Shown here: one piece after another, positions 1 to 64,000 of the stretch
Numbering within the stretch: position 1 is the first letter of the stretch
Layout: every line of letters starts with the position of its first letter
NCBI GenBank assembly: GCA_026770705.1
Contig: JANJGN010000034.1
Coordinates: forward strand, 4,836,001 to 4,900,000
DNA length: 64,000 nt
Source of the DNA: Isurus oxyrinchus
Taxonomy: Eukaryota
Direction of reading: 5' to 3'
Notes under the pieces: generated by a model
Seen by the model: only the letters and a program-made list of their open reading frames with translations
What the model was told of the DNA's origin: nothing
The model's database searches: none
Position numbers and translations under genes: made by a program

Positions 1-398
1 TATGCATGAAAATAATTTAGTGCACACGCAGCAAACGGGTCTGCTTAAAAAAAAAGTATCACACTGAGTATCAGCATTGCTATAAACTTTATTTCCACCT
101 TTGAGCAAAGTTTTTGAAACAGACGTGCCAATGTCAACTGAAATGATCGGACAGATATCATCTTAAACTATTAACACAAACATGCTCGCAGAAATAAAAC
201 ATTTCCATATTTCAATGCAATTGATACATTATAATTTGCCCGTTGATATGTGAATAGGTCTACCCACTCCATTTAGAAGGCCATCAGATTACAATCCCTA
301 TTGGACTTTTTCTTCTGAATGCAATCATTATACTAGAGTGCGAAAGTCAGTTTTCTGAGAAAAAATGTAACCTTGTTGACTGTTTTTGTTCTTTTCAG

Positions 399-491
399 TC
401 AGCACAGCAGAAACAGGCTTCACCACATATTACAATTGTGTTCTTCACTGCTCTTGTCGTCCACACTGTTGATACTTTTAATGGCTGGCAG
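399..491 (+). other. Candidate 93-nt exon with hydrophobic reading
   Basis: tgtttttgttcttttcAG acceptor and CAG/gtttgc donor. Open in phase 0 (SAQQKQASPHITIVFFTALVVHTVDTFNGWQ) and phase 2 (QHSRNRLHHILQLCSSLLLSSTLLILLMAG); stop in phase 1. Confidence 0.3.
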
Positions 492-1899
492 GTTTGCCAA
501 GGTCACACCGTAAAAGGGATAGCTATAGAGATTAAACATCGATGAAATTGTCATAAATTGTAATGTGCAATCAGTGTTAACATTCCACTCCTGCTAAAAA
601 TAGTGCAATGTTGCCAAAGTTAGCCTATTCACTGCATTGCTCAGATATGACCCGAATAACCACAAGAAGCGCTAGGTTCTGTGGAATCAATGAAATATTT
701 CTGGCACCACATTTCGATTCCTGACACACATAACGTTTCTTAGTTGCCTCAACGTCCACCTTGTGCCTTATATGTGTGCAATGGGGAGATGAAAAAAAAT
801 TTTGGGCAAACTAAAACTGGAATATAAAACAACTTTAATTTGATCTGCTAGTCGGGGATCGAAGTGCATTACAGGGAAATATATGTCACGACGATTTAAA
901 ACACGAATTATAAATGCATATACACATGCCACATATTCCTTCAAAGAATCTCAGATATTTACTGAATAGCAATTGGCTGGTTTCTTCCACTTCGAGTGTG
1001 TGCTGCTTCCCTGGAGGAGCAATTCAGAAACAGTTACTCCTTCGAAATATCAGAGTATAAATGACAAAATTAACATTACCGATCTGATCAAAAATAACTA
1101 AATTATAAACAAAGCTGAATACATAGTTCTGACCCCCAGTTTGCAACTATGATAGAGGGGCAAGGACATCGTGAAGAAATAGTCTTCAATGTGATACCAG
1201 TACTGGCAGGCGTTGCAGTTTTAAGAATTTTCAAATTGTTATTTGCCAATCAAATATAAACCTTTTTCCAGTGGGGCAGAATTAGCCACCTCTGATATAA
1301 TTTATTCAAAACGAAACGCAATGATATTTTCCAAAGTATCATTTTTATCCAGTGAGATATTAGACAGGAATTTCCATACAAGGTGTAATATTTAAGTTAA
1401 ATTTGTCAATGGTCTTAATTTATTAGTTATCATAAAGGCATTTTATAAAAATAAAAGGATTGCGTGGTGTTAGTGTAATCAAGTTTGGTTTAAAAAGATG
1501 AAAAGGAGAGTGTGGAGAAAAGCATAGTTCAGGGAAGAAAATTGACTTGAGTTGTGTTGAATTATACGTTGTACCAATGAATTATAATTATTGACTTTTT
1601 TAGGCATTAACTCTAACATTCTAGACGCTTGACCGACTGTATTCCAACCTCCCCCAGACCGTTCATAACCCCCTTATAGGTCTCAAAATTAATTGGCTCA
1701 TTTAAAATTCACTGCCCTCTGATTGAGGAGGTTGTAAATTTAGTCCGAAGCAATTGTATCTGATAGCATACCGATTGCATTTCCGAGACAGCACTTCAGT
1801 GCCGACCATGCAAAGGCTGAAAAAAATATATAATGAAGTAACATGAACACTAGTTCGATGAAAAAACCACCCCTGAGTTGCATAATTCTGGAGTCTGAT

Positions 1900-2250
1900 G
1901 AAGGGAAAAATCATTAGCATCGAGAGAATACGTGCCATTCTGTTCAGATTCAGAGGTACAGGCAGTTTACAAATAACGGTTCACCCATTTTTGGTGGATA
2001 GGCAGGGCATGAAACATTGGAGCTCCATGCCCAGAGAGTGATGGTAGCAGGTTCATATATATGTTTTTTATTTTCCATGCGGCAGTGATACCTAAATTCT
2101 TGGCAAACAGGGCAGGCAAAGTTAACTTGGAAAGGCGGATCGTGGATTTGCGGCCGGAACCTGATCAGCCATTAACTGATTGATTGGCGGAGCACCTTCT
2201 ATGCACTGAATGGTCGATTCCTGTTCTTAATCCGCATGTTGGCATGTTAG
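1900..2250 (+). mobile_element. CR1 LINE 3' end fragment, decayed
   Basis: Tail gatcagccattaactgattgattggcggagcacc...gaatggtcgattcctgttcttaatccgcatgtt matches the CR1 3' tail seen in other copies in this window. Confidence 0.7.
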
Positions 2251-3112
2251 GAGATCACAAAGGGGCCCGTGTGAAGTAGCAGGAGGCAGAGAGACCTGAC
2301 AGTAGCAGGGAGGATCGTTAAATCAGCTTGGGAGAAATGCAGACATCCATCAATGTTTTTGAAAACTGTTGGCATAACAAAGCAGTTAGGTCATTGGTAA
2401 AAGAATTTGAGGTTAGTTTATTGCATTGACTAAACTCTGGAAAATGGTTAAAATGTTTCCTGAAAATACAAACTGAGACATTGAATTAATAGCTCAGCTT
2501 AATGCATGACATTTCAATCAGGGTAGATATGAACGGCAGTGATTTAGTTAGATTGTTAGCACTGAACATATCTGGAGGCAAAACATAAAAACAAACGTTA
2601 ACACAAGATAGGAAATGAATTTTAAAATTGAGATCGGGCTCCTTTTTAGAGATAGAAGATGGGCTGCAATGACCTGCTGTTTGGAATTAGAATCTTGTAA
2701 GGAAACTTCTGGACTCGTGCTGTCTCTTGGGGGACCAATTGTGTAGAGAGTGCCTCCACTTGCTTAAGTTACATTTCAAGGTGTCCAAACTTGTGTTAGA
2801 GCTGAAGTCACGACTGAGGATCGGAGTCAAATTGAGGGTGCTGGGTGTAGATTTCAGAAAGTTGCCTCCACAAAGGCGCAGGCTGTTCAGGGCATTATGT
2901 GAGCCAGAATAAAATTTAAAAAAAACAGGAAATTGCACTACAAACTGGATTATCCTGAGTTTTTGTCACGCTCCAGCAGCTCTGAGTTTAAGATGCGAAT
3001 TGGAGGGAATATACCTTGAATCAGTACATATAGCCCACCACACCTAGATTCTTGAGACAATAGGGGATGGAACAGCGAATGCAGATCTGCACACGTTGTA
3101 AGAAGGAACTTC

Positions 3113-3180
3113 TGTGAGTGTGTATATCTGTGTGTATGCACGTGTGTGTGTGTGTCTGTGCACGTGTGTGTGCAAGTGCA
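3113..3180. repeat. Imperfect (TG)n microsatellite
   Basis: tgtgagtgtgtatatctgtgtgtatgcacgtgtgtgtgtgtgtctgtgcacgtgtgtgtg. Confidence 0.85.
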
Positions 3181-3759
3181 TTCGAATGTTGTGGGCGTTG
3201 GGTGTTGCTGAGGTGGTGCAGTGATGTTGCCTCATTTATATTTCTGTAAAAAACGTTGTATCCCGCATGTGGTGTTGATTCCCAACTGCCAGGTTAATGA
3301 TGTATCACAGAGAGTGCTGACAATATTTGCCATGGCTAAGACGTGAGCCTGGCTTTGGGGTACATTAAGCACGAGAACAGAAAATCGGAAGAGGTGCAAT
3401 GATATGATAATATTTCTGCAAACGTTATTGAATGTAAGGCTTGGAATGTTATGACATTCGGTCACCATCATTCTGATGTACCACAAGGATTTGAACTAGA
3501 AACATAAGCGGGATCTATTAATTGGTTTAACAAAAGAGTTGTTGTGAGGCCTTTGCATTCCTAGTACATCCGACTTAATCTGGTACCAAGGGTCACCTAA
3601 ACAAAAGGATGCATTGCACGGAAATGAATGGGATGAACGCACTCGTTATGTGATTCACTCCAGTATTGGAAAAAGTTTTAATCAAATTGATATGGCGAAT
3701 AAAAAATGGAGAACCATGTGAAATAGGAAGATCATGTATCATGTATTAATAGTCCTGAG

Positions 3760-4350
3760 TAGTAAATGAGGATTTATTAGTGCCAGAAGAGGCATTAGCT
3801 GTCTAAGAAGCATCAAAGCATTTACAAGGTAAGTTTTGAATTTCTGGAAACATGCCGTTGGGGCTTATTTAGCAAAGCTTAATTAACCTGGGGCTGCAAG
3901 GAAAAGAGGCACTGAGCACAAAATAAGGAAAGTTATTAAGAACCTGTACACTATGCAAAAATGCAACTATACCATTCCATCCTGCTTTCGTTACAAAAGT
4001 GTCGGAAATGTGTGAGAGCCCTTGGAAGGTCGAATACAAGATTTGCAACAATTGTTCCACGGATGAAACATTTCAGATACATATTTATGCTGGGTAAGAT
4101 GGGATGGTGCTCATTTTACTCGGGAACAATGGGCACCCATAAGATGTAGTAAAAGAAGATTATAACAGGATTACCTAGTAAGTCAACTACAATATTTTCC
4201 ATTGTACAGAAGATGTGGCCGCATATTTATTATTTTAGTCTATGAAAGTAAGGTGGGTCTCACCATGACTGTATAATTTACAAAGCGAGTGATAATTATT
4301 TTGAATTCGCTTATGGGGAGGCAGAAATGAGATGATATATGATGTTTAAA
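3760..4350 (+). mobile_element. Highly decayed CR1 ORF2 3' fragment
   Basis: gagagcccttggaaggtcgaatacaagatttgcaacaattgttccacggatgaaacatttcag resembles the CR1 ALERVQRRFTRMIPG region. Confidence 0.5.
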
Positions 4351-4764
4351 AAAAATCTGGTGGCCCCTTAATATCAATATCCTTCCAGGGCGAAGGTGAT
4401 AAAACAACGAAAATATGAGGATTGGATTATTCCACAAGAGTATCTACTCGATTGACTTGAAGTAACTTCTGTGTGGTGGAGACAAAGTTCCATCTTGACA
4501 CTGAGGGTGCCCTCCTTCGTCGTTAGTGGCACTAAAACAGCGCTAAGTTGGATAAATAATCAACAGATCCAGCAACTGATTCCTCAGAAAACATGTTGGC
4601 GCTGTGGGCCAACAGCAGCAGTAGAATTGCTCTCATCCACAATCTGTGCACTTATGGCTCAGCAAATGCTCCATTTTCCCAAGCCACAGGATGAAATATG
4701 TTTCAATGAAGACTTAAGGAGAGCACAAAAGGAAAGTGGTTGTGCTGGTTGGTAGTCAGCGCAA

Positions 4765-5272
4765 CAAAAAATGTAATTGCACTGGACAGGGTGCAGAGAA
4801 TATTCACCAGGATGTTGCATTGGCTGAAGAATTTCAGCTATGAAGAGAGGCTGGATTGGCTAGGTTTGTTTTCCTTTAAGCAATGAAGCCTGGAGGGGTC
4901 ATGATAGAGGTATACAAAATTATGTGAGACAGAGATACGGTACATAGGAATAAACAATTGCCCTTAGCAGAAGTGTTAATAACCTGGGAGCAGAGAATTA
5001 AGTTAACTAGTAGGAAGGTGAGAGGGAAATGAAAATATTCTTTTCAGCCAGAGAGTGGTTGGAAGGTGGAACACCCTGCCCGAAGGGGTAATAGAGGCAG
5101 GCGCACTCACCCCATTTCAGAACTATTTCAATGACCAATTTGAACACCATCGTATATAGGGCTACGGGACAATTGCTGTGAAATGGCTTAGAATAGTTAT
5201 GACCTTGAAGGTCGGCTGGGAAACGGTGGACCAAAGGGCATGTTTCTGTGCTGTATAACTTTATGACACTAT
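4765..5272 (+). mobile_element. CR1 LINE 3' fragment
   Basis: gtaattgcactggacagggtgcagagaatattcaccaggatgttg encodes VIALDRVQRIFTRML; ends gggcatgtttctgtgctgtataactttatgacactatg. Confidence 0.85.
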
Positions 5273-5479
5273 GTTAAGGTGCAAGTAAAGCTTGCGCTTT
5301 GCAAATACCAGACAATGACTTTCTCCAATATGGGAGAATCTCAGCATCACCCCTAGACAATCAATAACATTACCTGTGCTGAATGCCGCATGATCAACGT
5401 TCTGCGGGCGTACTCTGACCTGAAATTGAACCGCACTGGTAATATAAGTGTTTTGGCTATAAGTGCATGCCAAACGCTA

Positions 5480-6040
5480 GGATTCCTGTGACGAGTAAAT
5501 GAGCTGCTTAATCTCTAAAGCTTGTCCAGACTCTACAATTCGTGGGACAGGAGAACAACAGAATTTTCTCCACTTGCTCGAACAAATGCAGCTCCAACAA
5601 CACTCAAGAAGCTCAGCACCATCCAGGAAAAGCAGTCTGCTAAATTAGCACCCCGTTCACAGGCAGCCACTCGCTTCAAAACTGAAGCACAGTGGCGAAG
5701 ATGGACTTCAGAAACTCTCCAAACCTCCTTTGAAAGCACATTCCAAAAACCATGACCAATGGAATCAAGGAGGACAAGGACATGAAACACATGGGAGCAC
5801 GACCACACGGAAACTCCCCTCCTAGTCAGTCGCCACCCTGACCTGAAAAAATGTTGCCTTTCATTCTCTGTCGCTGTGTCAACATCCTCGATATCTCGCC
5901 TTTACTCCTGTTTGTGTGTAACAACACTTCATGAACTGCAGCCGTTCAATAGGTAGATCATCACCAATTTTCCTGGGCACATAGTGATCGCAAGTCAATG
6001 TTGGCCTAGCTAGCGATATTCACATCTCATCATGAATAAA
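5480..6040 (+). mobile_element. 3' fragment of a second LINE family (CR1/L2 group)
   Basis: gcagctccaacaacactcaagaagctcagcaccatccaggaaaagcag (AAPTTLKKLSTIQEK) and tail caatgttggcctagctagcgatattcacatctcatcatgaataaa; related copies near 48590-48850, 53350-54400 and on the - strand. Confidence 0.75.
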
Positions 6041-8069
6041 ATGAAGGCTTCATTGCACACTTAATCTCTGACGCTTAAATTCGTCCCCTTTCACTACTGG
6101 CACCAAAGAGGGTTGTCTTCGACCGACATCACACACTTCTGATTCAAATGAGTTATCCCGAACAGTCAGCCATGGCAGCCATGCTTTTAAATTAACCAGT
6201 ACCATGTGTCAGACGTTGCGCAACGTGCAACAGCACACATAATACTTACAAAATTTGATTTTAGAATACATGAACGGAGTTGAGGGTAAATAGCTGTACG
6301 CCTTTTGCACTATCATCAATTCAGCCATTCAGTGAAATCATACACTGATTGTAAACTATTTCTATACACCAATTATTTCACGTTATCCCATCACTTTGCA
6401 GAATAAAATCAAAGTATGATTCAATCACAGGTCTAAAAGTTACTCCTGTTTGGCCAACAGGTGTATCTCAACAAATCGGGCTCAATAAACCTAACACAGA
6501 TGTTGTGAATGATTTGCGGTTGTTTTATTTTCTCTCTCTATTTTTACTCAGCAGAATCATGGTTCCATTGTGTTTCCTTAAGTTTTTTGAGTCATTTTTA
6601 AGTGAATCAATGCGGACCCATTACAGTATGTACAGGGTGCCTCATCCATCTCCGGGCTGCTGGGCGCCACACGAAAAAAAATCCCGAACTTATTGGAACT
6701 GAGCCCACCACGGTAATACTTCGCTCCTTTATGTTGCGTGCACTTGTCTAAATTCACTTCAATTGCTTCTAAGATGCATACATCACGACTCCATCTGAGA
6801 ATCAATACCCAATACACTAATTCCTCTTCCTTTTTTTTCCAGCTTTGGGCTGTTGTGCAAATTCAGAAACTTCACTCCCTCAGACCCCAGGCACCAACTT
6901 CAAACTAATTAAATGAAAGAAGTGTTTCTCATGAGGACATTGATTCCAAAAACAGCGAAGCCAGAATTATAAAAATAAATAACTTAAGATTAAGGCACGA
7001 TAAATCAACGTATCAATGCTTGTTATTCTCTCTTTTTACTTAACTCACTTTTAACAGCGAACTGTTTTCTTACTTCCATGCCTGGAACTATACAAAATTG
7101 TGTTTAACATTATTCTTGATTAAAGCCAAACTCAATGCCTGGGAATGGTGATGTTCAAAAGCTGCGTACGTCAATAAATCATATAGACTCAGTGATCTAA
7201 TTTGGCTGAGATTTCCTATGCTGAGATTTTGAAGGAACTTTGCAATTATTTCTTCCAGACAACACTTTCCTCAGAGCTCCGAATTCCCTTTAAGTATTTA
7301 TCAATTATCGTCTAAATCATATCACTAAATAGTGAAATCTAGATCAAAAATGTGTGTGCCCATAAGAATGATGCAGAGAATCATCCAGCTGAAAACGAAC
7401 TCATTCAAACGTATACAGTTGTTCTGGGTTGTTTTGTTTTGGAAACTCATTCCAACCGGTCCGACACCATGGGGTTTCCTCTAAAACTGGCATTTTCCAA
7501 TTCAAGTCCTTTTTTTCTAACTAACGATTGAATTGAGTCCAACCAACGATTTCAGCTGTCCAGGGCTCCATTTTCGCCCCACAATGCCATAAACGGATGA
7601 TCGGTTTGCTTTCATTCCAATCGCCTTCTTCCGATTGAAACAAAGCCATAAATACTTATGTTATAAACATAAAATCTGCAGCAATTCACATGGCGGTCCC
7701 GCTTCTTTTCATACTTCTTACAACACGAGAAGTGACCAAGGTCGACCCTTAAATTGAGTGGGGACAGGGCAACTAGTCTGACAAAGGGAATTTACTCAAT
7801 GTGAAAATAATGGTCATAGGGTGGAGTTTTGAACCTACACATTGCATCCCTGACGCCAGGGTTTATTTTCAATGGAATGCGCGTTCAGGGCACGCTTTAA
7901 CAGGCCAGTATTCAACCTGTAATTTTGTTCAGCATCATTCTGATTATCGACAAAGTGGATAAAAAAAGTCTGTGATTGATTGGAAGAGGAATATCCAATG
8001 ATATGGAAGTGACATGACAAAGTAAAACACAAGATAATTGCTTCTGCCCAGGGCTTACAACGCCACTAG

Positions 8070-9230
8070 AAATGAACATAGATACGAACATATGAACGTA
8101 CAAATTAGGCGCAGGAGTAGGCCAGTCGGCCTATCCAACCTGCTCCACCATTTGATGAGATTATGGGTGATCTGACTGTAACCTAAACCCCAATTTCCTA
8201 TATGCCCCCAGGACCTTACTACACCTTAATAATCAGTAATCTATCAAGCTCTGCCTTAAATATATTCAAAATAAACACTTTCGCCGCTTTTTAAGGAAGA
8301 GATTGAAAGGATCACTGCCCTTGGAGAGAGAAAAAACATCCGCATATCTGTCCCAAATTGGCACCCATTATTTTTGAACAGTGATTCCTATTTCTATAAT
8401 CTCCCACAATAAGAAACATTCTCTACACATCCACCCTGACAATACCATTCAGCATCTTAAATGTTTCAAACATGTCGACTCTTACTCTTCTAAATCCCAG
8501 TGGATACACACCTAAACTGTCCAATTTATTTTCCATTAAGGAAACACGCCCAAACTGGTGTTGGGCTAGCATACGTTCTCTGAACTTCTTCGAATTCATT
8601 TAAATGTATTCCTTAAATAAGGAATCCAGTACTGGAAACAATACCCCAGGTGTGTTATCTACGCTGCCCTGTGCAGGTAAAACATAATAACCCTGCTTTT
8701 GTAATCAATGTACCTCACAATTAATTGCAGCGTCCTTCTAGCTTTCCTAATTACTCGTTATGCCCGCATACTAGCCTTTTGTGATTAATGCACTAGCACA
8801 CCCTGTATTCTAGAACTCTGCAATCTATCATCATTTAGATAATAAGCTTCATATTATCATTCCCGCCAAAATTGACAATTGCACGCTTGTTCATGTTGTA
8901 GACCATTTGCCAGACTTTTGTTCACTCACTTATTAAATGTCAGTCTGCAGTCTACTATTGTCCCCTTCACTAATTAATGTCCTACCTACCTTTGCGTGAA
9001 CAGAAAGTTTATGGAACATTCCATCGGCCCGTTCATCCAAGTGATGAATATAAATTGTACGAATCTGAGGCACCAGCATCGTTTTATGTAGCAAACCACT
9101 TGTCACATGAAACCAAACAGGAAAATGTCAAATTAAGCAAAATCTCTGCATCCCGTTAGTTAGGCAATTTTATATCAATGTCGATATGTTGCCTTTTACA
9201 ACACGAGCTAACACGTGTTCTTCAATGAAA
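8070..9230 (-). mobile_element. CR1 LINE 3' ~1.1 kb fragment
   Basis: Starts with the reverse-complement CR1 tail (gaacatatgaacgtacaaattaggcgcaggagtaggccagtcggcc...acctgctccaccattt) and continues into ORF2. Confidence 0.8.
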
Positions 9231-9349
9231 ACAAAAATAAAGTGTAGCAACCATAATCCTGCAACTCAGTACAGCATGTCCGGCTGGCCTCGAGAGCTAT
9301 CTATTTGTGGATACCCTAATAATAGTAACAATGTTAATCATATTCCACG

Positions 9350-9392
9350 TTATTATTATTTTATTAGTACTATTATTATTAGATTATCATTA
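9350..9392. repeat. (TTA)n-like microsatellite
   Basis: ttattattattttattagtactattattattagattatcatta. Confidence 0.7.
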
Positions 9393-9679
9393 TGATGGAG
9401 CAAAGTATTAGCTTCGTGTCATTTTATATTTGTCATACAACCCCCTTTCTTCACGAATTTAACAACGTTGTCATTCTCTGACGGGCACAGCCAGTTGTCC
9501 GTTTTGAAAAAGAAAGTTAAAGGTAAAAGATCCAGGGAAGCATCTGACGATATTTTAAAGATTTATCTCAACTCCCCACATCCGTAATCCGTTGTTAATA
9601 CCTCATACAAATTGAGATATCACTGACTTTGCTGAGAGGTACCAAAGAAGCTTCCACCAACTTTGAGCAGCAAACAGAA

Positions 9680-9810
9680 ATATTTTGGAAGCTGAAAATC
9701 AGAAATAGAAGCAGAAAAATTGCTGGAGCAGCTCAGCAAGCTTGTCCATATCTGTGCAGGGAGAAACAGATTTAACACATTTAAATCCGTATGACTCGTC
9801 TTCAGAACAG
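9680..9810 (+). mobile_element. Penelope-like terminal repeat fragment
   Basis: gctgaaaatcagaaatagaagcagaaaaattgctggagcagctcagcaagc... homologous to 33765-33885, 44230-44295 and 62870-62940. Confidence 0.65.
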
Positions 9811-12299
9811 TTTGAACATTGTTGTAACTGCTTGACAGTTAGAAAAGCTAGCAGTTATCCCTAGTAGTTTCATTTCCAAATTACTGACAATGTTTTGCTT
9901 GGTTTTAACGTGAATTATAATTTTCATGGGAGACCAGTAAGAGCTCATCACATCGCTACTAAGTTATTCTACCAAAATGTTTTATATGTGGTATTGAGGG
10001 AAATTACAGAACGGCTGGAAATAGTGACATATGCAAGCGGTTTGTACATACGTGTGACCGGTGACTGGGGAAATTCTTTATGATTTAAATCTTGATTTCA
10101 ATTTAGAATTAACAACGTTGCACAGCATTAAACAGTGATATCCTTCCTCATTCATGCATCCATAGCACAGCTATCCCTCTACAAAGTGACACTTATCAAC
10201 TCCTCAGCAACGTTGTTTTGTTTGCAAAATATAACTATTTATTGTCGGATAAATTCAATATGATTTGCGATTTCCATCGATTTGCAACTAATATATTCAC
10301 ACTGTTGCCATTCATGGAACCTTTCAATTCTGTGGTCCAATGGAACAGGTCGCCACCGGGCGAGCAAGGGTATGCCAAGATATGCAGAACAGTGTTTGTG
10401 CTATTTTGAGATGTAACTATCCATCAAGGCTGCATCAGCATTCAGCTATCTAACTAATATAGATAATTCTCTTTTGAGAGTTGATATGTTTCATTCAGCC
10501 ATGTTATGCATTCTGGGCTTAATGCAGCTACTATCAATACCTTATTAATGCAATCGGGTATGCTATTGTAATAAATTCTCATATGCTTAAGAAATTCATA
10601 ACTATTCGAGGCTATTTGATTGATTAGCGTTATGTTTTTTTTTTCCATAGGCTCCATCGTCATGACAATTAAACAATAGGTTTGCCACCTTAATGACCTG
10701 CGACTGTTTGGAAGTTAGTTTTAATTACGTAACAGGGATGGGCAATGAATCTCGGCCCAGTCAGTGGAGTCCACATTCCAGAATGGAAAATAATAATAAC
10801 AATAATAATAATGTATTAATTATAATAATAAAATATCTGTACCGCATTTCACAACAGTCACATTTCTGGGCCTCAAGGTAATGATCACAAGCCCCATTAT
10901 ATAAATAAGTTATTTGTCTTGCTGAAGCGCTTGTAGGGTTTGACGATGTACTTTTCCTTGGATCGAGTGCAAATATTATTGTCACATGGGAGGGTGTGTT
11001 TAACAAGTGAAAATTGCTGCATTTCATCCAGAAACGATACCAGTCTATCCTCTGAATGCTCCATGATAATGGGATTCGCAAGCCTTCTAGTTTGAATTTG
11101 TTTTCTTTTTTATCCTGGCAATGTATTGATATTGGGTTGTTTCCTCAATTTTGTGGTAACAAAGAAAAAACAGTTTTTACGCTTATTGATCACTAAAGAC
11201 AATCATATACCACACATCGCAAATAAGAGGGGGCAAGTAAACATGTTAGACCCACTTATCTTCGAGTGGAAAACTATTTTGTTTGGAAGTAAACTCGTGG
11301 AGCTTCATTAAGAAGATGACACAGAATTAACTTAATTCGCAGAATAGTCTGGGGAGGTGGTGAGGAAATATATGATCTGTAAGCAGCGATTCAGTAACCA
11401 CAACAGCACACTGCTTGATATGGCGAATCAAATATATCGAATAGCTCAAATCAAAAGATTACTGAATACATAATTAAACATAATGGAGTGTCTAGAGTTT
11501 GGAGAATTGGAAAGAGTCGTTAAAGGCATGACATTGTGATAGACCTCCTTCAAATGTCAAGGTTACTGAGGTTCTATTCTCTTCTGGTCAAATGGACGGA
11601 ATATCCTTCCGAGAGTAGTGCAGGTGGCGGATATGATATAGCCCACTTTCCTCCCATGCCCAACTTGAAGTTGATGACATATGATGCCTTATGTTATATG
11701 ATGCCCCTGGACATAACTCATTGGAATTTCTCCTCAATATCGGGCATGATTCAGTGATTAAGTAACGCCATACAACTACCTGAGAAATCTAATTCAGTAA
11801 CAGAACTGCGCATCACCAGAACAAGTATTTCAATTTGTATTTCACAAAATTATATTCCGGTATCAGGTCAAGGTTTTTCCACAAATGAGAAAAATTCAGA
11901 CAGAATATATTGACGGCCACCTAGCTCTTTACATTATTACCAAAATGGAATACTGCACGTATTTGTTATCGAACAAAACAAATGTAGCGTGCTTGGGGCG
12001 GTTCGGAGTGCAAATTGAATATGGTTCTGTGGGGTGGTGAAGGGAACCTCGGCAGATTGGACAGTATAAGTGGAGAGGAAAAGAGTTCAAGATTCAAGTC
12101 TTCAACATCTTGCAGCAGAACATGATGAGAGTTTATGCTGATCTGAAGTATTAAGTGGCCAGAGATGCTATCATTCTAGTTGGCTTTACACAGTGAGCGG
12201 AAAGCACAGACTTTTAGAGTTTAGTTGAAAAAAATCCATTCCAGGTTTTTTTTTCAAACAATTGTCTTGTCGTGCAGGTATAGGTTTGGAGGAATACGG

Positions 12300-12635
12300 T
12301 GAATTCAGCACTTACTTCCTCCCTGCGGATAGGTCTGTGATCCATTTGAGGCCACGGGATTGGGTCTTTCCCTCGTCTGTCAAAGCACTAAGTCCGAAAG
12401 TCATTGGCAGCTTGGATAAGTGAGGTCATCGCATACCAGCACAGGAACTGTGATATTCAGATACCAGAGGCATGACACACTTCATTTCTGTTATTGCCAC
12501 AAGAACAAATTGTTGGAGGAAATCCTTAGTCCATTATTAAGTTTAAAAAAAAAAGTGAATCTGAATTACCCATCGAGAGGGATCGAATCGAAGCATTTGC
12601 ACGCAGGTCAGTGAACAATGCTCTGAGTTCAATAA
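12300..12635 (-). mobile_element. Decayed tRNA-derived SINE
   Basis: gggatcgaatcgaagcatttgcacgcaggtcagtgaacaatgctctgag resembles a reverse-complement tRNA-like head with B box. Confidence 0.4.
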
Positions 12636-13969
12636 TTCACATATGTTAAGGCAGCTAGCCACCAATGGTCGGTTTTAAGGACTTCTTTCGGTATAAATAA
12701 TTAATGGTATTTAACGTAAACGGCTAGTTTTTGATATTTTTGCCATTTCACACATGTGCTCACGAAGTTAGTGACAACAGATAACAAAAGTTTCCAAAAT
12801 GAGCTAATGATTTGAAAACATCTATTTCAGTCTGCTTAAAATCACATCACTGCATGATCATGTTTGACATGCAAAATGAATAGCTAAAATGGCTCTTCGC
12901 TAGGCCTTCATTGTTTGGAGCAAGATAAAACAATCTACACTGGGTGCAGGGAAAGACTAAGTGAAGAGCGATGGGTGCAGTTGGGTTGAGTTGCTGCATC
13001 TTCAGTGGATGTCATACATTCCTCAGAGTGAACTTGTATGAGGAGAGAAAAAAAAAGTTAATTTTATTAATTAAATTAAACAAGGTCCACAACTGAATAA
13101 AGGTTGGAAGCAAACACTCATCGGTCATCCAATTCGCCCCACAGTCTACCCTTATGATGGCAATGAAATGGAAGATCAAGCTAAGCCTACGTATGGGTTT
13201 TCCTCGACAAAAAAAAAGTCCTTAACTTCGACATTGAGGTGTTGCAGTTCACTGATTGCATGATCTTAAGTGGGGAACCAATTTGGGAATCAACAAGTGC
13301 AGTGGAGATTGAAAAGCTTGAGAATGAGCAAGAGTTTTCCTTGGCGAGGAGTGATAGGGGTGGGCGTCATAAGATGCCGCAAGGGACCAGAGTTAACCTG
13401 GACAAACTGCAAAAGCAAACAGAGCTTCAAATGACAAATACGAGAGTGACAGTGCACCTGTGTAAGGAACAACAGCAGCAGGGCGACTAAGCTGACGCAG
13501 AGAGCAAGAGGTCACCTTGGGAAGTAGCTAGAGCATAGCACCTTAAAAAGGCGACCCAGGGACGAAAGTTTCTTTCGGAAAACAGCGAAGACAGCGGGGG
13601 AAGAATAGGTGGCGGAGAGAGGGAGAATCCACCTCGCAAAAAAGAGAAAGCAGAGGGTCTGGTTGTTTCTACAATTGCTGCTGACTGTCAGAAACGACGT
13701 TCTGTAAGAAAAGAAATGATTTGACAGCACACGGTAGCAGATATGTGATTGGCGAATATGCTTTGTTTATTTATTGTTCAACTTTTGGAACAGTTAATTC
13801 ACTGGTACTTGAAAAAAACACTATTAGAGATAATAGTTTTGGAAATTGTATCGATTATGGGAGAAGTAGGATTAGTTAATCATTAAACAATTACGAAAAA
13901 CATTAAATTAACACAAAATGTTGCTGACAGTGCAGCTGACCATTTGCAAGTTCAAAATGTAGCTGCCAG

Positions 13970-15400
13970 TGTGATCCAGGGTTAAGGCAACGGCGTGAGG
14001 AGCTTCAGCTCAGTATCAGGGAGCTGGATGCCAAGCTGCAGGGAATGGATTATGGCGCGGAAGAATTTCCTGGCCAATTTCCTCCAGGAAGCAGCCATGC
14101 AACTTTGGATAGTTTTATTTCCTAACTCAATCTGTCGCAAGGAAGAGGTTGCTGTAACTAAGAGTGAAGCTTGTTTAGATGTCAGAAAATAAAGGTTTGA
14201 GGGATCATCAGTCTTTGCAGCTCTCCTTCTGGGGCGAGGCTTTTGCAGTTGGCAACAACCGAATTGAAGGCTCCAATGTGGTTGAGAAAAACGTGCTGTT
14301 GCATAATTATTAACAAAACCATTTAGCGACTTGAGGGAATAGGAATAAAACAGTATTCCTGGGCAGTATCTTCAGGATGACATGGACGGATCTTTGCAGC
14401 TCAGAGTGAGACTACAGAGGCCCGTGTAGCCTGCCTTGTACCAGGATTCGGGGCATCTGTTACAGGCAGTGTAGCAGCATAGCATTTCAGGAGGAGGATG
14501 CAGTTTTCCTGGGTCACATGTGTAACAACGACTTTGATAGGACAAGACAGAGTTTCTGCTGGGGGCTATAAACAAGCTTGGGGCTAATGCGAAACATGAA
14601 AAAAAAACAAATAATATCCTCAAATGTAGTAATTCTCTGTATTATTGCTAGAAAATTGGAATTGAGAAATGTTTTTACAGAGAGATGAATGTGTAGCTTT
14701 AAGGCCATTATCGGAAGAGTTGGTTTGGAAAGTGATAGCTGTCCTACTGGGACGCTCATCATGGCCATCGCCTGAGCACTGCTTGCGAGTCATATATGTA
14801 GGATGAAAAATATGGCTTTACATTATGTAATGGGGCGGGGGTGGGTGGTGGTTCTAAGAAATGTAAAATATCAATGCCAAAAACAAGATAATAGAGAAAA
14901 ACTGCGATTTGCGTCAAAAAAATTAAAGTGTGTCAGAAAGGGCTGAGACTTCACACTCAAGGCAGCAGCGCAGGTAAGGCCAGAGATTGCAATAAAGATA
15001 ACAACACAGAGTTAACGGCTCTGAATTTCAGAAAAACCGTTAAGCCATCGCAGCAAATGAATGAGTTGTTTGCACAGGGATAAATAATAAATGTATCCTG
15101 TAACCAGTTACAGAAACAAGATTGTAGGGTGATCAAGACTGGGACATAAATATTGAAGGTAATAAGAACTTCTCTTTCAAAATAGGAAATTATCCAAAGC
15201 CCTGTTAACAAACGGCCTCATTAATGCAGTAATGGCAGCTGACGTTAACAGTAAGGAACAACATAGTAGAATCAGTTCGTGTAGAGGGAGAAATAGAAAA
15301 AGTAAGGTTTGGAGTAGATTATGAACCGGCTAAGAGTAGTTATACTGTCAGAGAAAGCATGCAGGGACGACTAAATGTGTCATTAAAGAAACATTTTTAT
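13970..15400 (+). mobile_element. Decayed CR1 5' region (ORF1-like)
   Basis: Purine-rich decayed sequence resembling the ORF1 region of the - strand CR1 at 28270-29330. Confidence 0.45.
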
Positions 15401-15990
15401 AATATTTTGATCCCAGCTGATGTTGCTACTGGGCATCTCATAGCAGGGTGGAACCTGGCTTAATAGGCAGTAACATTGTTTTGCTCATAAACATGGGTTA
15501 CTGCCGCCAATAAAGTCACAGAGGTCTGTGGAGGAAGTTCTAATAAATGCATATCTAATTTTTGAGCAGGAAAATATGAACTATATGGCACTCGATCACC
15601 CCAATTATACCTTTAGAGATATATGCATATTCAGAAGAATAACATAAGTTCGAAAATATATTTTATACTTTGATGTTCACAGTTAGTACTTAGTCCATTA
15701 GAAACAATAGCCGGCCTATGGGTGGGCACACCACACTGTGAATTCAAATGACAGATGCCAGCAGAAGCATATGCTATGGATATTTCATTGATTCCACGGC
15801 GGTGCGAATCACAATGCGAGCCAGTCAGTCTCAATCAAAATTCGTCATTCATATACGAGTTTCCACTATCCACTGTCGGGGAAGTCGCGTTGGAATCCTC
15901 TCTGAAAAGGCACTTTCCGTCAGAAGTCTTCAAAACGGACCCAGCTCCTAGCATTTAATCTCTCCCTCCAATGTTCTTTCCCCTGTACAG

Positions 15991-16032
15991 CCACCTGCAT
16001 TCAGCTTCGCATTCCATACACTCTCTCAGATG
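15991..16032 (+). CDS. Candidate 42-nt phase-1 exon (xTCIQLRIPYTLSD)
   Basis: ttctttcccctgtacAG acceptor and ATG/gtaagc donor; symmetric and open in phase 1. Confidence 0.45.
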
Positions 16033-16589
16033 GTAAGCAGTGCCAAAAGAGCGCCATTGTTTCAAAGACCCGTAGTAAAGGATCACCAAGTTTCACTGTC
16101 TCCCAGACTCTTCTGGTTCGTCGCAAGCTGGTGGTGCCCTAAGTATGTTCCCAAAAGCTCTCTCTCTCTACTTCATTCAGAGACATTTCTTCTGCTCCAG
16201 ACTTTCACACCCCTGAAAAGGATGTGCATAAGATTCCTAACCCTCTCCCATGTATTAATTTGCTTTGGAACCTATTTCTGTTTGTGGCAATGGGATTTCC
16301 TTGCTTTCTTGGGACCTGCTTCATGCAGTGCCGACCCTTGTACCCAGCTTCTTCCCGCACATTCTCTTCTGAGTCACGGGCTGGTCCTTTAGCTCTGTTT
16401 CATTTCAATATTCATTTGCCCTCCTGCTCAGACGCAGGGCTATGTTCAAATAAAAAAAAAGTAAAAATCGATACAGCACATAGGTATGCTCTGAGACCAC
16501 CTCCTGTCCGGAAGGATCAGAGAAGCCTCAAGTGTGTATGTGCAGCCATTTCCTGTTACGGGCATGCACATATGTAAACGTTCGCAAAT

Positions 16590-16760
16590 AGGAGCATCCA
16601 GCGCATACTCCGGGTCATGCGATTAGGCGGAATCCACTGAGGCCATTCGGTAATTGTATTCCCGACTCGACCGATGTGGGGTTGGGGGTATGGGGCGGGA
16701 GGGGCGAGCGACCTTCCTTTTCAGGAGGCAAGTTTGTTTTCTTCTTCTTTTGGGGTAAGT
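16590..16760 (+). promoter_or_regulatory. CpG/GC-box-rich patch followed by a strong donor (possible promoter/first exon, or a 30-nt exon 16725-16754)
   Basis: ggggcgggaggggcg Sp1-type boxes at about 16692-16706, local CpG enrichment, GGG/gtaagt donor at 16755. Confidence 0.3.
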
Positions 16761-17399
16761 AACAAAATACATAATCACAGGAAACTTTATCCTTTATGTA
16801 AATTGGGCAAGTCGGGGATTTGTGATTTCTGCCTTGAACATGCGTTATGTGATCTTTTGCAGTATAATTCATTGATTCATCATATAACTAGAGATCTTGA
16901 AGCCAACCAAAGAGCTTTTTATTTCCCTAGACCTGGTAATGACAGGTTGGCTGAATTAATCAATGCCCTCGCCGGAAGGGGTTTCGACATGACATCGAAC
17001 ATAACATAATTGTATTTAATATTCAGTTTTAAGGGGAGGAGCGTGAGGCTCAGTCTAGATCTTCGATCCAGAATAAAGGAAATCTTTTGAACAGAAATAA
17101 CAGTATGAAAGCAGGGCACACTCAGGTGAACTGTTAATTTAGATTGAGAGATGGGATAGTAGAGATGCAGTGGCAGGCTCTAAAATAGATAATGAACAAC
17201 TCTCAGAAAGTATTTTTCCAGCAAGATAGTAATAATCTTTGTAAACGATGCGTCATGTATGATATGAACCTGCAAAGATTGTGATCATTCGTAAGATGCA
17301 ACAGAGTTTTTGACCAAGACAATAATGACTAAAATGATGAAGAGGGAGCAAGTTGACAATGCGATAAATCTAATTAATTATATGAAGCAGATACTAAAC

Positions 17400-19120
17400 A
17401 TTTCAACAAACATTTAAAAATTAATGTTGAAACTGAGGTTCGTGATGGGCCTCTAGAGAGTGAAACTGGGAAATTATAAGGTGAATTAAGGCTCAGGTGG
17501 AGGGATTAGGTTCTATTTTGTGCCAGACTTTACTGTCGAAGAGTTTGACAAATTTCCATATATGTTTGAAAACCAATAGGTGAACAGGAGGGAAAAAATT
17601 AAAACAACCACAATTGGAAGGGAATAGTTCCTGGAATTCAATGGGAATTTATAGCTAACAGTAACAGATGTCCTGCAACCGAGGTTCTTAAAAGTAATGG
17701 CTGCAGCGAAGACAGGTGACTAGCTAAAAAATATTGAATCTGTAACGGTCCCAAATAACATAATCATTGTATTAATAAAAGAGGGCAAACAGGAATCAGG
17801 AAACTGCAGGCCAGTTTGCCCAATATCTCCAACTGGGAAATTGCCATTGTACAGGCGGTTATAGCTGGGAACCTACAAAAAACATATTGCGTTCAGGCAG
17901 ACGGAGCATGGGTTTGAGAATGGGAATTTGTCGAGTTTACTATCGAGTTTATTGAGGAAGTCACAAGCAATGGGTTTAAAGGGGAACCGGTAGAAGCAGT
18001 GACACGGACTTCAAAAGGCATAATATAAGGTGCCACGTTAGAGGTTACAATGCAAGCTTGGGTTGATAGGAAGAATCAGTAAGGCAGGATGCATTTTCAT
18101 TGTTTCGGTTTGGCAAGCTGTAACTTGTGGCGTGCGGGGACCTCATGTATTTACAATGTATATCAATGCCTTGGATGAATGAGCAGAAAGCATGCAGCTA
18201 AATGTGCCGATTACAACAAGCTAGGTAGGGAGGTAAGCTGTCAGGAAAAGGTGGAGAGCCTAAAAAGGTATACAGATCGTTTGTGCATGTGGTAGTACAT
18301 GCATATAATGTCCAAAATTTGAAAATGTGAAGTTCTCCATTTTGACAGGAAGAATATGAAGCCGCATATGACTTATATGGAAAGGGATTTCAGAACTCGA
18401 TGGTACAGAGAAATATTAATGTCGTGGTACTTGAATTCAGTTAAAAAAATAAACAGCTGGCTTGCAGGTAAAGCAAGTGATGAATATTGCAAATGGAATG
18501 TTGTCGGTTCCTCCAAGGAGGAGGGAATATATATGTCGAAACTTTTACTGGAGCTGAACAGGGCAAAGTTGCGGCCATATCTGCAACAATGTGTAGAAGA
18601 AACATTGATCAAGTTGAACCTGGACAATTAACAGTTAAAACAATGAAAGCTTTTCAGATTGAAACGGAAAAGTTTATGACAGGACGTGGTAGAGTAGACA
18701 CCGGGAAGATTATTCCACATGTTGCATTGCTTTTGGTTGGGTGTGTGTTTGTGGTTTGGGATTGGGGTGGAGAATGTAACTAGGAGACACGGTTGAAAAA
18801 TAAGGTACCTCTTTTTTTAAGGCGGAGATTAGCACATTCTTTTTCTCTTAGATGTCGTTGGTATGTGCACATTTGTTCCCAGAGATCAGTGACCGCTGGG
18901 TAATTGATTTTTACTAAAAGCAATTTCGGATAAATTCTTGATGGGAAAGGGAGTAAAGGGTGGTTGTGGGGCAGGTGGTGGCGCGGAGGAGCGGTTGTTG
19001 TTGCTGACTGGTACGCAGAGCGGAAAGTGGATTTGATACTGGAACGTTATCACTATCGAATGAGCAGGCTGAAAGAGCTGAGAAGCCTACTCCAGATTCC
19101 AAATTCTATGTCCTATGTAA
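17400..19120 (+). mobile_element. CR1 LINE ORF2 (RT) to 3' end, decayed
   Basis: ggaaactgcaggccagtttgc (GNCRPVC), gagcatgggtttgagaatggg (HGF motif), gacttcaaaaggcataatataaggtgccac; tail gagaagcctactccagattccaaattctatgtcctatgt. Confidence 0.85.
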
Positions 19121-19639
19121 ATCGTCAGAAGGTTTGGTTTAAGCCTGTTAATTGCTATAATATGTGCAAAAAGCGGTGAAAGAATCTCCCTATAAAGATT
19201 TGAAATGGCTCTTTATCGTTTGTATTGAAGGACGATTATTGGCCAGTGCCTATTGTACAGTTGCAGGAAAATTACGCATAAACATCCTACTTTTATTTTG
19301 AATTGGATGAATGAGCTGTACTTTGATATGCCATCGAAAATACCTGGCCATATAGCGCCTCGAATGCGTCAAAGAGTACCAGCTGCAGTCATGTGGTTGA
19401 TTTCAATCTTCTCTGAGTCAAGATAAGATGGCATCAATGCAGATTAGAGCAAAACATAATAAAGTATGAGTACACAACTGTTTATTATTTTTACTCAAGT
19501 GAGTACTATCAAGCGATGAGGAAACAGAGGAACAAATGTAGAAGAAAAACATAGGCAACCCGCATAAACTACAGATTTTTCTAATTATTGTCCACTCTGG
19601 TTATCCAAACAGAAACAGTGAGCGTAAACACGTGAAAGA

Positions 19640-20720
19640 AAAAAATGAGGTTATGTTGGGTGGTAGAGGCAGGGGATGGAGTTACTTTACTATGCTGAGG
19701 AAAATTTTCGAACGTAACAACTTTCAGCATCGACAACGACGGAAACAAAACGTATTTGAATCAAAGACTGATAGACAAGCCTGCAAAGTAGCAATTAATT
19801 AAGTTTTGATGGGAGCTTGTTTGGGTGCGATTGACTTTTAACATCTCACGAGGGAGAAATGCTAGGTCAATGCATGAACTCCATGGAAGACCGAAGAGAA
19901 TGCGACTACAGGGTGTAGAAAAAAACGTGTGTGAAGGATTTTGGTTTCAAAACACAAACGCGAATGAGATTTAATAAAAGAGTTTCAGAGGGGAATGGAA
20001 AGAAAGGCGTTTGATAGGCAGAGGTAGTGTGGAAAGAAAATGACAGCAAAAAGGAATTGCTCATGACATCACAACATCAGGATATGCATAATACAGTATT
20101 AGTAAAATTAGGACTTGGGTCATTTTACCCGGGAAGAACATGCTGTCGAAGGAATCAAGACTGAACTGTTAGTTGTGGCATTGGATAAGCGAAAATGTGG
20201 AGCTGTAGGGCACATAGCCAAAGTATCTCGATATCCGGAGCTGCCCTGCATCATTTTCAGAGATTGGAGAAGTGACGGACTTCAAGAAAATATGAGCAGA
20301 ATGTCGAGACACGTGATGAAGCAAGATTAATGTAATGGTGGATGAACGGACATTGGTGCAGGAAATACAAATGCCTGACGAAACAAAGGCTATAATTGGA
20401 AATGATTACAAGAGCACCGTAATGTGGAGCTATGTATGCCAAATCGATGGACGTGATGAGGCAGGTTAAGAAATACTTTAAAAATATACCGAATCTTAAA
20501 CATTATGAATAGAGTAATAGAGTACAAAAACAATGGCTATTTGTTGAACAGCTAGGAAATACTTATGCAACCAACCAAATGAACTGATGTGTCCAATTCT
20601 GAGCAAACCACATTATAAAGGATACAAAGGCATTAATGAGTTCATAAAAAAGTATTATTATAAATAATTCTTGGACAACAGCTCTTTGGTTAACTAGATA
20701 AATTTAGGAATCCAGAGGAA
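19640..20720 (+). mobile_element. Highly decayed CR1 ORF2 fragment
   Basis: aatagagtaatagagtacaaaaac...tgtgtccaattctgagcaaaccacattataaaggatacaaaggcatta resembles the CR1 IEYK..CVQFWSP..KD..AL region. Confidence 0.5.
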
Positions 20721-21764
20721 ATGTGATACAAATATTTTTAATGGGGAGCTGTGTGGTCAGAATGGAATGGCAGTAATTGAGCTCATGATACAATCTCAGA
20801 AAGCCAGATGACATGAAGAAAATAGTTCGGATTTAACATGGTCACCCTGAACCTATGGTACTCAATTTTAGGGTATGGAATGATATTTAATACATTTTTG
20901 GATGATATTAGTCAAAAGAGACACACAAGCGCAATGGTAACAGTTGATGATTTGGGACAGCTAGTTGGTTCCTTCTAAGAGCATGCCGTTACACAACAGG
21001 ATGATTACATTATCGAAGTTTCACCCTATAAATTCGCGTCCAAGAGCTATACTTCATTTGATATTTTTAAAAAAATCCAATTTCACTCAGGGGTTTATTT
21101 CATGTGTAACAGGTTGAACTAACAAAGACGTTTGGTATGATTGTTCCTGTTTTCCTGCCTGCTGTCAATCCATTAAGCAAGACCACCCAAAAACGATTAT
21201 TTTATCCTCATAACGTATATATTTTTCAGACATTGCACACATTTCTCGCTATTTTTCATATACTGCATTGTCCCAAAAGGGACATTGCGTACTTTATTGG
21301 AAGAAAACACATTTGAACAAATTGTAGCTCCATAAGGCACATAAGGATATATTCACCTCATTGACAGTGACTTCTCAAGAACTGCGCCCTTTAGTTTATC
21401 GCAGCTATGTTTAGAGATGCACATCAATTCTGAAAAAAATGGGGATTATGTTGCATTTGTCAAGGGGTCCTAGAACTGGGGTTGTACATTGAGCACCAAA
21501 CTGAATTGTTCAGCTTCATGAATCGTACTGCCTAGCAGCCTCTAAGGTGAACAGCAATGACATGATTCCTCGGTATCAAATTTGCTTCACTGAAGCGCTG
21601 GCTGGATGGTACAGTAACCTACAAATAATTTAATGGCCACATGGGCTACCAGGCCCCACAATATTTTCATTCCACCCTAACAAATCCCCAGCTGTGCTCC
21701 TACCAATTCCCTACTCCGGACAACCATGTGCATTTCACTTTGTAGAGCGTGTGGATAATCATAT

Positions 21765-22620
21765 ATGAACACACATATATGCCAATCAGGAGGAGGAGTG
21801 TTACAAATCGGCACTCCAACCTTTAGACCATTCAAAGATTTCATGACTGATCCTTTTGTAAATCAACTCCATATTCGTAACTACCACAAAAGAACTTTCA
21901 GCCCTCCCACCTGATTATCAATAATGCGTTTAAGTATTTCTTAACCTATCCAAATGTTGTGCCTTCACCGTTTTTTGATGAAGAGTTGCAAAGCTTCAAG
22001 ACTTCTGACTATGAGAGAGAAAAGGATCAATGCCTTGACCCTACCTTAATTTTGGGAAAACGTATATTTATAACCGTGAGCCTTAGATTTAGATTCTCCC
22101 TCAAGTAGAAACTTCCTTTCCACAGCCACAATCTCAGGAACCTTCAGGATCTTAGATGCTTTAGTCAAGTCGCCACTTACTCTTCTAAATCCCATCAGGT
22201 ACAAAGCTAGCTTTGCACGCTGTCTTCATAAGACAATCCTCCCATTCCAGGCATCAGTCCAGTAAACCTTCAATAAATGTCATCAACCACATTTATGTCC
22301 TTCTTTTCTAAAGAGATCACGACTGTACACAGTAAACCAGATGTGTCCTCACTAACACTCTGAATTACTGAAGTATGATATCTCTATTTTTGTAGTCAAA
22401 TGCGCTCGAAATAAAGGATACTGTTCTGCTAGCTTAACAGGTTGTTTGCTGCTCTTGCATGCTCACCTTTTATTATACATGTACTCGGACATGAAGACCA
22501 TTTGCAAATCAGAGCAATACATATCGTTCACGATTTAGATAATATATTTTTGCCTTCATGCAAATATGGCGAATTTACATTTTGCTACGTTGCCCAGATT
22601 TTCCCTATTCAATTAACCTT
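21765..22620 (-). mobile_element. CR1 LINE 3' fragment
   Basis: Reverse-complement tail (caggaggaggagtgttacaaatcggcactccaacc) plus ORF2 3' sequence similar to 8070-9230. Confidence 0.7.
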
Positions 22621-23456
22621 CATGGAATATTGAAAATCGTATATCAGCCAAATGTCATTGACTACTAGGCTGAGATTCCTTTCATTAACTTGGATATAAA
22701 CATATCAAAACTATTTATATCACAGGTGGGTGATCACCAGTTGCTAAGCTAACATGATAGTCAATAATGAAAACAAATTGCATAAATTTTAAGCCTCGGG
22801 AAAGTGTGTATTTTTATCTTATGTTTGGATCAGAGTGATTGCAACCTTGGACGACTACTGTTCTTCCTTGGAGTTCATCCTGCCACTCGCGGCATGTTAG
22901 AAAATTACATGTGAGGCACGTTGCAATCAGGTGGTTGGATAGTTTTAGCATACAGGAAAGCTGTGAAGTTATTTAACAATGGGAAAGGTTTGAAGCATTG
23001 AATGTCCTACTTTGGTTTATACATCCCATTATATTGAGGAGAAATGGAAAAATACGGTCCATCTTAAAAAATCGTCAAATATTCAAATAATTACTTTTAC
23101 AATTAAAGCATAATGACAGCCTTGAACATCACTGTATTACCCTACTAAATATTTATTGGAATTTTATCATCCAAATTAGCAGTTCATTCAAACATTCTCC
23201 ATTCTAAGTACAGTTTTGAGATGTTCAGGGGCGTTGAAAAGCGAAACCATTTAGTTAATTTATTGTGTGTATGGAAAGTGTAAGTCCTACAACAATACCT
23301 ATTGTACGTGCTTTCAAACGTAACAATCACATGTTAATAGAGCGTTGGCCATTATCCTGTTCATAATATCCTTTAAACATGACAAATTACTGTTAATTTA
23401 TTACCAACTTTTTTATATGGAGATAATGATTTTTTAAATCTTCTTTGTTTTTGCAG

Positions 23457-23567
23457 CTGTTATGTTAGCCATTGAGGTTGCAAGGAGGCCCAGTAGCGAA
23501 AGCACTGTAATTCCAGATCCCGACGAAAAAGAATGTAGAGGAACACGAATTGAAGGAGCTCTGAAAG
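23457..23567 (+). CDS. 111-nt phase-1 exon (xVMLAIEVARRPSSESTVIPDPDEKECRGTRIEGALK)
   Basis: ttctttgtttttgcAG acceptor and AAG/gtaaga donor; open frame overlapping ORF 23462-23770; ATG at 23462 could be a start codon. Confidence 0.75.
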
Positions 23568-26500
23568 GTAAGAGCATATTTTTTCCACCTCCTCACCATC
23601 ACTCTTTCAAACGCGGCGAATCACGTGTTGTGTTGTCTGAAAGTCGATGTTCAATCATCTTGCCCGTCAATTTTAACAATAAGGGGTTGACAATTAGCGT
23701 GTTTTGGATGCGTTCTTTTTTTTCCAAATCTGTAGTTTTTCTGACAAGGCGTGATGCATCATACTGCTGAGCCTCCATGCAGTCAATGATACCTATAAGC
23801 CCAACGATTGAAGAGCGAGTGCACATTTAATGTTCCAGTTGAAAGGTTCCTGCATGATTTTTCCAAGAACCTTATTTTTCTTCCGTTAAGTTAGTAGTAA
23901 TAATAAGCGCATACTCAAAATGAAAGTTGGATCATGCACACTTTTTTGGGACTCCTTTGTTTTCTTGTATGCTTGAAAGTCCAATGCGTTATTTTGGAGT
24001 CAACACATCAATGTGGAATCAATGTTGACATCATAGCTATATAATGTTCGTAGGAAATAATAATTCAATCAGGAAAGGATCAAGATGGTCGCAGGATTGC
24101 CTTAACAAAATAATGGCATTGGCAGCCTTTTGCTGGAATACGTTTCTGGAAGAGTATATTTTTTCCATTAACGTATATTAATTAAATTCAGAAGAGTGGC
24201 ACTGACCCCATTTCTCCACCAATAGTTCTAACATAGGAGAAAGGAAATGGTCCAGAAGGGGCTTATCAATGGAATCTGAAATTTGCATGTGAGTACATCT
24301 TCAAAGACTAGCATTTATTGTCCGTCTGAAGGCGAGGGTGAGACTCGTCTTTGCAGTGTTGCAATCTACCTGTTGTGGGAATACCTATAGTGAAGTTAGG
24401 GGAGATGTAGCAGGGTCATTACTCAGCGTAGGGAAGTAGGGCCTACAGTTTCACGTCAGAATGGTGTGTGATATATTTCAGTTGTTGGGCACCGGCATGA
24501 AACTGATGCATGGGTCCTTCAAGAGATAAGTGCATTTGCGTTCCAAGCTTGTTTTTGAAGGGCCGTTGGAAACTTGTACATGCGCATCCTGTGCAAGGGA
24601 ATAGGCTTCATGAAGTGGCACGACAGTGAGGCAGGGATTGAATCTTTGAAGTGGTGCATGCTGTTTGTCAGTTCCATTGACCTAGGTGGTTTGTAACACC
24701 CGGAGGCTTGTGAGATGAGCTATGTCCCAGCAAACGGGATCAATCTCTTGAGCGCCTCAGGTCAAGGTGGTGGATGTTGAAGAATATGCTTGGAATCAGG
24801 AGGTGTGTTGTTCACTGCAAAGTTTTCATTTTTTATTTTATCCAGGTTTTTCTAAAGCTTGTCGAAATAAGCTTATAACCAACAGCAATACTGATATCTT
24901 GATTATAGGTTGTAATGCCTTTGTACATGTACGAAATGTCAGAGGTATATGCTCAGATTTGCGTTTGTTGGAAATAGTCATTTTCTGGCAATTGTGTGGT
25001 TTGAACGTTCCTCGTTATACATCAAAATAGACAGAATGCTGTCCACGAATTGTTGCACGCTCGCCAGTACTGTTACCTTATTTCAGAATCATAGATTGGC
25101 TACTTTAAAGAAGGAGAAAAGACGGCCACGTAGGCCTATGCTCTTTCTCAGTATGGACACTACAACCGTCCCATCCGCTGCGTTGTTATAGAACAATAGA
25201 ACAACTGAAAAGTTTGAGCACAGAATGCGACTATATGGATCATCTTGTCCTTGCCAGCCCGAGGACACCCTGGTGCCCTTTTAAATCCCAACTTCCTGTA
25301 CTTGGCCCATAGCCCTGAAGCTAACAGCACTTAAGGTGCAGATCCAGCTACTTCTGAAAATAGTTTAGAGAAACAACTTGGGTAGCAAATTCCAAACACG
25401 CACTAACTCTGCCTAACAAATTTTCTTTTTCATTTCCTCCCTACACCTTCTGCCACTTATCCTGAATCTATGTACCCTGGTTCTAGAATTATCCAGCAAT
25501 GGAAACAATGTTATCCGGTCGACTCTATTTATTCCCTCAGAATTTTGCAATCCTCAATAAAATCATCTCTCAGCTTTCTTTGCTCTCAGAAAAATTACCC
25601 AAACCTATCCAAACTCTCGTCATAGCTAAACAGTGGTAACCATGGAATACATATTTTAAATCTCCTCTGCACTCTCCTCAGAGCTATTACGCTCTTCCTG
25701 TAATGTGGTGACAGGAACTGCACAAAATATTCCAGTTGTGGCTTCATAGAGTTTTATACAATTGCAATGTTCTATGCTTCCTCTTATATTCAATACCTCT
25801 GCCAATGAAGCAGACCTTTCAATATGCCATCTTTTCATACTTGTTTACTTGAACTGCTACCTTCATGGACTTGTGTACTTTTACGCCAAGATCTCACACT
25901 TCACCTACCCCTCCTAGAATATTTTTATTTATTCTTTAAACACTGTAACTGTGTGACCTCACTAAAGGGATGACCTCAAAATTCTCTATGGTAAGATCCA
26001 CATGCCAATTTAACGCCCACCTCACCAACTCATCTATATCGTTTTGGATATTATGGTTATCCTCTACATTAGCCACTACTCGTCCAATATTTCTGTCATC
26101 TGCAAATTTCCTAATCGTGCCCCATGTTCAGGCCCAAAGCGTTAATACATAACACAAGCAACAAGGCTCCCAACACCGATTCCTGTGGAACAACATCTTT
26201 CCATTCGCAAGTACATCAATTGACAATTACCCTTTGTTTCATGTTACAAAGCCAACGTCACATTCAGCTTTCCACTTTACCCTCAATCCCATGGGCTATT
26301 TCTTTCCTGAGCAATCAGCCATTTTGGACCTTGACAAATGCCTTGCTAAAATCCATGTACATAGCACCCACTGCATTGCCTTCGTCAACTTTTTGTGTCT
26401 CTTCCACAAATAATTCAAGCAAACTTGTGAGGCAGGACCTTCTTTTACCAAATCCATGCTGACCAGTTACAGCTATTCCATGCCTTTCCACATCGCAGTT

Positions 26501-29500
26501 AATCAATCCTCTCAGGATTGATTCTACTAGTTTGCTCACCACCGATGTAAGACTGACTGGCCAGTAACTGTCTGGCCTTTCCTTTGATCTTTTAATAAAC
26601 AATGTAACTGTGTTTCCATATGTCCAGTCCTCCGGTACTTCCCCTATTTCTAGGGAAGATTGGAAAATTATCCTCAGGGCATCTGCTATCTCTTCCCTCA
26701 TTCACTTTACCAGCTTCAGAAATAATTCATCTCGTCCTGCTGATTTATCAACTTTCTGACTATCAACCCTTCGGGTTCTTCCTCTCTCTTTCTGACAATC
26801 CTGTCAAATATCTCGCAGTGTTCCTCCTGGACAACTATATATACATCTTCCCTTTCCTTTGTAAACACGGTGAAAAAATATTCATTCAAACCATTCCCAC
26901 AGGCTTTCCATCTACATACACATTTCCGTCTTCATCTCTGATAGATTCCACTTTTTTCACAACAAATCTTTTAGCATTAATGTTAAGCATATTTGAGTTG
27001 TCTTTAAATTTACTTGCTAACCTTTTTTATGCCATCTCATTGATTCCCTTATTTCTTATATTACTACCTCCCTGCACTACCTATATTCTCTAAGCTATCT
27101 GCAGTGCTTAGTTCTTTGGGCCTATCACACACTTTGTTTTTCTGCTTGATTTTCCCCTGTATCCATCTGTAAACCAGAAGGGTTTAGATTTGGCAGCGCC
27201 ACTCTTATTTTTGTAGGGGACAAGTCTACTTTGAACAATTTGGAACTCACGTTATTGTGGTTGCCACTGGTTTTCCATGGTTTTATCTTCGAGAAAGTCT
27301 GTCCAGTTCACTTTAGCCAAGACCCTTCTCATTTCTGCAGAGAATTACCTTCCCACCGTTCAAGACATTTACTCCTGCATTATCCCTGTCCTTTTCCGTG
27401 GTACAGATAAATCTAACTCAAATGTGATCACTGACCCCGATATGGTCACAAACTGTCACTGCACCCACTTGCCCTTCTTCGTTCCCCAAGATTTGGTATA
27501 GAATTGCATGTCCTCTGCATAGAACCATTGCACCTTCGAACACAAAAGTACAGGAAACAAGCCAATCGGCCCTCCTAGTCTAAGCCAAAATATTATTTCG
27601 CTAGTCCCATTGACCTGCACCTAGTCCATAATACTCCAGACCTCTCCAATCTTTGTATCTATCCTCTCGCTGGAATTGTCACTAAATGGTTTTTTAAAAA
27701 ATTCCTGGACAAATGGCGTGATTTCATCTCCCTCAGTGCTCCTACCACTGTTTGAATTTCAGTTGATAATAGGATAGATAAAGTTTCCTACTATTATTGC
27801 CATCTTATTTCTGAAAGCAGAAATTTGCCGACATATTTGTTCTTCATTCTCCATTTCACTATTTTGGTGTCTATAGTACACTGCCAGTAATGTAACAATC
27901 TCTGTTTCATTTCTAAACCTCAATCCAGAAAGCCTCGTTTCTTCTCCCATTTAGTATACCATCCCTTCTCACAATTGGAATTGATTCTTCAACCATTGGT
28001 GCTATACCCACCCGCCCCTCCTTTTTTATCTCCTATTCTATCATGTTTGACATCTCTATAACCAGGGATATTATGCTGTCATTATGCCCCTCCTTTAGCC
28101 AGGTCTCTGGAATAGCTATGACATCCTGCTGCCATTTGTCTACTGTGCCCTTAACTCGTCTACCTTGAAGTACTAATCCGTGCATTGAAGTTTCAACAAG
28201 TTAAAATCCCCTTGTTGGATAGCTGCTAAACATTGTTTCTCCTGTTACTCCATGTCTATCACTGTTTACCTAGGTAATGTTTGACCTTGGTTTTATTCTG
28301 ATATGAATCTGAGCTATCACCCCCCCCCCCCCCCCCCCCCCCGCCCCCCCCCGCCAACACCCCCGCACCATTAGATCTAATACTCTCCAACTGATTATCA
28401 GAAGCCCTAGTACGGAAACAGATCTCATCTCTGCCTGGGTTCTGCCTGGTTTGTCCAGGTCCCACCTTCCACAGAATCGCCCCAGTGCCTCAGGAATCGC
28501 AATCCCTCCTGGTAACACCATCTCTCCAGCCACGTGTTGACTTGTCTTATTCTCTTATTCCTGTTCTCGATAGCACTTGGATGTGAGAGTAATCCTAAGT
28601 TTACTACATCAGATTTCCTGCATTTTAACCCCTAAGGTCCTGCACTAAGCTGGCAGGCCCTGATTCCTTAGTTCACCCATGTTGTTGGTACCAAAGTGTA
28701 CCACAACCACGCTCTCTTTACCTTCCCTCCCCACAATGTCTTGCAGCTGCTCCATGATATCCTGGACTCTCTCTCCAGGGAGGCTACATACTATCCTAGA
28801 TTCAGGTTTGCAGCCACAGTAGCATCTGTCAGAATAGCTGAAGTATTAAACGCCCTACCAGGATTGCATGCCACTTGTTTTATAACGTGCCTCTGAGCAG
28901 CAGAGGAATCCACGGTGTCATCAACTTGGCTGATGCTGCTTTCAACTGAGTGGCGATCCCCCAACTCTATCCAACATGGTATATCTGTTAGAGAGATGGA
29001 CGACCAAAGGGGAATCCTGCACTACCTCTCAGAGTCATTTACTGTTCCTCATAATAACCCATTTCCTTTCTTCCAGTGTAAACTTCATCTGTGGTGTGTC
29101 CACCTCACTAAAGGTTCTATCTATGATTTGCTCAACATCGCGGATGCTCAACAATGTGTACACCTGCAGATCCAGATCCGAAATCCTGTTAGCTAGAAGC
29201 AGCATTTAGACACACCTTCAGCACAGATGGTCAACAGTGACGCTGGAACAGTCCCTCATTTCCCATATCCTGCAGGAGGAGCATATCACGAGTCTGATTT
29301 CTCCTGTCATGACATCGCACTCGTTTCAGGTAGTTGCTCCTTTAAAAGATAGGCCTCCTCCGGATCTTATTGATGTTAGGTAGGAACCTTGTTTGTTGAC
29401 TAATTATACTTGCACAGTGCTACTCTATACTTCTTTTTAGCTCTACCTTATAGCTGCATTTGTTGCTCTTCAGGTACGCATCCATTTCTCTTTGGAAGTT

Positions 29501-32500
29501 TCCACAAAATCATCAACTATCACACCATATATTTTTGCATTCCATAGCCTAACAAATTGCTAACCTAACAAAGGCACCAAAACGCCGTTGTTTCTTTTGC
29601 TAAGCACAATGTGCCAGGAGTTGTTAAACGTAATGTACTTATCAGCAAATATCTCCACTACCTGTATAACTTTAGGGGAAAATACTTTACGATCCAAATG
29701 GGGAAGTTCTGAACTAGGAGACTGCACTCTGGTCTCTCTGCGAGCAATACAGCAGTTGAAGCTGTTATGGCACCAGACAGTGCACTGAAAGACACTTACA
29801 TACATATCTGGATGCAAGCTGATTGACCTTCGGTAGCCATAACCATATTACTTTGCCATAGGTACGGCTCAAAACGATAGAGATAGCTCACTGTGACTCC
29901 CACTGCTTTCAATGCTGCTAGTTCTCCTTGATGTCACACCAGTCAGCCACTAGTTTCATGTCAAAGGCAATAAGTCTCATTTTATATTTCGAATTCTGAA
30001 CTGTCATTCACATCTGGAACCAAAATGTATTGACACATTGAGATGAATGTCCCAAGGAGAACCTGGAGGATTGGCAAGTTATTGCTGAGTAAGTGCACTT
30101 GCAGAGCATTCTCCAATGCATAGCCAATCGCCTTCTGTATAATTGAACGTAGGCCAATCAGAGAGTATTTTTAGTATCTTACCTGCCCTCCGTCTTAATG
30201 GAAAGGACACACATTAGTAGTCCTTCAAGTTGCTCCTTAAATGCTAATGTTTCATCTGTTTGTGAGATTCTTGTTTTGGTTGGAGCATAAATCTGGAGAG
30301 AAAAGAGCAATAAACTCTTACTTTCCAAGCTGGATATCTTACTCACCTCCATCAGTGGGCCCACCAGCTCAGGCCACGCGAGGATATTGGAGTGTAGCAC
30401 AGCCTGAAGCATCCAATCTGGTGCTCCAGAATCAAAAGGAAGCAAGACACATACACTTTGTAAGGCATTGGTGGCATAATATTAAGTAAGTTGAAATGCC
30501 TGGGTACGCTCAAGCTAGGGTGAAGGTAGGTTTGTCAAGTTAGTGGTTAGAATTTGGTGGGGGTTCAGACGGGTGGACAATGTGTCAGACTGTCCAGGGG
30601 TGCGTCAGACAATCGAGGCTTCGCCCTGGTAGTTGGGGAGGACTCATCCAATTGGGCACGAATCGCCCAATCGATGATCGGGTTGAACATTTCAAAAGGG
30701 ATTCTTAAAGTCGGAGGAGAGCAGAGAAAGTTGGGAATTGGGAGTCGCAGGAGTGTCAGAAAATCGGAAGTGCATTGAGTCCGAAATTCGTGGGTTCTGA
30801 CCGTCAAGCCTAGGGGGAGGGGAATGAAAAGCATGTTACATGCAGAGAGCAGTGCTGGTAGTCCATGTAGTGATCTAGCTGAGGTGTCATCACGTCGTTT
30901 TGATCCTAAGGGGGAGGGTCGAATGGAAATTGAGTCTTGGGGTGATTTTGGGTGAGCAGGACGTCAGTGGGTGGGTTTGGTCAGTGGACCTCTGGGTAAA
31001 GTCGAGGAGTTTAGGGATTGGAGGAGATCCCGAGGGTGGGGACACCCGGTGGAGGGATTATATCCTTTGAGGGAATAGTCACGTTTTTTGGCAAGTCCAC
31101 GGGCTGGGGGTAGCCCAGAAGCTTTTCAGAAAGTATAAGAGCCTGATGGGGAGTCGATGTTAGCCTGTACAATAGTTGCACAGAAACCAGGCGTGTTTTA
31201 ATTCTCCAAACTTGTTCTCTGTAACTATTGATGCAACATTGTCAGAACAATCCGGAATCTACAACTGAAATCAACTTTTAGGATGGTTTTGAGTGAAGAC
31301 AATTTACCATTAAAAGTTTGCACTTCCAGAGGGATTGTTGTGCACCCGACATCTGGTAAACGTTGGGGAGTGGGGTGGCGGGTTCCAGCGGGAGGGGGGG
31401 GGGGGGGGAGGGGGATATATGGGGGCGGTGGGATGGTGGGGCGGATCGGGGGTCTCCATTGCTCCTTTGCATTACCTGAACCTCGGGAGCAGGACCCTTC
31501 AGAAAAAACGCCTTTTCATTGAGCTGCCAAAAAATGCTGGATAGACAGGAACTGGTCCCGTTTGTACAGCTGCTCGTCGTTTAATTTAGGAAAGATTTTG
31601 AGGTAATAGAGATGGTTTAGAAATTAATCATTAGGATGGGGCGAGATGTGAGGGATATTACCTTGCTGGTAGTTTTGCAAAATACTCTATCCTTACATTG
31701 GAGAAGGGAGATTGGAGGAGTTTTACAGAGGGCTTCTGATGAGTGGGAGTCTGGGTAGAGAAGATAGTGCTAAAATGTTGATGTTGATGGGAGCGTCGTG
31801 AACTGAAGGGCACGGATTGCAGCTGATTGATTAAAGAAGCAACGACTTCTTTTGTTTTAAGGCAGAATATTTTGCGCTTTCAGGATGTTCTGCCTGAGCT
31901 TATGCTGAGAGGAAATCCAGTCATTACTGTCAAGTGTAAATTAACTGACTATCGTAATATCCATTTGAGGAACAAACCGCAGAAATTGGCCGGGTGAGAT
32001 GTTCTTGCTTGGAAAGATCCTGCACTGAAACGAGTGGCTGAATGGCATCCTTCTGTTCCTCAACCATCTAAGTCTAAGATTCTATGTTCCTATGCGGCAT
32101 GTATTAGTGTTGAGAAAAAAAAAACAATTCATTTTCTACAAGTTAACTGCAATTCAAGAATTGCTGAGCCGTTTCTGCTTGTTTTCTGTAACATCTTGTA
32201 AACCTTAACATTATTTATGCTATGTGCAACTCAAAATTGGACACGGTGGCCTACCTAAGCCTGTCAAGGGAATTTAAAATCTCTGCATAACAGTCAGCCT
32301 CGATGTGAAAAAAAAAAAACATGGGTTCTGTGCCCATTTTTCACATCCCATTTCAGGAAGCCCTGTAATTGAGAAGTATTTGTGGGAGTCATTGTTCTTG
32401 CTCTTGCAGAGAGACGACACAAACGTAATGGGCCAAATTCCCTCCTCATGCGTTCTAAGAATATTAGTTTTCTACGAGTCTCTGCACGTAATCCCCAATC

Positions 32501-35500
32501 TCTTTTAACAAGAGCTCATTTAACATTCTGCTTTGTACTCTATATTGTCTTTTTTGCACGTTTGTACATTTTCTGTTTCCTCCTTGGAAGACTACGTCCC
32601 AGTCGGCATTGTGGTATCTTGGTTAGGAGGAAAGCTCAGTTATACAGATGCGGATGAAAAAGGTTATCTGATTTTCATTCTCGGTTTTACCCTTTATTTT
32701 GCACTACTGTTGTCAAAATCGCCTAAGACGTCATTGAATACATAATTTGTCATTTCTTCCCCCTTTTTGATAGTGATCGAGAAGTTGATCCAACTCCAAG
32801 AAGTTGCAGGTGATACAAAACAATTTATTGTGTTCGTTTTCTTTGAATGCAAAACCAGGTACGGTTAAAATATATAATGGGACGGTGAGGGCAAATTAAG
32901 ATGCAAGGGGAAAAGAACTCGTTACGGGAGAGCCATGCTTTAAACATATAGAATGCAGAAGAGCTCCTCATAGAGGTTATTTCACAGACGTTTGAAAGTG
33001 TCTGAAATTAGACAATTAGTAAGACAAATAATTACTACAAAAATCTCTTCATGAAGCGTTGTAAAACCCAATAGTACTCGAGGACTGCAGAGGAGCTTAT
33101 ATAATACCTTTACATATAAAAAAAGGTATAACATATCTCCAGGGAATAAGAGAGCACTGAGCTTAACATAAGTAAGTTAAAAAATAGTGGAATACTTTCA
33201 CAAGGGTACGGGAAAAGTTACTTCTACAATGCAAAATATAATAATGAATGAACACCATGGGAAATCAAGGGAAAATCTTCCTTGACCAAGCATATTCAGC
33301 TTTGGACGAAACACTGAAAGAAAGTGTGCAATGTTTATTCAACAGATCTGATTTATATGGATATTCAAAGGGACTTTGTTAAGTTGCAATGCGCCCTAAT
33401 TATGATTATGTTAAGATAACTAGATTTTAGTTGTGAAGTGGCAGAGTTGGTTGCTACCTTTTTTTCAAAATAAAAAGAAGAAAACGGAACTGAAGAGTAC
33501 CTTCTGAGCATGATAAGGTTGTGATGCGGTGTTGCTCAAGGGTCAGTGCTGAATCTACTTATTTTCAAAATGTACATTAAAGATTTGGACTTTGTAAATA
33601 ACAACAAAATATCCACATTAGCGAACCTCAGCCAAATTGAGGGTCACTGTTTACTGACCAAAACATAAATTAATTATTGAATGGGAGCAATGATTTTTTG
33701 AAATTGATAAGTTAGTTTGGGAATAATCCTGCTGCAAAATCAAATATGAGCTAAGAGAAAAATATTGTGGTTGCTGAAAATCTGAAGCAAAAACAAAAAA
33801 TATTGGAAAAACTCAACAAGTCTAAGAGCATCTGCATAGAGGAAACAGTTAACGTTTTGAGTCCAGATGACACTTCATCAGATCTAAGACGTCTAGAAAT
33901 GTGGTGGATTATAAGCTGCTTGAAGGAGGTGGGACAGGTAGAGTTGGATAGAGGGACACTGATAAGTGGAGGCAAAAAAGGGACTGCTAAAAATGTCATA
34001 GGCAAAAGTTCAAAAGGTGCTGATGGTACTGATATTAGCTGCGTAATGTGCTAATGATGATATTAAGGGAAGAAAACAGGACGAGCATGTTACAGATAGC
34101 ACCATTGTGGATTGGGTGTGGGGAAGCAATCGAAATCGGCTAAAAGGTAGAGATAAAGCACAGGACAGAATTACATTTATTAATAATGAAAATAGGTGGG
34201 GAAAGAAAAATACGTTAAAGTATCCATACAAAATATAAATTGTTAGAAAAAGGGAGATTGGAAAGGATTCGGGGATGGGGGAGAGAGTTGTTGAGCTCAA
34301 TATTAAATCTGGAAGGCAGTAAGGGGCGTATTCAGAAGATTAGATACTGTTCCTGCAGTTTGCGTTAAGCTTCACTGGAACATTGCAGCAGGTCAAAGAT
34401 GGACATGTGGACATGAGAGCAGGATGGTATGATGAAATGGCAAGTGACAGGGAGGTCTGGGTATTGCTTGCTGACAGAACGAAAGTGTTCCAAAAATACA
34501 TAACTCCATCTTGCTTGGCCTCTCAAATATAGAGGAGACCGCATTGGGAGCAGCGAATGCTGTATATCAAATTGAGGGAAGTGGAAATGAATTGCTGCTT
34601 CACTTGGAAGGAGTGTTTAGGCCCTTGGACAGTGAAGAGGGGGGGCGAGTAAAGGGGCAGGTGTTTTACCTTCTGCTGTTACATGGGAAGGTTCATTGGA
34701 ATGAGGATGAACTTTTAGGCGGTGATGGACGAGAGGATCAGGGTATCCCAGAGGCAACAATCCTCGCAGAGTGCCGCCAGGGGGGATCAATTGACGATGC
34801 ATTTCTTGGTTTATCTGCTGGAGTTACCAGAAATTTCAGAGGATGATCCTTTGAATGTGGAGGCTGGTGGGGTGATAATTGAAGACAAGGAGAACACTAT
34901 ATATGTTCTGTTAGGGAGAATAAGTTGTAAGGGAGGATGCGTGGGAGATGTGCTGGGCACAGTTGAGCACTCTGTCAACCAGCGTGATTATATGAGCTAT
35001 CATGTTGTGTTTGAAAGAATAGGAAGCACAGTTTGTGCCTGGAATATGCAAGTCTAGGTGTGCTAAAGGAACCAATCGGACTTTGAAACAAATTACACCA
35101 ATTATTAAATGATGTTTGAAAGGATTGTATTCTAAAGGACTGGCACAGATGCAAATAATATTTAGAAGGACGATGTTAATTGTTCCATCATGTGATGTGG
35201 ATCACCCATGCAATGACAAACGTTGTTTCCCTTCAATAATTACCCTTCAGGATGTTGTGGTAAGCTGGCTTTTTGAACTGCCATAACACATTGGATGCTG
35301 CTGTACACCTACTGCTGTTGTCCATTGAATTCCAGGAGCTTCATTCCCACCGCAGTGAACCAATGGCATTATAGCTCCAAGTTTAGTTTTTTTTAATGGG
35401 AATTTTCAAGAAGAGGTCTTTCTTGATTAAGCCTGTTGACGTTGTCAGTATAGGTGCTGGAGGCGTCTAGGTTCGCAGATTCCTTCAAACGAGACCTGTT

Positions 35501-38500
35501 GATTTGCTGGTATGTAGTGCGCACTGCTGCTCTTGTTCATTGGTCGTGTTGTATGTGGATGTCTAATGTGGAGCAAGTAGGCTTCTTTGTTTAGTGTACT
35601 GCTGTGTGTTGCGTGTGGGTTATTTGGTGCCAACCAGTTCCAAGCAAGAGGAGAGTATTCCATTACAGTCTTACATAGTTTCCTGTGGATTGTTGATTGG
35701 CGATTTGCATCAGGAACTGTCTTAAATGGTTCTGGTTTTTGAGACCTGCTCTAAAAACGGCAGTTCTTGCATTGTTATTTTAGCTCACTTTCTGCTAAAT
35801 CTTACATGGTACTCTTCAGGAGGTTGATAGTGAAGTGATGCGTGATGATAATATCATTGATGGTGAATTGGTGAGAGTAGGATTATCTCTTAATGGAAAA
35901 GTCCATTTCCTGGAAGTTGCATGGTACGAAATGTGTTTGTTCCATAAATGCTGCATTAAGCTTGCTGCATATTCGCACTGAATGCTTTTTTACCTTAATA
36001 TTTGAGATCAGTAGTGAACTATGCACAATCCTCAGCGGACATCCCTTTTTCTGCCATTCTGATGGAAGGGGGCTCATTGATAAATGAGCTAATAGCTGTC
36101 TTGAAAGCGGACACCATCCTGATCAACTGCTAAAGTATGCCTTGAAATTGCATTGAATGGTCTTGGAAAACTTCACCCAGCTGCATTTTGCTGGTGCGAC
36201 GCTCAAGCAACTAAAGCGCCCCCACCGCCTCCTGCTCCAACACACACAGACACACAGTGACCTATACTCTTTTCAAATATGTGCCTTGATTCCACATTCA
36301 GCCAAATTCTACACTGACATCAGAGAATGTACCCTTACTGTGAACTGCTGATTTCAACTCTTTATCCATGTTTAAACCAAAGGCTTCTTCACAAGGCGTT
36401 TAATAAGGTGCCTCAGCAAAGATTATTGTGGAATGCAAAAGTTCATGTTGCACCCGGTAATGTAGAGGCAGTAATAGAAGATTGGCAGCTAACAGGAAAG
36501 AGAGGGTAGACATAGATTGATCAGTGTTCATGTTTGGCATGATGTGATGCGTGGTATTTCAAAGGGATCAGTGCTAGTTCTTAACTCTTTACGATTTATA
36601 CAATTTTGAATTAAAGCACCGATGGCATGGTTGCTACATTTGCTGCCGACACAAAGATACGTGGGAAAGTAAGTCCTTAAAAGGGCATAAGGTGGCTACC
36701 AAATGACATAAATAAGTGAGTTGAGTAATCAAGGATTTTGCAAATATAGAACATTGTGCAAAAATGTTTGGTTTTCGATTTTGGCAGGACGAATGAAAAA
36801 TAAGCATATTTTCTAAATGGTGAGACATTATATAGTGGTGAGATACACGAGGGTATTTGTTTTAGTAGGTCAATCAAAAACAGTTAATATGTGCACACAA
36901 CAGTGATTAGCAAAGCTCATATAACGTTATCAATTATTGTAATCGAAATCTAATAGAAAAGTTTTTTGTTATGCTTCAGTTATACAGAGCATTGGCGAGG
37001 CCATGCCAATAGTACGGTGTACATTATTGATCTTCTTATTTCTGAAAATTTGTGAATTTATTGAAAAAGGTTCAGACAAGGTCGCCCAGATTTAATACCT
37101 GGAATAACCGGGTTCTCTTATGTATAACGGCTAAACAGGCTCGGCTTGCATCCACTGGAGATTGGAAGAGTACGAGGGACCTGCTGGAAACATTTAAGAT
37201 CCCGACTGGAATTTACATTGGGATTTTAGAATGTGTTTCCTATCTTATGGAATAATCAATAACTAGGGACACTGTTTAAAAATAAGGGTTATCTATTTAC
37301 GACTGAAATGACGATTATTTATTCTCAGGCAGGTTTGCGAAACAGTGTAATTCTCCTCCTCAAACTACTATTATCGTTACAGTAGAGGTAGATAAACTCT
37401 TGATAAGCAAAGGTTGGAATGATTATTGGGGGTAGGCAGGGATAAGAAGTTCGGGTAATAGTTAGATTAGCCACCATGTTATTGAATAGCAGAGCAGTCT
37501 CGAAGGGCCGTGTGCCCTATTTCTGCTAATCAAATGTTTGCATGTTAGCAAACATGTTGGGGGAGGAGTGTACTTTACCAAAAACAACTGCACATCTGTG
37601 AGATGTTCGTTGTTGTTGTGTAAATGCCTTTCCTAGCATGGACAACCTGAAAGATCCTCATTAATTACTGTAAGTCGCCGATGAAGTTATAATTGGCAAC
37701 ACTGAATTTAAGCTGTATTAGTGGATGGCACAGACTGGGGATGTTTATGCATTTTTTTGTCCAAATGCCAGTGTTTTTGAAATAATTTGTGTCCGGACTA
37801 GCCCTGGAACCAACTCCTCAGCCCTATTGCGTGAATGTTGTCTAGGCACCCAACTATTTCAGTCGCCAGCTCCTTGAACTTTTTTTTTCTCTTTATCACC
37901 TGGAGTGGATTGAAATGGCCGAAGATTGGCAGCTGCGATGCTGGATAGCTCAGAATTACGCCCATATTAATCATGGGCTCGGCACTTCTGCCTGAAGATG
38001 GACGCAAATTATTCAGAACTGTCAATGCTCTAATGCAAAGCACTCCTCCATCTATTAGGTTGCGAATATTGATGGAGCCCCGCTCCTCATATTCTTTTTT
38101 TTTTTAATTTTCAAAAACATTACAAAACTGGTTGTGACATGATTGATGAGTTTTCACTTCGTCGGGGAACCTTTTATTCCTGTCTAACTCAAGCTGCGTA
38201 CATCGTTTGAAATACAATGAGTATTGTACACTAGCTTTAGCAAATTTAAACCTCACTTTTTGTCATGGCTGGAGCTCCTCAAAGTATATCATGGCACATT
38301 AATTATTGAACCAGAGTATGCGCCCTTGGCTAGATTGTCAGTGCTGAGTGAAGAATCGCTGGTCCATTAAAGTGCGGCCTCTAGTGGAATGCTATTCTGT
38401 TACTGATGCTACATAGAGACTGGATGTCATGCTTTGAACTTCTGGTCCTGTTTGAAAGCTGACATGCATTCACAAACAAAACAGGAAATTATCAACAGAG

Positions 38501-41500
38501 CATCCCATTCTCTCTTGAAAAGTAATGCAGATGGATGACCAGACATGGGCCTTTAAAATGTCGAACTTGGAAGCTTGGCACTAAAATCACGATTTCCCCT
38601 TTTGTGAGAGACTACAACTCGGGGAAGCAGTTAAAAAAATATATATATATTGCAATAAGGATGACTTGCTCCGCTTGGAAGACCAAGAGCCTTTGGAGAT
38701 CTGTTTTACAGAGAGCAGTGCAGGCGCATTCAATAAATGTTCCGGAAAAACAAGGAAGCCAAAGTTTACCGGGAAAAGAAATACATTTTGGATTTAAGGC
38801 CACAATCCGATTATCCATGCTCTCAGAGAATAACAGGGTGTGATGTGCCGCGGGGGCAGCACGTGATTGGTGTGTCTTGGTGGCGGTGCAGGTGGAGGAG
38901 TGGTGGGGAGAGTGTGGAAATGAAGCGGAGTGGCCAATTGGCCTAACTGCTCTCCAATCCTTTTTTTTTTCATTTCGTGTATTAGAAAGGGATCGCTTGA
39001 ATATGCTGAGATAGTATTTCCTCCTGGAGGAGAATGCAAACCTAGAAATTATCAAAATGCTATAATTACAAAAAAAAACTCAACATGCAATTTTGAAGAA
39101 CTACCCTCTCCAAAGTATTGTGAAAGTTTGGAAGTTGGAAACGAACATTGGTTGAAAGGAGTAGTGCAGTTGGATTAAGACACGCATATGGGGTTAGCAA
39201 AGCTAAGGCCGCCATAATAGAGTCAGGAGGGGAGGAGTCTCAAGTGGATCGTAAACATAAACTCTTTGAGCCAAATAACGAGTTTCTGTGTCGTATTTCC
39301 TATTTAATTACATGAAGTTAAATAAGGCATTTCAAATTTTAACTCGGTGCCAATTGCATGTTCATATATTTTTGAAGTAAAAAAAACAACATATTTTGAA
39401 TTCTATGGTTTGAATTGTTTCTGCATCAATTGCAGAAAATTGCTTGGTGGCATTATTTTAACTGCATGTCTAGCAGAGTGTACTGCCGGCAGCATCATGG
39501 ATTACAGCTAAGAATCAATTGAACTGTCTCCAGGTATAGAGCTCAAATATACCGTGGAAGTGTTTCCTTTGTCTTGCTCACTTGTAGTTTAGTGTGTATC
39601 ATTTTGGCACCCATATTGAAACTTACACGGGAAGGCGGCTGATATTTTTCAGTGTGTGATGCCATAAAATTTGGAGCAATATAAACAGGGAAAATATGTT
39701 AAATACATCAGCTTTCTTACTCCAACCCTGCTATGTGTGCTTGCTATACTAATGATTATGGTTAAGGCTAAATGAATATTATATTGTAACTGCTGGTCAA
39801 ATTTTTCCGATTGTGCGACAGACCAAAACAATAGGCCATGAATCTGAGAGAGTAACGAATTAACCCTGTATTAATTTCAGCAGAAACTATGCTTCCGAAA
39901 TTTAGTTGGAACGTTTCCATTTCTACCATAATGAATTTTAGACTAAATTAGATAAGCACGCATTGCAGACAGCGGCGAGTACTTTGCAGTGTGAGATGGC
40001 AAAACAGCAATGTATCCAATCGCCGTCCCATTTAAGATAGAGTCGGGTCCAATCTGATCGTTCCACTAAAATTATCAAAACATATTACTTTTCAATGACA
40101 GAGTGGATTGTCACCCAGATCCAAGCCAAATAGGAATAAATTGGAACACAAATGCTAATAATATTAACATATTCGCAGAACAGATGTAAAAAAATCACCA
40201 CAATAACTGTCATGTTCTTTTTAAGTGAATAAAACAAACTTAGAAAGATGTGAGTAAAATTGAGGTACAATCAATGCGTTCGGAAACGAGGCAGGCAATT
40301 TATGGACCACAATGTCCAAGTAAACATTTTAAGGAGGTAAAAACACTATTCATGTTTAATTTGTTTGTTACAAATATTCTACCGCCATAGGTTTTCGAGT
40401 GTATTGAGGCATTAGTGGAGAGATAAACTGTAAGCATGTAGCGACTGTGACCTTTCATCCGTTCTGATGCAAGTTTCCATAGCTGAAATGTTCATTCTGT
40501 TTGTCTCTCCAAAGGTGTTTTCAGACTTACTGATCATTCCTGGCAACTTTTCATTGTATTTCACATCTTCAGTATGCACTGTATTTTGATTTTGTAAAGA
40601 GGATTTCCTTTTGTCTGCTTTGAATGGCAGAGGAAAAAAAAGAGTATATATAAAAAAAACGTTCTATTCTGATGGAACCAATAAAAACATTTTGTCAGCA
40701 CAATGTAACATTCATTCCAAACCCAAGCACAGAAGGACAAGGGAAAACCCCAAATAACGAAAGGCAAATTGGATCTGGAAAGAAATCTCAAAGTGCATGT
40801 ACACCATCTGTATCTCAACAGAGATATACGTCTGTGCACGGTCTGCATTCAGAAAATATTTATTTATTTCAATATACAAAATAGTGTCCTGGAACAAATT
40901 CAGCAAAATGTGGCGCCTGCGTACCGAGCTCAGAACAGCAAATCATTGAAAACCTTGATGCAGAACAACCCCCACCCAGATGTTGCACGAGTAACAGTTC
41001 TTGCAAAAACAAAACATATCACCCAGAAAAATCCTATGCTCATCGAATGTAAGACCCTGCCAGATCAGTACAATTGTATTTCAACTTTGGGCGATATTGG
41101 AGTTTGGGCCCATTAAATGCTGTAATCAACTTTATTTTCCACCTAATTAAATGGAAATTAAATTCTTGTGGGTTCTTCAAGAGAAACAACCGAACAGCGC
41201 AAATAAGCAACGTCTGTTCAGGGCAACTTTGTGCTCATACAATGTAAAATATAGCACAACCTCTTCTATACTCTGAACAAAAATAATTTTGGACAACACA
41301 TGAAGCAATTTATTTATCACGTAAATAGAAATTTGATCAATGCATGCAACGATTTAGAAAAGACATGCAAAGCGACTGTGCTTCAACTTTCATTTAAAAT
41401 TGTACAGCTTGTTTTATTATCATTTATAGAAAGAACAATTAAGCGGAAAGATGAAGGTAGGATCTTTAGGTTTCTCTAGTTAATTTTGTTTTTTGGAGAT

Positions 41501-44500
41501 GTTGTCAATAAAGACAACTGTCGATAAAGAAACATCGGAATTTGACAAATAATGGAAAATAAATGCTCTCAGTATTAAATGGTTCATTTATGTCCTCAGG
41601 AATGTAACTGTTTTTTTTTCATGAGGTGTCGTTGGATAGGACAGAATTTGTTGTTGGTCCCTAATGGCCTTTGCAAAGTGGGCATTTAGGATTCAACTGC
41701 ATTGCTGTGCATCTTTCTGGAGTCAACTGTCAGCCTGACCAGTTACGGGCAGCAGCTTTCTTTCCCTAAAGGACATTAGTGAATTAGATGGGTTTTTATA
41801 GCAATCCAGAGCAGCTCAGATTTTTTTTTTAATTCATTGGTAGCGAGTTTGGAACCCGGGCATTAGACTGGGAGTTTGGATTATTAGGCTTGCGACGATA
41901 ATACTACTATTCCCTCCGTTTCAGCTGACTCGTCAGCCAGCCGGCCGGTCAGACCGAATGCTGGTTAGATACACAGTACTATTTTACTTTTCTTTGCCTT
42001 CAACGGAGTCAGGAAGAGTCGGGGAAATTAACCAGAATGTGTAGCATATGTCACCAATCGCATTTCTCAGTCCAGCTGTTTCATTGGACTGAAATGGCAC
42101 GTAACAAAATCAGTGCATATTTTGGGCTCCAGACCGATATCTTTTTTTTTTCAAAGTTGGTCTGTCTGCACGAAAGCAAAGCCTGCTTTGATCAAGTTCT
42201 CAGAGTGAATTGATTTTAGTCTTTGTGAAGAATGAAGCTGAAAATCTCAAGAATAAAATTGCAGTAAAATTCCATACGGGAAGTAACAGCTGACGATTTA
42301 TTTTTCCAGCACCACTGAGTTTAACATTGGCGCTAGTGTGCCTGTACCACTCGGTTTCTCCGAGAAATTGCTTTTCCAGCGCATGATTCAGGGCAAGGGA
42401 GCATTTTCCTCCGAGGCTGCTTTTCACGCATTCAAGTTAATAAATTTTCAAGCATTAAAGCGTATTGCAGGCTGAACGATAATTGTACAACATTCATGAT
42501 TACGTTAAAGCCAAACGCCATATGTTCCAGGAATTGATTAATTCAGTTAAAACCTTTGGAATCAAAATTAGTCCAATAGCCCGAGGGACCATGATATTGA
42601 CACGAATTTTGCTTTTCAGTTAGTAAAGTTTTGCTTCCTGTCGCGTTCATGTCCTGTCACGTGCAAGTTCGTTACGTCGTCATCTGTAATGTTTGAATGG
42701 TCCACTGACACGTAATTTCTTCGGTAAAGTCCTAGGCGTCGGCGTACAGCAAAACCTAGACTTACACAGCATGAACTGGTTGGCTCATACCTGCGGTTTT
42801 CTGGCATTGAATCTCTGCTCTATAGATTTTTCATTAGCTCATGCAAGTAAAGAAGGGCCACACCGAGGCCATTCCATGTCTCCGGAGAGGGATCCAGATA
42901 GTCTCAACCCTCTTTCACCTCTGTAGCACTGTAATGCTAATTCGCTCAAATGTACCTCCAATTTCCCGTTTAAATTATTCACAGTCTTCTCTTCTTCTTA
43001 AATGAAAGGGAGATTATCCAAAGCTTTAACAAACATTCTGTACGGTAATTCTTACTAACGTATCACCTGCCTTTCTTGCCTCAAACTTTTAATACGTGTT
43101 CCTTCGTGTTTCATTGCAAGAACAATCTGAGGACATATTTTCATAGAACGTGGATTTGTTGATAAATTGGCACACAACTTCAACTTAATTCGATACCTTT
43201 TAAGCAATCGCATGTTCAACTCTAAATCCTCGAACTTTTCTTGGGTTCCATTTGCCAACAACGTATAAAACAAGCAGAATGCTTTGTGGACTCAGAATAC
43301 TTATTGGTAAATGGAGGGAATACTCAGCCTCATCATAGACAATGTGAACATATTTTGAATACAGTTGTTAAAAAAGTCTTGTAATTCAATTTAAAAGTAC
43401 ATTCTTTGTTAAACCATCCTCAATTTTAAGATCTCTCCGAGAAAGAAATTATCAACATAAACTTCCATGAAACTATTCCATGGAAAACGTAAAATAAAAG
43501 CAAGAATTTTGTTTGATTGAGTTATTGCACAACAATAATGCTTATTTAAAGAAAATCTAAAGTCATGGAACTTATACAATGAATCGTAACAGAGGTCCTG
43601 AATGAACCACAAAATGCTGAAAGTTTATGTTTTTTTTTCACTTAAACAGAAACAACTTTATTCCCTTTATACTTGCATGCATGTTGTCATGTTCACCGGT
43701 TAACCTTTCTGCCTATGGCTAAAGAGAAGGGCTGGAATAAGTCCTTAAACGTTTAAGGGTAGAAAAAAATAATAAGTGCAACGGCCAACTCAAGATTGAG
43801 ACCATAAAAGTCAATACCTGCTCACAATAGTTCTCACTATCACATTCGTTTCTATTTGATAGGGTTTGATGGGGATGGTTTGGCAAGTTAAAGCCGATAA
43901 AATAGTGCACTTCACCTCTTTGGCAACCAAACAAAACCACTTTTCTAAAAAATGTGCAAGTTTTCTTTGTCATAAAATATACTTCCATCACCGGAACACC
44001 GTTAAATCAATGCTACTCTAAAGCCCAAGGCAGTGATTTAATCTATCTCGCGTTCTAAAAAGCAGTGAACATTGATTCAGGTGGAGAACAATTCATATGT
44101 TAGCTCCAATTTGTAGTGTGGTGTCAACACCAAAAGCAAGTGGAATAAGTCTTTGCAACCATAATCTATTCTGTTTCTTTGCATGTGAACGACTTACACC
44201 ATATAGAGATAAAAAACAAAAAGCTTTGTATGCTGAAAATCCAAAACAAAAACAGAATTACCTGGCAAAACTCAGCAGGTCTGGCAGCATCGGCGAACAT
44301 AACAGTTCTGTTGAAGGGTCATGAGGACTCAAAATGTCAACTGCTTTCTTCTGCGCCGATGCTGCCAGACCTGCAGAGTTTTTCCAGGTAATTCCGTTTT
44401 TGTTTCACCATATAGATCTTGTTTCGACTCGTAGAAATTCGTGACCTGCTACATAATGTGGAATCTCGGTGAACTTGAACAGACCCTACTCTCTACTGCC

Positions 44501-47500
44501 CATGTCTTCACTCACCCCAACTTCCAGTCATCCATCACCAGTGTGCTCAACATACTTCAATAGCTCCCGTTGTTGCAATGGCTGGAACCAGTGATTTCAC
44601 CATTAACATTCTGCAAGAAAAAATAATTCAATCTGCTGGGAATGAGAAAAGAAAGTGCATTGCCACGTAATTTCATCACATCAATCGAACGGCATCTCCA
44701 CTGCAAAAACATTTTATATAACTATCTTCCTGCATTGTAAACACCGGTAGAATTGTTTGAGTGAGTATTCTAGTATATATATTTTCTTTTATATATCCAA
44801 CACTCTTATGCCCCAATACCCTCTATTGCAATTCTTTATTGAGACCAGTTTTGTATTTGCATGTTGACTAAATTTTTTATTTTAAATTTTAATTTGACTA
44901 CAAATCTGTTGTTTTATTCGTATATTGCCAGTCTTATTGTGCTAGTCACTTCCCCTATCATGTTATTATTAGTATTGTTATTATTATTATTATTATTAGT
45001 TACATTATAATTATTATTCTTATTATCATCCTTGTGCCACTTTGACGAATTCACATCGCATAAATCATTTTTTTTGTTATCTTCTTCAGTATTCTTGAAC
45101 AGGGAGAGAAGGGTCTTTGTGTTTTCCCGATGGAATTATTAATAAAATATGAGAGTTGGAATTAGACAAACAATCTACGTTTTTAATCCGAGGATGCATG
45201 ACACAAGTTCAAGCACACATTCGGTACAATTAGTTTCCGCATTCCCTGGCTGTGGTATAACATCACTATTTTGCCCACTTCCTATTTCCTAGAGTGACTG
45301 AACGTATGATCAGAATTAGATGTAGGTGGTCATATTTAGTTTAATTAATCAAGCGCGGTACGACAGGGTAGGAAATGTCACAACATCAAAAAAAGTAAGC
45401 TCCAGCAGAATCAAAGATTGGTAAAATCGGCTGTGGTTCGAACCAGCCTTGATCTTCTAATTCCATGCCAAGATCAGCTGTTTATCACATTTACACTGAA
45501 GTACCCGAGATATAATTCCATTCCGACAGGTCCATTTGAGGGAACGCTGGACAAAGCCACATTCTCTCCAGCTGCCCCTTGCATAGCATTATGAATGCAT
45601 TTTCTGCAGTCAATCACCATTTTCCGAATTATATTCACAGAACTCGAAACATTGAGACAGCTAAACGACGAAAAAGGTGTGAAAAATTTTGTCTCTGCTG
45701 TGCCTCTGAAATGTCCATTGAATAGCCCATATTGTGCCAGATGCGGCTCATTTAGGTGCACTGCTGCTTCTGAGTTGCATGGTTCTGACTCAAAACTCAG
45801 TTCCAGGAGGCTGACCATGTAATGTCAATACCCTGGTAAATATATCCTTATGAGTTGTTTTATCCTCACTGGCGATGTTAGTTTTCCGACTGTTTGAATT
45901 GTAGAATGATCTAATCGTCCTCTTGAACAATTGTGAGCAAACCCCGAGGTGTTTTCCTCAGCTGCCTGATTAATGCACTATTAGCAGGGAGCTCGGCCGT
46001 TATCTCTGAGTTCTTTTGGAATCAGTGCACAAAAGTGTTTCCACTTTACAGACGTTCAATCTAACAGCATTTCACATTAATTTAGTTGAGCGTTAAGGCT
46101 TTTGTGAATTACTGAGTGGAGGGTGGCAAAGGTGATTTTGAAAGTCAGAGTGTTAGGTTGTATTGTTCAATCAGCCTAAACCGAGCACGAATCCAATGCA
46201 GCAAAGCAATTCTTGTGTATTGCTCCTTTAATGATGGATCTGATATTCGAGCTTGCTATCAGGGGTGGTTTTCTATCCATGTATAAAACCAATACATTTA
46301 TTTACCGCTGCAGATGACATCATTGGGCAGAAAGAAACAGGTATATTTATGGGATATTTTATAACCAAGTCTGCTTGTGAAGATCTGAAAATTTATTCGG
46401 AATTCAGAAAGTTATGATAATTGGCCTCTTTTGCAAAGAGGTTCAGTTTCTAAATTGCGCTAAGAATAATGCATCTATGATCAGCGTGCTGCGAATTTTT
46501 GAATGGAGAAGAGTTAAAACCTGTAAATTTGGTACCATTTGAGAACTGAGTATTTGTATCACTTTCCCCTTATAAGTTCCCTAAATCTGTTTTTCTCCTA
46601 GCAAGCTCAAGTGTATTTTTGAGTGTGTGTGCGGGCGAGCGTGTATGTCGGTGTGCATGTGTGTTGGTGTGGGCGTATAGGTGGCATTAATTATATGGGT
46701 GCTTGTTTAACAAGTAGGTGATATCATTGCAAACATTGAACAACCAATCGTTGCCGAGTTTGCATTCCTGCGAGCATCTAAATAACTCCTGAATATGATG
46801 AAGCAGCATGATATTTTTGTGTACACGTTCAACAAAATATATAATGCCTTGTCTTGCAATAAAATTATCGATCATGACTCTTCTCTCAAGAGCGTTTCGA
46901 ACCCCCACACCCATCAGGCGCTCCTTTCCCAACCCCATATTTAATGCCATTAAATGCATGTGGCTGTTTTCCTCCAAAAATGAAATGAACGCAGCTATGT
47001 TAATCAACATTTACTGGAAGAACACGATTCACCGTACAGCCTTTTAGGAATTTGTAAAAATATACACAATATTAACATTCAGCCGAGCATATCCAAGTTG
47101 CACCTCATGGTTAACAATGTTAACGACCATAAACTGTGACGTGCATTTGGGAGTTGGACAGTCATATTTCATCTGTACTGCGCAAAATTATGTTCCTCCA
47201 TCTCTCTTCTTTTTTCCAAAAGTGGCAACCTGTTTAATACATTTATTCTCCACATGTCAACAATTCCGTTGACTTCTACACTGCAACAAAATTCTGAGGA
47301 AAGACATATCACCTGAATCCCTCGTTGGATTCATTGGTCAGTGTCATTTATTTTTGTCCTCTGATTCTGCAAATGGATATAAAGAGGGGTCGGAGGATAA
47401 TTCAAAGACCCCTTAGTAGCTCATGAGTATCTGCATTAGATAATATACAAATTATTATACGTCAAAAAAAGCCTGCCGGGAAACCTCAGGCAACCTGACA

Positions 47501-50500
47501 ATATCTACAAGGAAGGAAAAATAGTCATATTAGACGATACGGTGACTCTGCTTCCCGATCTAAAGATGCCGAAAGACGGTTTGCTTTCTCAGCAAGTTCT
47601 GTTTTCATATCAGTTCTCCAGTAACCGCTATGTTTTTTCTTTATCATTGATATTTTTGTAAACTTGAAACGATCTCGACAGTAGTTGAATACTTTGCCGC
47701 CGTCCTAATGCATAAGCACTAAAAAACATGTAGAAGCAAAACCAAAAGTGAGAAAAAGATGAGAGTGATTCCAGAAAACGTGGTTACATGTGTGAGAAAA
47801 TGTAGAAATGTGTAGTTGGCCGATCTTAGAACATAGAGGTTTGAGAGTTGACCTACCAGACAGCCACGCAATGTTGAATAGCTAAAAAGAAGAGACGTAG
47901 ATGAGTATATTTCCACTTTGGGGAGATTACAAATGTGGTTGCAATGTGTTTGATATGAATGCTCATAAAACAAAATGAAGAAATAGGAAGACAAGCCTCA
48001 AATTGGCATCTGTAGAAATGTGGAAAATGCTGACACAACGAGCTATTGAATCCATTATTTCAATGCAGTTAAGTGGAAACTAATTAGCGCGAGAGGGGAA
48101 CAAGATCTAAAGAATGGTTGGAGGGAATGGCTTATTACTGATGCTCCCTACTTTATTATTCTATATATGTAACAATGAATATGCTTGTCTGTTTTCTTCT
48201 GCCAGTTATCCGAGAGCTGAATACACTTGTTGAGAGAATAGGTGAGAGATGTTCATTAATTTGTCCTTTCAGTTAAGGATACTAAGGCAACCAACGTCAA
48301 CGTCAGCGCCAAATTATTTTTTTCGACAAAGTGACAATATATAATTTGCTAAACAACTCTACAGACAATCAGTGAGAAGGAAAAAAAAAGCTTTGATTTA
48401 AGTTTCGATACGTTGGATAGAGATTCACCAATTAAATAAGTCTTCAACCTGTATAAATGTCGTCTGAACAGGACAATATGGGTGAGCAGGATTCGGATGG
48501 CAGATTTGTAGTTGAGAATATGATACCGGACAACCGCTATCTGTGGAAAATCATGGAAGGTAACATGATATGTATGTCAATAGGACAAGGGCTGCAGGTA
48601 GAAGGGGACAGTGCCACCTGGAATTACCCATCCACGTCACTCACCACACTGTCTTGGAAATATATCACCGTTCCTTCCCTTTCACGAGATTAGAAAACTG
48701 GAACGCTCTCTTTAACAGCTAAGTGGATGCACCTAAAGCACATAGGCTGCAGCAGCTGAAGAAGGCTGGTCACCACCACCTTCTCAAGGGTAACCTTTGA
48801 TGAGCAATAAATATTGGCTACGCCAGCAAACCATACATCCGATGTGTGATTTTAAAAAAAAAATGACTTTCCCTTAAGGAAGTAATGGTCACGCAGTCAA
48901 TTGGAATATGCAATGGTGGGTGCTGTGGCAATGTAAGGAGGCTGGGGAAGGGGGAAAGGAGGTGGGTTGGGGGGGCGGGGAATAGTTTCTTAAAAGCGGA
49001 AAATCAGTGCAGTTGCCTGAGCAATAAAACTGAATTGTGTCATTGGACATGCAAAGTTAATGAGTTCACACTTCTGAGACATGCAATACTTCACACTTGG
49101 CGATACATTCATTAGATAAGTGAGCCATGAAGATATGTCATGGTAAGGAAGACAAAGGAGATTATAATATGAATACAGATGCCCTTGGGTTAATTTAGAC
49201 AAGCTTGAACCTTGGCGAGTTTTGGGGATGGAGTTTTGCTAAGTATGTCATTTGTGCAGATGGTGTTCACTAAGGACATTGATTTCCAAAAGTGTGAATT
49301 TTGTTCTTTCGAATTAGATATATGTCATCAGGATTATTTTCTTTCATTTTGACTTTCCATGACGTGATGAGTGATAGTTTTACCTTAGGTGTGTTGACAC
49401 GATATGGCTGGAGCTAAACTGATGTGGTGTTTGGTGACTTAATTGCAACTGCCGCACAAAGCCTGTTTGACTAACCGTGAGCCTATAGCATGGTCTAGAA
49501 AGTATTCGGCTTGATTTCTGTGTCGAAAAAAAAACATAAAAAAATAACATTTCGTTTAATTCAGTATTGTCTGCTCAAACTCCTTTTTTAGAGGCAAAGA
49601 TAGCGAAGAGAGATATAGGTAAAATGATTAATGCTTTAAGCTCTGCAGTATACTTTCTCAACTGAATAAAAAGCCATAAAAACAATTCCTGTCTTAATGG
49701 AGGTATCTGTATCGACTTGTTCATGACTTAGATTTAGCACGGAAAATATCCAAAAGAAAATTCTCGGAATAGACAAGTGTCTTTTTTTTTTACAAAAAAA
49801 CAAAACCAAAGGTAAAAATTTCACTGTAAATGGAGCACCGACGTATGTAATCAAAGATGACTGAGTTTCAGACTTCGGAGAGAAATCTTTGATTAAGGTG
49901 GCAGGGAGTAACCTATGTTTGGTTTCATAACAATGAATGCTAATCAGGCATTTCTGCAGAAATAGACAGCAATACAGAATACCAAACAAAACCGTCAACA
50001 AAGGAACAGAGCAGCACGGGCAAGTCATTCAACGCCATGAATTTACACAAACATTCTGTTAGTTCGTGGTTGTTACGCAACTTTGCAGCAATTATGCAGC
50101 TTTCTTCCATTACCCTGAACCGCCTCCCTACCTCAAATAAAATGTGTTGTATTTTACACTTGAAATTATTTAACCACAATTACATTTGTGTGGGGGATGA
50201 TCGAGAGTCAAACTAGCTAAGGAGCCCTTCATTGCAGTTGCCTTTAGCGGTCTAGCTCAAGTTATGTACTTGTCGCCCCTTGTGCTATCTATCACATCTG
50301 ACCAATGAACCGGTCCCTTTATCCAGCTACGCTGTATGCTATTTCTGCCCGTGTTATGCAAGCCAGTAAGAACAACTTGTTTTTATGTTTAAGGGGATGC
50401 AAACTTTGCCTTCACAAGTTGCACTTCTGAGTTTTCACGAATTACAAGTTCTGATTACAAGGAGTGCGTAACTTATACGACTTCGAATTTTACTTCATTG

Positions 50501-53500
50501 TTACCAGTGTCTGGCCTCTAATGAATATAAATTAATTAACTTCAGCGTTCGCATACGATGGACCATATAATGTAAAACTGATATATATATTTCTAATTGG
50601 ATCAGGTTATTGTTATTTTATTGTTCTGGTAAATCAGGCAAAAAACCTCAGGTTGACGCTTTGGATACTATCACAAAGATTGTTCCCTGCTACGTTAATG
50701 TGAGATCTCTCACAGAACTCTGAAATTTAGTTTGGTTTGATGTTCAAGGTCAGTGTTCCATTTTCAATGTAATATTTTCCTTTGGATCTGTCCCTTAAAA
50801 AGATCGAAGATGAAGCACGGATTTTCGTTTTTTTTGTTGACAAACTTCTGTGAATCAATGGTGAGACCACCACTAGTAAATATGTCAATTCCAGCTGGCG
50901 TGCTTTGGAAAACTCTCCTGAAGCGGACACGTTTGGCATAAAGTCTTGCAGTTTCCAATATTACCTTTCCTAGCAGATGGTATCACTGATTTCTGTCATG
51001 TCGCTCGTTTACTCATTTTGCATGTTGTATCGCTAGGAAAAATAACTACTGTGGACACCTCAGTAAAACAACTGTATGCAATATCAATAGCGGACGAAAT
51101 TTTTGCAATATCCAAATGATCATTCCAGTATCACATTTTGTCTGCATTTGATTTGCAGATGTTTCGACCTGCGATAAAATGAGCAATGGTGAGTAATCTG
51201 AGAGCCGAAATTGGACATAGACATAAATGGATCACAGGCAGAATCACGCTGTATTCACCAGATAATAAGGCCTTTTTTCTCGTATATCAGATTTCACTGT
51301 CATTCCAATCCACATCTTCAGAATTTTTGCGCTGTTAAAGCTTTTTCCAACTCAAATGGTCATTCGCTGTAATATTGAATGATTGCAATGCCGAACATCT
51401 GCATTCAATCGTCAAGCATGGCCCCGAGCTAACAGGGGCGGGTCATTCCACAGGTCTACCTTGATGTCAGTCTGAGCTCAGTGGCTTCCTACAGTGGTCC
51501 ATTGCTGAATTTAAGATGGAATATCAATCCGGGATCTACTAAGTAGGCAGATTAAAGGGTTTAGGAGGACTTTTAACTTTTAAAACTGCGAAGTCCGCAA
51601 GTATTTTGCTTCTGTTCTTTTTAGGTTTTCTTGTGCTTTGAACTCTTGACTTCTTTCCTTAATTCAATTTGCATCGTGACAGCTGTTGATCATCATTGCT
51701 TTCTTAGTCCAAACGGTACTATTGAAGTAGTGTACATAGTGATGTATATTGTATTACTAAAGTTAGTATTATTAACATTATTCTTAGCATTAATATTGAT
51801 ATTTTTTTTGGAGACCACTGTAGAGGTCAGAGTTTATTGGCCAACCATGATTGACTTTGAGAATGCAATGTGGCACCTCCATCTGGAAACATTGCAGTCC
51901 ATCTGCAGATGTGAAGGGGATTGAAGTGTAGGTTCTGCAACAGTGAGAGATTGGCAACAAATTTCCAAGTAGGGTGAGTGTAACTTGATGGAAACTTGCA
52001 ATTGGTGGTGTCTCATACGCTTGCATTCCTTGTTCTTCTAGGATTAGAGATTGTGAATTGGAAGCTGTTGTCGAAGGAAAGCTGTTGAGCATGTACAGTT
52101 ACGTTGTGCACAATGCTGCTGTTGCACATCGGTGTTGGGGGCAGCTTATACCTAAGTAAATATTGGAATGCCAATGCAGAGGGTTGCTCGCCCCGGGTGG
52201 TATCGAGCAATGTTGGTACGGCAATCTTACAGAAAGTGGAGCAAGTTCCATAACTCTGCAGATTTCCAATGCATAGATAGACGAGAGGCATTGCAGATAT
52301 GAGGTGAGCTGTTCGCCTAGGAATTGCTGACCTCTGACGTTATCATAAAGCCACAGCATTCTTATGACTGTTGAAGTGCATTTTCTGCTCAATACTATGC
52401 TCGAGAATGTTGATTGTGCAGAATTCAACGATTACAATGACAGTGCATGCGAAGGTGATAAAGCTGGATACTCGCATGATGAAGATGGCTATTATCTGAA
52501 GAATAATCGGAATGAGTTAATCTTTGCAACTTTAAATGATAATGACTAAAGATCCTTAACTACAAATTGCATCCTATGGAAAATAAAGTTATGAATGGCA
52601 GACCTCTGGAAAATTTAACAATATTAAATCTAAATTTGGCATTTCTTTTTGTTTTTTTTTTAATGTCTATATTTAGATTTGGAACAATTGAAGCTGGAGG
52701 TTCATATAAATGGTGAGGCAACTGTGTAGAAAAACTATAGTTTGATCATTTCAAATTTAATCAAACTCAAATTATATCTTGAAGTATTTGAGTGAAAAAA
52801 GCTAACATTTACATTTCTTCGCTGTGCTAAATTGGAACTTTCTCTTTTTCGTCCACGATGATGCTTCTTTGTGATCTTTGCTGCAGAAAAAACGTTGCTT
52901 GAGAAGGAAATGGGTAAGGATCCAATTCATTTACTTTAAACTGTTAGGTTTTGGTAATTGAACTGCCTATGCCTTCTTCATTAAACAAAGTAGAGATCAG
53001 TAAATTGAATAAAACCCTGCTTGGTATTCTTCATTTGATACAGCAATAATAATCATAACATAACCATTTTGCAACAATCAACTTTACCACTGAAAATGCA
53101 GCGTGCTAAAACAGGATGTTAAAGAGAGTAAGGAGCAATGTATCTCCGATTTCCCCTGAGGCCAATGGCATCACCGATAAAAGTCCTTGGACAACTCAAT
53201 TCACTCCATGCAAAATTAATTTTAAAAAGCAGCAGAAGGCACCGGATATGGCAAAGGAAATGAACCCTGTCCAGTTCACTCCTTTTGTGCTGTAGGCTTA
53301 TTTTCCAACAAAACACCGACATTGCCAACATTTCTCACAATGGTTACATTTCTGGCATCGTCAAAGTGCACAATTCCCAAAAACAAGTTATACACCAAAC
53401 TCAAGAAAAATCCAAACTTTACAATTACTGACTTGTTAATCGACTCTTAATCAGTAGAATAATAATTGACGGAGGGATCGTTTAAATTGCCAGTAAGTCG

Positions 53501-56500
53501 AACTTATAAGCAATAGCCTGAACACTGATGTACCGTGTGGGTACCGCTGGAGCCAAAACGCTTCCAGCCTCCCTATAGCCTTTGTCGAAACAGGGACAAA
53601 AGAGCTGAACAGCGTTGCTGAGGTAAGTTAGACTGTTTTTGATATCAAGGGAACAGTTGACCAATCATGGCATCAAGTCGTCCCAGGAAGCTGAGCTCAA
53701 AGTGGATTAACGAAGTAAGCAAGGGGGAAAAAATCTTCCAGTTGCTGCTCTACATACAAGAAAAAAATCGCTGTGGTCGTGGGAACTCAATTATACCAGC
53801 CCCATTATCCCAGCATCAGCAGTTCATCAGGGTAGCAGCTATGATAAATCATCTTGAGCTGCTTCATCACGATTTTAACACAACAAAACAGTGCCTCATA
53901 TTATACCAGATTCTTCAGGTACTTAAATTTAAAGATTTCAGTCTATGCAAACATGCAGCAAGAGCTGGGCAACAGATTGAAAGTTATATTTCCGCCACTC
54001 AGTGCCAGGTACTGATAATGGAAACATCCAATCTTGAAATCCAAGATCTTACCTTTGCTGAATCCCTTCATATGAACATATTTGGATTAAAACAAACTGC
54101 AACTTTGATTCGAACATTTGATTAAATGCTGTACTTTTGAGAATAGTTCAGAGGCTGGGAAACCTGAATGAGAAGCAAAGCTTTTGAGTACTCGAATACA
54201 CTCTGCTATACGCATTGAGTCAAGTCCGGAGCGTGAATGATTATACTCCGTTTGCCTCGATGAACTCAGCTCCAACAACAATTAAGAAGTGTGATACCAC
54301 TCTGGGAAAGGTAACTCTCTTGAAAATGTACTCCAGTGGCAGGATTATATATTCCATTCCACCACCCCCTGCACCGAATGGAAGGAAAATGCAACATTTC
54401 CAAAGTTTAGGGCACGGACGCAAATCCCTCTTCGAGAGCACATTGCAAAAGTGTGGCCTATAGCACTTTGAAAGACAGGGGAAGGCGAATTCTGCTATCA
54501 AAAACGATGACAAGTGCCCCTTTAAATCACAACATATCCGTATTTTACTTTCAGTTACTTGTGAAAGTACATTCACCATGGTCGGAATTCTTAAATATTT
54601 AACCTAAGTACCCAAACACATCCGAAAATAGCGAAGCCTGTGGAAAAGTCGGTTAGCATTTACAGACGTTTTTGTTTATCTCTCACTCGACGCACATGGA
54701 CACTGGACGAGCTTAACGAATCATTATTTTTCCCTACACGTTGAATGAGCTGCTTTTATGATCCATTGCAGAAAACACTTTGAATCCTACCCCCAAAGCA
54801 TTGGTCAGAATGGAGTCCAGAGGATTGATCCAGCATCGAAAGTCAATAATGAACAAGTTGGTATTATGGGTGATTTTGAGCGTAAGTTTCTAGTGGTGGT
54901 TTACCTACGAACACCTACGCCCCAAAGCCACCATCCCGAGCCTCATCCCCTTCTTTTTATGGCGGAACAGTTAAGTGGGTTGATGTTGAATTTATTCCAC
55001 ATTCACCAAATAATGCGTAGACGCCAGAAGTTGCTGTGAATTACGTTTTGCAATACCAATGCTCACTAGCATACTCGCCCTTTGAGTGCATCAAACTTGC
55101 AATTCACTTTTTAAAACTTCACTTAGGTGCTGCTTCCCAACTTCTGGATAATAGAATCATTAGCTTATTCCATCAATCTTGGCAAATCTGCCTTACAATT
55201 GATTTTTTTTTTTCCGTCAATTGTTCGGAGTTCTAAATATGAATAGGTAAGTATTTGCCGTTTTAGTCGCAGGTAGGATCTTGGATGCTCTGTGCATTCC
55301 ACAAAAATTGCAAACCACATAACAGAGCTGGAAAATAGCACATTAAAGACATTCATGTCCAATATTTGAAATTCAGACTTGAAAGCATTGGGTGGAGTAA
55401 AACCACCTCTTCATATGTACACAGATTGAGACTAGACAGCAAATTGTAAATGGGGAATAAGCAGTTACGCAAAAAGATACGCTGGAGAATTCTGGAAGAA
55501 ATCTATTGTTACTTTGTTGTTCCTACTAATATTAGTTGTACTCCAAATTGCATGCCAGGTATTTCAAAATGGTTTTTCATATGCTGTAATAGCGTTCTGC
55601 AAGTCAGGGACACATTACTAAAACGGGACGGGAATGATTAAACTGATTTTATGTACGTTCACTAGCATAGACAACAATTGATGAATGATTAATTAACGGT
55701 CATGCAGGTTGTGATTAGTGATAACGTTTGAAATCATGAGGGTACCTAGATAGCTACAGCAGAGTGCAGCATGTTATCCTAAATTCAAACAGGAGGGATT
55801 TCATTTTTTTTTACTAACTTTTTAGCAAAGCCATTTTGGCAGTTATGTACCTTCTTGCCAGTGTGGCTTTCGAAATCAGTTTAAGCTATCTTTGGAAAGT
55901 CATTTGTCTTAGCCGTTGCAAATTTGGTCCTTCCCCTGAGTCAAGCAATGGTGTTTTCCAACATTCTGAAAGGGACATCACGGTGCACCCCAAGGGAATG
56001 CTGTACTGTTAAAATTCCCAACCTGTTGAGGACAAAAACACCCTACATCTCCATCTGCCCTGTCAGGGTGCCGCACATGATTCCACGGCACTGCTTCAAC
56101 GTACACAAGAACATTGTACTTCCCCTCCCTCCCAGCAAACCATAAATCATGGCCGGACCTACATGCATGACGCAAAAACATCCCTCCAAAACCAAGTTGT
56201 AATCTTTTTAATTTTGATGATTGCGCATTATTCTTCACAGAATGACATTTTTTCACCGATCATCATATTACCCAGTGCAGTTCGAAATTCAAATTGCCCA
56301 CAAAGCAATTTTGGAATGTGTTGACAGCTGTCCTTTAAATTAATATATTTTTTCTCCACTTCGCCCTTTGTAGAACTGTTCCAGTACGATGCAGAGACGC
56401 GTGAGTTGCTTCATTATTTATTTCAACAGAAAACATAGTAATATTATAATACAGGCAACATCAGACATTAAGTAATCTAGCACTTGCTCCGGCATTCAGT

Positions 56501-59500
56501 GTGCTTACAACTATTGCCTTACTTCAGCTCGATGTTTTCACATAATTTACGTGGAAGTGATGTGTCCTCACTTTTTTCAGCCACAGCTTTATCCAATTGC
56601 TGAGCACCCACAATTATAAAACAGGAAAAATATTACGCTTTGTACATAAAATTGGTTCATTTAGTCCCAAATGCGTTCAGTGCTTGTCTTGCGATTACTT
56701 TCTTTTAGTTTAGACTCCCGAAGCACTACATTACAACCATGTTATCAACATACCGTCTGCCAAACTTTCTCAGAATTCGATATTATTCCAGGAGTTCAGA
56801 TGTCCGTTTTGTAATTCTAAAGTATCCACCTCTATCCCAAACAATCTCTTTTCATATATCGATTCACCATCCTGAGGTACATAACTAACTAATGGTCCTT
56901 GAACCGTCAGGCAAGCACTCGCTTTCTTACTTTTAAAGGCAACACAATTCAAAGTACCCCACGTTTACACTCACCAACCCTTATAATGAAAAGACAATAT
57001 TATTTCTTCTTATGTACCAACATGGTACTAAAAGTCAAACAATCATTTGCTTCCCGACTGTTTCATTGCCATGCTCCCTCCTCGTATAAACGTTTTCGAA
57101 ACACTTGCTATCACACATCTATCACTAGGTTTCTACATTTTTCCTACTACCGATGTCGATCTAACTTTCCTGGATTTGCTGTTTTCGCTCTCCCTTAGAT
57201 ACTCATTTGCAACCTTCCAGTTCCTGTGGACTGTTCTGGAAACTGCGGATGTCTAAATGATTATAAATATTGCATACGCTTTGCCTTCTATCATCTCTAT
57301 AACATCTTGCTGGAACTAAGAAAGCTCTATTAAATTTGTTGCATTCAATTCGATTTGTGCCTCAACACATTTCAATTTTTAGATCGGTTAACGTCCTTCA
57401 TCCGTCTCTCGCATTGCCTCTTGGTTACCTCATATTTTTTCGCAGACACATTAAGACCGCTTTTGTGATTACTGAGGAAAAGAAATGTTGGCTTAGCATA
57501 GTTTCCCTTCATTATTCCCATTTGATTAATGCTTTCTCTTCTCGTTTTCTTTACCCCTATTATACTGTGCCTTTATCTTCACCTGAGGTGCCGTGATAAA
57601 CTACATTGAAACGTTTTATGTTACATACTGACATATTTTTTAATGCGTGTTTGAATCCTTGCTAATTGACATGTGCATTCATTTTTATTTCTCTTTGTGC
57701 ACTTTTTGATCATATGGTTGGTGAATTCTGAAACTCTCCGGAACCTGACAGTTAATATTATTATTGATAACAAGGTTAAACTCTTATGAATTAAATTATG
57801 TTTTAACTTCCCTGGTTTGTAGGAAAATTTACATGAGCTCAGATTGGTACTTTTGGAGATGGCATGAAGGGGAAGCAAAAAAACAAAAAAAAAGCTCAAA
57901 TTTCCAAAAGTATGCAAATGGTCACAGGGGCTAAGGAATCAAGGGAGTTTTCTCAGTAGTGAGAAAACTTGAAACCGAGTGCAAGGGTAATTCGGTGGAT
58001 AAGCAAATCTGGAAATATAGACCTTCTGGACTGCCAACACTTGTGAGAGACTGAGTACACAGACAGTGTGCCTTGCTGATTCTAACCGTACATATAATGC
58101 TTGGAGGTAAATATTTCGTTGGATATGACCCCTCCCTTTCGCTGCATGAATAAAATTGCAGAAATTGTGAACTTGTGTAACGATGTGCTGCTGTATCTGT
58201 GCGGGAATGCTTGCTGTTGCTTGTTATGCAGCTTTTTGGAGTTGAATAATTGGGGTAAACCTGCCTTTAAATTTTTATTTTCATTTGCCAGTTATATGTA
58301 ATTGGCACAGGATTAGTGTAATTTTCAAGTAAAAACTTCAAAAAGCGGAATTGTATTGGTAATTAATTCATTGGGGGTAACTTAGTAATGTTAGCTATTT
58401 CTGTTTTTTGTTCGCTTCGAGGATGGTAGCAGGACTTTCTTCAAATCCATATACTTATATTACATTTGTTTAGCAGCATTTTCCGTTGCTTCAATAAAAA
58501 TAATATATTTTAAGAAATGCTTGGCCTTCTTGAAATAGCCTGGCTCTCCCTAATTACCTCAAACATGTGCAACGCAGTGTCTTATATCCTATCTGAAATA
58601 AGATGTCATAATTGCCGATTTTCAATTTTCTAGCACCTTACGCGCATTTAGGAATGATTTGAAGATTTTTGCAAAGCCTTTCATTGCCTGAACTGAGAAT
58701 TATGTGATCAACCTGACATGGGAAACATTCAGCTGAGGCATCATGTTGTTTAAGCATAGCTCAAATTTCCAGTACATCCTGCCTACCAAATTTAAACAGA
58801 GCGATTACTCATGGGAGCTCCAAATACAAAGATCTGATTTTCTTCACTTTGGTCTGCTGCTTCCCTAGGGAGAACGCATCCGAAGCTTTCCATTTAGCAT
58901 TCTAGCCTTGTCCTGCATCAGTGGACATAAATACAGACTTTTGCAATAATAGGATACCGCTAACATGTTAATGCTGCTTAATATTTATATGTCAGTACAT
59001 AGGCTTCTTTTCTGTTAACCAGCTACTTTAACAGAGTCTCTTTTGCTGCCTTATTTATCATTCTCCCATCCTTGGAACAACTTGGAAAAGCCTTTCAAAT
59101 GCTTCAAGCCAAAGTTTCTCAAGTTACAGATATTTCACTATGTGTAAATTCCTGGGATCTCATTCAGCTCCAGAATATCGTCAACAAATAAGACCTCACT
59201 CGTTCAATGCCATTTTTCACAAAGATGTTTGCTGTTTTAATGCATTAAAAATAATTATTGTTTTCTTATTCACGATGTTTGTTTCCATTAATACAATATC
59301 AGTCTTTTTCCCCCTCGGATTAACAGATTTAGGAAATAATAATCGCCTCTGCAAGTAGCATGTTGACACTTTTATCGAACTGTCCCAGATTTGTTTGCAG
59401 ACCTCTGATAATGTTTAACAAAATGGTGCATCCCGCTAAACGTTGCTGCACCTCAAAGATTCTGCTGCACAATTTCTACTGCCAAAATCCAGCTCTACTA

Positions 59501-62500
59501 GCCAGTAGGTGTCGCTAAATCTTCGAAAAATGCAATTGGCAAAAGGGCTGACATTTTCCTTGGGACAACATAAAAGAATATTTTCTTTCGAAACCGGGTC
59601 AGTGCCTTGAAAACTCCTCTGGAAAGACTTGGAAATGTAAGCCTGTCTCAAACTCGATGTCAAAAATAGACACACCCTGAATTTGTTCGATCTGAGGTGA
59701 GTGCAGGACATCATCATCCCACAAAGTAATTTATCTTGTGGATAATAGCACAGGATTCAGTTTTGTGCTGCTAACATCCGCGTCACAAACCTGTCCCCAT
59801 TCCTCACCCAGCTGAAATTTCTGCCTCTGCTCTGTGTGTGTCATTAGCAACAACGTGCTATGCTCTCTTACAGAAGAAAAGATTAACATAGAACGCAGTG
59901 GTAAATGATTTTCACATTAAGTGTCATTTTAATTTCCTTCTGTCTGAATAGTTCTACCAAATGGCTACGCATCAATATGCATCAATTATCAATTGTGGTG
60001 TTCTCATAAAGGGTGATATGCATGTCTTGGCTCATGCCTGCTGGTACGTGAGGCACAAAGCTATGTATACTTCAATTCTGGAAGTTCCTAATTGATCTGC
60101 AGCAAAAACACTTTGTTTTTTAGTTTATGAAACTGGGGTACAAGAAATACCGCTTTCAGGGTCACCAAGCATTTTGCTTTAGCGGTGGCAGGGGAATTGC
60201 TTCTGAAATACAGTACAAATATGGCTGAGATGTTCATCATTGTACTGCGTGGGAGCAGGCCAATGCTACCCGTTAACGTGGGTCTGGTTAGCTAGACTAG
60301 CCATAATACGGTTCATCTTATTCAATGTAAAGTGCAAACGTTTGTGGTGCCCGTGAAGAAACGTTCCCAGTTGCAATATGGTCTAAATTAGATTGTAAAA
60401 TATACACTCGCAACGTGATGTTAGAAAGGACTATTTCACAAGGGGAAGTACAATGATACATTTTTATATTACTTTGCTTGTTCATGGGATATGGGCGAGG
60501 CTGGGTCTTCTTAAATTATTGCTCATACCCATTTTCCCTTGTGAAACTTGAGGTAAGCTGTATTGTTCAAATGCTGTGGTCTACTTAGTGTAGATGCATA
60601 CACACGCTGGTTAGGCAGCGAGTCCTATGAATTTTAACCAGTGACAGTGAGAGATGGCGATCTATTTCCAAGTCAGTACAGTGAGTGGCTTGGAGAGGAA
60701 CATCCAGGTGGTCGTGTTCCCATGTGTCTGTTGTCCTTGTCTTTATATATGCCATTGGTTTGGATGCCGCTGTCTAAGCAGACTTCATGAATCCCAGTAG
60801 TGCATCTTACAATATATACACTGCTGCCACCGTGCTTCGGAGATGGATTGAGTGAAAGTTTGAATAAGTGGTGCAAAACAGGTGGGCGGCTACATTTCCT
60901 GCATAATGTTGACTGCTTGAAAATTGCATTAAATTTCCAGACGATGCATATTGAAACAATTACAAACATTAAGGATACCATGGGTAAAATGTCCTGATCA
61001 CTTCACACTTTACTATTTTCTGGCAGGAGCACAGTAATCAGATTTTTCAAAGGGCAATTCCGTGTTCCTTCGAAGCTACTCTCCTATTATCAATTTTTAG
61101 GATGGGGATAGGATTTTTTACTGAATACTCCACTATGGATCATTCCATAGCAGTTATACAAACCACACCATGTTTATTCACTTTAATTTCAACTAACAAT
61201 AAATTCGGATGGGGTAAAAAGCAAACATGCAACCAATAATGGACGGGAAATTTTAAAATTGTAGAATGGCCCCCCCAGCAGCACATGGTCCTAAAATTCT
61301 AATTCAGGTCAACATTGAATACAATAGGACATTTTCGTCAACATATATCACCTCTGCCAGAGTTTTCACAACCTCACTGCTCTTTTCATTCTTAGAAATC
61401 AAACGCCTGGAGACAAACATCAACAAGCTCAGTAAGGAATTATGATTACTTCTCAGCATATTAGGCATAGTTACCGTAAGACAGTCTACCAGATAAATTG
61501 ATTGAATGAGTATAATTTGAAAGTGAGCTATCATAGATGTTGCACCAACCAATGCCTAAGAACTTAATTGCAAAGTATTTAAAATTATATATTATTATTG
61601 TTTTTTTTTTACTTTTGGTGCTAACAGCGATTTTCTCAGGCAGAAACATGCCTTTTGCCCCAGTGCAAAAAAGTGAGTCTGCCATTATGGTCGTTTCCGG
61701 GATTCATTTTTAATTATTTCGCTGATTCTGAAGAAATTTGAGAGCGACAATAGGACGTCTGTGTAGTAGTGCTCATTTTGTTTCACGCATGAACCAGATG
61801 GGAAAATTATCTATTTTTGTCTATAGTTCGAGGTTGGAAATTTCAGCTACGCTTATACTGTGGATATCGCTTCATTGTCGGCGTCACTTGGTTACCGACT
61901 GCAAGCTGATATTCAGGTATCATAGGTGTTCTTCTGCATGACCCCGGGCATTACTTACATTGCAATGGCATTCTATCAATATTCGGTATTGAGTTCCAGT
62001 ATTAAAAGCAGTAGCAAAAAAAATGCATTAATATTGAGCCTTCAACGCAATTATGTCTTTCATGGTGCTTAAGACTTTTAGAATACTCCTCCTAGAAGCA
62101 TATTGCGGTGTGACCCCTTGGCATACCAGATTAATTCATAATTCACCTTGCATCCATATTCGGCAGTTCATTGTGAATTTATTGAAGATTGATTTCATAC
62201 TGGGTAAATTGTATTTCCTGAGAATGTACATGTGCAGCAGTGAAGAAGATTTACAGAAGATTGTTCGCTTATGGACAATAATAACTGGAAGGGAATTAAA
62301 GAGATATGGCAAGCAGACATGTCATGGGGCGTTTACAACCCCGTGTCGCCATTGTATTGCATTTCTTGCAATTTAGGCAGCACAGTACAGATGTGTCCAA
62401 CGCTTTATCAGTTGTTCTGTTGATTATGAAACTGGAGGAATAAATATCTGGCAATTATATTGGATTCATGATTGATTGTTGGACAATCCAGGTGTGTTTT

Positions 62501-63346
62501 CGAGGACCCGAAAGATGCCATGATTCTAGAGCATAACTTCACCCACTTAGTACCACAGCTTCACTGCAAGGCCGGATGGGAAATTGTTTAACATATTTAT
62601 CGGAAATCATCTTTCTCTCTCAAATCCAAAAGCTCCATATCAAACTGGAAAAAAAAAATCCACTTTCAAGGCATCCTTTCAATGAATTTGACATAATGAG
62701 CTATCGACTCTATTTTCAACGTGGCTGCGTTGACATGAAGACTGAAAAAAAAGTTTTTTAAAGCGTTGATTAACTGGAAGCCTTTCATTTACCACATAAG
62801 ATGGGATGTCTAGTAAAATTTCCTATACTAACTCCTGACAAGGAAGATGTAACCATAGATAAAAAAAACTGAGGATGCTGGAAATCTGAAACACAACCAG
62901 AATTGCCTGGAAAAACTCAGGAGGTCTGGCAGTTCTGTGGAAGGGTCATGAGGACAAAAAACTCGTTTCTTCTCCGCTGATGCTGCCCGACCTGTTTAGT
63001 TTTTCTGGGTAAAGATGTAACTACATGTCTACTGATCCAGAGACAATGGAACTGGTGGATTTATTTTCCATTTTCAAAGCAGGCAAGTGTTAGCATAAAG
63101 GGTTCACCCGTTTATGACCAATGCTATGGTTTTATCTTCTCAGCTGATGATATTAAAATCAGAGAAGAAAGTAAGTATTCAGCCGAAAACCTAATTGTTC
63201 AAGAATACGTGTATATTTTGAAATAATTATCAGACTGTTTTTTTTTTTACATTTTAACAAGGAAGAGCCCTAATTATTGTTTCTTTTTCATTTAATATAT
63301 TTTTTTTCTTTTCCATCAGAACTGAAGAAATGTCTGGACGTGCTCA
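23457..63346 (+). CDS. Partial multi-exon gene of symmetric phase-1 microexons encoding a coiled-coil-like repeat protein (unidentified; architecture resembles butyrophilin/BG tails or CD23 stalk)
   Basis: At least 14 AG/GT-bounded exons, all multiples of 3 and all open in phase 1. Spliced microexons read VIEKLIQLQEVA-ERTIKRKDE-ELETLRQLNDEK-DDIIGQKET-VIRELNTLVERI-EAKIAKRDI-DVSTCDKMSN-EFNDYNDSACE-EKTLLEKEM-ELFQYDAET-QEKINIERS-ADDIKIREE-KLKKCLDVL. The gene probably continues past the window end. Confidence 0.8.
24300..24800 (-). mobile_element. Second LINE family 3' fragment, decayed
   Basis: gactagcatttattgtccgtc...gaatggtgtgtga matches the reverse complement of the 5480-6040 family tail. Confidence 0.55.
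25190..29330 (-). mobile_element. Near full-length decayed CR1 LINE (ORF1, endonuclease, RT, 3' tail)
   Basis: RT in ORF 26315-26701 (IFQSSLEIGEVPEDW...PVSLTSVVSKLVE...QHGFGKRRSCLTSLLE...YMDFSKAF); endonuclease in 27759-27950 (AVYYR...IIVGNFIYP); ORF1 Cys motif CSSCRIWE near 29260-29285. Confidence 0.93.
28320..28352. repeat. Poly-C tract
   Basis: Run of more than 20 C within the CR1 copy. Confidence 0.9.
29540..30150 (-). mobile_element. Second LINE family RT fragment
   Basis: Reverse complement gagacttattgcctttgacatgaaactagtggctgactggtgtgacatcaagg is a decayed ALDIKAAFDRVWHQG motif. Confidence 0.6.
30550..31560. repeat. GC/G-rich unclassified interspersed repeat
   Basis: Abrupt switch to G-rich, CpG-containing sequence with G-runs (31365-31452); no recognisable protein. 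Confidence 0.4.
32410..32424 (+). CDS. Candidate 15-nt phase-1 microexon (ERRHK)
   Basis: ttgttcttgctcttgcAG acceptor and AAC/gtaatg donor; alternative upstream acceptor at 32357. Confidence 0.4.
32591..32662 (+). CDS. Candidate 72-nt phase-1 exon (xYVPVGIVVSWLGGKLSYTDADEK)
   Basis: ttctgtttcctccttggaAG acceptor; weak AAG/gttatc donor; alternative donor gttagg after 32621. Confidence 0.4.
32774..32809 (+). CDS. Microexon A1, 36 nt (VIEKLIQLQEVA)
   Basis: tttcttccccctttttgatAG / CAG gtgata; aligns with A2 and A3. Confidence 0.75.
32880..33700 (+). mobile_element. Decayed CR1 RT fragment
   Basis: tatatggatattcaaagggactttgttaag (YMDIQRDFVK) and ggtgttgctcaagggtcagtgctg (GVAQGSVL). Confidence 0.7.
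33765..34980 (-). mobile_element. Penelope-like retroelement 3' part with decayed GIY-YIG endonuclease
   Basis: - strand 34609-34505 reads FQVKQQFISTSLNLIYSIRCSQCGLLYI*EAKQ; further 3' RKLQEQYLIF*IRPLLPSRFNIELNN; terminal repeat at 33765-33885. Confidence 0.85.
35240..36120 (-). mobile_element. Second LINE family fragment, decayed
   Basis: ORF 35445-35663 MEYSPLAWNWLAPNN matches the EFSPLA...AAPTT segment of the 5480-6040 copy. Confidence 0.65.
36380..37545 (+). mobile_element. CR1 LINE RT to 3' end
   Basis: cacaaggcgtttaataaggtgcctcagcaaagatta (KAFNKVPQQRL); tail gaatagcagagcagtctcgaagggccgtgtgccctatttctgct. Confidence 0.85.
37790..38430 (-). mobile_element. Decayed LINE fragment (second family)
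   Basis: tggagtggattgaaatggccgaagattggcagctgcgatgctgg... resembles internal sequence of the second LINE family. Confidence 0.45.
38990..39300 (+). mobile_element. Decayed CR1 3' end
   Basis: Ends gagccaaataacgagtttctgtgtcgtatttcctat, similar to the CR1 tail at about 5230-5270. Confidence 0.5.
41430..41456 (+). CDS. Microexon B1, 27 nt (ERTIKRKDE)
   Basis: ttgttttattatcatttatAG / AAG gtagga. Confidence 0.8.
41610..41915 (-). mobile_element. tRNA-derived SINE with a tail resembling the second LINE family
   Basis: ttccctaaaggacattagtgaattagatggg core; reverse-complement head atagtagtattatcgtcgcaagcctaataatcc...cccgggttccaaactc with A/B-box-like motifs. Confidence 0.65.
44210..44405. mobile_element. 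Palindromic Penelope-derived short element (hairpin)
   Basis: Arms aaacaaaaacagaattacctggcaaaactcagcaggtctggcagcatcggcg (44244-44295) and cgccgatgctgccagacctgcagagtttttccaggtaattccgtttttgttt (44354-44405) are near-perfect reverse complements. Confidence 0.85.
44962..45030. repeat. (TTA)n microsatellite
   Basis: gttattattagtattgttattattattattattattagttacattataattattattcttattatc. Confidence 0.85.
45641..45676 (+). CDS. Microexon A2, 36 nt (ELETLRQLNDEK)
   Basis: ttttccgaattatattcacAG / AAG gtgtga. Confidence 0.75.
46314..46340 (+). CDS. Microexon B2, 27 nt (DDIIGQKET)
   Basis: tttatttaccgctgcAG / CAG gtatat. Confidence 0.8.
46620..46682. repeat. Imperfect (TG)n microsatellite
   Basis: gagtgtgtgtgcgggcgagcgtgtatgtcggtgtgcatgtgtgttggtgtg. 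Confidence 0.6.
48206..48241 (+). CDS. Microexon A3, 36 nt (VIRELNTLVERI)
   Basis: tgtctgttttcttctgccAG / TAG gtgaga. Confidence 0.85.
48590..48855 (+). mobile_element. Second LINE family 3' end
   Basis: ctgacttggaaatatatc-like motif (ctgtcttggaaatatatcaccgttcctt), caccaccaccttctcaaggg...gcaataaatattggctacgccagc. Confidence 0.8.
49592..49618 (+). CDS. Microexon B3, 27 nt (EAKIAKRDI)
   Basis: ctcaaactccttttttAG / TAG gtaaaa. Confidence 0.8.
51159..51188 (+). CDS. Microexon A4, 30 nt (DVSTCDKMSN)
   Basis: ttttgtctgcatttgatttgcAG / ATG gtgagt. Confidence 0.8.
51880..52320 (-). mobile_element. Second LINE family 3' fragment, decayed
   Basis: atttccaagtagggtgagtgtaacttgatggaaacttgca matches the reverse complement of 48600-48670. 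Confidence 0.6.
52422..52454 (+). CDS. Microexon A5, 33 nt (EFNDYNDSACE); read-through gives a possible terminal exon ending at stop 52549
   Basis: gttgattgtgcAG / AAG gtgata (same donor hexamer as A1); frame stays open to TAA at 52547-52549; AATAAA at 52582-52587. Confidence 0.6.
52887..52913 (+). CDS. Microexon B4, 27 nt (EKTLLEKEM)
   Basis: cttctttgtgatctttgctgcAG / TGG gtaagg. Confidence 0.85.
53350..54400 (+). mobile_element. Second LINE family RT fragment
   Basis: gatatcaagggaacagttgaccaatcatggcatcaa (DIKGTVDQSWHQ, decayed DIKAAFDRVWHQ); cagctccaacaacaattaagaag near 54270. Confidence 0.7.
56374..56400 (+). CDS. Microexon A6, 27 nt (ELFQYDAET)
   Basis: tttttctccacttcgccctttgtAG / CGC gtgagt. 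Confidence 0.8.
56690..57420 (-). mobile_element. Highly decayed CR1 fragment
   Basis: Pyrimidine-rich decayed sequence resembling - strand CR1 ORF2 elsewhere in the window. Confidence 0.4.
58530..59400 (-). mobile_element. Highly decayed CR1 3' fragment
   Basis: agcatagctcaaatttccagtacatcctgcc, ctcatgggagctccaaatacaaagatctg resemble - strand CR1 ORF2. Confidence 0.4.
59874..59900 (+). CDS. Microexon B5, 27 nt (xEKINIERS)
   Basis: gctatgctctcttacAG / GTG gtaaat. Confidence 0.75.
60480..60900 (-). mobile_element. Second LINE family 3' end
   Basis: ttcatgggatatgggcgaggctggg...gtgacagtgagagatggcgatctatttccaagtcag is the reverse complement of the family tail. Confidence 0.75.
62860..63012. mobile_element. 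Palindromic Penelope-derived short element
   Basis: gatgctggaaatctgaaacacaaccagaattgcctggaaaaactcaggaggtctggcag...gatgctgcccgacctgtttagtttttctgggtaa; same family as 44210-44405. Confidence 0.8.
63144..63170 (+). CDS. Microexon B6, 27 nt (ADDIKIREE)
   Basis: ggttttatcttctcAG / AAA gtaagt. Confidence 0.85.
63320..63346 (+). CDS. Microexon A7, 27 nt (KLKKCLDVL)
   Basis: tttttttcttttccatcAG / TCA gtgagt; 149-nt intron after B6. Confidence 0.85.
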
Positions 63347-64000
63347 GTGAGTACTTTTTGCAGAGATATATGTGTTCCCTTTTACATTACTCGAGCACAT
63401 TTTTCCCTGCACATATGTTGTGAATGAAGTAATTAAATGCAAGGCTAGAACATCAGATTATTTTAAATTTAGATATACACAAGGAATTGTGAGCAGATAA
63501 GCTCTTAAAGGCCTTTTGGGGATTCCAACTCACTCTATGTTAGCAAAGCAAAACAATGGATTTCGATATGGCCGACCATTATATGCAAATTTACAATGAG
63601 AACTTTTAACAATATAGCGAGCAAAAAACCCTTAGAGACTGCTGTGGAGCAATATAATCTAAGCTTTTAGAGAACAGCACATAACGCTATATTAAAGAAG
63701 CTGAGCAACACTTTTGTCAAAGAGCATTTAAAGAGAATTTAATAGGATGGATAACAGGCAGAAATACAAAGACCACAAACATGATAACATCAGCGCTTGA
63801 GGGCAAAAGAATTGAAGACATTCAACAATTGGGCAGTGAGATAAGGATTATTATGGAGCCAGAACTGGATGAGTGAACGTAACAGTGACAGAAAGTGGGT
63901 CATCATTTTGTTTCAGCATAAGATTTTGGCACATAAAATTTGTGGAATATTAACATTTAACGGTGAATTATTTGCCCCTGCTGACCTGCTGGTCTGCCTA

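Follow-up and report, generated by a model that had tools for sequence, protein, structure and literature searches.

The locus described here raises the question of whether a scatter of very short open exons in shark DNA belongs to a real gene and, if so, to what kind of gene. The window, i.e., the whole 64,000-nt stretch that was analysed, is C34:4836001-4900000, where C34 is the contig that carries it in the 4.98-Gb assembly of Isurus oxyrinchus. The reading that we favour, with a probability of about 0.7, is that the window holds the 5' end of gene 2, one of five family genes on C34, that this gene is real and under selection, and that the family, an old one of cartilaginous fishes, has a short N-terminal exon, then many symmetric phase-1 exons of 21, 27 or 36 nt in succession, and last one B30.2 (PRY-SPRY) exon.

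Microexons of the window and their heptad pattern

We examined the 13 exons proposed by the first-pass annotation. Each of the 13 starts is preceded by AG and followed by GT at 27, 30, 33 or 36 nt; the lengths are in order 36, 27, 36, 27, 36, 27, 30, 33, 27, 27, 27, 27 and 27 nt (sum 387 nt), and all 13 are open in phase 1. Exons were assessed with a scorer trained on the upstream paralog (gene 1) only, using splice matrices of generic frequencies not trained on Isurus oxyrinchus; a score of at least 7 was called strong. By this measure 11 of the proposed exons stood, the one at 51159 was borderline and the one at 52422 was rejected, and the scorer added two 36-nt exons that had not been listed before (Table 1).

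Table 1. Features placed within the window (coordinates are window positions).
Feature	Position	Strand	Remarks
Probable non-coding first exon	12397..12606	+	Donor conserved in genes 1, 2 and 3; placed from sequence, true start may differ
In-window part of 241-kb block absent from gene 3	14374..64000	+	Block runs on to window +255192
111-nt phase 1-1 exon, first recognisable coding exon	23457..23567	+	Acceptor 5.8, donor 6.6; in-frame ATG near 5' end
36-nt coil microexon	32774..32809	+	Score 15.9; 33/36 nt identical to gene 1 exon C34:4010266
27-nt coil microexon	41430..41456	+	Score 15.6; 21/27 nt identical to C34:4013963
36-nt coil microexon	45641..45676	+	Score 16.0; 26/36 nt identical to C34:4020872
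27-nt coil microexon	46314..46340	+	Score 8.7; 21/27 nt identical to C34:4021940
36-nt coil microexon	48206..48241	+	Score 11.4
27-nt coil microexon	49592..49618	+	Score 11.0
30-nt microexon, borderline	51159..51188	+	Score 5.8; splice sites good, length atypical
Claimed 33-nt exon, probably not real	52422..52454	+	Acceptor -3.6, total -1.7
36-nt coil microexon, newly added	52677..52712	+	Score 11.1
27-nt coil microexon	52887..52913	+	Score 21.4
27-nt microexon	56374..56400	+	Score 11.9
27-nt coil microexon	59874..59900	+	Score 15.5
36-nt coil microexon, newly added	61396..61431	+	Score 14.5
27-nt coil microexon	63144..63170	+	Score 14.9
27-nt coil microexon	63320..63346	+	Score 19.4

Between positions 32001 and 64000 there are 11 phase-1-open candidates of 27 or 36 nt on the plus strand vs 0 on the minus strand, and none of 100 dinucleotide shuffles reached 11 (mean 0.38, maximum 3), so that the array withstood the comparison with strand and shuffles that had been proposed against it. 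Over 464 kb of continuous sequence around the window, plus-strand candidates peak at 27 nt (47 candidates) and 36 nt (27), vs 3 and 7 on the minus strand, and all other candidate lengths are flat; 45/47 and 25/27 of the plus-strand candidates are open in phase 1, vs 21/47 and 6/27 in phase 0. A chance origin is ruled out by the enrichment of strand, length and phase together with the shuffles. The array thus exists, but it does not end where the first-pass annotation ended it, and its scale had been underestimated about 20-fold; the expectation that the locus is poorly annotated was correct. A genome search with the exon pair 45641/46314 plus introns gave no close DNA copy elsewhere.

Four of the window exons are 72-92% identical to their counterparts in gene 1, vs 209/720 (29%) for the ungapped flanks, and the mismatches fall 11/5/15 by codon position over 49 codons; of 19 control candidates on the minus strand, one reached at least 72% in its best gene 1 match. 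Between gene 2 and gene 3, six microexons from the 3' end (picked in part because both loci showed them) are identical at 155/162 nt vs 12974/15034 (86.3%) for the introns (p ~8e-5), and the SPRY exons of these genes are identical at 494/521 positions. It is very improbable that these exons are leftovers of a formerly functional gene in a locus that now decays or is seldom expressed. The microexon scan retains open exons only, so that broken ones are invisible to it, and many codon differences alter the residue (10 synonymous vs 13 non-synonymous between the SPRY exons of genes 2 and 3; 9 vs 14 among the 23 differing codons of the gene 1 and gene 2 microexons). Nevertheless, all five SPRY exons on C34 are stop-free, exons are much better conserved than introns in both paralog comparisons, and related proteins occur in Logan run assemblies and carry RefSeq isoforms. 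Contigs of four RNA runs of the same species (at most two samples) cover positions 43400-63399 mainly at repeats, with no exon-exon joint among those listed, which weighs neither for nor against splicing; no RNA run was listed as containing the 111-nt exon.

The peptides follow a heptad pattern. The 36-nt exons have hydrophobic residues at positions 1, 4 and 8 in 100%, 75% and 69% of cases, the 27-nt exons at position 3 in 62%, and the 21-nt exons at position 1; a 36+27-nt pair makes 21 residues, i.e., three heptads, and the heptad phase is continuous across the pair. The window's own exons are of 27-36 nt; those of 21 nt were seen in gene 1 (29/41 in its 5' 205 kb) and in gene 2 near +249 to +264 kb (5 exons). 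The earlier proposal of a coiled coil was supported by the 3.5-residue signal over 14 window exons, which was reached by none of 500 residue shuffles and none of 500 exon-order shuffles. Over all 53 exons the signal was reached by 9/500 exon-order shuffles, and the register is imperfect beyond the first six exons. The modules of 21 residues (36+27 nt) and 7 residues (21 nt) would form a long oligomeric coiled-coil rod. Two-copy complex prediction for the skate relative gave a score of 0.01. Collagen was considered and rejected: its genes have 27- and 36-nt phase-0 exons with a Gly-X-Y repeat, and here Gly makes up 2.1% of 522 residues and no Gly-X-Y occurs in any frame of 15 exons.

It had been suggested that any subset of these exons could be skipped. 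The reading frame is indeed kept, but removal of a single 9- or 12-residue exon shifts the heptad register, and each of 12 single-exon skips lowered the 3.5-residue signal (from 2.72 to 1.18-2.60). Eight skips of 63-nt pairs gave 1.65-2.93, which is gentler on average than single skips and not neutral. Skipping would then break the register unless 36+27 pairs or 21-nt exons were skipped. The RefSeq isoforms of relatives differ by blocks of 9 or 6 residues (Scyliorhinus XP_038672306/08, Narcine XP_069775384-6, Callorhinchus XP_042191566/7); these isoforms are predicted models, and they suggest that single exon skips may be tolerated.

Paralog layout, 5' end and proposed extent of gene 2

Five SPRY exons of the family lie on C34, at 2.709 (-), 3.474 (-), 4.817 (+), 6.396 (+) and 7.496 (+) Mb, and two more on another contig, C21. 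Gene 1 begins at C34:4005537 with a 111-nt exon, followed by counterparts of the window exons 32774, 41430, 45641 and 46314 in the same order, and ends 19.5 kb upstream of the window with a B30.2/SPRY exon (Pfam SPRY E 3.4e-14). Genes 1, 2 and 3 are arranged alike, each with one first-exon region and one SPRY exon, and span about 0.8, 1.55 and 1.05 Mb. Genes 1-3 are in tandem on the same strand, and searches beyond the upstream SPRY gave no strong candidate for a first coding exon, as would be seen if the three were transcribed together with a choice among three SPRY exons as the last; we give this almost no weight, because a copy of the first-exon region stands in each gene, and in genes 1 and 2 alike the 111-nt exon and the same first microexons appear anew.

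The donor at 12606 of the probable first exon aligns across genes 1, 2 and 3; just before it gene 1 has an in-frame stop, and gene 2 has an open frame without ATG. The 111-nt exon is identical to its gene 1 counterpart at 73/111 nt (66%), and its first nine codons, upstream of gene 1's ATG, are hydrophobic and seemingly conserved as coding sequence. Repeated searches upstream of 23457 gave no convincing leader or first coding exon, and the interval from the first-exon donor to the 111-nt exon showed no conserved leader exon in gene 1 or gene 2; a hydrophobic-looking stretch near -1400 was discarded as a leader, having stops or frameshifts and only background conservation. A search with the peptide of the 111-nt exon matched only itself, and missed the known gene 1 paralog. 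The hydrophobic start of this exon may follow an upstream leader exon that was missed, or it could be the remnant of a membrane anchor.

This bears on whether the product is a membrane-anchored or secreted protein like butyrophilin or BG, with a leader or anchor exon that was missed. Such a protein would fit the phase-1 start and conserved hydrophobic run of the 111-nt exon in genes 1 and 2, the skate relative's model (which opens with ~17 mostly hydrophobic residues) and a tail architecture as in butyrophilins. It is rendered quite improbable by the null result for a leader in both genes just given, by the lack of any Ig match in 133 + 113 flanking ORFs or IgC exon at C34:2.7-7.5 Mb (see below), and by gene 3, which is wholly without the 111-nt exon. 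On the reading that we favour, translation would start at the internal ATG and the protein would be cytosolic.

Gene 3 aligns to window -8173..14373 and then directly to +255193..259400, at 76-83% identity; the 241-kb block that is missing from it holds the 111-nt exon and all the window microexons, and the next scored microexon of gene 3 after the missing block carries an in-frame ATG. Further on, collinearity between gene 2 and gene 3 holds at the 3' end and at 5.091/6.456, 5.657/6.740 and 6.106/7.190 Mb; of three probes placed in mid-gene, the one at 5.356 Mb had no gene 3 match among the best 40 of 237 candidates scored. At 5.910-6.163 Mb a unit of ~28 kb is repeated 10 times (copies 79-87% identical). 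One gene 3 copy of this unit was reported, and the constant offset suggests that there are more. Samples of 10 kb at 5.95 and 6.10 Mb did not align to each other. In the genome, exons are gained and lost in blocks, and the length of the putative rod would change chiefly as in-frame blocks of exons are duplicated or deleted, and secondarily by exon skipping.

Scored exons from 23 to 264 kb of window coordinates number 52 on the plus strand vs 4 on the minus strand. Plus-strand exons occur in all eight 10-kb samples taken every 150 kb from 5.2 to 6.25 Mb (24 vs 5 on the minus strand), and in all there were 82 candidates vs 9 on the opposite strand in the ~350 kb read, ~23% of the 1.55-Mb span. 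Extrapolation from this fraction gives 306-356 exons for gene 2, within a deliberately wide range of 108-600. The search for a downstream B30.2 exon, which had been recommended at the outset, located the nearest family SPRY exon, an intact B30.2/SPRY at C34:6395819-6396339, ~1.55 Mb away. No family SPRY was found between 4.817 and 6.396 Mb among the best 150 of 283 and the best 150 of 455 candidates scored. Nor was there a further copy of the first-exon region in this interval by a DNA-level search that recovered two copies (those of gene 2 and gene 3) and missed the 60% copy of gene 1; with such limited sensitivity, a diverged gene boundary inside the 1.55-Mb span is possible.

Collinearity with genes 1 and 3 suggests that the window exons would be spliced into one mRNA that ends in the SPRY exon at C34:6.396 Mb. 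We hold a bolder form of this tentatively, at somewhat under even odds: that one 1.55-Mb gene splices ~300 or more exons of 21-36 nt, near or above titin's 363, into a single coil of ~3,000 residues tipped by B30.2, the longest in an undescribed family of chondrichthyan rods that resemble headless butyrophilins and lengthen or shorten accordion-like as in-frame exon blocks are duplicated or deleted. With a coiled-coil rise of 0.15 nm per residue the rod would measure ~0.4-0.5 micrometre. It may instead be that the coding exons are real but are never joined in one giant mRNA, and are divided among several genes, or among many short transcripts that start and end internally and skip many exons, so that each coil would have a few hundred residues. 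This would accord with the 202-460 aa of annotated relatives, with the tolerance by gene 3 of a 241-kb loss and the in-frame ATG of the microexon that follows, with a read that covered ~23% of the 1.55-Mb span, and with searches of limited sensitivity. We judge it unlikely, since genes 1, 2 and 3 share the layout of a single first-exon region and single SPRY, all samples carry exons of the same phase and strand, the periodicity depends on exon order, and short database models would be expected where microexons are missed.

B30.2 domain, family relatives and the search for receptor parts

The relatives are cartilaginous-fish proteins (Leucoraja XP_055510696, Scyliorhinus XP_038668997 and XP_038672308, Callorhinchus XP_042191567, Narcine XP_069775385), and the family, first taken for a lineage-specific shark gene, is also in a chimaera and in batoids. 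RefSeq names them TRIM39-, TRIM58- or TRIM69-like or zinc-binding protein A33-like; these names appear to come from SPRY similarity alone, as a Pfam scan gave only SPRY/PRY in all five. Database relatives are short (129-460 aa): no family member above 358 aa was found among proteins up to 2000 aa (one search scored 7999 candidates), and among the best 150 matches listed in another protein search none above 451 aa could be assigned to the family. Short models would be expected where gene finders miss microexons. Atlas search gave only generic SPRY clusters.

In a midpoint-rooted tree of 36 B30.2 rows (most of the ~150 genomic B30.2 exons being left out, and butyrophilin labels assigned by nearness to IgC exons), a 100/100 branch separates the 13 family rows (shark, ray and chimaera) from the sampled butyrophilin-linked and RING-bearing rows. 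The six butyrophilin-linked rows are not a single group, and under this root the family is not nested in the sampled butyrophilins. The closest solved structure is BTN3A1 (E 1.4e-30), followed by TRIM21 (E 7.4e-26). It is the exon design, not the tree, that suggests an origin from a butyrophilin tail.

The first-pass annotation had suggested a receptor, possibly an immune one. This is unsupported, because no Ig, transmembrane (TM), RING or B-box exon was found in flanking sequence. No Ig, RING, lectin or other domain above cut-off occurred in 133 ORFs between the upstream SPRY and 23457 (of 170 listed, the rest lying mostly downstream of 23457, with two of those scanned separately), and none of these in a further 113 ORFs from where genes 1 and 0 begin; one sub-threshold Prok-RING_2 match (E 0.009) is regarded as chance. 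Exons of butyrophilin-type IgC (PF22705) cluster on C21, beside most of the other B30.2 exons found, and none of the 110/110 candidates scored lies at C34:2.7-7.5 Mb. The V-set genome search was dominated by antigen-receptor-like clusters (best 150 of 3319 candidates). No TM or hydrophobic leader exon was found apart from the short hydrophobic start of the 111-nt exon, in a search that a diverged exon may escape. Compared with a C-type lectin receptor like CD23, no TM was found and the family ends in SPRY, with the lectin search covering the flanking ORFs named above.

Known systems compared, and what the family may mean

The analogy drawn at first with BG and butyrophilins was borne out for the short heptad-type exons, and that with butyrophilins also for the putative terminal B30.2, with BTN3A1 as the closest solved match. 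Butyrophilins are described as having very short heptad exons before B30.2 (PMC6790196; PMC4046983), and conventional ones are reported in cartilaginous fish (PMC12841164); in the same genome, candidate phase-1 exons of 27 nt lie between the TM and B30.2 exons of a butyrophilin on C21. The family resembles butyrophilins (BTN3A1, BTN2A and the C21 genes) in this order of short heptad exons and C-terminal B30.2, which here would hold if the SPRY exon is linked as proposed. Unlike them, it has no IgV, IgC or TM exon that we could find, forms a separate B30.2 clade, lies on another contig (C34 vs C21), and has dozens of coil exons seen, probably hundreds, whereas butyrophilins have few.

Chicken BG genes are described with 13-36 exons of 21 or 24 nt, variable in number and with an alternatively spliced tail, together with an IgV and a TM exon and a 3'UTR last exon; a BG-derived zipper protein was initially reported as a soluble tail with a regulatory effect on the interaction of actin with myosin (PMC4046983). 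The family is like BG in having a long coiled coil of many tiny exons, with 21-nt exons here too, and unlike it in main units of 36+27 nt, a count ~10x higher, a terminal B30.2 and no Ig or TM found. TRIM proteins with PRY-SPRY likewise have a coiled coil and then B30.2, and the family here is probably cytosolic; the TRIM coil is described as lying within 120 residues of B-box 2 (PMC2533329). Membership of TRIM was rejected on the absence of RING and B-box from all five family relatives and from flanking ORFs.

Schistosome micro-exon genes (MEG) are described with short coding exons and long introns between them (10.1101/2023.06.21.545858). The family here shares short exons separated by long introns; unlike it, the proteins there are unrelated, and no homology is expected. 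To our knowledge MEG proteins are secreted, and we know of no B30.2 among them. Human titin, with 363 exons, is called the largest in exon number (PMC3575840); the extrapolated count here is of the same order, with unrelated sequence and domain type. The gene 2 family would work like a BTN or BG tail and, in the sequence searched, lacks the Ig, TM and RING/B-box parts by which butyrophilins, BG and TRIM are recognised. In the literature searched (mostly open-access) we found no description of a headless B30.2 form, a 36+27-nt three-heptad module or such a scale; the building principle is already known, and the headless form with B30.2, the 36+27-nt module and the scale are seemingly new.

The rod would carry B30.2 ligand-binding heads at its tip, and may act as a scaffold or spacer whose end senses by avidity; by analogy with the B30.2 domains of BTN and TRIM and with the BG-derived zipper protein, an innate-immune or cytoskeletal role may be considered. 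Oligomer state, cell location and ligand binding are likewise put forward from comparison with these systems. If our reading is true, this is a B30.2 family more than 400 million years old, dated by a reported split (PMC6238376), that is mislabelled as TRIM ligases and present in databases only as short models. If spliced as one unit, gene 2 would be a vertebrate gene made almost wholly of microexons, with an exon count near titin's 363 (as given in PMC3575840). The family would provide a test case for the splicing of long runs of 27-36-nt exons over 4-5-kb introns, a natural length series (paralogs of about 0.8, 1.55 and 1.05 Mb) with which to study the control of coiled-coil length, and an ancient point of reference for butyrophilin and BG tails; and seemingly empty megabase stretches of shark assemblies may be such genes.

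Microexon spacing and block changes within the gene

Pairs of 27-nt exons recur with introns of only 125-300 nt between them, the other introns of the gene being mostly kilobases in length. Inside the gene, at G000:C34:5910464-6163128, there were 10 tandem copies of an exon-bearing unit of about 28 kb, with 79-87% identity. A gain or loss of 241 kb between paralogs was marked by a sharp breakpoint (G000:C34:6455835, sub-stretch L081, vs window 14373 and +255193); past this breakpoint the next scored microexon of gene 3 supplies an in-frame ATG.

Close pairs of 27-nt exons (+n, nt from the window start)
Feature	Position	Strand	Source
close 27-nt exon pair	window 63144/63320	+	exon scorer
close 27-nt exon pair	window +101255/101503	+	exon scorer
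close 27-nt exon pair	window +129562/129888	+	exon scorer
close 27-nt exon pair	window +172691/172843	+	exon scorer

Repeats and the start region of gene 1

Shortly past the last window exon lies an inverted repeat of 629 bp, 98.7% identical and about 180 nt apart (L002:1290-2723, i.e., window +65290..66723). Copies of an abundant SINE/retroelement end occur at window 33758-34986, 44212-44405 and 62858-63012; the copy at 44244-44405 has 52-nt inverted arms, and its cover was very high in the RNA-like runs.

At G000:C34:3.975-4.006 Mb (L088-L091), gene 1 and a minus-strand family gene start head-to-head, no more than about 30 kb from each other; the first exon of the minus-strand gene was not found in this interval. 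A 199-residue ORF at L082:3815-4411 (G000:C34:3913815) seems, as judged by eye, to resemble the membrane-proximal part of a retroviral-type envelope.

Naming of relatives and B30.2 exons on C21

In RefSeq the relatives XP_055510696, XP_038668997, XP_038672306-10, XP_042191566-8 and XP_069775384-90 carry names of two kinds, E3 ligase TRIM-like and zinc-binding A33-like; despite such names, none of the five RefSeq relatives scanned had a RING or B-box.

On a second contig, at G000:C21:82-118 Mb, B30.2 exons number well above 100 and are accompanied by butyrophilin-type IgC exons, of which there are about 18; we infer that this stretch could represent an extended MHC-like TRIM/BTN region. Two further family SPRY exons lie within this cluster, at G000:C21:89722236 and 91348266 (L096, L097, L100). 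The 20 kb upstream of the former held only five short exon candidates, all weak to moderate. The two SPRY exons could represent a link between the family and the BTN/TRIM cluster.

Follow-up and report, generated by a model that had tools for sequence, protein, structure and literature searches.

Alternating 36- and 27-nt exons in a shark genome are likely the front of a predicted megabase-scale gene for a coiled-coil rod with a terminal B30.2/SPRY domain

Six short exons (A1 to B3) in the window, the whole 64,000-nt stretch of DNA analysed here, are likely the front of one gene of about 1.5 Mb, predicted from the genome sequence to encode a coiled-coil rod with a terminal B30.2/SPRY domain. 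The sequence-only reading that first singled out these exons missed this scale: the pairs account for only some per cent of a gene that extends over megabases and has B30.2 at its end. We consider it probable that this is a single very large gene whose phase-1 micro-exons are spliced serially into the rod, with the B30.2/SPRY domain as its head.

Table 1. Exons and candidate exons of the window (positions in the 64,000-nt stretch), with the likely last exon of the array
Feature	Position	Strand	Remarks
Most upstream coding exon found, 111 nt, phase 1; begins apolar, polar in the middle	23457..23567	+	strong splice sites
A1, 36-nt exon, heptad g-a-b-c-d-e-f-g-a-b-c-d	32774..32809	+	33/36 nt identical to upstream paralogue
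B1, 27-nt exon, heptad e-f-g-a-b-c-d-e-f	41430..41456	+	21/27 nt identical to upstream paralogue
A2, 36-nt exon	45641..45676	+	26/36 nt identical to upstream paralogue
B2, 27-nt exon	46314..46340	+	21/27 nt identical to upstream paralogue
A3, 36-nt exon	48206..48241	+	strong splice sites; no counterpart found in paralogue
B3, 27-nt exon	49592..49618	+	weaker splice sites; no counterpart found in paralogue
30-nt exon	51159..51188	+	good splice sites
33-nt candidate exon, doubtful	52422..52454	+	poor acceptor; inclusion would preserve A4 register
A4, 36-nt exon, past end of noted region	52677..52712	+	exon scans
B4, 27-nt exon, past end of noted region	52887..52913	+	exon scans
27-nt candidate exon, unpaired	56374..56400	+	exon scans
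27-nt exon, unpaired	59874..59900	+	exon scans
36-nt exon	61396..61431	+	exon scans
27-nt exon	63144..63170	+	exon scans
27-nt exon, last of window; array continues past window end	63320..63346	+	exon scans
B30.2/SPRY exon, likely array end	G000:C34:6395819-6396339	+	Pfam SPRY E 1.7e-13; linked to window by paralogue collinearity

All six exons proved real: they run in the order 36/27/36/27/36/27 nt on one strand, are flanked by AG and GT, are phase 1-1 and join without stops at the junctions. At the chance rate set by 18 antisense candidates of 27 or 36 nt in 864 kb, 0.41 would be expected in their span (P=5e-6). The next two exons had also been read as a 63-nt sum (30+33); the 30-nt exon has good splice sites, but the acceptor of the 33-nt candidate is poor (-3.0 in the generic and -2.8 in the trained model), which leaves that part plausible and unproven. 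Across the eight introns of the noted span there are three weak extra candidates (scores 11.5-14.7, against a cut-off of 15) versus one antisense candidate, and the generic scan adds one weak 36-nt candidate (43009-43044) without a counterpart in the upstream paralogue. After A4 and B4 the candidates run 27, 27, 36, 27 and 27 nt, so strict pairing stops there. A tandem DNA repeat or a transposon was rejected as the source of the exons, which are isolated by long unrelated introns and have dN/dS below 1.

The proposal that 36+27 nt (12+9 residues) form a three-heptad unit is borne out by 43 pairs of the upstream paralogue, which fit a heptad profile with apolar residues at positions 2, 5, 9, 12 and 16 and Lys at 19 (36/43). 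The spliced period is 3.50 over 46 paralogue exons and 3.51 over the first ten micro-exons of the window. The two lengths alternate in 91 of 98 steps in the upstream paralogue (null mean 49), and its dense part keeps strict alternation and a single register across 21 successive 36-nt exons. As an obligatory unit, however, the pair does not hold: four stretches of the window's gene alternate in only 25/36, 13/20, 17/28 and 12/15 steps, figures that are lowered by missed exons. Three residues had been called invariant, and L5, L8 and I16 are so in the three noted pairs (shuffle P=0.0014), but only L5 is kept in the fourth; nor is L8 a core residue, position 8 being heptad g and large-apolar in 5% of the 43 paralogue units. 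The junction pattern IxxK[DE]xx[IL]xxL, which the sequence-only reading likened to the PKG-I leucine zipper by analogy only, is the family's ordinary a16-d19-a2-d5 core, with Lys at d19.

The extent of the gene was estimated from 906 kb sampled within a 1.54-Mb span with a B30.2/SPRY exon at its end; a gene boundary may lie in the other ~630 kb. A locus-trained splice model, which is partly circular, called 188 sense micro-exons against 18 antisense in these 906 kb, including 72 of 27 nt, 68 of 36 nt and 33 of 21 nt. With a generic model, 864 kb gave 81, 79 and 36 sense candidates of 27, 36 and 21 nt, compared with 8, 10 and 12 antisense. Extrapolation from the samples puts the likely total at about 350 exons; titin has 363. 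Units of 36-15, runs of 27-27-27 and a 21-nt section also occur, and the contiguous stretches at 5.30-5.44 and 5.68-5.80 Mb carry arrays without a break and lack any motif of a terminal domain. Stops arise at only 2 of 171 predicted exon junctions, and these two could mark a damaged gene or dead exons.

Five SPRY exons of this kind lie on the contig. The window's gene and its upstream paralogue share one layout, in which the 111-nt exon is followed by a front of 36/27 exons, a section of 21-nt exons, a 36/27 body and SPRY. The window's array begins anew with exons that are truly paralogous to the first five of the upstream gene, a pattern that duplication of a whole gene would leave. The 111-nt exon has its counterpart at C34:4005537-4005647 (73/111 nt identical); a genome search with this exon matched only itself and the diverged copy was found by reading, showing such searches to be weak here. 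Purifying selection is evident in A1-B2 against the upstream paralogue (dN/dS 0.18, Fisher P=2e-4). Against a younger duplicate, at 76-86% overall identity, dN/dS is 0.38 over nine micro-exons and 0.45 over the SPRY exon, significant when pooled (P=0.026) and not singly (P=0.13 and P=0.10, respectively).

The likely terminal exon was assigned by collinearity with the upstream paralogue, and no other close SPRY exon was found between 4.817 and 6.396 Mb. A 27-nt exon directly precedes the B30.2 exon in all five paralogues, as it does in TRIM and BTN genes. The best match among solved structures is the BTN3A1 B30.2 domain (E 7e-20), but TRIM58 scores almost equally, so the structure match assigns no family. 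The tree, unrooted and built from 43 rows, places the five SPRY domains with relatives from cartilaginous fishes at 100/100 and away from the TRIM and butyrophilin rows sampled; just two rows outside this clade bear the name butyrophilin, and no single outgroup comes out as nearest. The family apparently predates the split of sharks and chimaeras. One annotated relative, XP_042192744.1 of the elephant-shark Callorhinchus milii (1,697 aa, 'nuclear-pore anchor-like'), combines a long coil-like rod with a SPRY domain of the same subfamily, the one domain found in a Pfam scan. Ten of its segments fit the 12+9 profile (0.26 in shuffles), although a spacing five residues wider than canonical does nearly as well (8 segments), and alignment with the window's front was no better than with shuffles. 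Short relatives, most of 100-460 residues and automatically named TRIM-like or butyrophilin-like, occur in skate, catshark, electric ray and basking, whale and epaulette sharks. Together with XP_042192744.1 they are database members of one family with the shark gene, sharing its SPRY subfamily and a coil-like N-terminal region; we found no functional study of these or of XP_042192744.1 in the literature. Among proteins of 301-2000 aa, the upstream SPRY drew only distant TRIM-like matches in a word-based search; a protein search with the skate relative returned one match, and none of the collected proteins turned up as a relative of the 111-nt exon. The ESM Atlas lists one cluster of SPRY proteins that are long and have coil-like matches (score 0.84), which we regard as a lead only.

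At the 5' end, no first coding exon was found upstream of the 111-nt exon, nor for any member of the cluster. Candidates in window coordinates (-1398, -1225, 16032, 16754) and on C34 (3999104, 3997771, 6421476) were rejected, none being convincingly shared by splice score, hydrophobicity and paralogue comparison; the N-termini of relatives P0049, P0165 and P0052 gave no significant match to the 5' regions. Sense open frames of at least 68 aa that lie within locus borders and precede the arrays, 91 for this gene and 57 for the paralogue, contained no match to an Ig family and no RING or B-box (0/148 each); an Ig-bearing butyrophilin and a TRIM were rejected as identities. Motif scans for Ig exons likewise found none, and RING and B-box were absent from the six family relatives scanned (P0019, P0022, P0024, P0026, P0029 and P0049). 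The tree's 'IgBearing' labels, which derive from a crude motif, were set aside. The RNA results say nothing about expression: contigs of four same-species runs showed joints with 32700-52690 only at repeat-like stretches and none at exons, and no RNA record was listed for the SPRY exon and its 3' flank.

Spliced in series, some 350 phase-1 micro-exons would produce a long parallel coiled-coil rod. Tandem copying of whole 36+27 pairs would lengthen it with the register unbroken, 21-nt exons would extend it one heptad at a time, also in register, and where an exon is unpaired or measures 15 or 30 nt, the register would break in a way that is tolerated rather than forbidden. The product would be a hugely stretched tail of the butyrophilin/BG type, acting as an oligomeric arm by which B30.2 heads are kept at some distance. 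Such serial splicing differs from the coupled splicing that had been predicted, in which alternative splicing treats an A and a B exon as one pair, rod length is tuned in 21-residue steps and single skips are avoided. Coupling would fit the alternation and single register of the paralogue's dense part, a 7.4-kb tandem duplicate there that contains one whole pair, and a block absent from the paralogue that begins at a pair boundary, after B2 (one case). Loss of 9 or 12 residues, as in a single skip, would shift the register by 2; according to an excerpt of PMC4786415, shifts of 2, 5 and 6 strain coils most. However, genomic alternation needs only pairwise duplication and selection, many exons of the window's gene are unpaired, and annotated isoforms of three related proteins (catshark, electric-ray and elephant-shark; predictions for other members of the family, whose exon borders were not seen) vary in their interior by one block of 9 or 6 residues rather than by 21. 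Flanking DNA linked only seven exon copies in the paralogue, probably from one duplicated block and possibly with a missed exon, and five of the seven are separated by an odd number of called exons. We consider coupled pairs improbable.

For the rod, a cytoplasmic location, to which we give roughly even chances, would be more likely than a secreted one or one elsewhere. A secreted or cell-surface fibre of the same gene structure, in which the 111-nt exon ends a signal peptide, d-position cysteines link chain to chain and the B30.2 heads bind extracellular ligands, strikes us as a rather unlikely though serious alternative. Cys occupies d5 in 29 of 43 paralogue units, which would suit an extracellular, disulfide-linked rod; the 111-nt exon has an apolar start in both paralogues (only 8-9 residues), the skate and elephant-shark models have apolar N-termini, and N-glycosylation sequons are depleted in the elephant-shark rod (2 against 8.7 expected). 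Yet sequons are not enriched in the paralogue (6 against 5.4), searches identified no signal-peptide exon, and apolar starts of automatic models can be translated polypyrimidine tracts, as that of P0019 appears to be. The basic cluster after the elephant-shark apolar stretch would, by the positive-inside rule, fit an anchor with a cytoplasmic C-terminus equally well. It is also improbable that the same-strand arrays make up one transcription unit with alternative last exons, or several shorter genes, in which case the window's exons could be spliced to something other than the 6.396-Mb SPRY exon. No 111-nt exon is recognisable where the arrays begin that come after the SPRY exons at 6.396 Mb (+) and at 3.474 Mb (-), no member has a first exon that we could find, annotated relatives are mostly short, and with all exons in phase 1 any can join any; against this stand the restart of the window's array with the upstream gene's first five exons, the two unbroken stretches free of terminal-domain motifs and the annotation of one relative as a single 1,697-aa protein. 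A recently dead duplicate, with real exons no longer translated, would explain the two junction stops and a front section more irregular than the paralogue's body, but we judge it very improbable: splice sites are intact and frames open, dN/dS is below 1 against both paralogues, and the micro-exons aligned to the younger duplicate keep AG in 9/9 and GT in 8/9, the ninth donor being GC.

If transcribed as predicted, the one very large gene favoured here belongs to a very large protein-coding family across about 4.8 Mb of the contig, which cartilaginous-fish annotation mostly shrinks to short 'TRIM-like' stubs. It shows how a coiled coil can gain length by micro-exon copying with the register kept, and since hundreds of natural register-keeping and register-breaking exons stand in one gene, the link between micro-exon splicing and coiled-coil register becomes directly testable. 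It may also bear on the origin of the heptad-exon tail in butyrophilins and BG. Tentatively, and at somewhat below even chances, cartilaginous fishes carry an undescribed megabase gene family, of which no fewer than five members stand in tandem here, every one of them with exons of 36/27/21/15 nt by the hundred; the window's gene, with about 350, would be among the most exon-rich in vertebrates, its rod would measure about 0.5 micrometre with a B30.2 tip, and all-phase-1 splicing with alternative terminal B30.2 exons could set rod length, hinges and ligand specificity combinatorially. A literature search (titles and abstract starts, with subscription journals largely missing) found no paper describing this family.

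Among known systems, Schistosoma micro-exon genes (MEGs) come from an unrelated lineage and encode secreted proteins that vary through extensive micro-exon skipping, and we know of no heptad rod or B30.2 head in them. The analogy is one of gene design only, namely many very short exons (3-81 bp) and long introns, as given in an excerpt of bioRxiv 10.1101/2023.06.21.545858. A literature search on the CD23 stalk yielded no usable analogue. TRIM proteins with B30.2 (TRIM39/A33-like, names that automatic annotation gives to the relatives) resemble the predicted product in having a coiled coil followed by B30.2 and a 27-nt exon before the B30.2 exon, but here the coil is built of micro-exons and neither RING nor B-box was found upstream or in the relatives scanned. 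Passages of PMC5938342, PMC4046983 and PMC6790196 describe heptad micro-exons encoding the cytoplasmic tail of BG and BTN genes; the two-exon heptad unit was not found in those passages. In butyrophilins, according to the passages of PMC6790196, short heptad exons precede a terminal B30.2 exon and single heptad exons are skipped in BTN3A. The shark gene has short heptad exons as BTN/BTNL genes do, and a terminal B30.2 exon whose link to the window is inferred, but no IgV or IgC exon was found, the search for a transmembrane exon gave only the 8-9 apolar residues at the start of the 111-nt exon, its exons number hundreds rather than a few, and its SPRY domain falls in the separate cartilaginous-fish clade (100/100, unrooted, two butyrophilin rows outside). 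In chicken BG, the exons for signal, IgV and transmembrane segment come first, and the tail that follows has 13-36 exons, each of 21 nt or in some cases 18 or 24 nt (passages of PMC5938342 and PMC4046983). As in the BG genes of those passages, the coiled coil is encoded in many symmetric split-first-codon micro-exons with a true heptad across two exons, exon number varies between paralogues, and the genes form a tandem cluster; about 33 exons even have the BG length of 21 nt, a minority beside those of 27 and 36 nt. Unlike the BG layout given there, the shark arrays have about ten times more exons, mostly of 36 and 27 nt, end in B30.2/SPRY and have no IgV found in the 148 upstream frames. The gene is built like the heptad-exon tail of butyrophilins and BG, but by these features it qualifies as a member of neither family.

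All six peptides that the sequence-only reading had proposed were located, as plus-strand exons of 36, 27, 36, 27, 36 and 27 nt (A1, B1, A2, B2, A3, B3), each flanked by AG and GT and in phase 1 at both ends. When a generic splice model was run over 864 kb surrounding the window, the open phase-1 candidates on the sense strand numbered 81 (27 nt), 79 (36 nt) and 36 (21 nt); the antisense strand yielded 8, 10 and 12. At the antisense rate 0.41 exons would be expected in the span that holds these six (P=5e-6), and the six micro-exons are therefore not a product of chance. A fourth 36/27 pair (A4, B4) lies beyond them, followed by candidates of 27, 27, 36, 27 and 27 nt in succession. Of the 30- and 33-nt exons, the former has good splice sites and the latter is a doubtful candidate, its acceptor being poor. 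The 111-nt exon is the earliest coding exon found in this gene; on the opposite strand of the intron that follows it lies a 110-nt stretch with a strong acceptor and donor and a single open frame, and none of 200 loci compared contained DNA resembling it. Introns also contain interspersed repeats and, in the arrays, long open frames that resemble fragments of reverse-transcriptase retroelements.

Features of the locus (C34, the window's contig; C21, another contig of the same genome; negative window coordinates lie upstream)
Feature	Coordinates	Strand	Remark
111-nt exon	window 23457..23567	+	
A1 to B3, 30-nt exon and 33-nt candidate	window 32774..52454	+	
A4, B4	window 52677-52913	+	
110-nt stretch	window 30183-30292	-	
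Intronic repeats	window 33777-34980, 44230-44405, 48582-48790, 62855-63012		44230-44405: very deep coverage by contigs of same-species runs
Long intronic open frames	window -151289..-149244, +112975..114466		
Micro-exons ending in T, not G	window 255461-255481; C34:5685491; window -320768, -296522, -36511		
Candidate 5' exon region	window -1450..-1225		
Its copy in the downstream duplicate	C34:6440420-6440650		
Close SPRY exons	C34 2.709, 3.474 Mb	-	
Close SPRY exons	C34 4.817, 6.396, 7.497 Mb	+	
Likely gene 2 terminal exon	C34:6395819-6396339	+	
Divergence point of arrays	within C34:3945000-4011000		gap about 30-55 kb
Duplicate of gene 2	C34:6433690-6475000		aligned to window -8173..14373 and +255193..271321; 76-83% identity
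Part lacking in duplicate	window 14374-255192		about 241 kb
Tandem duplication, gene 1	window -210525..-195629 (C34 about 4.625-4.640 Mb)		7,455 bp, 99.2% identity
15-nt for 27-nt exons	C34 5.88-6.24 Mb		between 36-nt exons
Weaker SPRY matches	C21:82.9-118.2 Mb		141 of 150 scored matches

The window occupies C34:4836001-4900000 of a 4.98-Gb genome, and 19 kb upstream of it lies a SPRY exon (Pfam SPRY, E 3e-14) that has four close paralogues elsewhere on C34. In the DNA sampled, each of the five is led up to by a micro-exon array on the matching strand. The minus and plus arrays diverge head to head, and the gap between them should hold promoters. Of the remaining 145 scored SPRY matches, 141 are weaker ones that lie on the other contig in one 35-Mb stretch, probably a large TRIM-like cluster; a match at 89.72 Mb there scores well above the others (E 5e-35), possibly as a member of the micro-exon family. 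Gene 1, the array ending in the upstream SPRY exon, has a 111-nt exon of its own as its start, at 4.0055 Mb (73/111 nt identical to that of the window), and continues with counterparts of A1 (33/36), B1 (21/27), A2 (26/36) and B2 (21/27), so the micro-exons described here make up the front of the gene that follows, gene 2. Gene 1 has no counterparts of A3 to B4, and the two genes next share an exon at window coordinate 109686. Both open with the 111-nt exon and an irregular 36/27 front, pass through a section of 21-nt exons and a 36/27 body, and finish with a short tail and SPRY. The tandem duplication within gene 1 contains one 27+36 exon pair and is either a very recent event or an assembly artefact. 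A third array, downstream of gene 2's SPRY exon, is a younger duplicate of gene 2 (regions 76-86% identical) without the 111-nt exon or anything from A1 to the 33-nt candidate; it resumes at the 21-nt exons.

We read 906 kb of the 1.54 Mb between the 111-nt exon and the 6.396-Mb SPRY exon; collinearity, together with the finding of no other close SPRY exon, leads us to infer that gene 2 is likely a single unit. A locus-trained model made 188 sense and 18 antisense exon calls in those 906 kb, a sense excess that is partly circular as the training set consisted of sense-strand calls. When a first version was trained with the window and 176 kb beyond it held out, A1, B1, A2, the 30-nt exon, A4 and B4 scored at least 16, and B2, A3, B3 and the 33-nt candidate all scored below 16. 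Only 2 of 171 predicted junctions give a stop. Extrapolation from the sampled parts puts gene 2 at about 350 exons and 3,400 residues; at the coiled-coil rise of 0.15 nm per residue, the predicted rod would be about 0.5 micrometre long. Comparison of A1 to B2 with gene 1 gives dN 0.15 and dS 0.85 (ratio 0.18, Fisher P=2e-4), and constraint is weaker in the 111-nt exon (ratio 0.63). Against the younger duplicate, nine micro-exons are 94% identical (ratio 0.38, P=0.13) and the SPRY exon has a ratio of 0.45 (P=0.10), the two pooled giving P=0.026; a clean counterpart is absent there for five further called exons.

The feature and its three-heptad unit are both real. Leaving aside three exons of different length, the dense part of gene 1 switches between 36 and 27 nt at 91 of 98 steps (null mean 49.5, maximum 70 in 20,000 shuffles), and 43 pairs examined there show a regular heptad, as had been proposed for the 36+27-nt unit. 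Large apolar residues occupy position 2 in 95% of pairs, 9 in 70%, 12 in 56% and 16 in 84%; position 5 is always apolar (Cys in 29) and position 19 is Lys in 36, which assigns a to 2, 9 and 16 and d to 5, 12 and 19. The heptad period is 3.50 over 46 spliced exons of gene 1 and 3.51 over the window's first ten micro-exons. The supposed core residue L8 falls at g, a position rarely large and apolar, and of the supposedly invariant L5, L8 and I16 the fourth pair retains L5 only. The junction pattern once likened to PKG-I is simply the a16-d19-a2-d5 core of the unit.

Alternation in gene 2 is weaker (25/36, P=0.008; 13/20; 17/28; 12/15 in four stretches, figures lowered by missed exons), with 27-27-27 runs, 36-15 units and 33 calls of 21 nt. 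The 15-for-27-nt swap would give a unit four residues shorter, a stammer-type unit of 17 residues. Register at consecutive 36-nt exons of gene 1 shifts several times, yet is constant for 21 in succession. According to one study, coiled coils accommodate register shifts of 3 or 4 residues and have more difficulty with 1 or 5, and in trimers the helix is broken by 2 or 6 (PMC4786415). On that basis, the loss of one block of 9 or 12 residues counts among the harder cases, and the register logic of the sequence-only reading is therefore sound as a selective pressure. Its prediction of coupled A/B splicing fares less well: annotated isoforms differ internally by 9 residues in catshark, 9 and 6 in electric ray (two comparisons) and 9 in elephant shark, and no 21-residue difference occurs among the relatives compared. 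These isoforms come from automatic annotation of other members of the family and were compared as proteins, not at exon borders, so they are modest evidence, and coupled splicing is somewhat disfavoured; the alternation in the genome is explained without it, by duplication of pairs under selection. A few micro-exons end in T, which makes for a weaker donor and, once joined to the following exon, would produce a stop; they are possibly singly dead exons or poison exons.

In an HMMER search with the gene 2 SPRY domain, the closest single-domain matches came from skate, catshark, electric ray, basking shark and elephant shark. Annotation calls them short TRIM-like proteins, and those scanned contain SPRY or PRY-SPRY domains only. 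In an unrooted tree of 43 hand-selected domains, the five paralogues and ten relatives form a single clade (100/100); the best solved-structure match is the B30.2 domain of BTN3A1 (E 7e-20), with TRIM58 nearly equal. Callorhinchus XP_042192744.1 (1,697 aa) starts with apolar residues, has a basic cluster and some 1,400 residues of coil-like sequence, and carries a SPRY domain of gene 2's subfamily; 10 of its segments match the 12+9 profile, against 0.26 in shuffles, 2 in an equal-length TRIM coil control and 2-8 at other spacings. As judged from sequence, gene 2 is likely a member of a predicted, under-annotated family of giant coiled-coil/B30.2 genes in cartilaginous fishes, and literature searches, judged by titles and abstract openings, found no description of it.

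Among the candidates upstream of the arrays, no first exon could be fixed. The 111-nt exon begins with 8-9 mostly apolar residues in genes 1 and 2 alike, which could be the end of a signal peptide or of an anchor. A candidate 5' exon region, shared with the downstream duplicate, is T-rich and contains two donor-like sites along with an extended apolar reading frame. The rod could be extracellular, a placement favoured by the Cys at d5, or cytoplasmic, as favoured by the precedent of BG and butyrophilins and by the unenriched sequons (6 vs 5.4).

The 148 open frames that precede the gene 1 and gene 2 arrays gave no match to Ig, RING or B-box families; so far as these frames show, gene 2 differs from BG and butyrophilins in the Ig domain and from TRIMs in RING and B-box. 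The coiled-coil tail of chicken BG is described as lying in 13-36 exons, mostly of 21 nt, where each true heptad extends over two exons (PMC4046983, PMC5938342), and butyrophilins as having a few heptad exons between transmembrane segment and B30.2, with reported skipping of single heptad exons (PMC6790196) and heptad number differing among vertebrates (PMC12841164). By analogy, gene 2 would work in the manner of these BG and butyrophilin tails.

Follow-up and report, generated by a model that had tools for sequence, protein, structure and literature searches.

In chicken BG genes, a long coiled coil is spelled out by numerous short exons whose first codons are split, about 27-37 of them 21 nt long; an Ig-V exon and a transmembrane exon are also present, and the accessible part of that source mentions no B30.2 exon (PMC5938342). 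Butyrophilins, as far as the accessible parts of the two sources go, carry heptad repeats that are followed by a B30.2 domain (PMC12841164, PMC5938342). The window considered here, a 64-kb stretch (C34:4836001-4900000) of a shark genome of 4.98 Gb, lies in an array of short exons that is predicted from the DNA to form a gene of about 1.5 Mb, with about 375 or more phase-1 exons of 21, 27 or 36 nt and a start near the window. This host gene is predicted to encode a rod-like coiled coil, about 3,700 or more residues in length, that terminates in a B30.2 domain. Measured against the available account of chicken BG, the host gene has the same coiled coil of short split-codon exons, including a run of 21-nt exons, but it uses mainly 27- and 36-nt exons, has about ten times more of them, terminates in a B30.2 exon and has yielded no Ig exon. 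With butyrophilins, within the same limits of the sources, it shares the order of heptads and then B30.2 and the placement of the heptads in short phase-1 exons; it differs in that neither an IgV nor an IgC exon turned up, and in that its B30.2 domain belongs to a clade of its own (100/100) and is without Pfam PRY.

The array was delineated in a region of 2,014,000 bases with zero N (C34:4436001-6450000). AG..GT pairs at a spacing of 27 nt number 161 on the + strand and 13 on the - strand, and those at 36 nt number 165 and 12. Exons were called with a profile of acceptor, peptide and exon-end bases from which donor positions +3 to +6 were excluded, under ten-block cross-validation and with training seeds picked by a generic donor score that was blind to exon class; the splice scores used approximate vertebrate base frequencies. 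At the chosen threshold, this donor-blind caller gave 457 candidates on the + strand against 5 on the - strand, and 449 remained on the + strand after overlap removal. An earlier sequence-only reading had divided the exons by peptide into class A (hydrophobic or Cys at positions 2 and 5) and class B (I or L at position 4), and by this rule 184 of the called exons are A and 181 are B, the other 84 being left out of the A/B counts (9 fit both rules, 47 fit neither and 28 are 21 nt long). All array exons are frame-symmetric and of phase 1, and besides A and B exons the array contains short A-like exons of 27, 21 and 15 nt. When the donor score was added, 375 exons encoding about 3,740 residues were counted from the upstream B30.2 exon to the next one, at a threshold that passes 8 minus-strand candidates in the whole 2.0-Mb region; this count is a minimum, as it leaves aside exons of 15 or 30 nt as well as several weak exons of the window. 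The interior of the array has gaps of up to 52 kb between called exons, and some window exons score weakly under the caller model. About 30 exons of 21 nt, each one heptad long and BG-like, lie within the 27/36-nt array at window +248 to +467 kb, and their donors are mainly GTAAG. Long simple repeats of the TATC/CATC type occur in introns at window +182 to +185, +85 and +267 kb, where they give low-complexity open frames.

Hydrophobic residues occupy positions 2, 5, 9 and 12 of A exons and position 4 of B exons. An A and a B exon together encode 21 residues and, by this hydrophobic spacing, thus three heptads per pair, whereas a short A-like exon and a B exon encode 18. Cys is found at position 5, in the predicted core, in 47% of the 36-nt exons, and, should the protein be secreted, could link chains by disulfides.

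A single subfamily of B30.2 exons is spread along C34 at 2.71 and 3.47 Mb (- strand) and at 4.82, 6.40 and 7.50 Mb (+ strand), about 0.8-1.6 Mb apart; on C21, this divergent clade is represented by two more exons (89.7 and 91.3 Mb), alongside more than 100 other B30.2 matches. The upstream array terminates in the 4.82-Mb B30.2 exon, 19 kb before the window, and the window's own array continues to a B30.2/SPRY exon at C34:6395830-6396330. Together with the colinear stretch and the 111-nt exon described below, this layout suggests that the window contains the 5' end of the middle gene in a tandem set of three. Pfam SPRY matches the host B30.2 exon with E=1.7e-13 and that of the neighbor gene with E=3.4e-14, and Pfam PRY gave no match in the host B30.2. 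The stretch from -8.2 to +8.2 kb of the window is colinear with +1,597.7 to +1,614 kb, after the 6.40-Mb exon, over 16 kb at 76-78% identity; these stretches would be the 5' regions of the host gene and of the next paralog, in which the promoter and the first exon may lie. A tentative first coding exon lies about 1.4-1.45 kb before the window start, with a donor common to the next paralog, but the entire 14.5-kb block around it is 78% identical. Near the 5' end of the gene, a phase-1 exon of 111 nt with strong splice sites (23457..23567, + strand, AVMLAIEVARR...EGALK) has a paralog of the same length at C34 4.0055 Mb, in which the splice sites and the end codons are conserved; such a counterpart was found for the upstream gene only. 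By inspection, this exon likely encodes the end of a signal peptide and a linker. Secretion of the protein, which would serve as a long spacer displaying a binding domain, seems likely because the skate model of a relative begins with a hydrophobic stretch. Inspection of the strong candidates from the upstream B30.2 exon to 33 kb revealed no convincing hydrophobic phase-1 (transmembrane) exon. A direct duplication of 7.4 kb with 99.2% identity (window -209268 and -201825), which repeats an identical B exon of the upstream gene, may be either a very recent event or an assembly artefact.

The closest named relatives of the window proteins are all from cartilaginous fishes. In a midpoint-rooted B30.2 tree of 27 rows, the host domain belongs to a 14-row clade (100/100), with a subclade that includes a skate protein (97/94), and the named members of the clade are all from cartilaginous fishes (skate, ray, catshark, chimaera); the clade is separate from the TRIM and butyrophilin types. 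The named members include skate XP_055510696.1 ('TRIM69-like'), whose hydrophobic start resembles the 111-nt exon of the window, elephant shark XP_042191566.1 ('TRIM58'), electric ray XP_069775384.1 ('zinc-binding protein A33-like') and catshark XP_038672306.1 and XP_038668997.1 (both 'TRIM39-like'). Like the host protein, these RefSeq relatives have a coiled coil with B/A-like peptides and SPRY as the sole Pfam family; unlike it, they are 218-460 aa long, against the 3,700 or more residues predicted here. Their names are automatic, and they give no RING or B-box matches; RefSeq isoforms of relatives vary by 9-residue blocks, which speaks for the gene model. In the ESM Atlas, a search returned SPRY clusters of a generic kind and a single sub-threshold lead (0.84), a cluster of 1,579 aa that has SPRY and a coiled coil. 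When 166 proteins, including two V-set/C2-set butyrophilins, were compared with the 2.0 Mb by tblastn, + strand matches occurred at two B30.2 exons only, a result that a very divergent Ig exon could escape; for RING or B-box exons, with a RING/B-box TRIM (P0053) among the queries, there was likewise no + strand match outside B30.2. An identity as BG, butyrophilin or TRIM gene was rejected because Ig, RING and B-box exons were not found. A literature search, with most subscription journals outside its reach, found no paper on the host gene.

The donors of these exons were the subject of the sequence-only reading, which had listed seven A donors, all GTG, and six B donors, all GTA, and had called the sorting perfect. 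It gave no exon coordinates; its 13 hexamers can be located in order at + strand donors. The first A exon (36 nt, 32774..32809, IEKLIQLQEVA) has the donor CAG/GTGATA, the slash marking the exon end, and is followed by a B exon (27 nt, 41430..41456, RTIKRKDE, AAG/GTAGGA), by an A and a B exon at 45641..45676 (36 nt, LETLRQLNDEK, AAG/GTGTGA) and 46314..46340 (27 nt, DIIGQKET, CAG/GTATAT), and by a third such pair at 48206..48241 (36 nt, IRELNTLVERI, TAG/GTGAGA) and 49592..49618 (27 nt, AKIAKRDI, TAG/GTAAAA). A candidate short A-like exon of an atypical 30 nt (51159..51188, VSTCDKMSN, ATG/GTGAGT) is defined by splice scores only, with 0.03 chance equivalents expected in 31 kb. The fifth A hexamer, GTGATA, probably corresponds to a 33-nt stretch at 52422..52454, a match made by inference, where the acceptor is very poor and about 4 chance equivalents are expected in 31 kb. 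The contigs of run X1, from a related shark, follow the window colinearly, differ from it by about 6% and cover the introns evenly; at this stretch the run changes the acceptor A (52420) to G and differs at three exon bases, and it has no listed difference at 52656-52746, around an A exon that the reading had missed but that obeys its rule (36 nt, 52677..52712, LEQLKLEVHIN, ATG/GTGAGG), or at 52854-52931, around the next B exon (27 nt, 52887..52913, KTLLEKEM, TGG/GTAAGG). This comparison, with 33 substitutions listed over 795 bases, gives modest support to the view that 52422-52454 is unlikely to be a genuine exon. An AG..GT stretch of 26 nt, at 53102-53127, had been entertained as a frame-broken exon and was dropped, since run X1 has no indel there and differs at +5.

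Further along the + strand, a short A-like exon of 27 nt at 56374..56400 (LFQYDAET, CGC/GTGAGT) is uncertain, with a good acceptor and a poor peptide-profile score (0.3 chance equivalents according to the model); a B exon follows at 59874..59900 (27 nt, EKINIERS, GTG/GTAAAT). The second exon absent from the earlier list, at 61396..61431 (36 nt, IKRLETNINKL), has the donor TCA/GTAAGG. Its peptide is hydrophobic at positions 2 and 5 and hence of A type by the reading's own rule, its donor-blind score is 11.9, and its combined score is unmatched by any 36-nt minus-strand candidate in 2.0 Mb; it breaks the perfect rule, leaving a strong bias in its place. The last two exons, B at 63144..63170 (27 nt, DDIKIREE, AAA/GTAAGT) and short A-like at 63320..63346 (27 nt, LKKCLDVL, TCA/GTGAGT), lead on to an array that runs past the window. 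A Fisher test on the exons as originally listed (7/0 versus 0/6) gives p=0.00058, the table with both missed A exons gives GTG in 8/9 A versus 0/6 B (p=0.0014), and the better-supported A exons only give 5/6 versus 0/6 (p=0.015). Three presumed-RNA runs on 44001-64000 consist mostly of repeat coverage and show no exon-exon joint among the rows listed, which is neutral on expression.

Beyond the window, the bias holds at the strength of a tendency for one class and close to that of a rule for the other. Among the donor-blind calls outside the window, G at +3 is found in 117/181 A and 8/177 B exons (p=1e-36); 'B = GTA' thus comes close to a rule (92%), with 'A = GTG' amounting to a tendency (65%). 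The contrast persists when each 72% sequence cluster has one vote (72/125 versus 7/121, p=1e-19) or each 55% cluster has one (19/29 versus 2/37, p=3e-7), in each of two genes (31/47 versus 2/48, p=5e-11; 88/137 versus 6/133, p=2e-27), and when the recent 28-kb repeat is left aside (69/123 versus 8/128), although the share of +3 G in A exons varies by region from 5/16 to 48/58 (31-83%). Position +5 sorts the classes more sharply than +3: A exons have G in about 88-91% (110/125 representatives), whereas the B bases A/C/G/T number 38/13/30/40 and are indistinguishable from background (p=0.083). Full GURAG is present in 77/125 A representatives; among B representatives, AG occupies -2/-1 in 80/121, G occupies -1 in 120/121, and +3 and +4 are still constrained.

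Two types of donor, NN/GURAG and AG/GUNNN, with compensation between -1 and +5, have been described (PMC11732430), and the two types have opposite sensitivity to U6 m6A/METTL16, SNRNP27K or LUC7 factors (PMC11732430, PMC11842720). A donors match the first, intron-side type, as a majority only, and B donors the second, exon-side type. The fit is loose, as 38/125 A sites satisfy both definitions, 40/125 satisfy the exon-side definition alone, 32/121 B sites satisfy neither and 20/121 have full GURAG. The resemblance lies in the retention of +5 G with a variable exon end in A, and of -1 G and +3 A with a free +5 in B; the difference is that the papers treat genome-wide populations, whereas here the types alternate along a single gene and follow the ancestry of the exons.

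The sequence-only reading had further proposed an ancient tandem duplication of an A-intron-B cassette. Tandem growth is supported, and the unit is broader than that cassette, as it also includes the short A-like exons of 27, 21 and 15 nt. Along the array, A is followed by B 154 times and B by A 156 times, against 37 A-A and 22 B-B successions. On C34, from about 5.876 to 6.168 Mb (window +1,040 to +1,332 kb), a multi-exon block of about 28 kb is present in about 10 tandem copies of about 82% identity, in which the 27- and 36-nt exons form 11 groups of 9-10 copies with inherited donors and a dN/dS of 0.51; the copies also contain 15-nt exons with NVKK- and KLKK-like peptides. At +5, the base departs from that of most of its group in 0/58 A-like and 8/50 B copies, the latter being about the neutral level, and at +3 it does so in 2/58 and 1/50; positions +9 to +20 average about 5 departures. 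Intron flanks also carry class information: with whole regions held out, they predict class with an AUC of 0.78 (+7 to +20) and 0.67 (-60 to -31), against 0.48 for a far control, and with 0.64, on 17 exons, in the 5' part of the array, while the nearest flanks across genes agree in class in 108/163 cases against 77/163 for the control. The skate and electric-ray proteins both contain a B and then an A peptide nine residues apart, a register that outweighs the match count, because shuffled sequence also gives profile matches with scores above 10 (mean 0.8, maximum 5). Megablast found no 1-kb homology involving the window, and the window's own descent is therefore read from the rest of the array. 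The introns, which had been described as filled with transposons, have high-copy spots in several cases, but just 8.5% of 32.8-63.4 kb was matched elsewhere in the 2 Mb, a figure that is a lower bound. One short high-copy element with inverted arms of about 52 nt, at 44218-44407, 62863-62961 and 33759-33845, has a MITE- or SINE-like look.

The explanation that we consider probable for the two donor types (A mostly GTGAG, B mostly AG/GTA with +5 free) is that each class descends from one ancestral exon through repeated tandem duplication, after which splice-site compensation has kept it in its donor type. It builds on the statistical split, the alternation of the classes, the donor inheritance in the 28-kb copies, the class information in the flanks and the compensation between exon end and +5, all of which are observed. 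The last codon of the ancestral A exon would have been one for a hydrophobic core residue, frequently Leu, giving T at -3, and with so weak an exon side this exon would have needed G at +5. In the ancestral B exon, in turn, the last codon would have been of the Lys/Glu type and carried G at -1, leaving +5 to drift and A to be needed at +3. Once established, either state would be entrenched because a switch of type must pass through GTA.G, and the +3 G of A exons would be a remnant under partial constraint, decayed to a different extent in each region. Against this explanation stands the small difference between the classes in the mean number of exon-side consensus matches (1.72 versus 1.86), as does the lack of compensation at +5 within B.

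An alternative to which we assign a small probability is that regulatory selection keeps the split, such that one trans factor (U6 m6A/METTL16, SNRNP27K or the LUC7 balance) shifts the inclusion of a whole exon class and thereby tunes rod length or helical register. The mapping of A and B onto donor types of opposite sensitivity to these factors (PMC11732430, PMC11842720) is consistent with this idea, as are the frame symmetry of every exon, the persistence of the +3 effect in old, diverged parts of two genes, and the RefSeq isoforms of the relatives, which vary by exon-sized blocks (9 residues in three species, 6 in one). The low rate of +3 change in A-like repeat copies (2 departures versus 5.5 for neutral flanks) would allow for some selection acting on the +3 G as such. 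Nevertheless, exons of the same class hold opposite +3 bases according to lineage: in the 28-kb repeat, the A-like group LYDLQQKC has GTAAGT in 10/10 copies and LNDIQQKC has GTGAGT in 9/9, and A-like 21-nt exons have A at +3 in 11/12, indicating that +3 tracks lineage and not peptide. The regional variation in the A share of +3 G, the A sites with exon-side definition only and the B sites with full GURAG also speak against it. The most far-reaching form of this alternative, which is similarly improbable, would have a single 1.5-Mb transcript of about 400 microexons produce a secreted, B30.2-tipped rod of about half a micrometer, in which a selected donor alternation would let U6 m6A or the LUC7 balance switch an exon class and retune length or register.

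A further alternative, slightly less probable again and largely refuted, regards the split as a by-product of the peptide, with the last codons fixing -3 to -1, generic compensation fixing +3 to +5, and ancestry being irrelevant. The last residues do differ, as L ends 44/125 A exons and K ends 47/121 B exons. Moreover, within A, G at +5 accompanies 81/83 weak exon ends versus 29/42 strong ones (p=1e-5), and B exons have A at synonymous -2 positions in 55/63 cases versus 264/403 internally (p=4e-4); compensation at +5 within B was looked for and not seen. Because exon-end bases and +5 compensate in this way, the donor signal is not fully independent of the peptide, as had been claimed for it. 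The class effect nevertheless outlasts adjustment: at +3, with -3, -2, -1, +4 and +5 taken into account within the array, the odds ratio is 18 (p=1.5e-10), and at +5 it is 15. G at +3 differs by class both among sites with +5 G (63/110 A versus 3/30 B, 57% versus 10%) and among those without it (9/15 versus 4/91), and flanks beyond the consensus also sort by class. Chance or a selection artefact of the original exon list, which left out a counterexample and took in at least one likely false exon, accounts for the word 'perfectly' but is very improbable as a source of the bias, which was replicated in 358 exons outside the window called blind to +3 to +6 and in each of two genes.

Taken by itself, the donor pattern follows from known principles, namely duplication and splice-site compensation. 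The array nevertheless constitutes an unusual natural experiment, in which hundreds of paralogous donors at one locus allow lineage, peptide and donor type to be separated, and the fixation of +5 in one class alongside its drift in the other makes the entrenchment of donor types directly testable. The larger point is the host gene itself, a predicted megabase gene that may rank among those with the highest exon counts known. Titin has roughly 363 exons, a number that about 400 microexons would exceed. For the cartilaginous-fish family to which this gene belongs, databases hold short, automatically named models.
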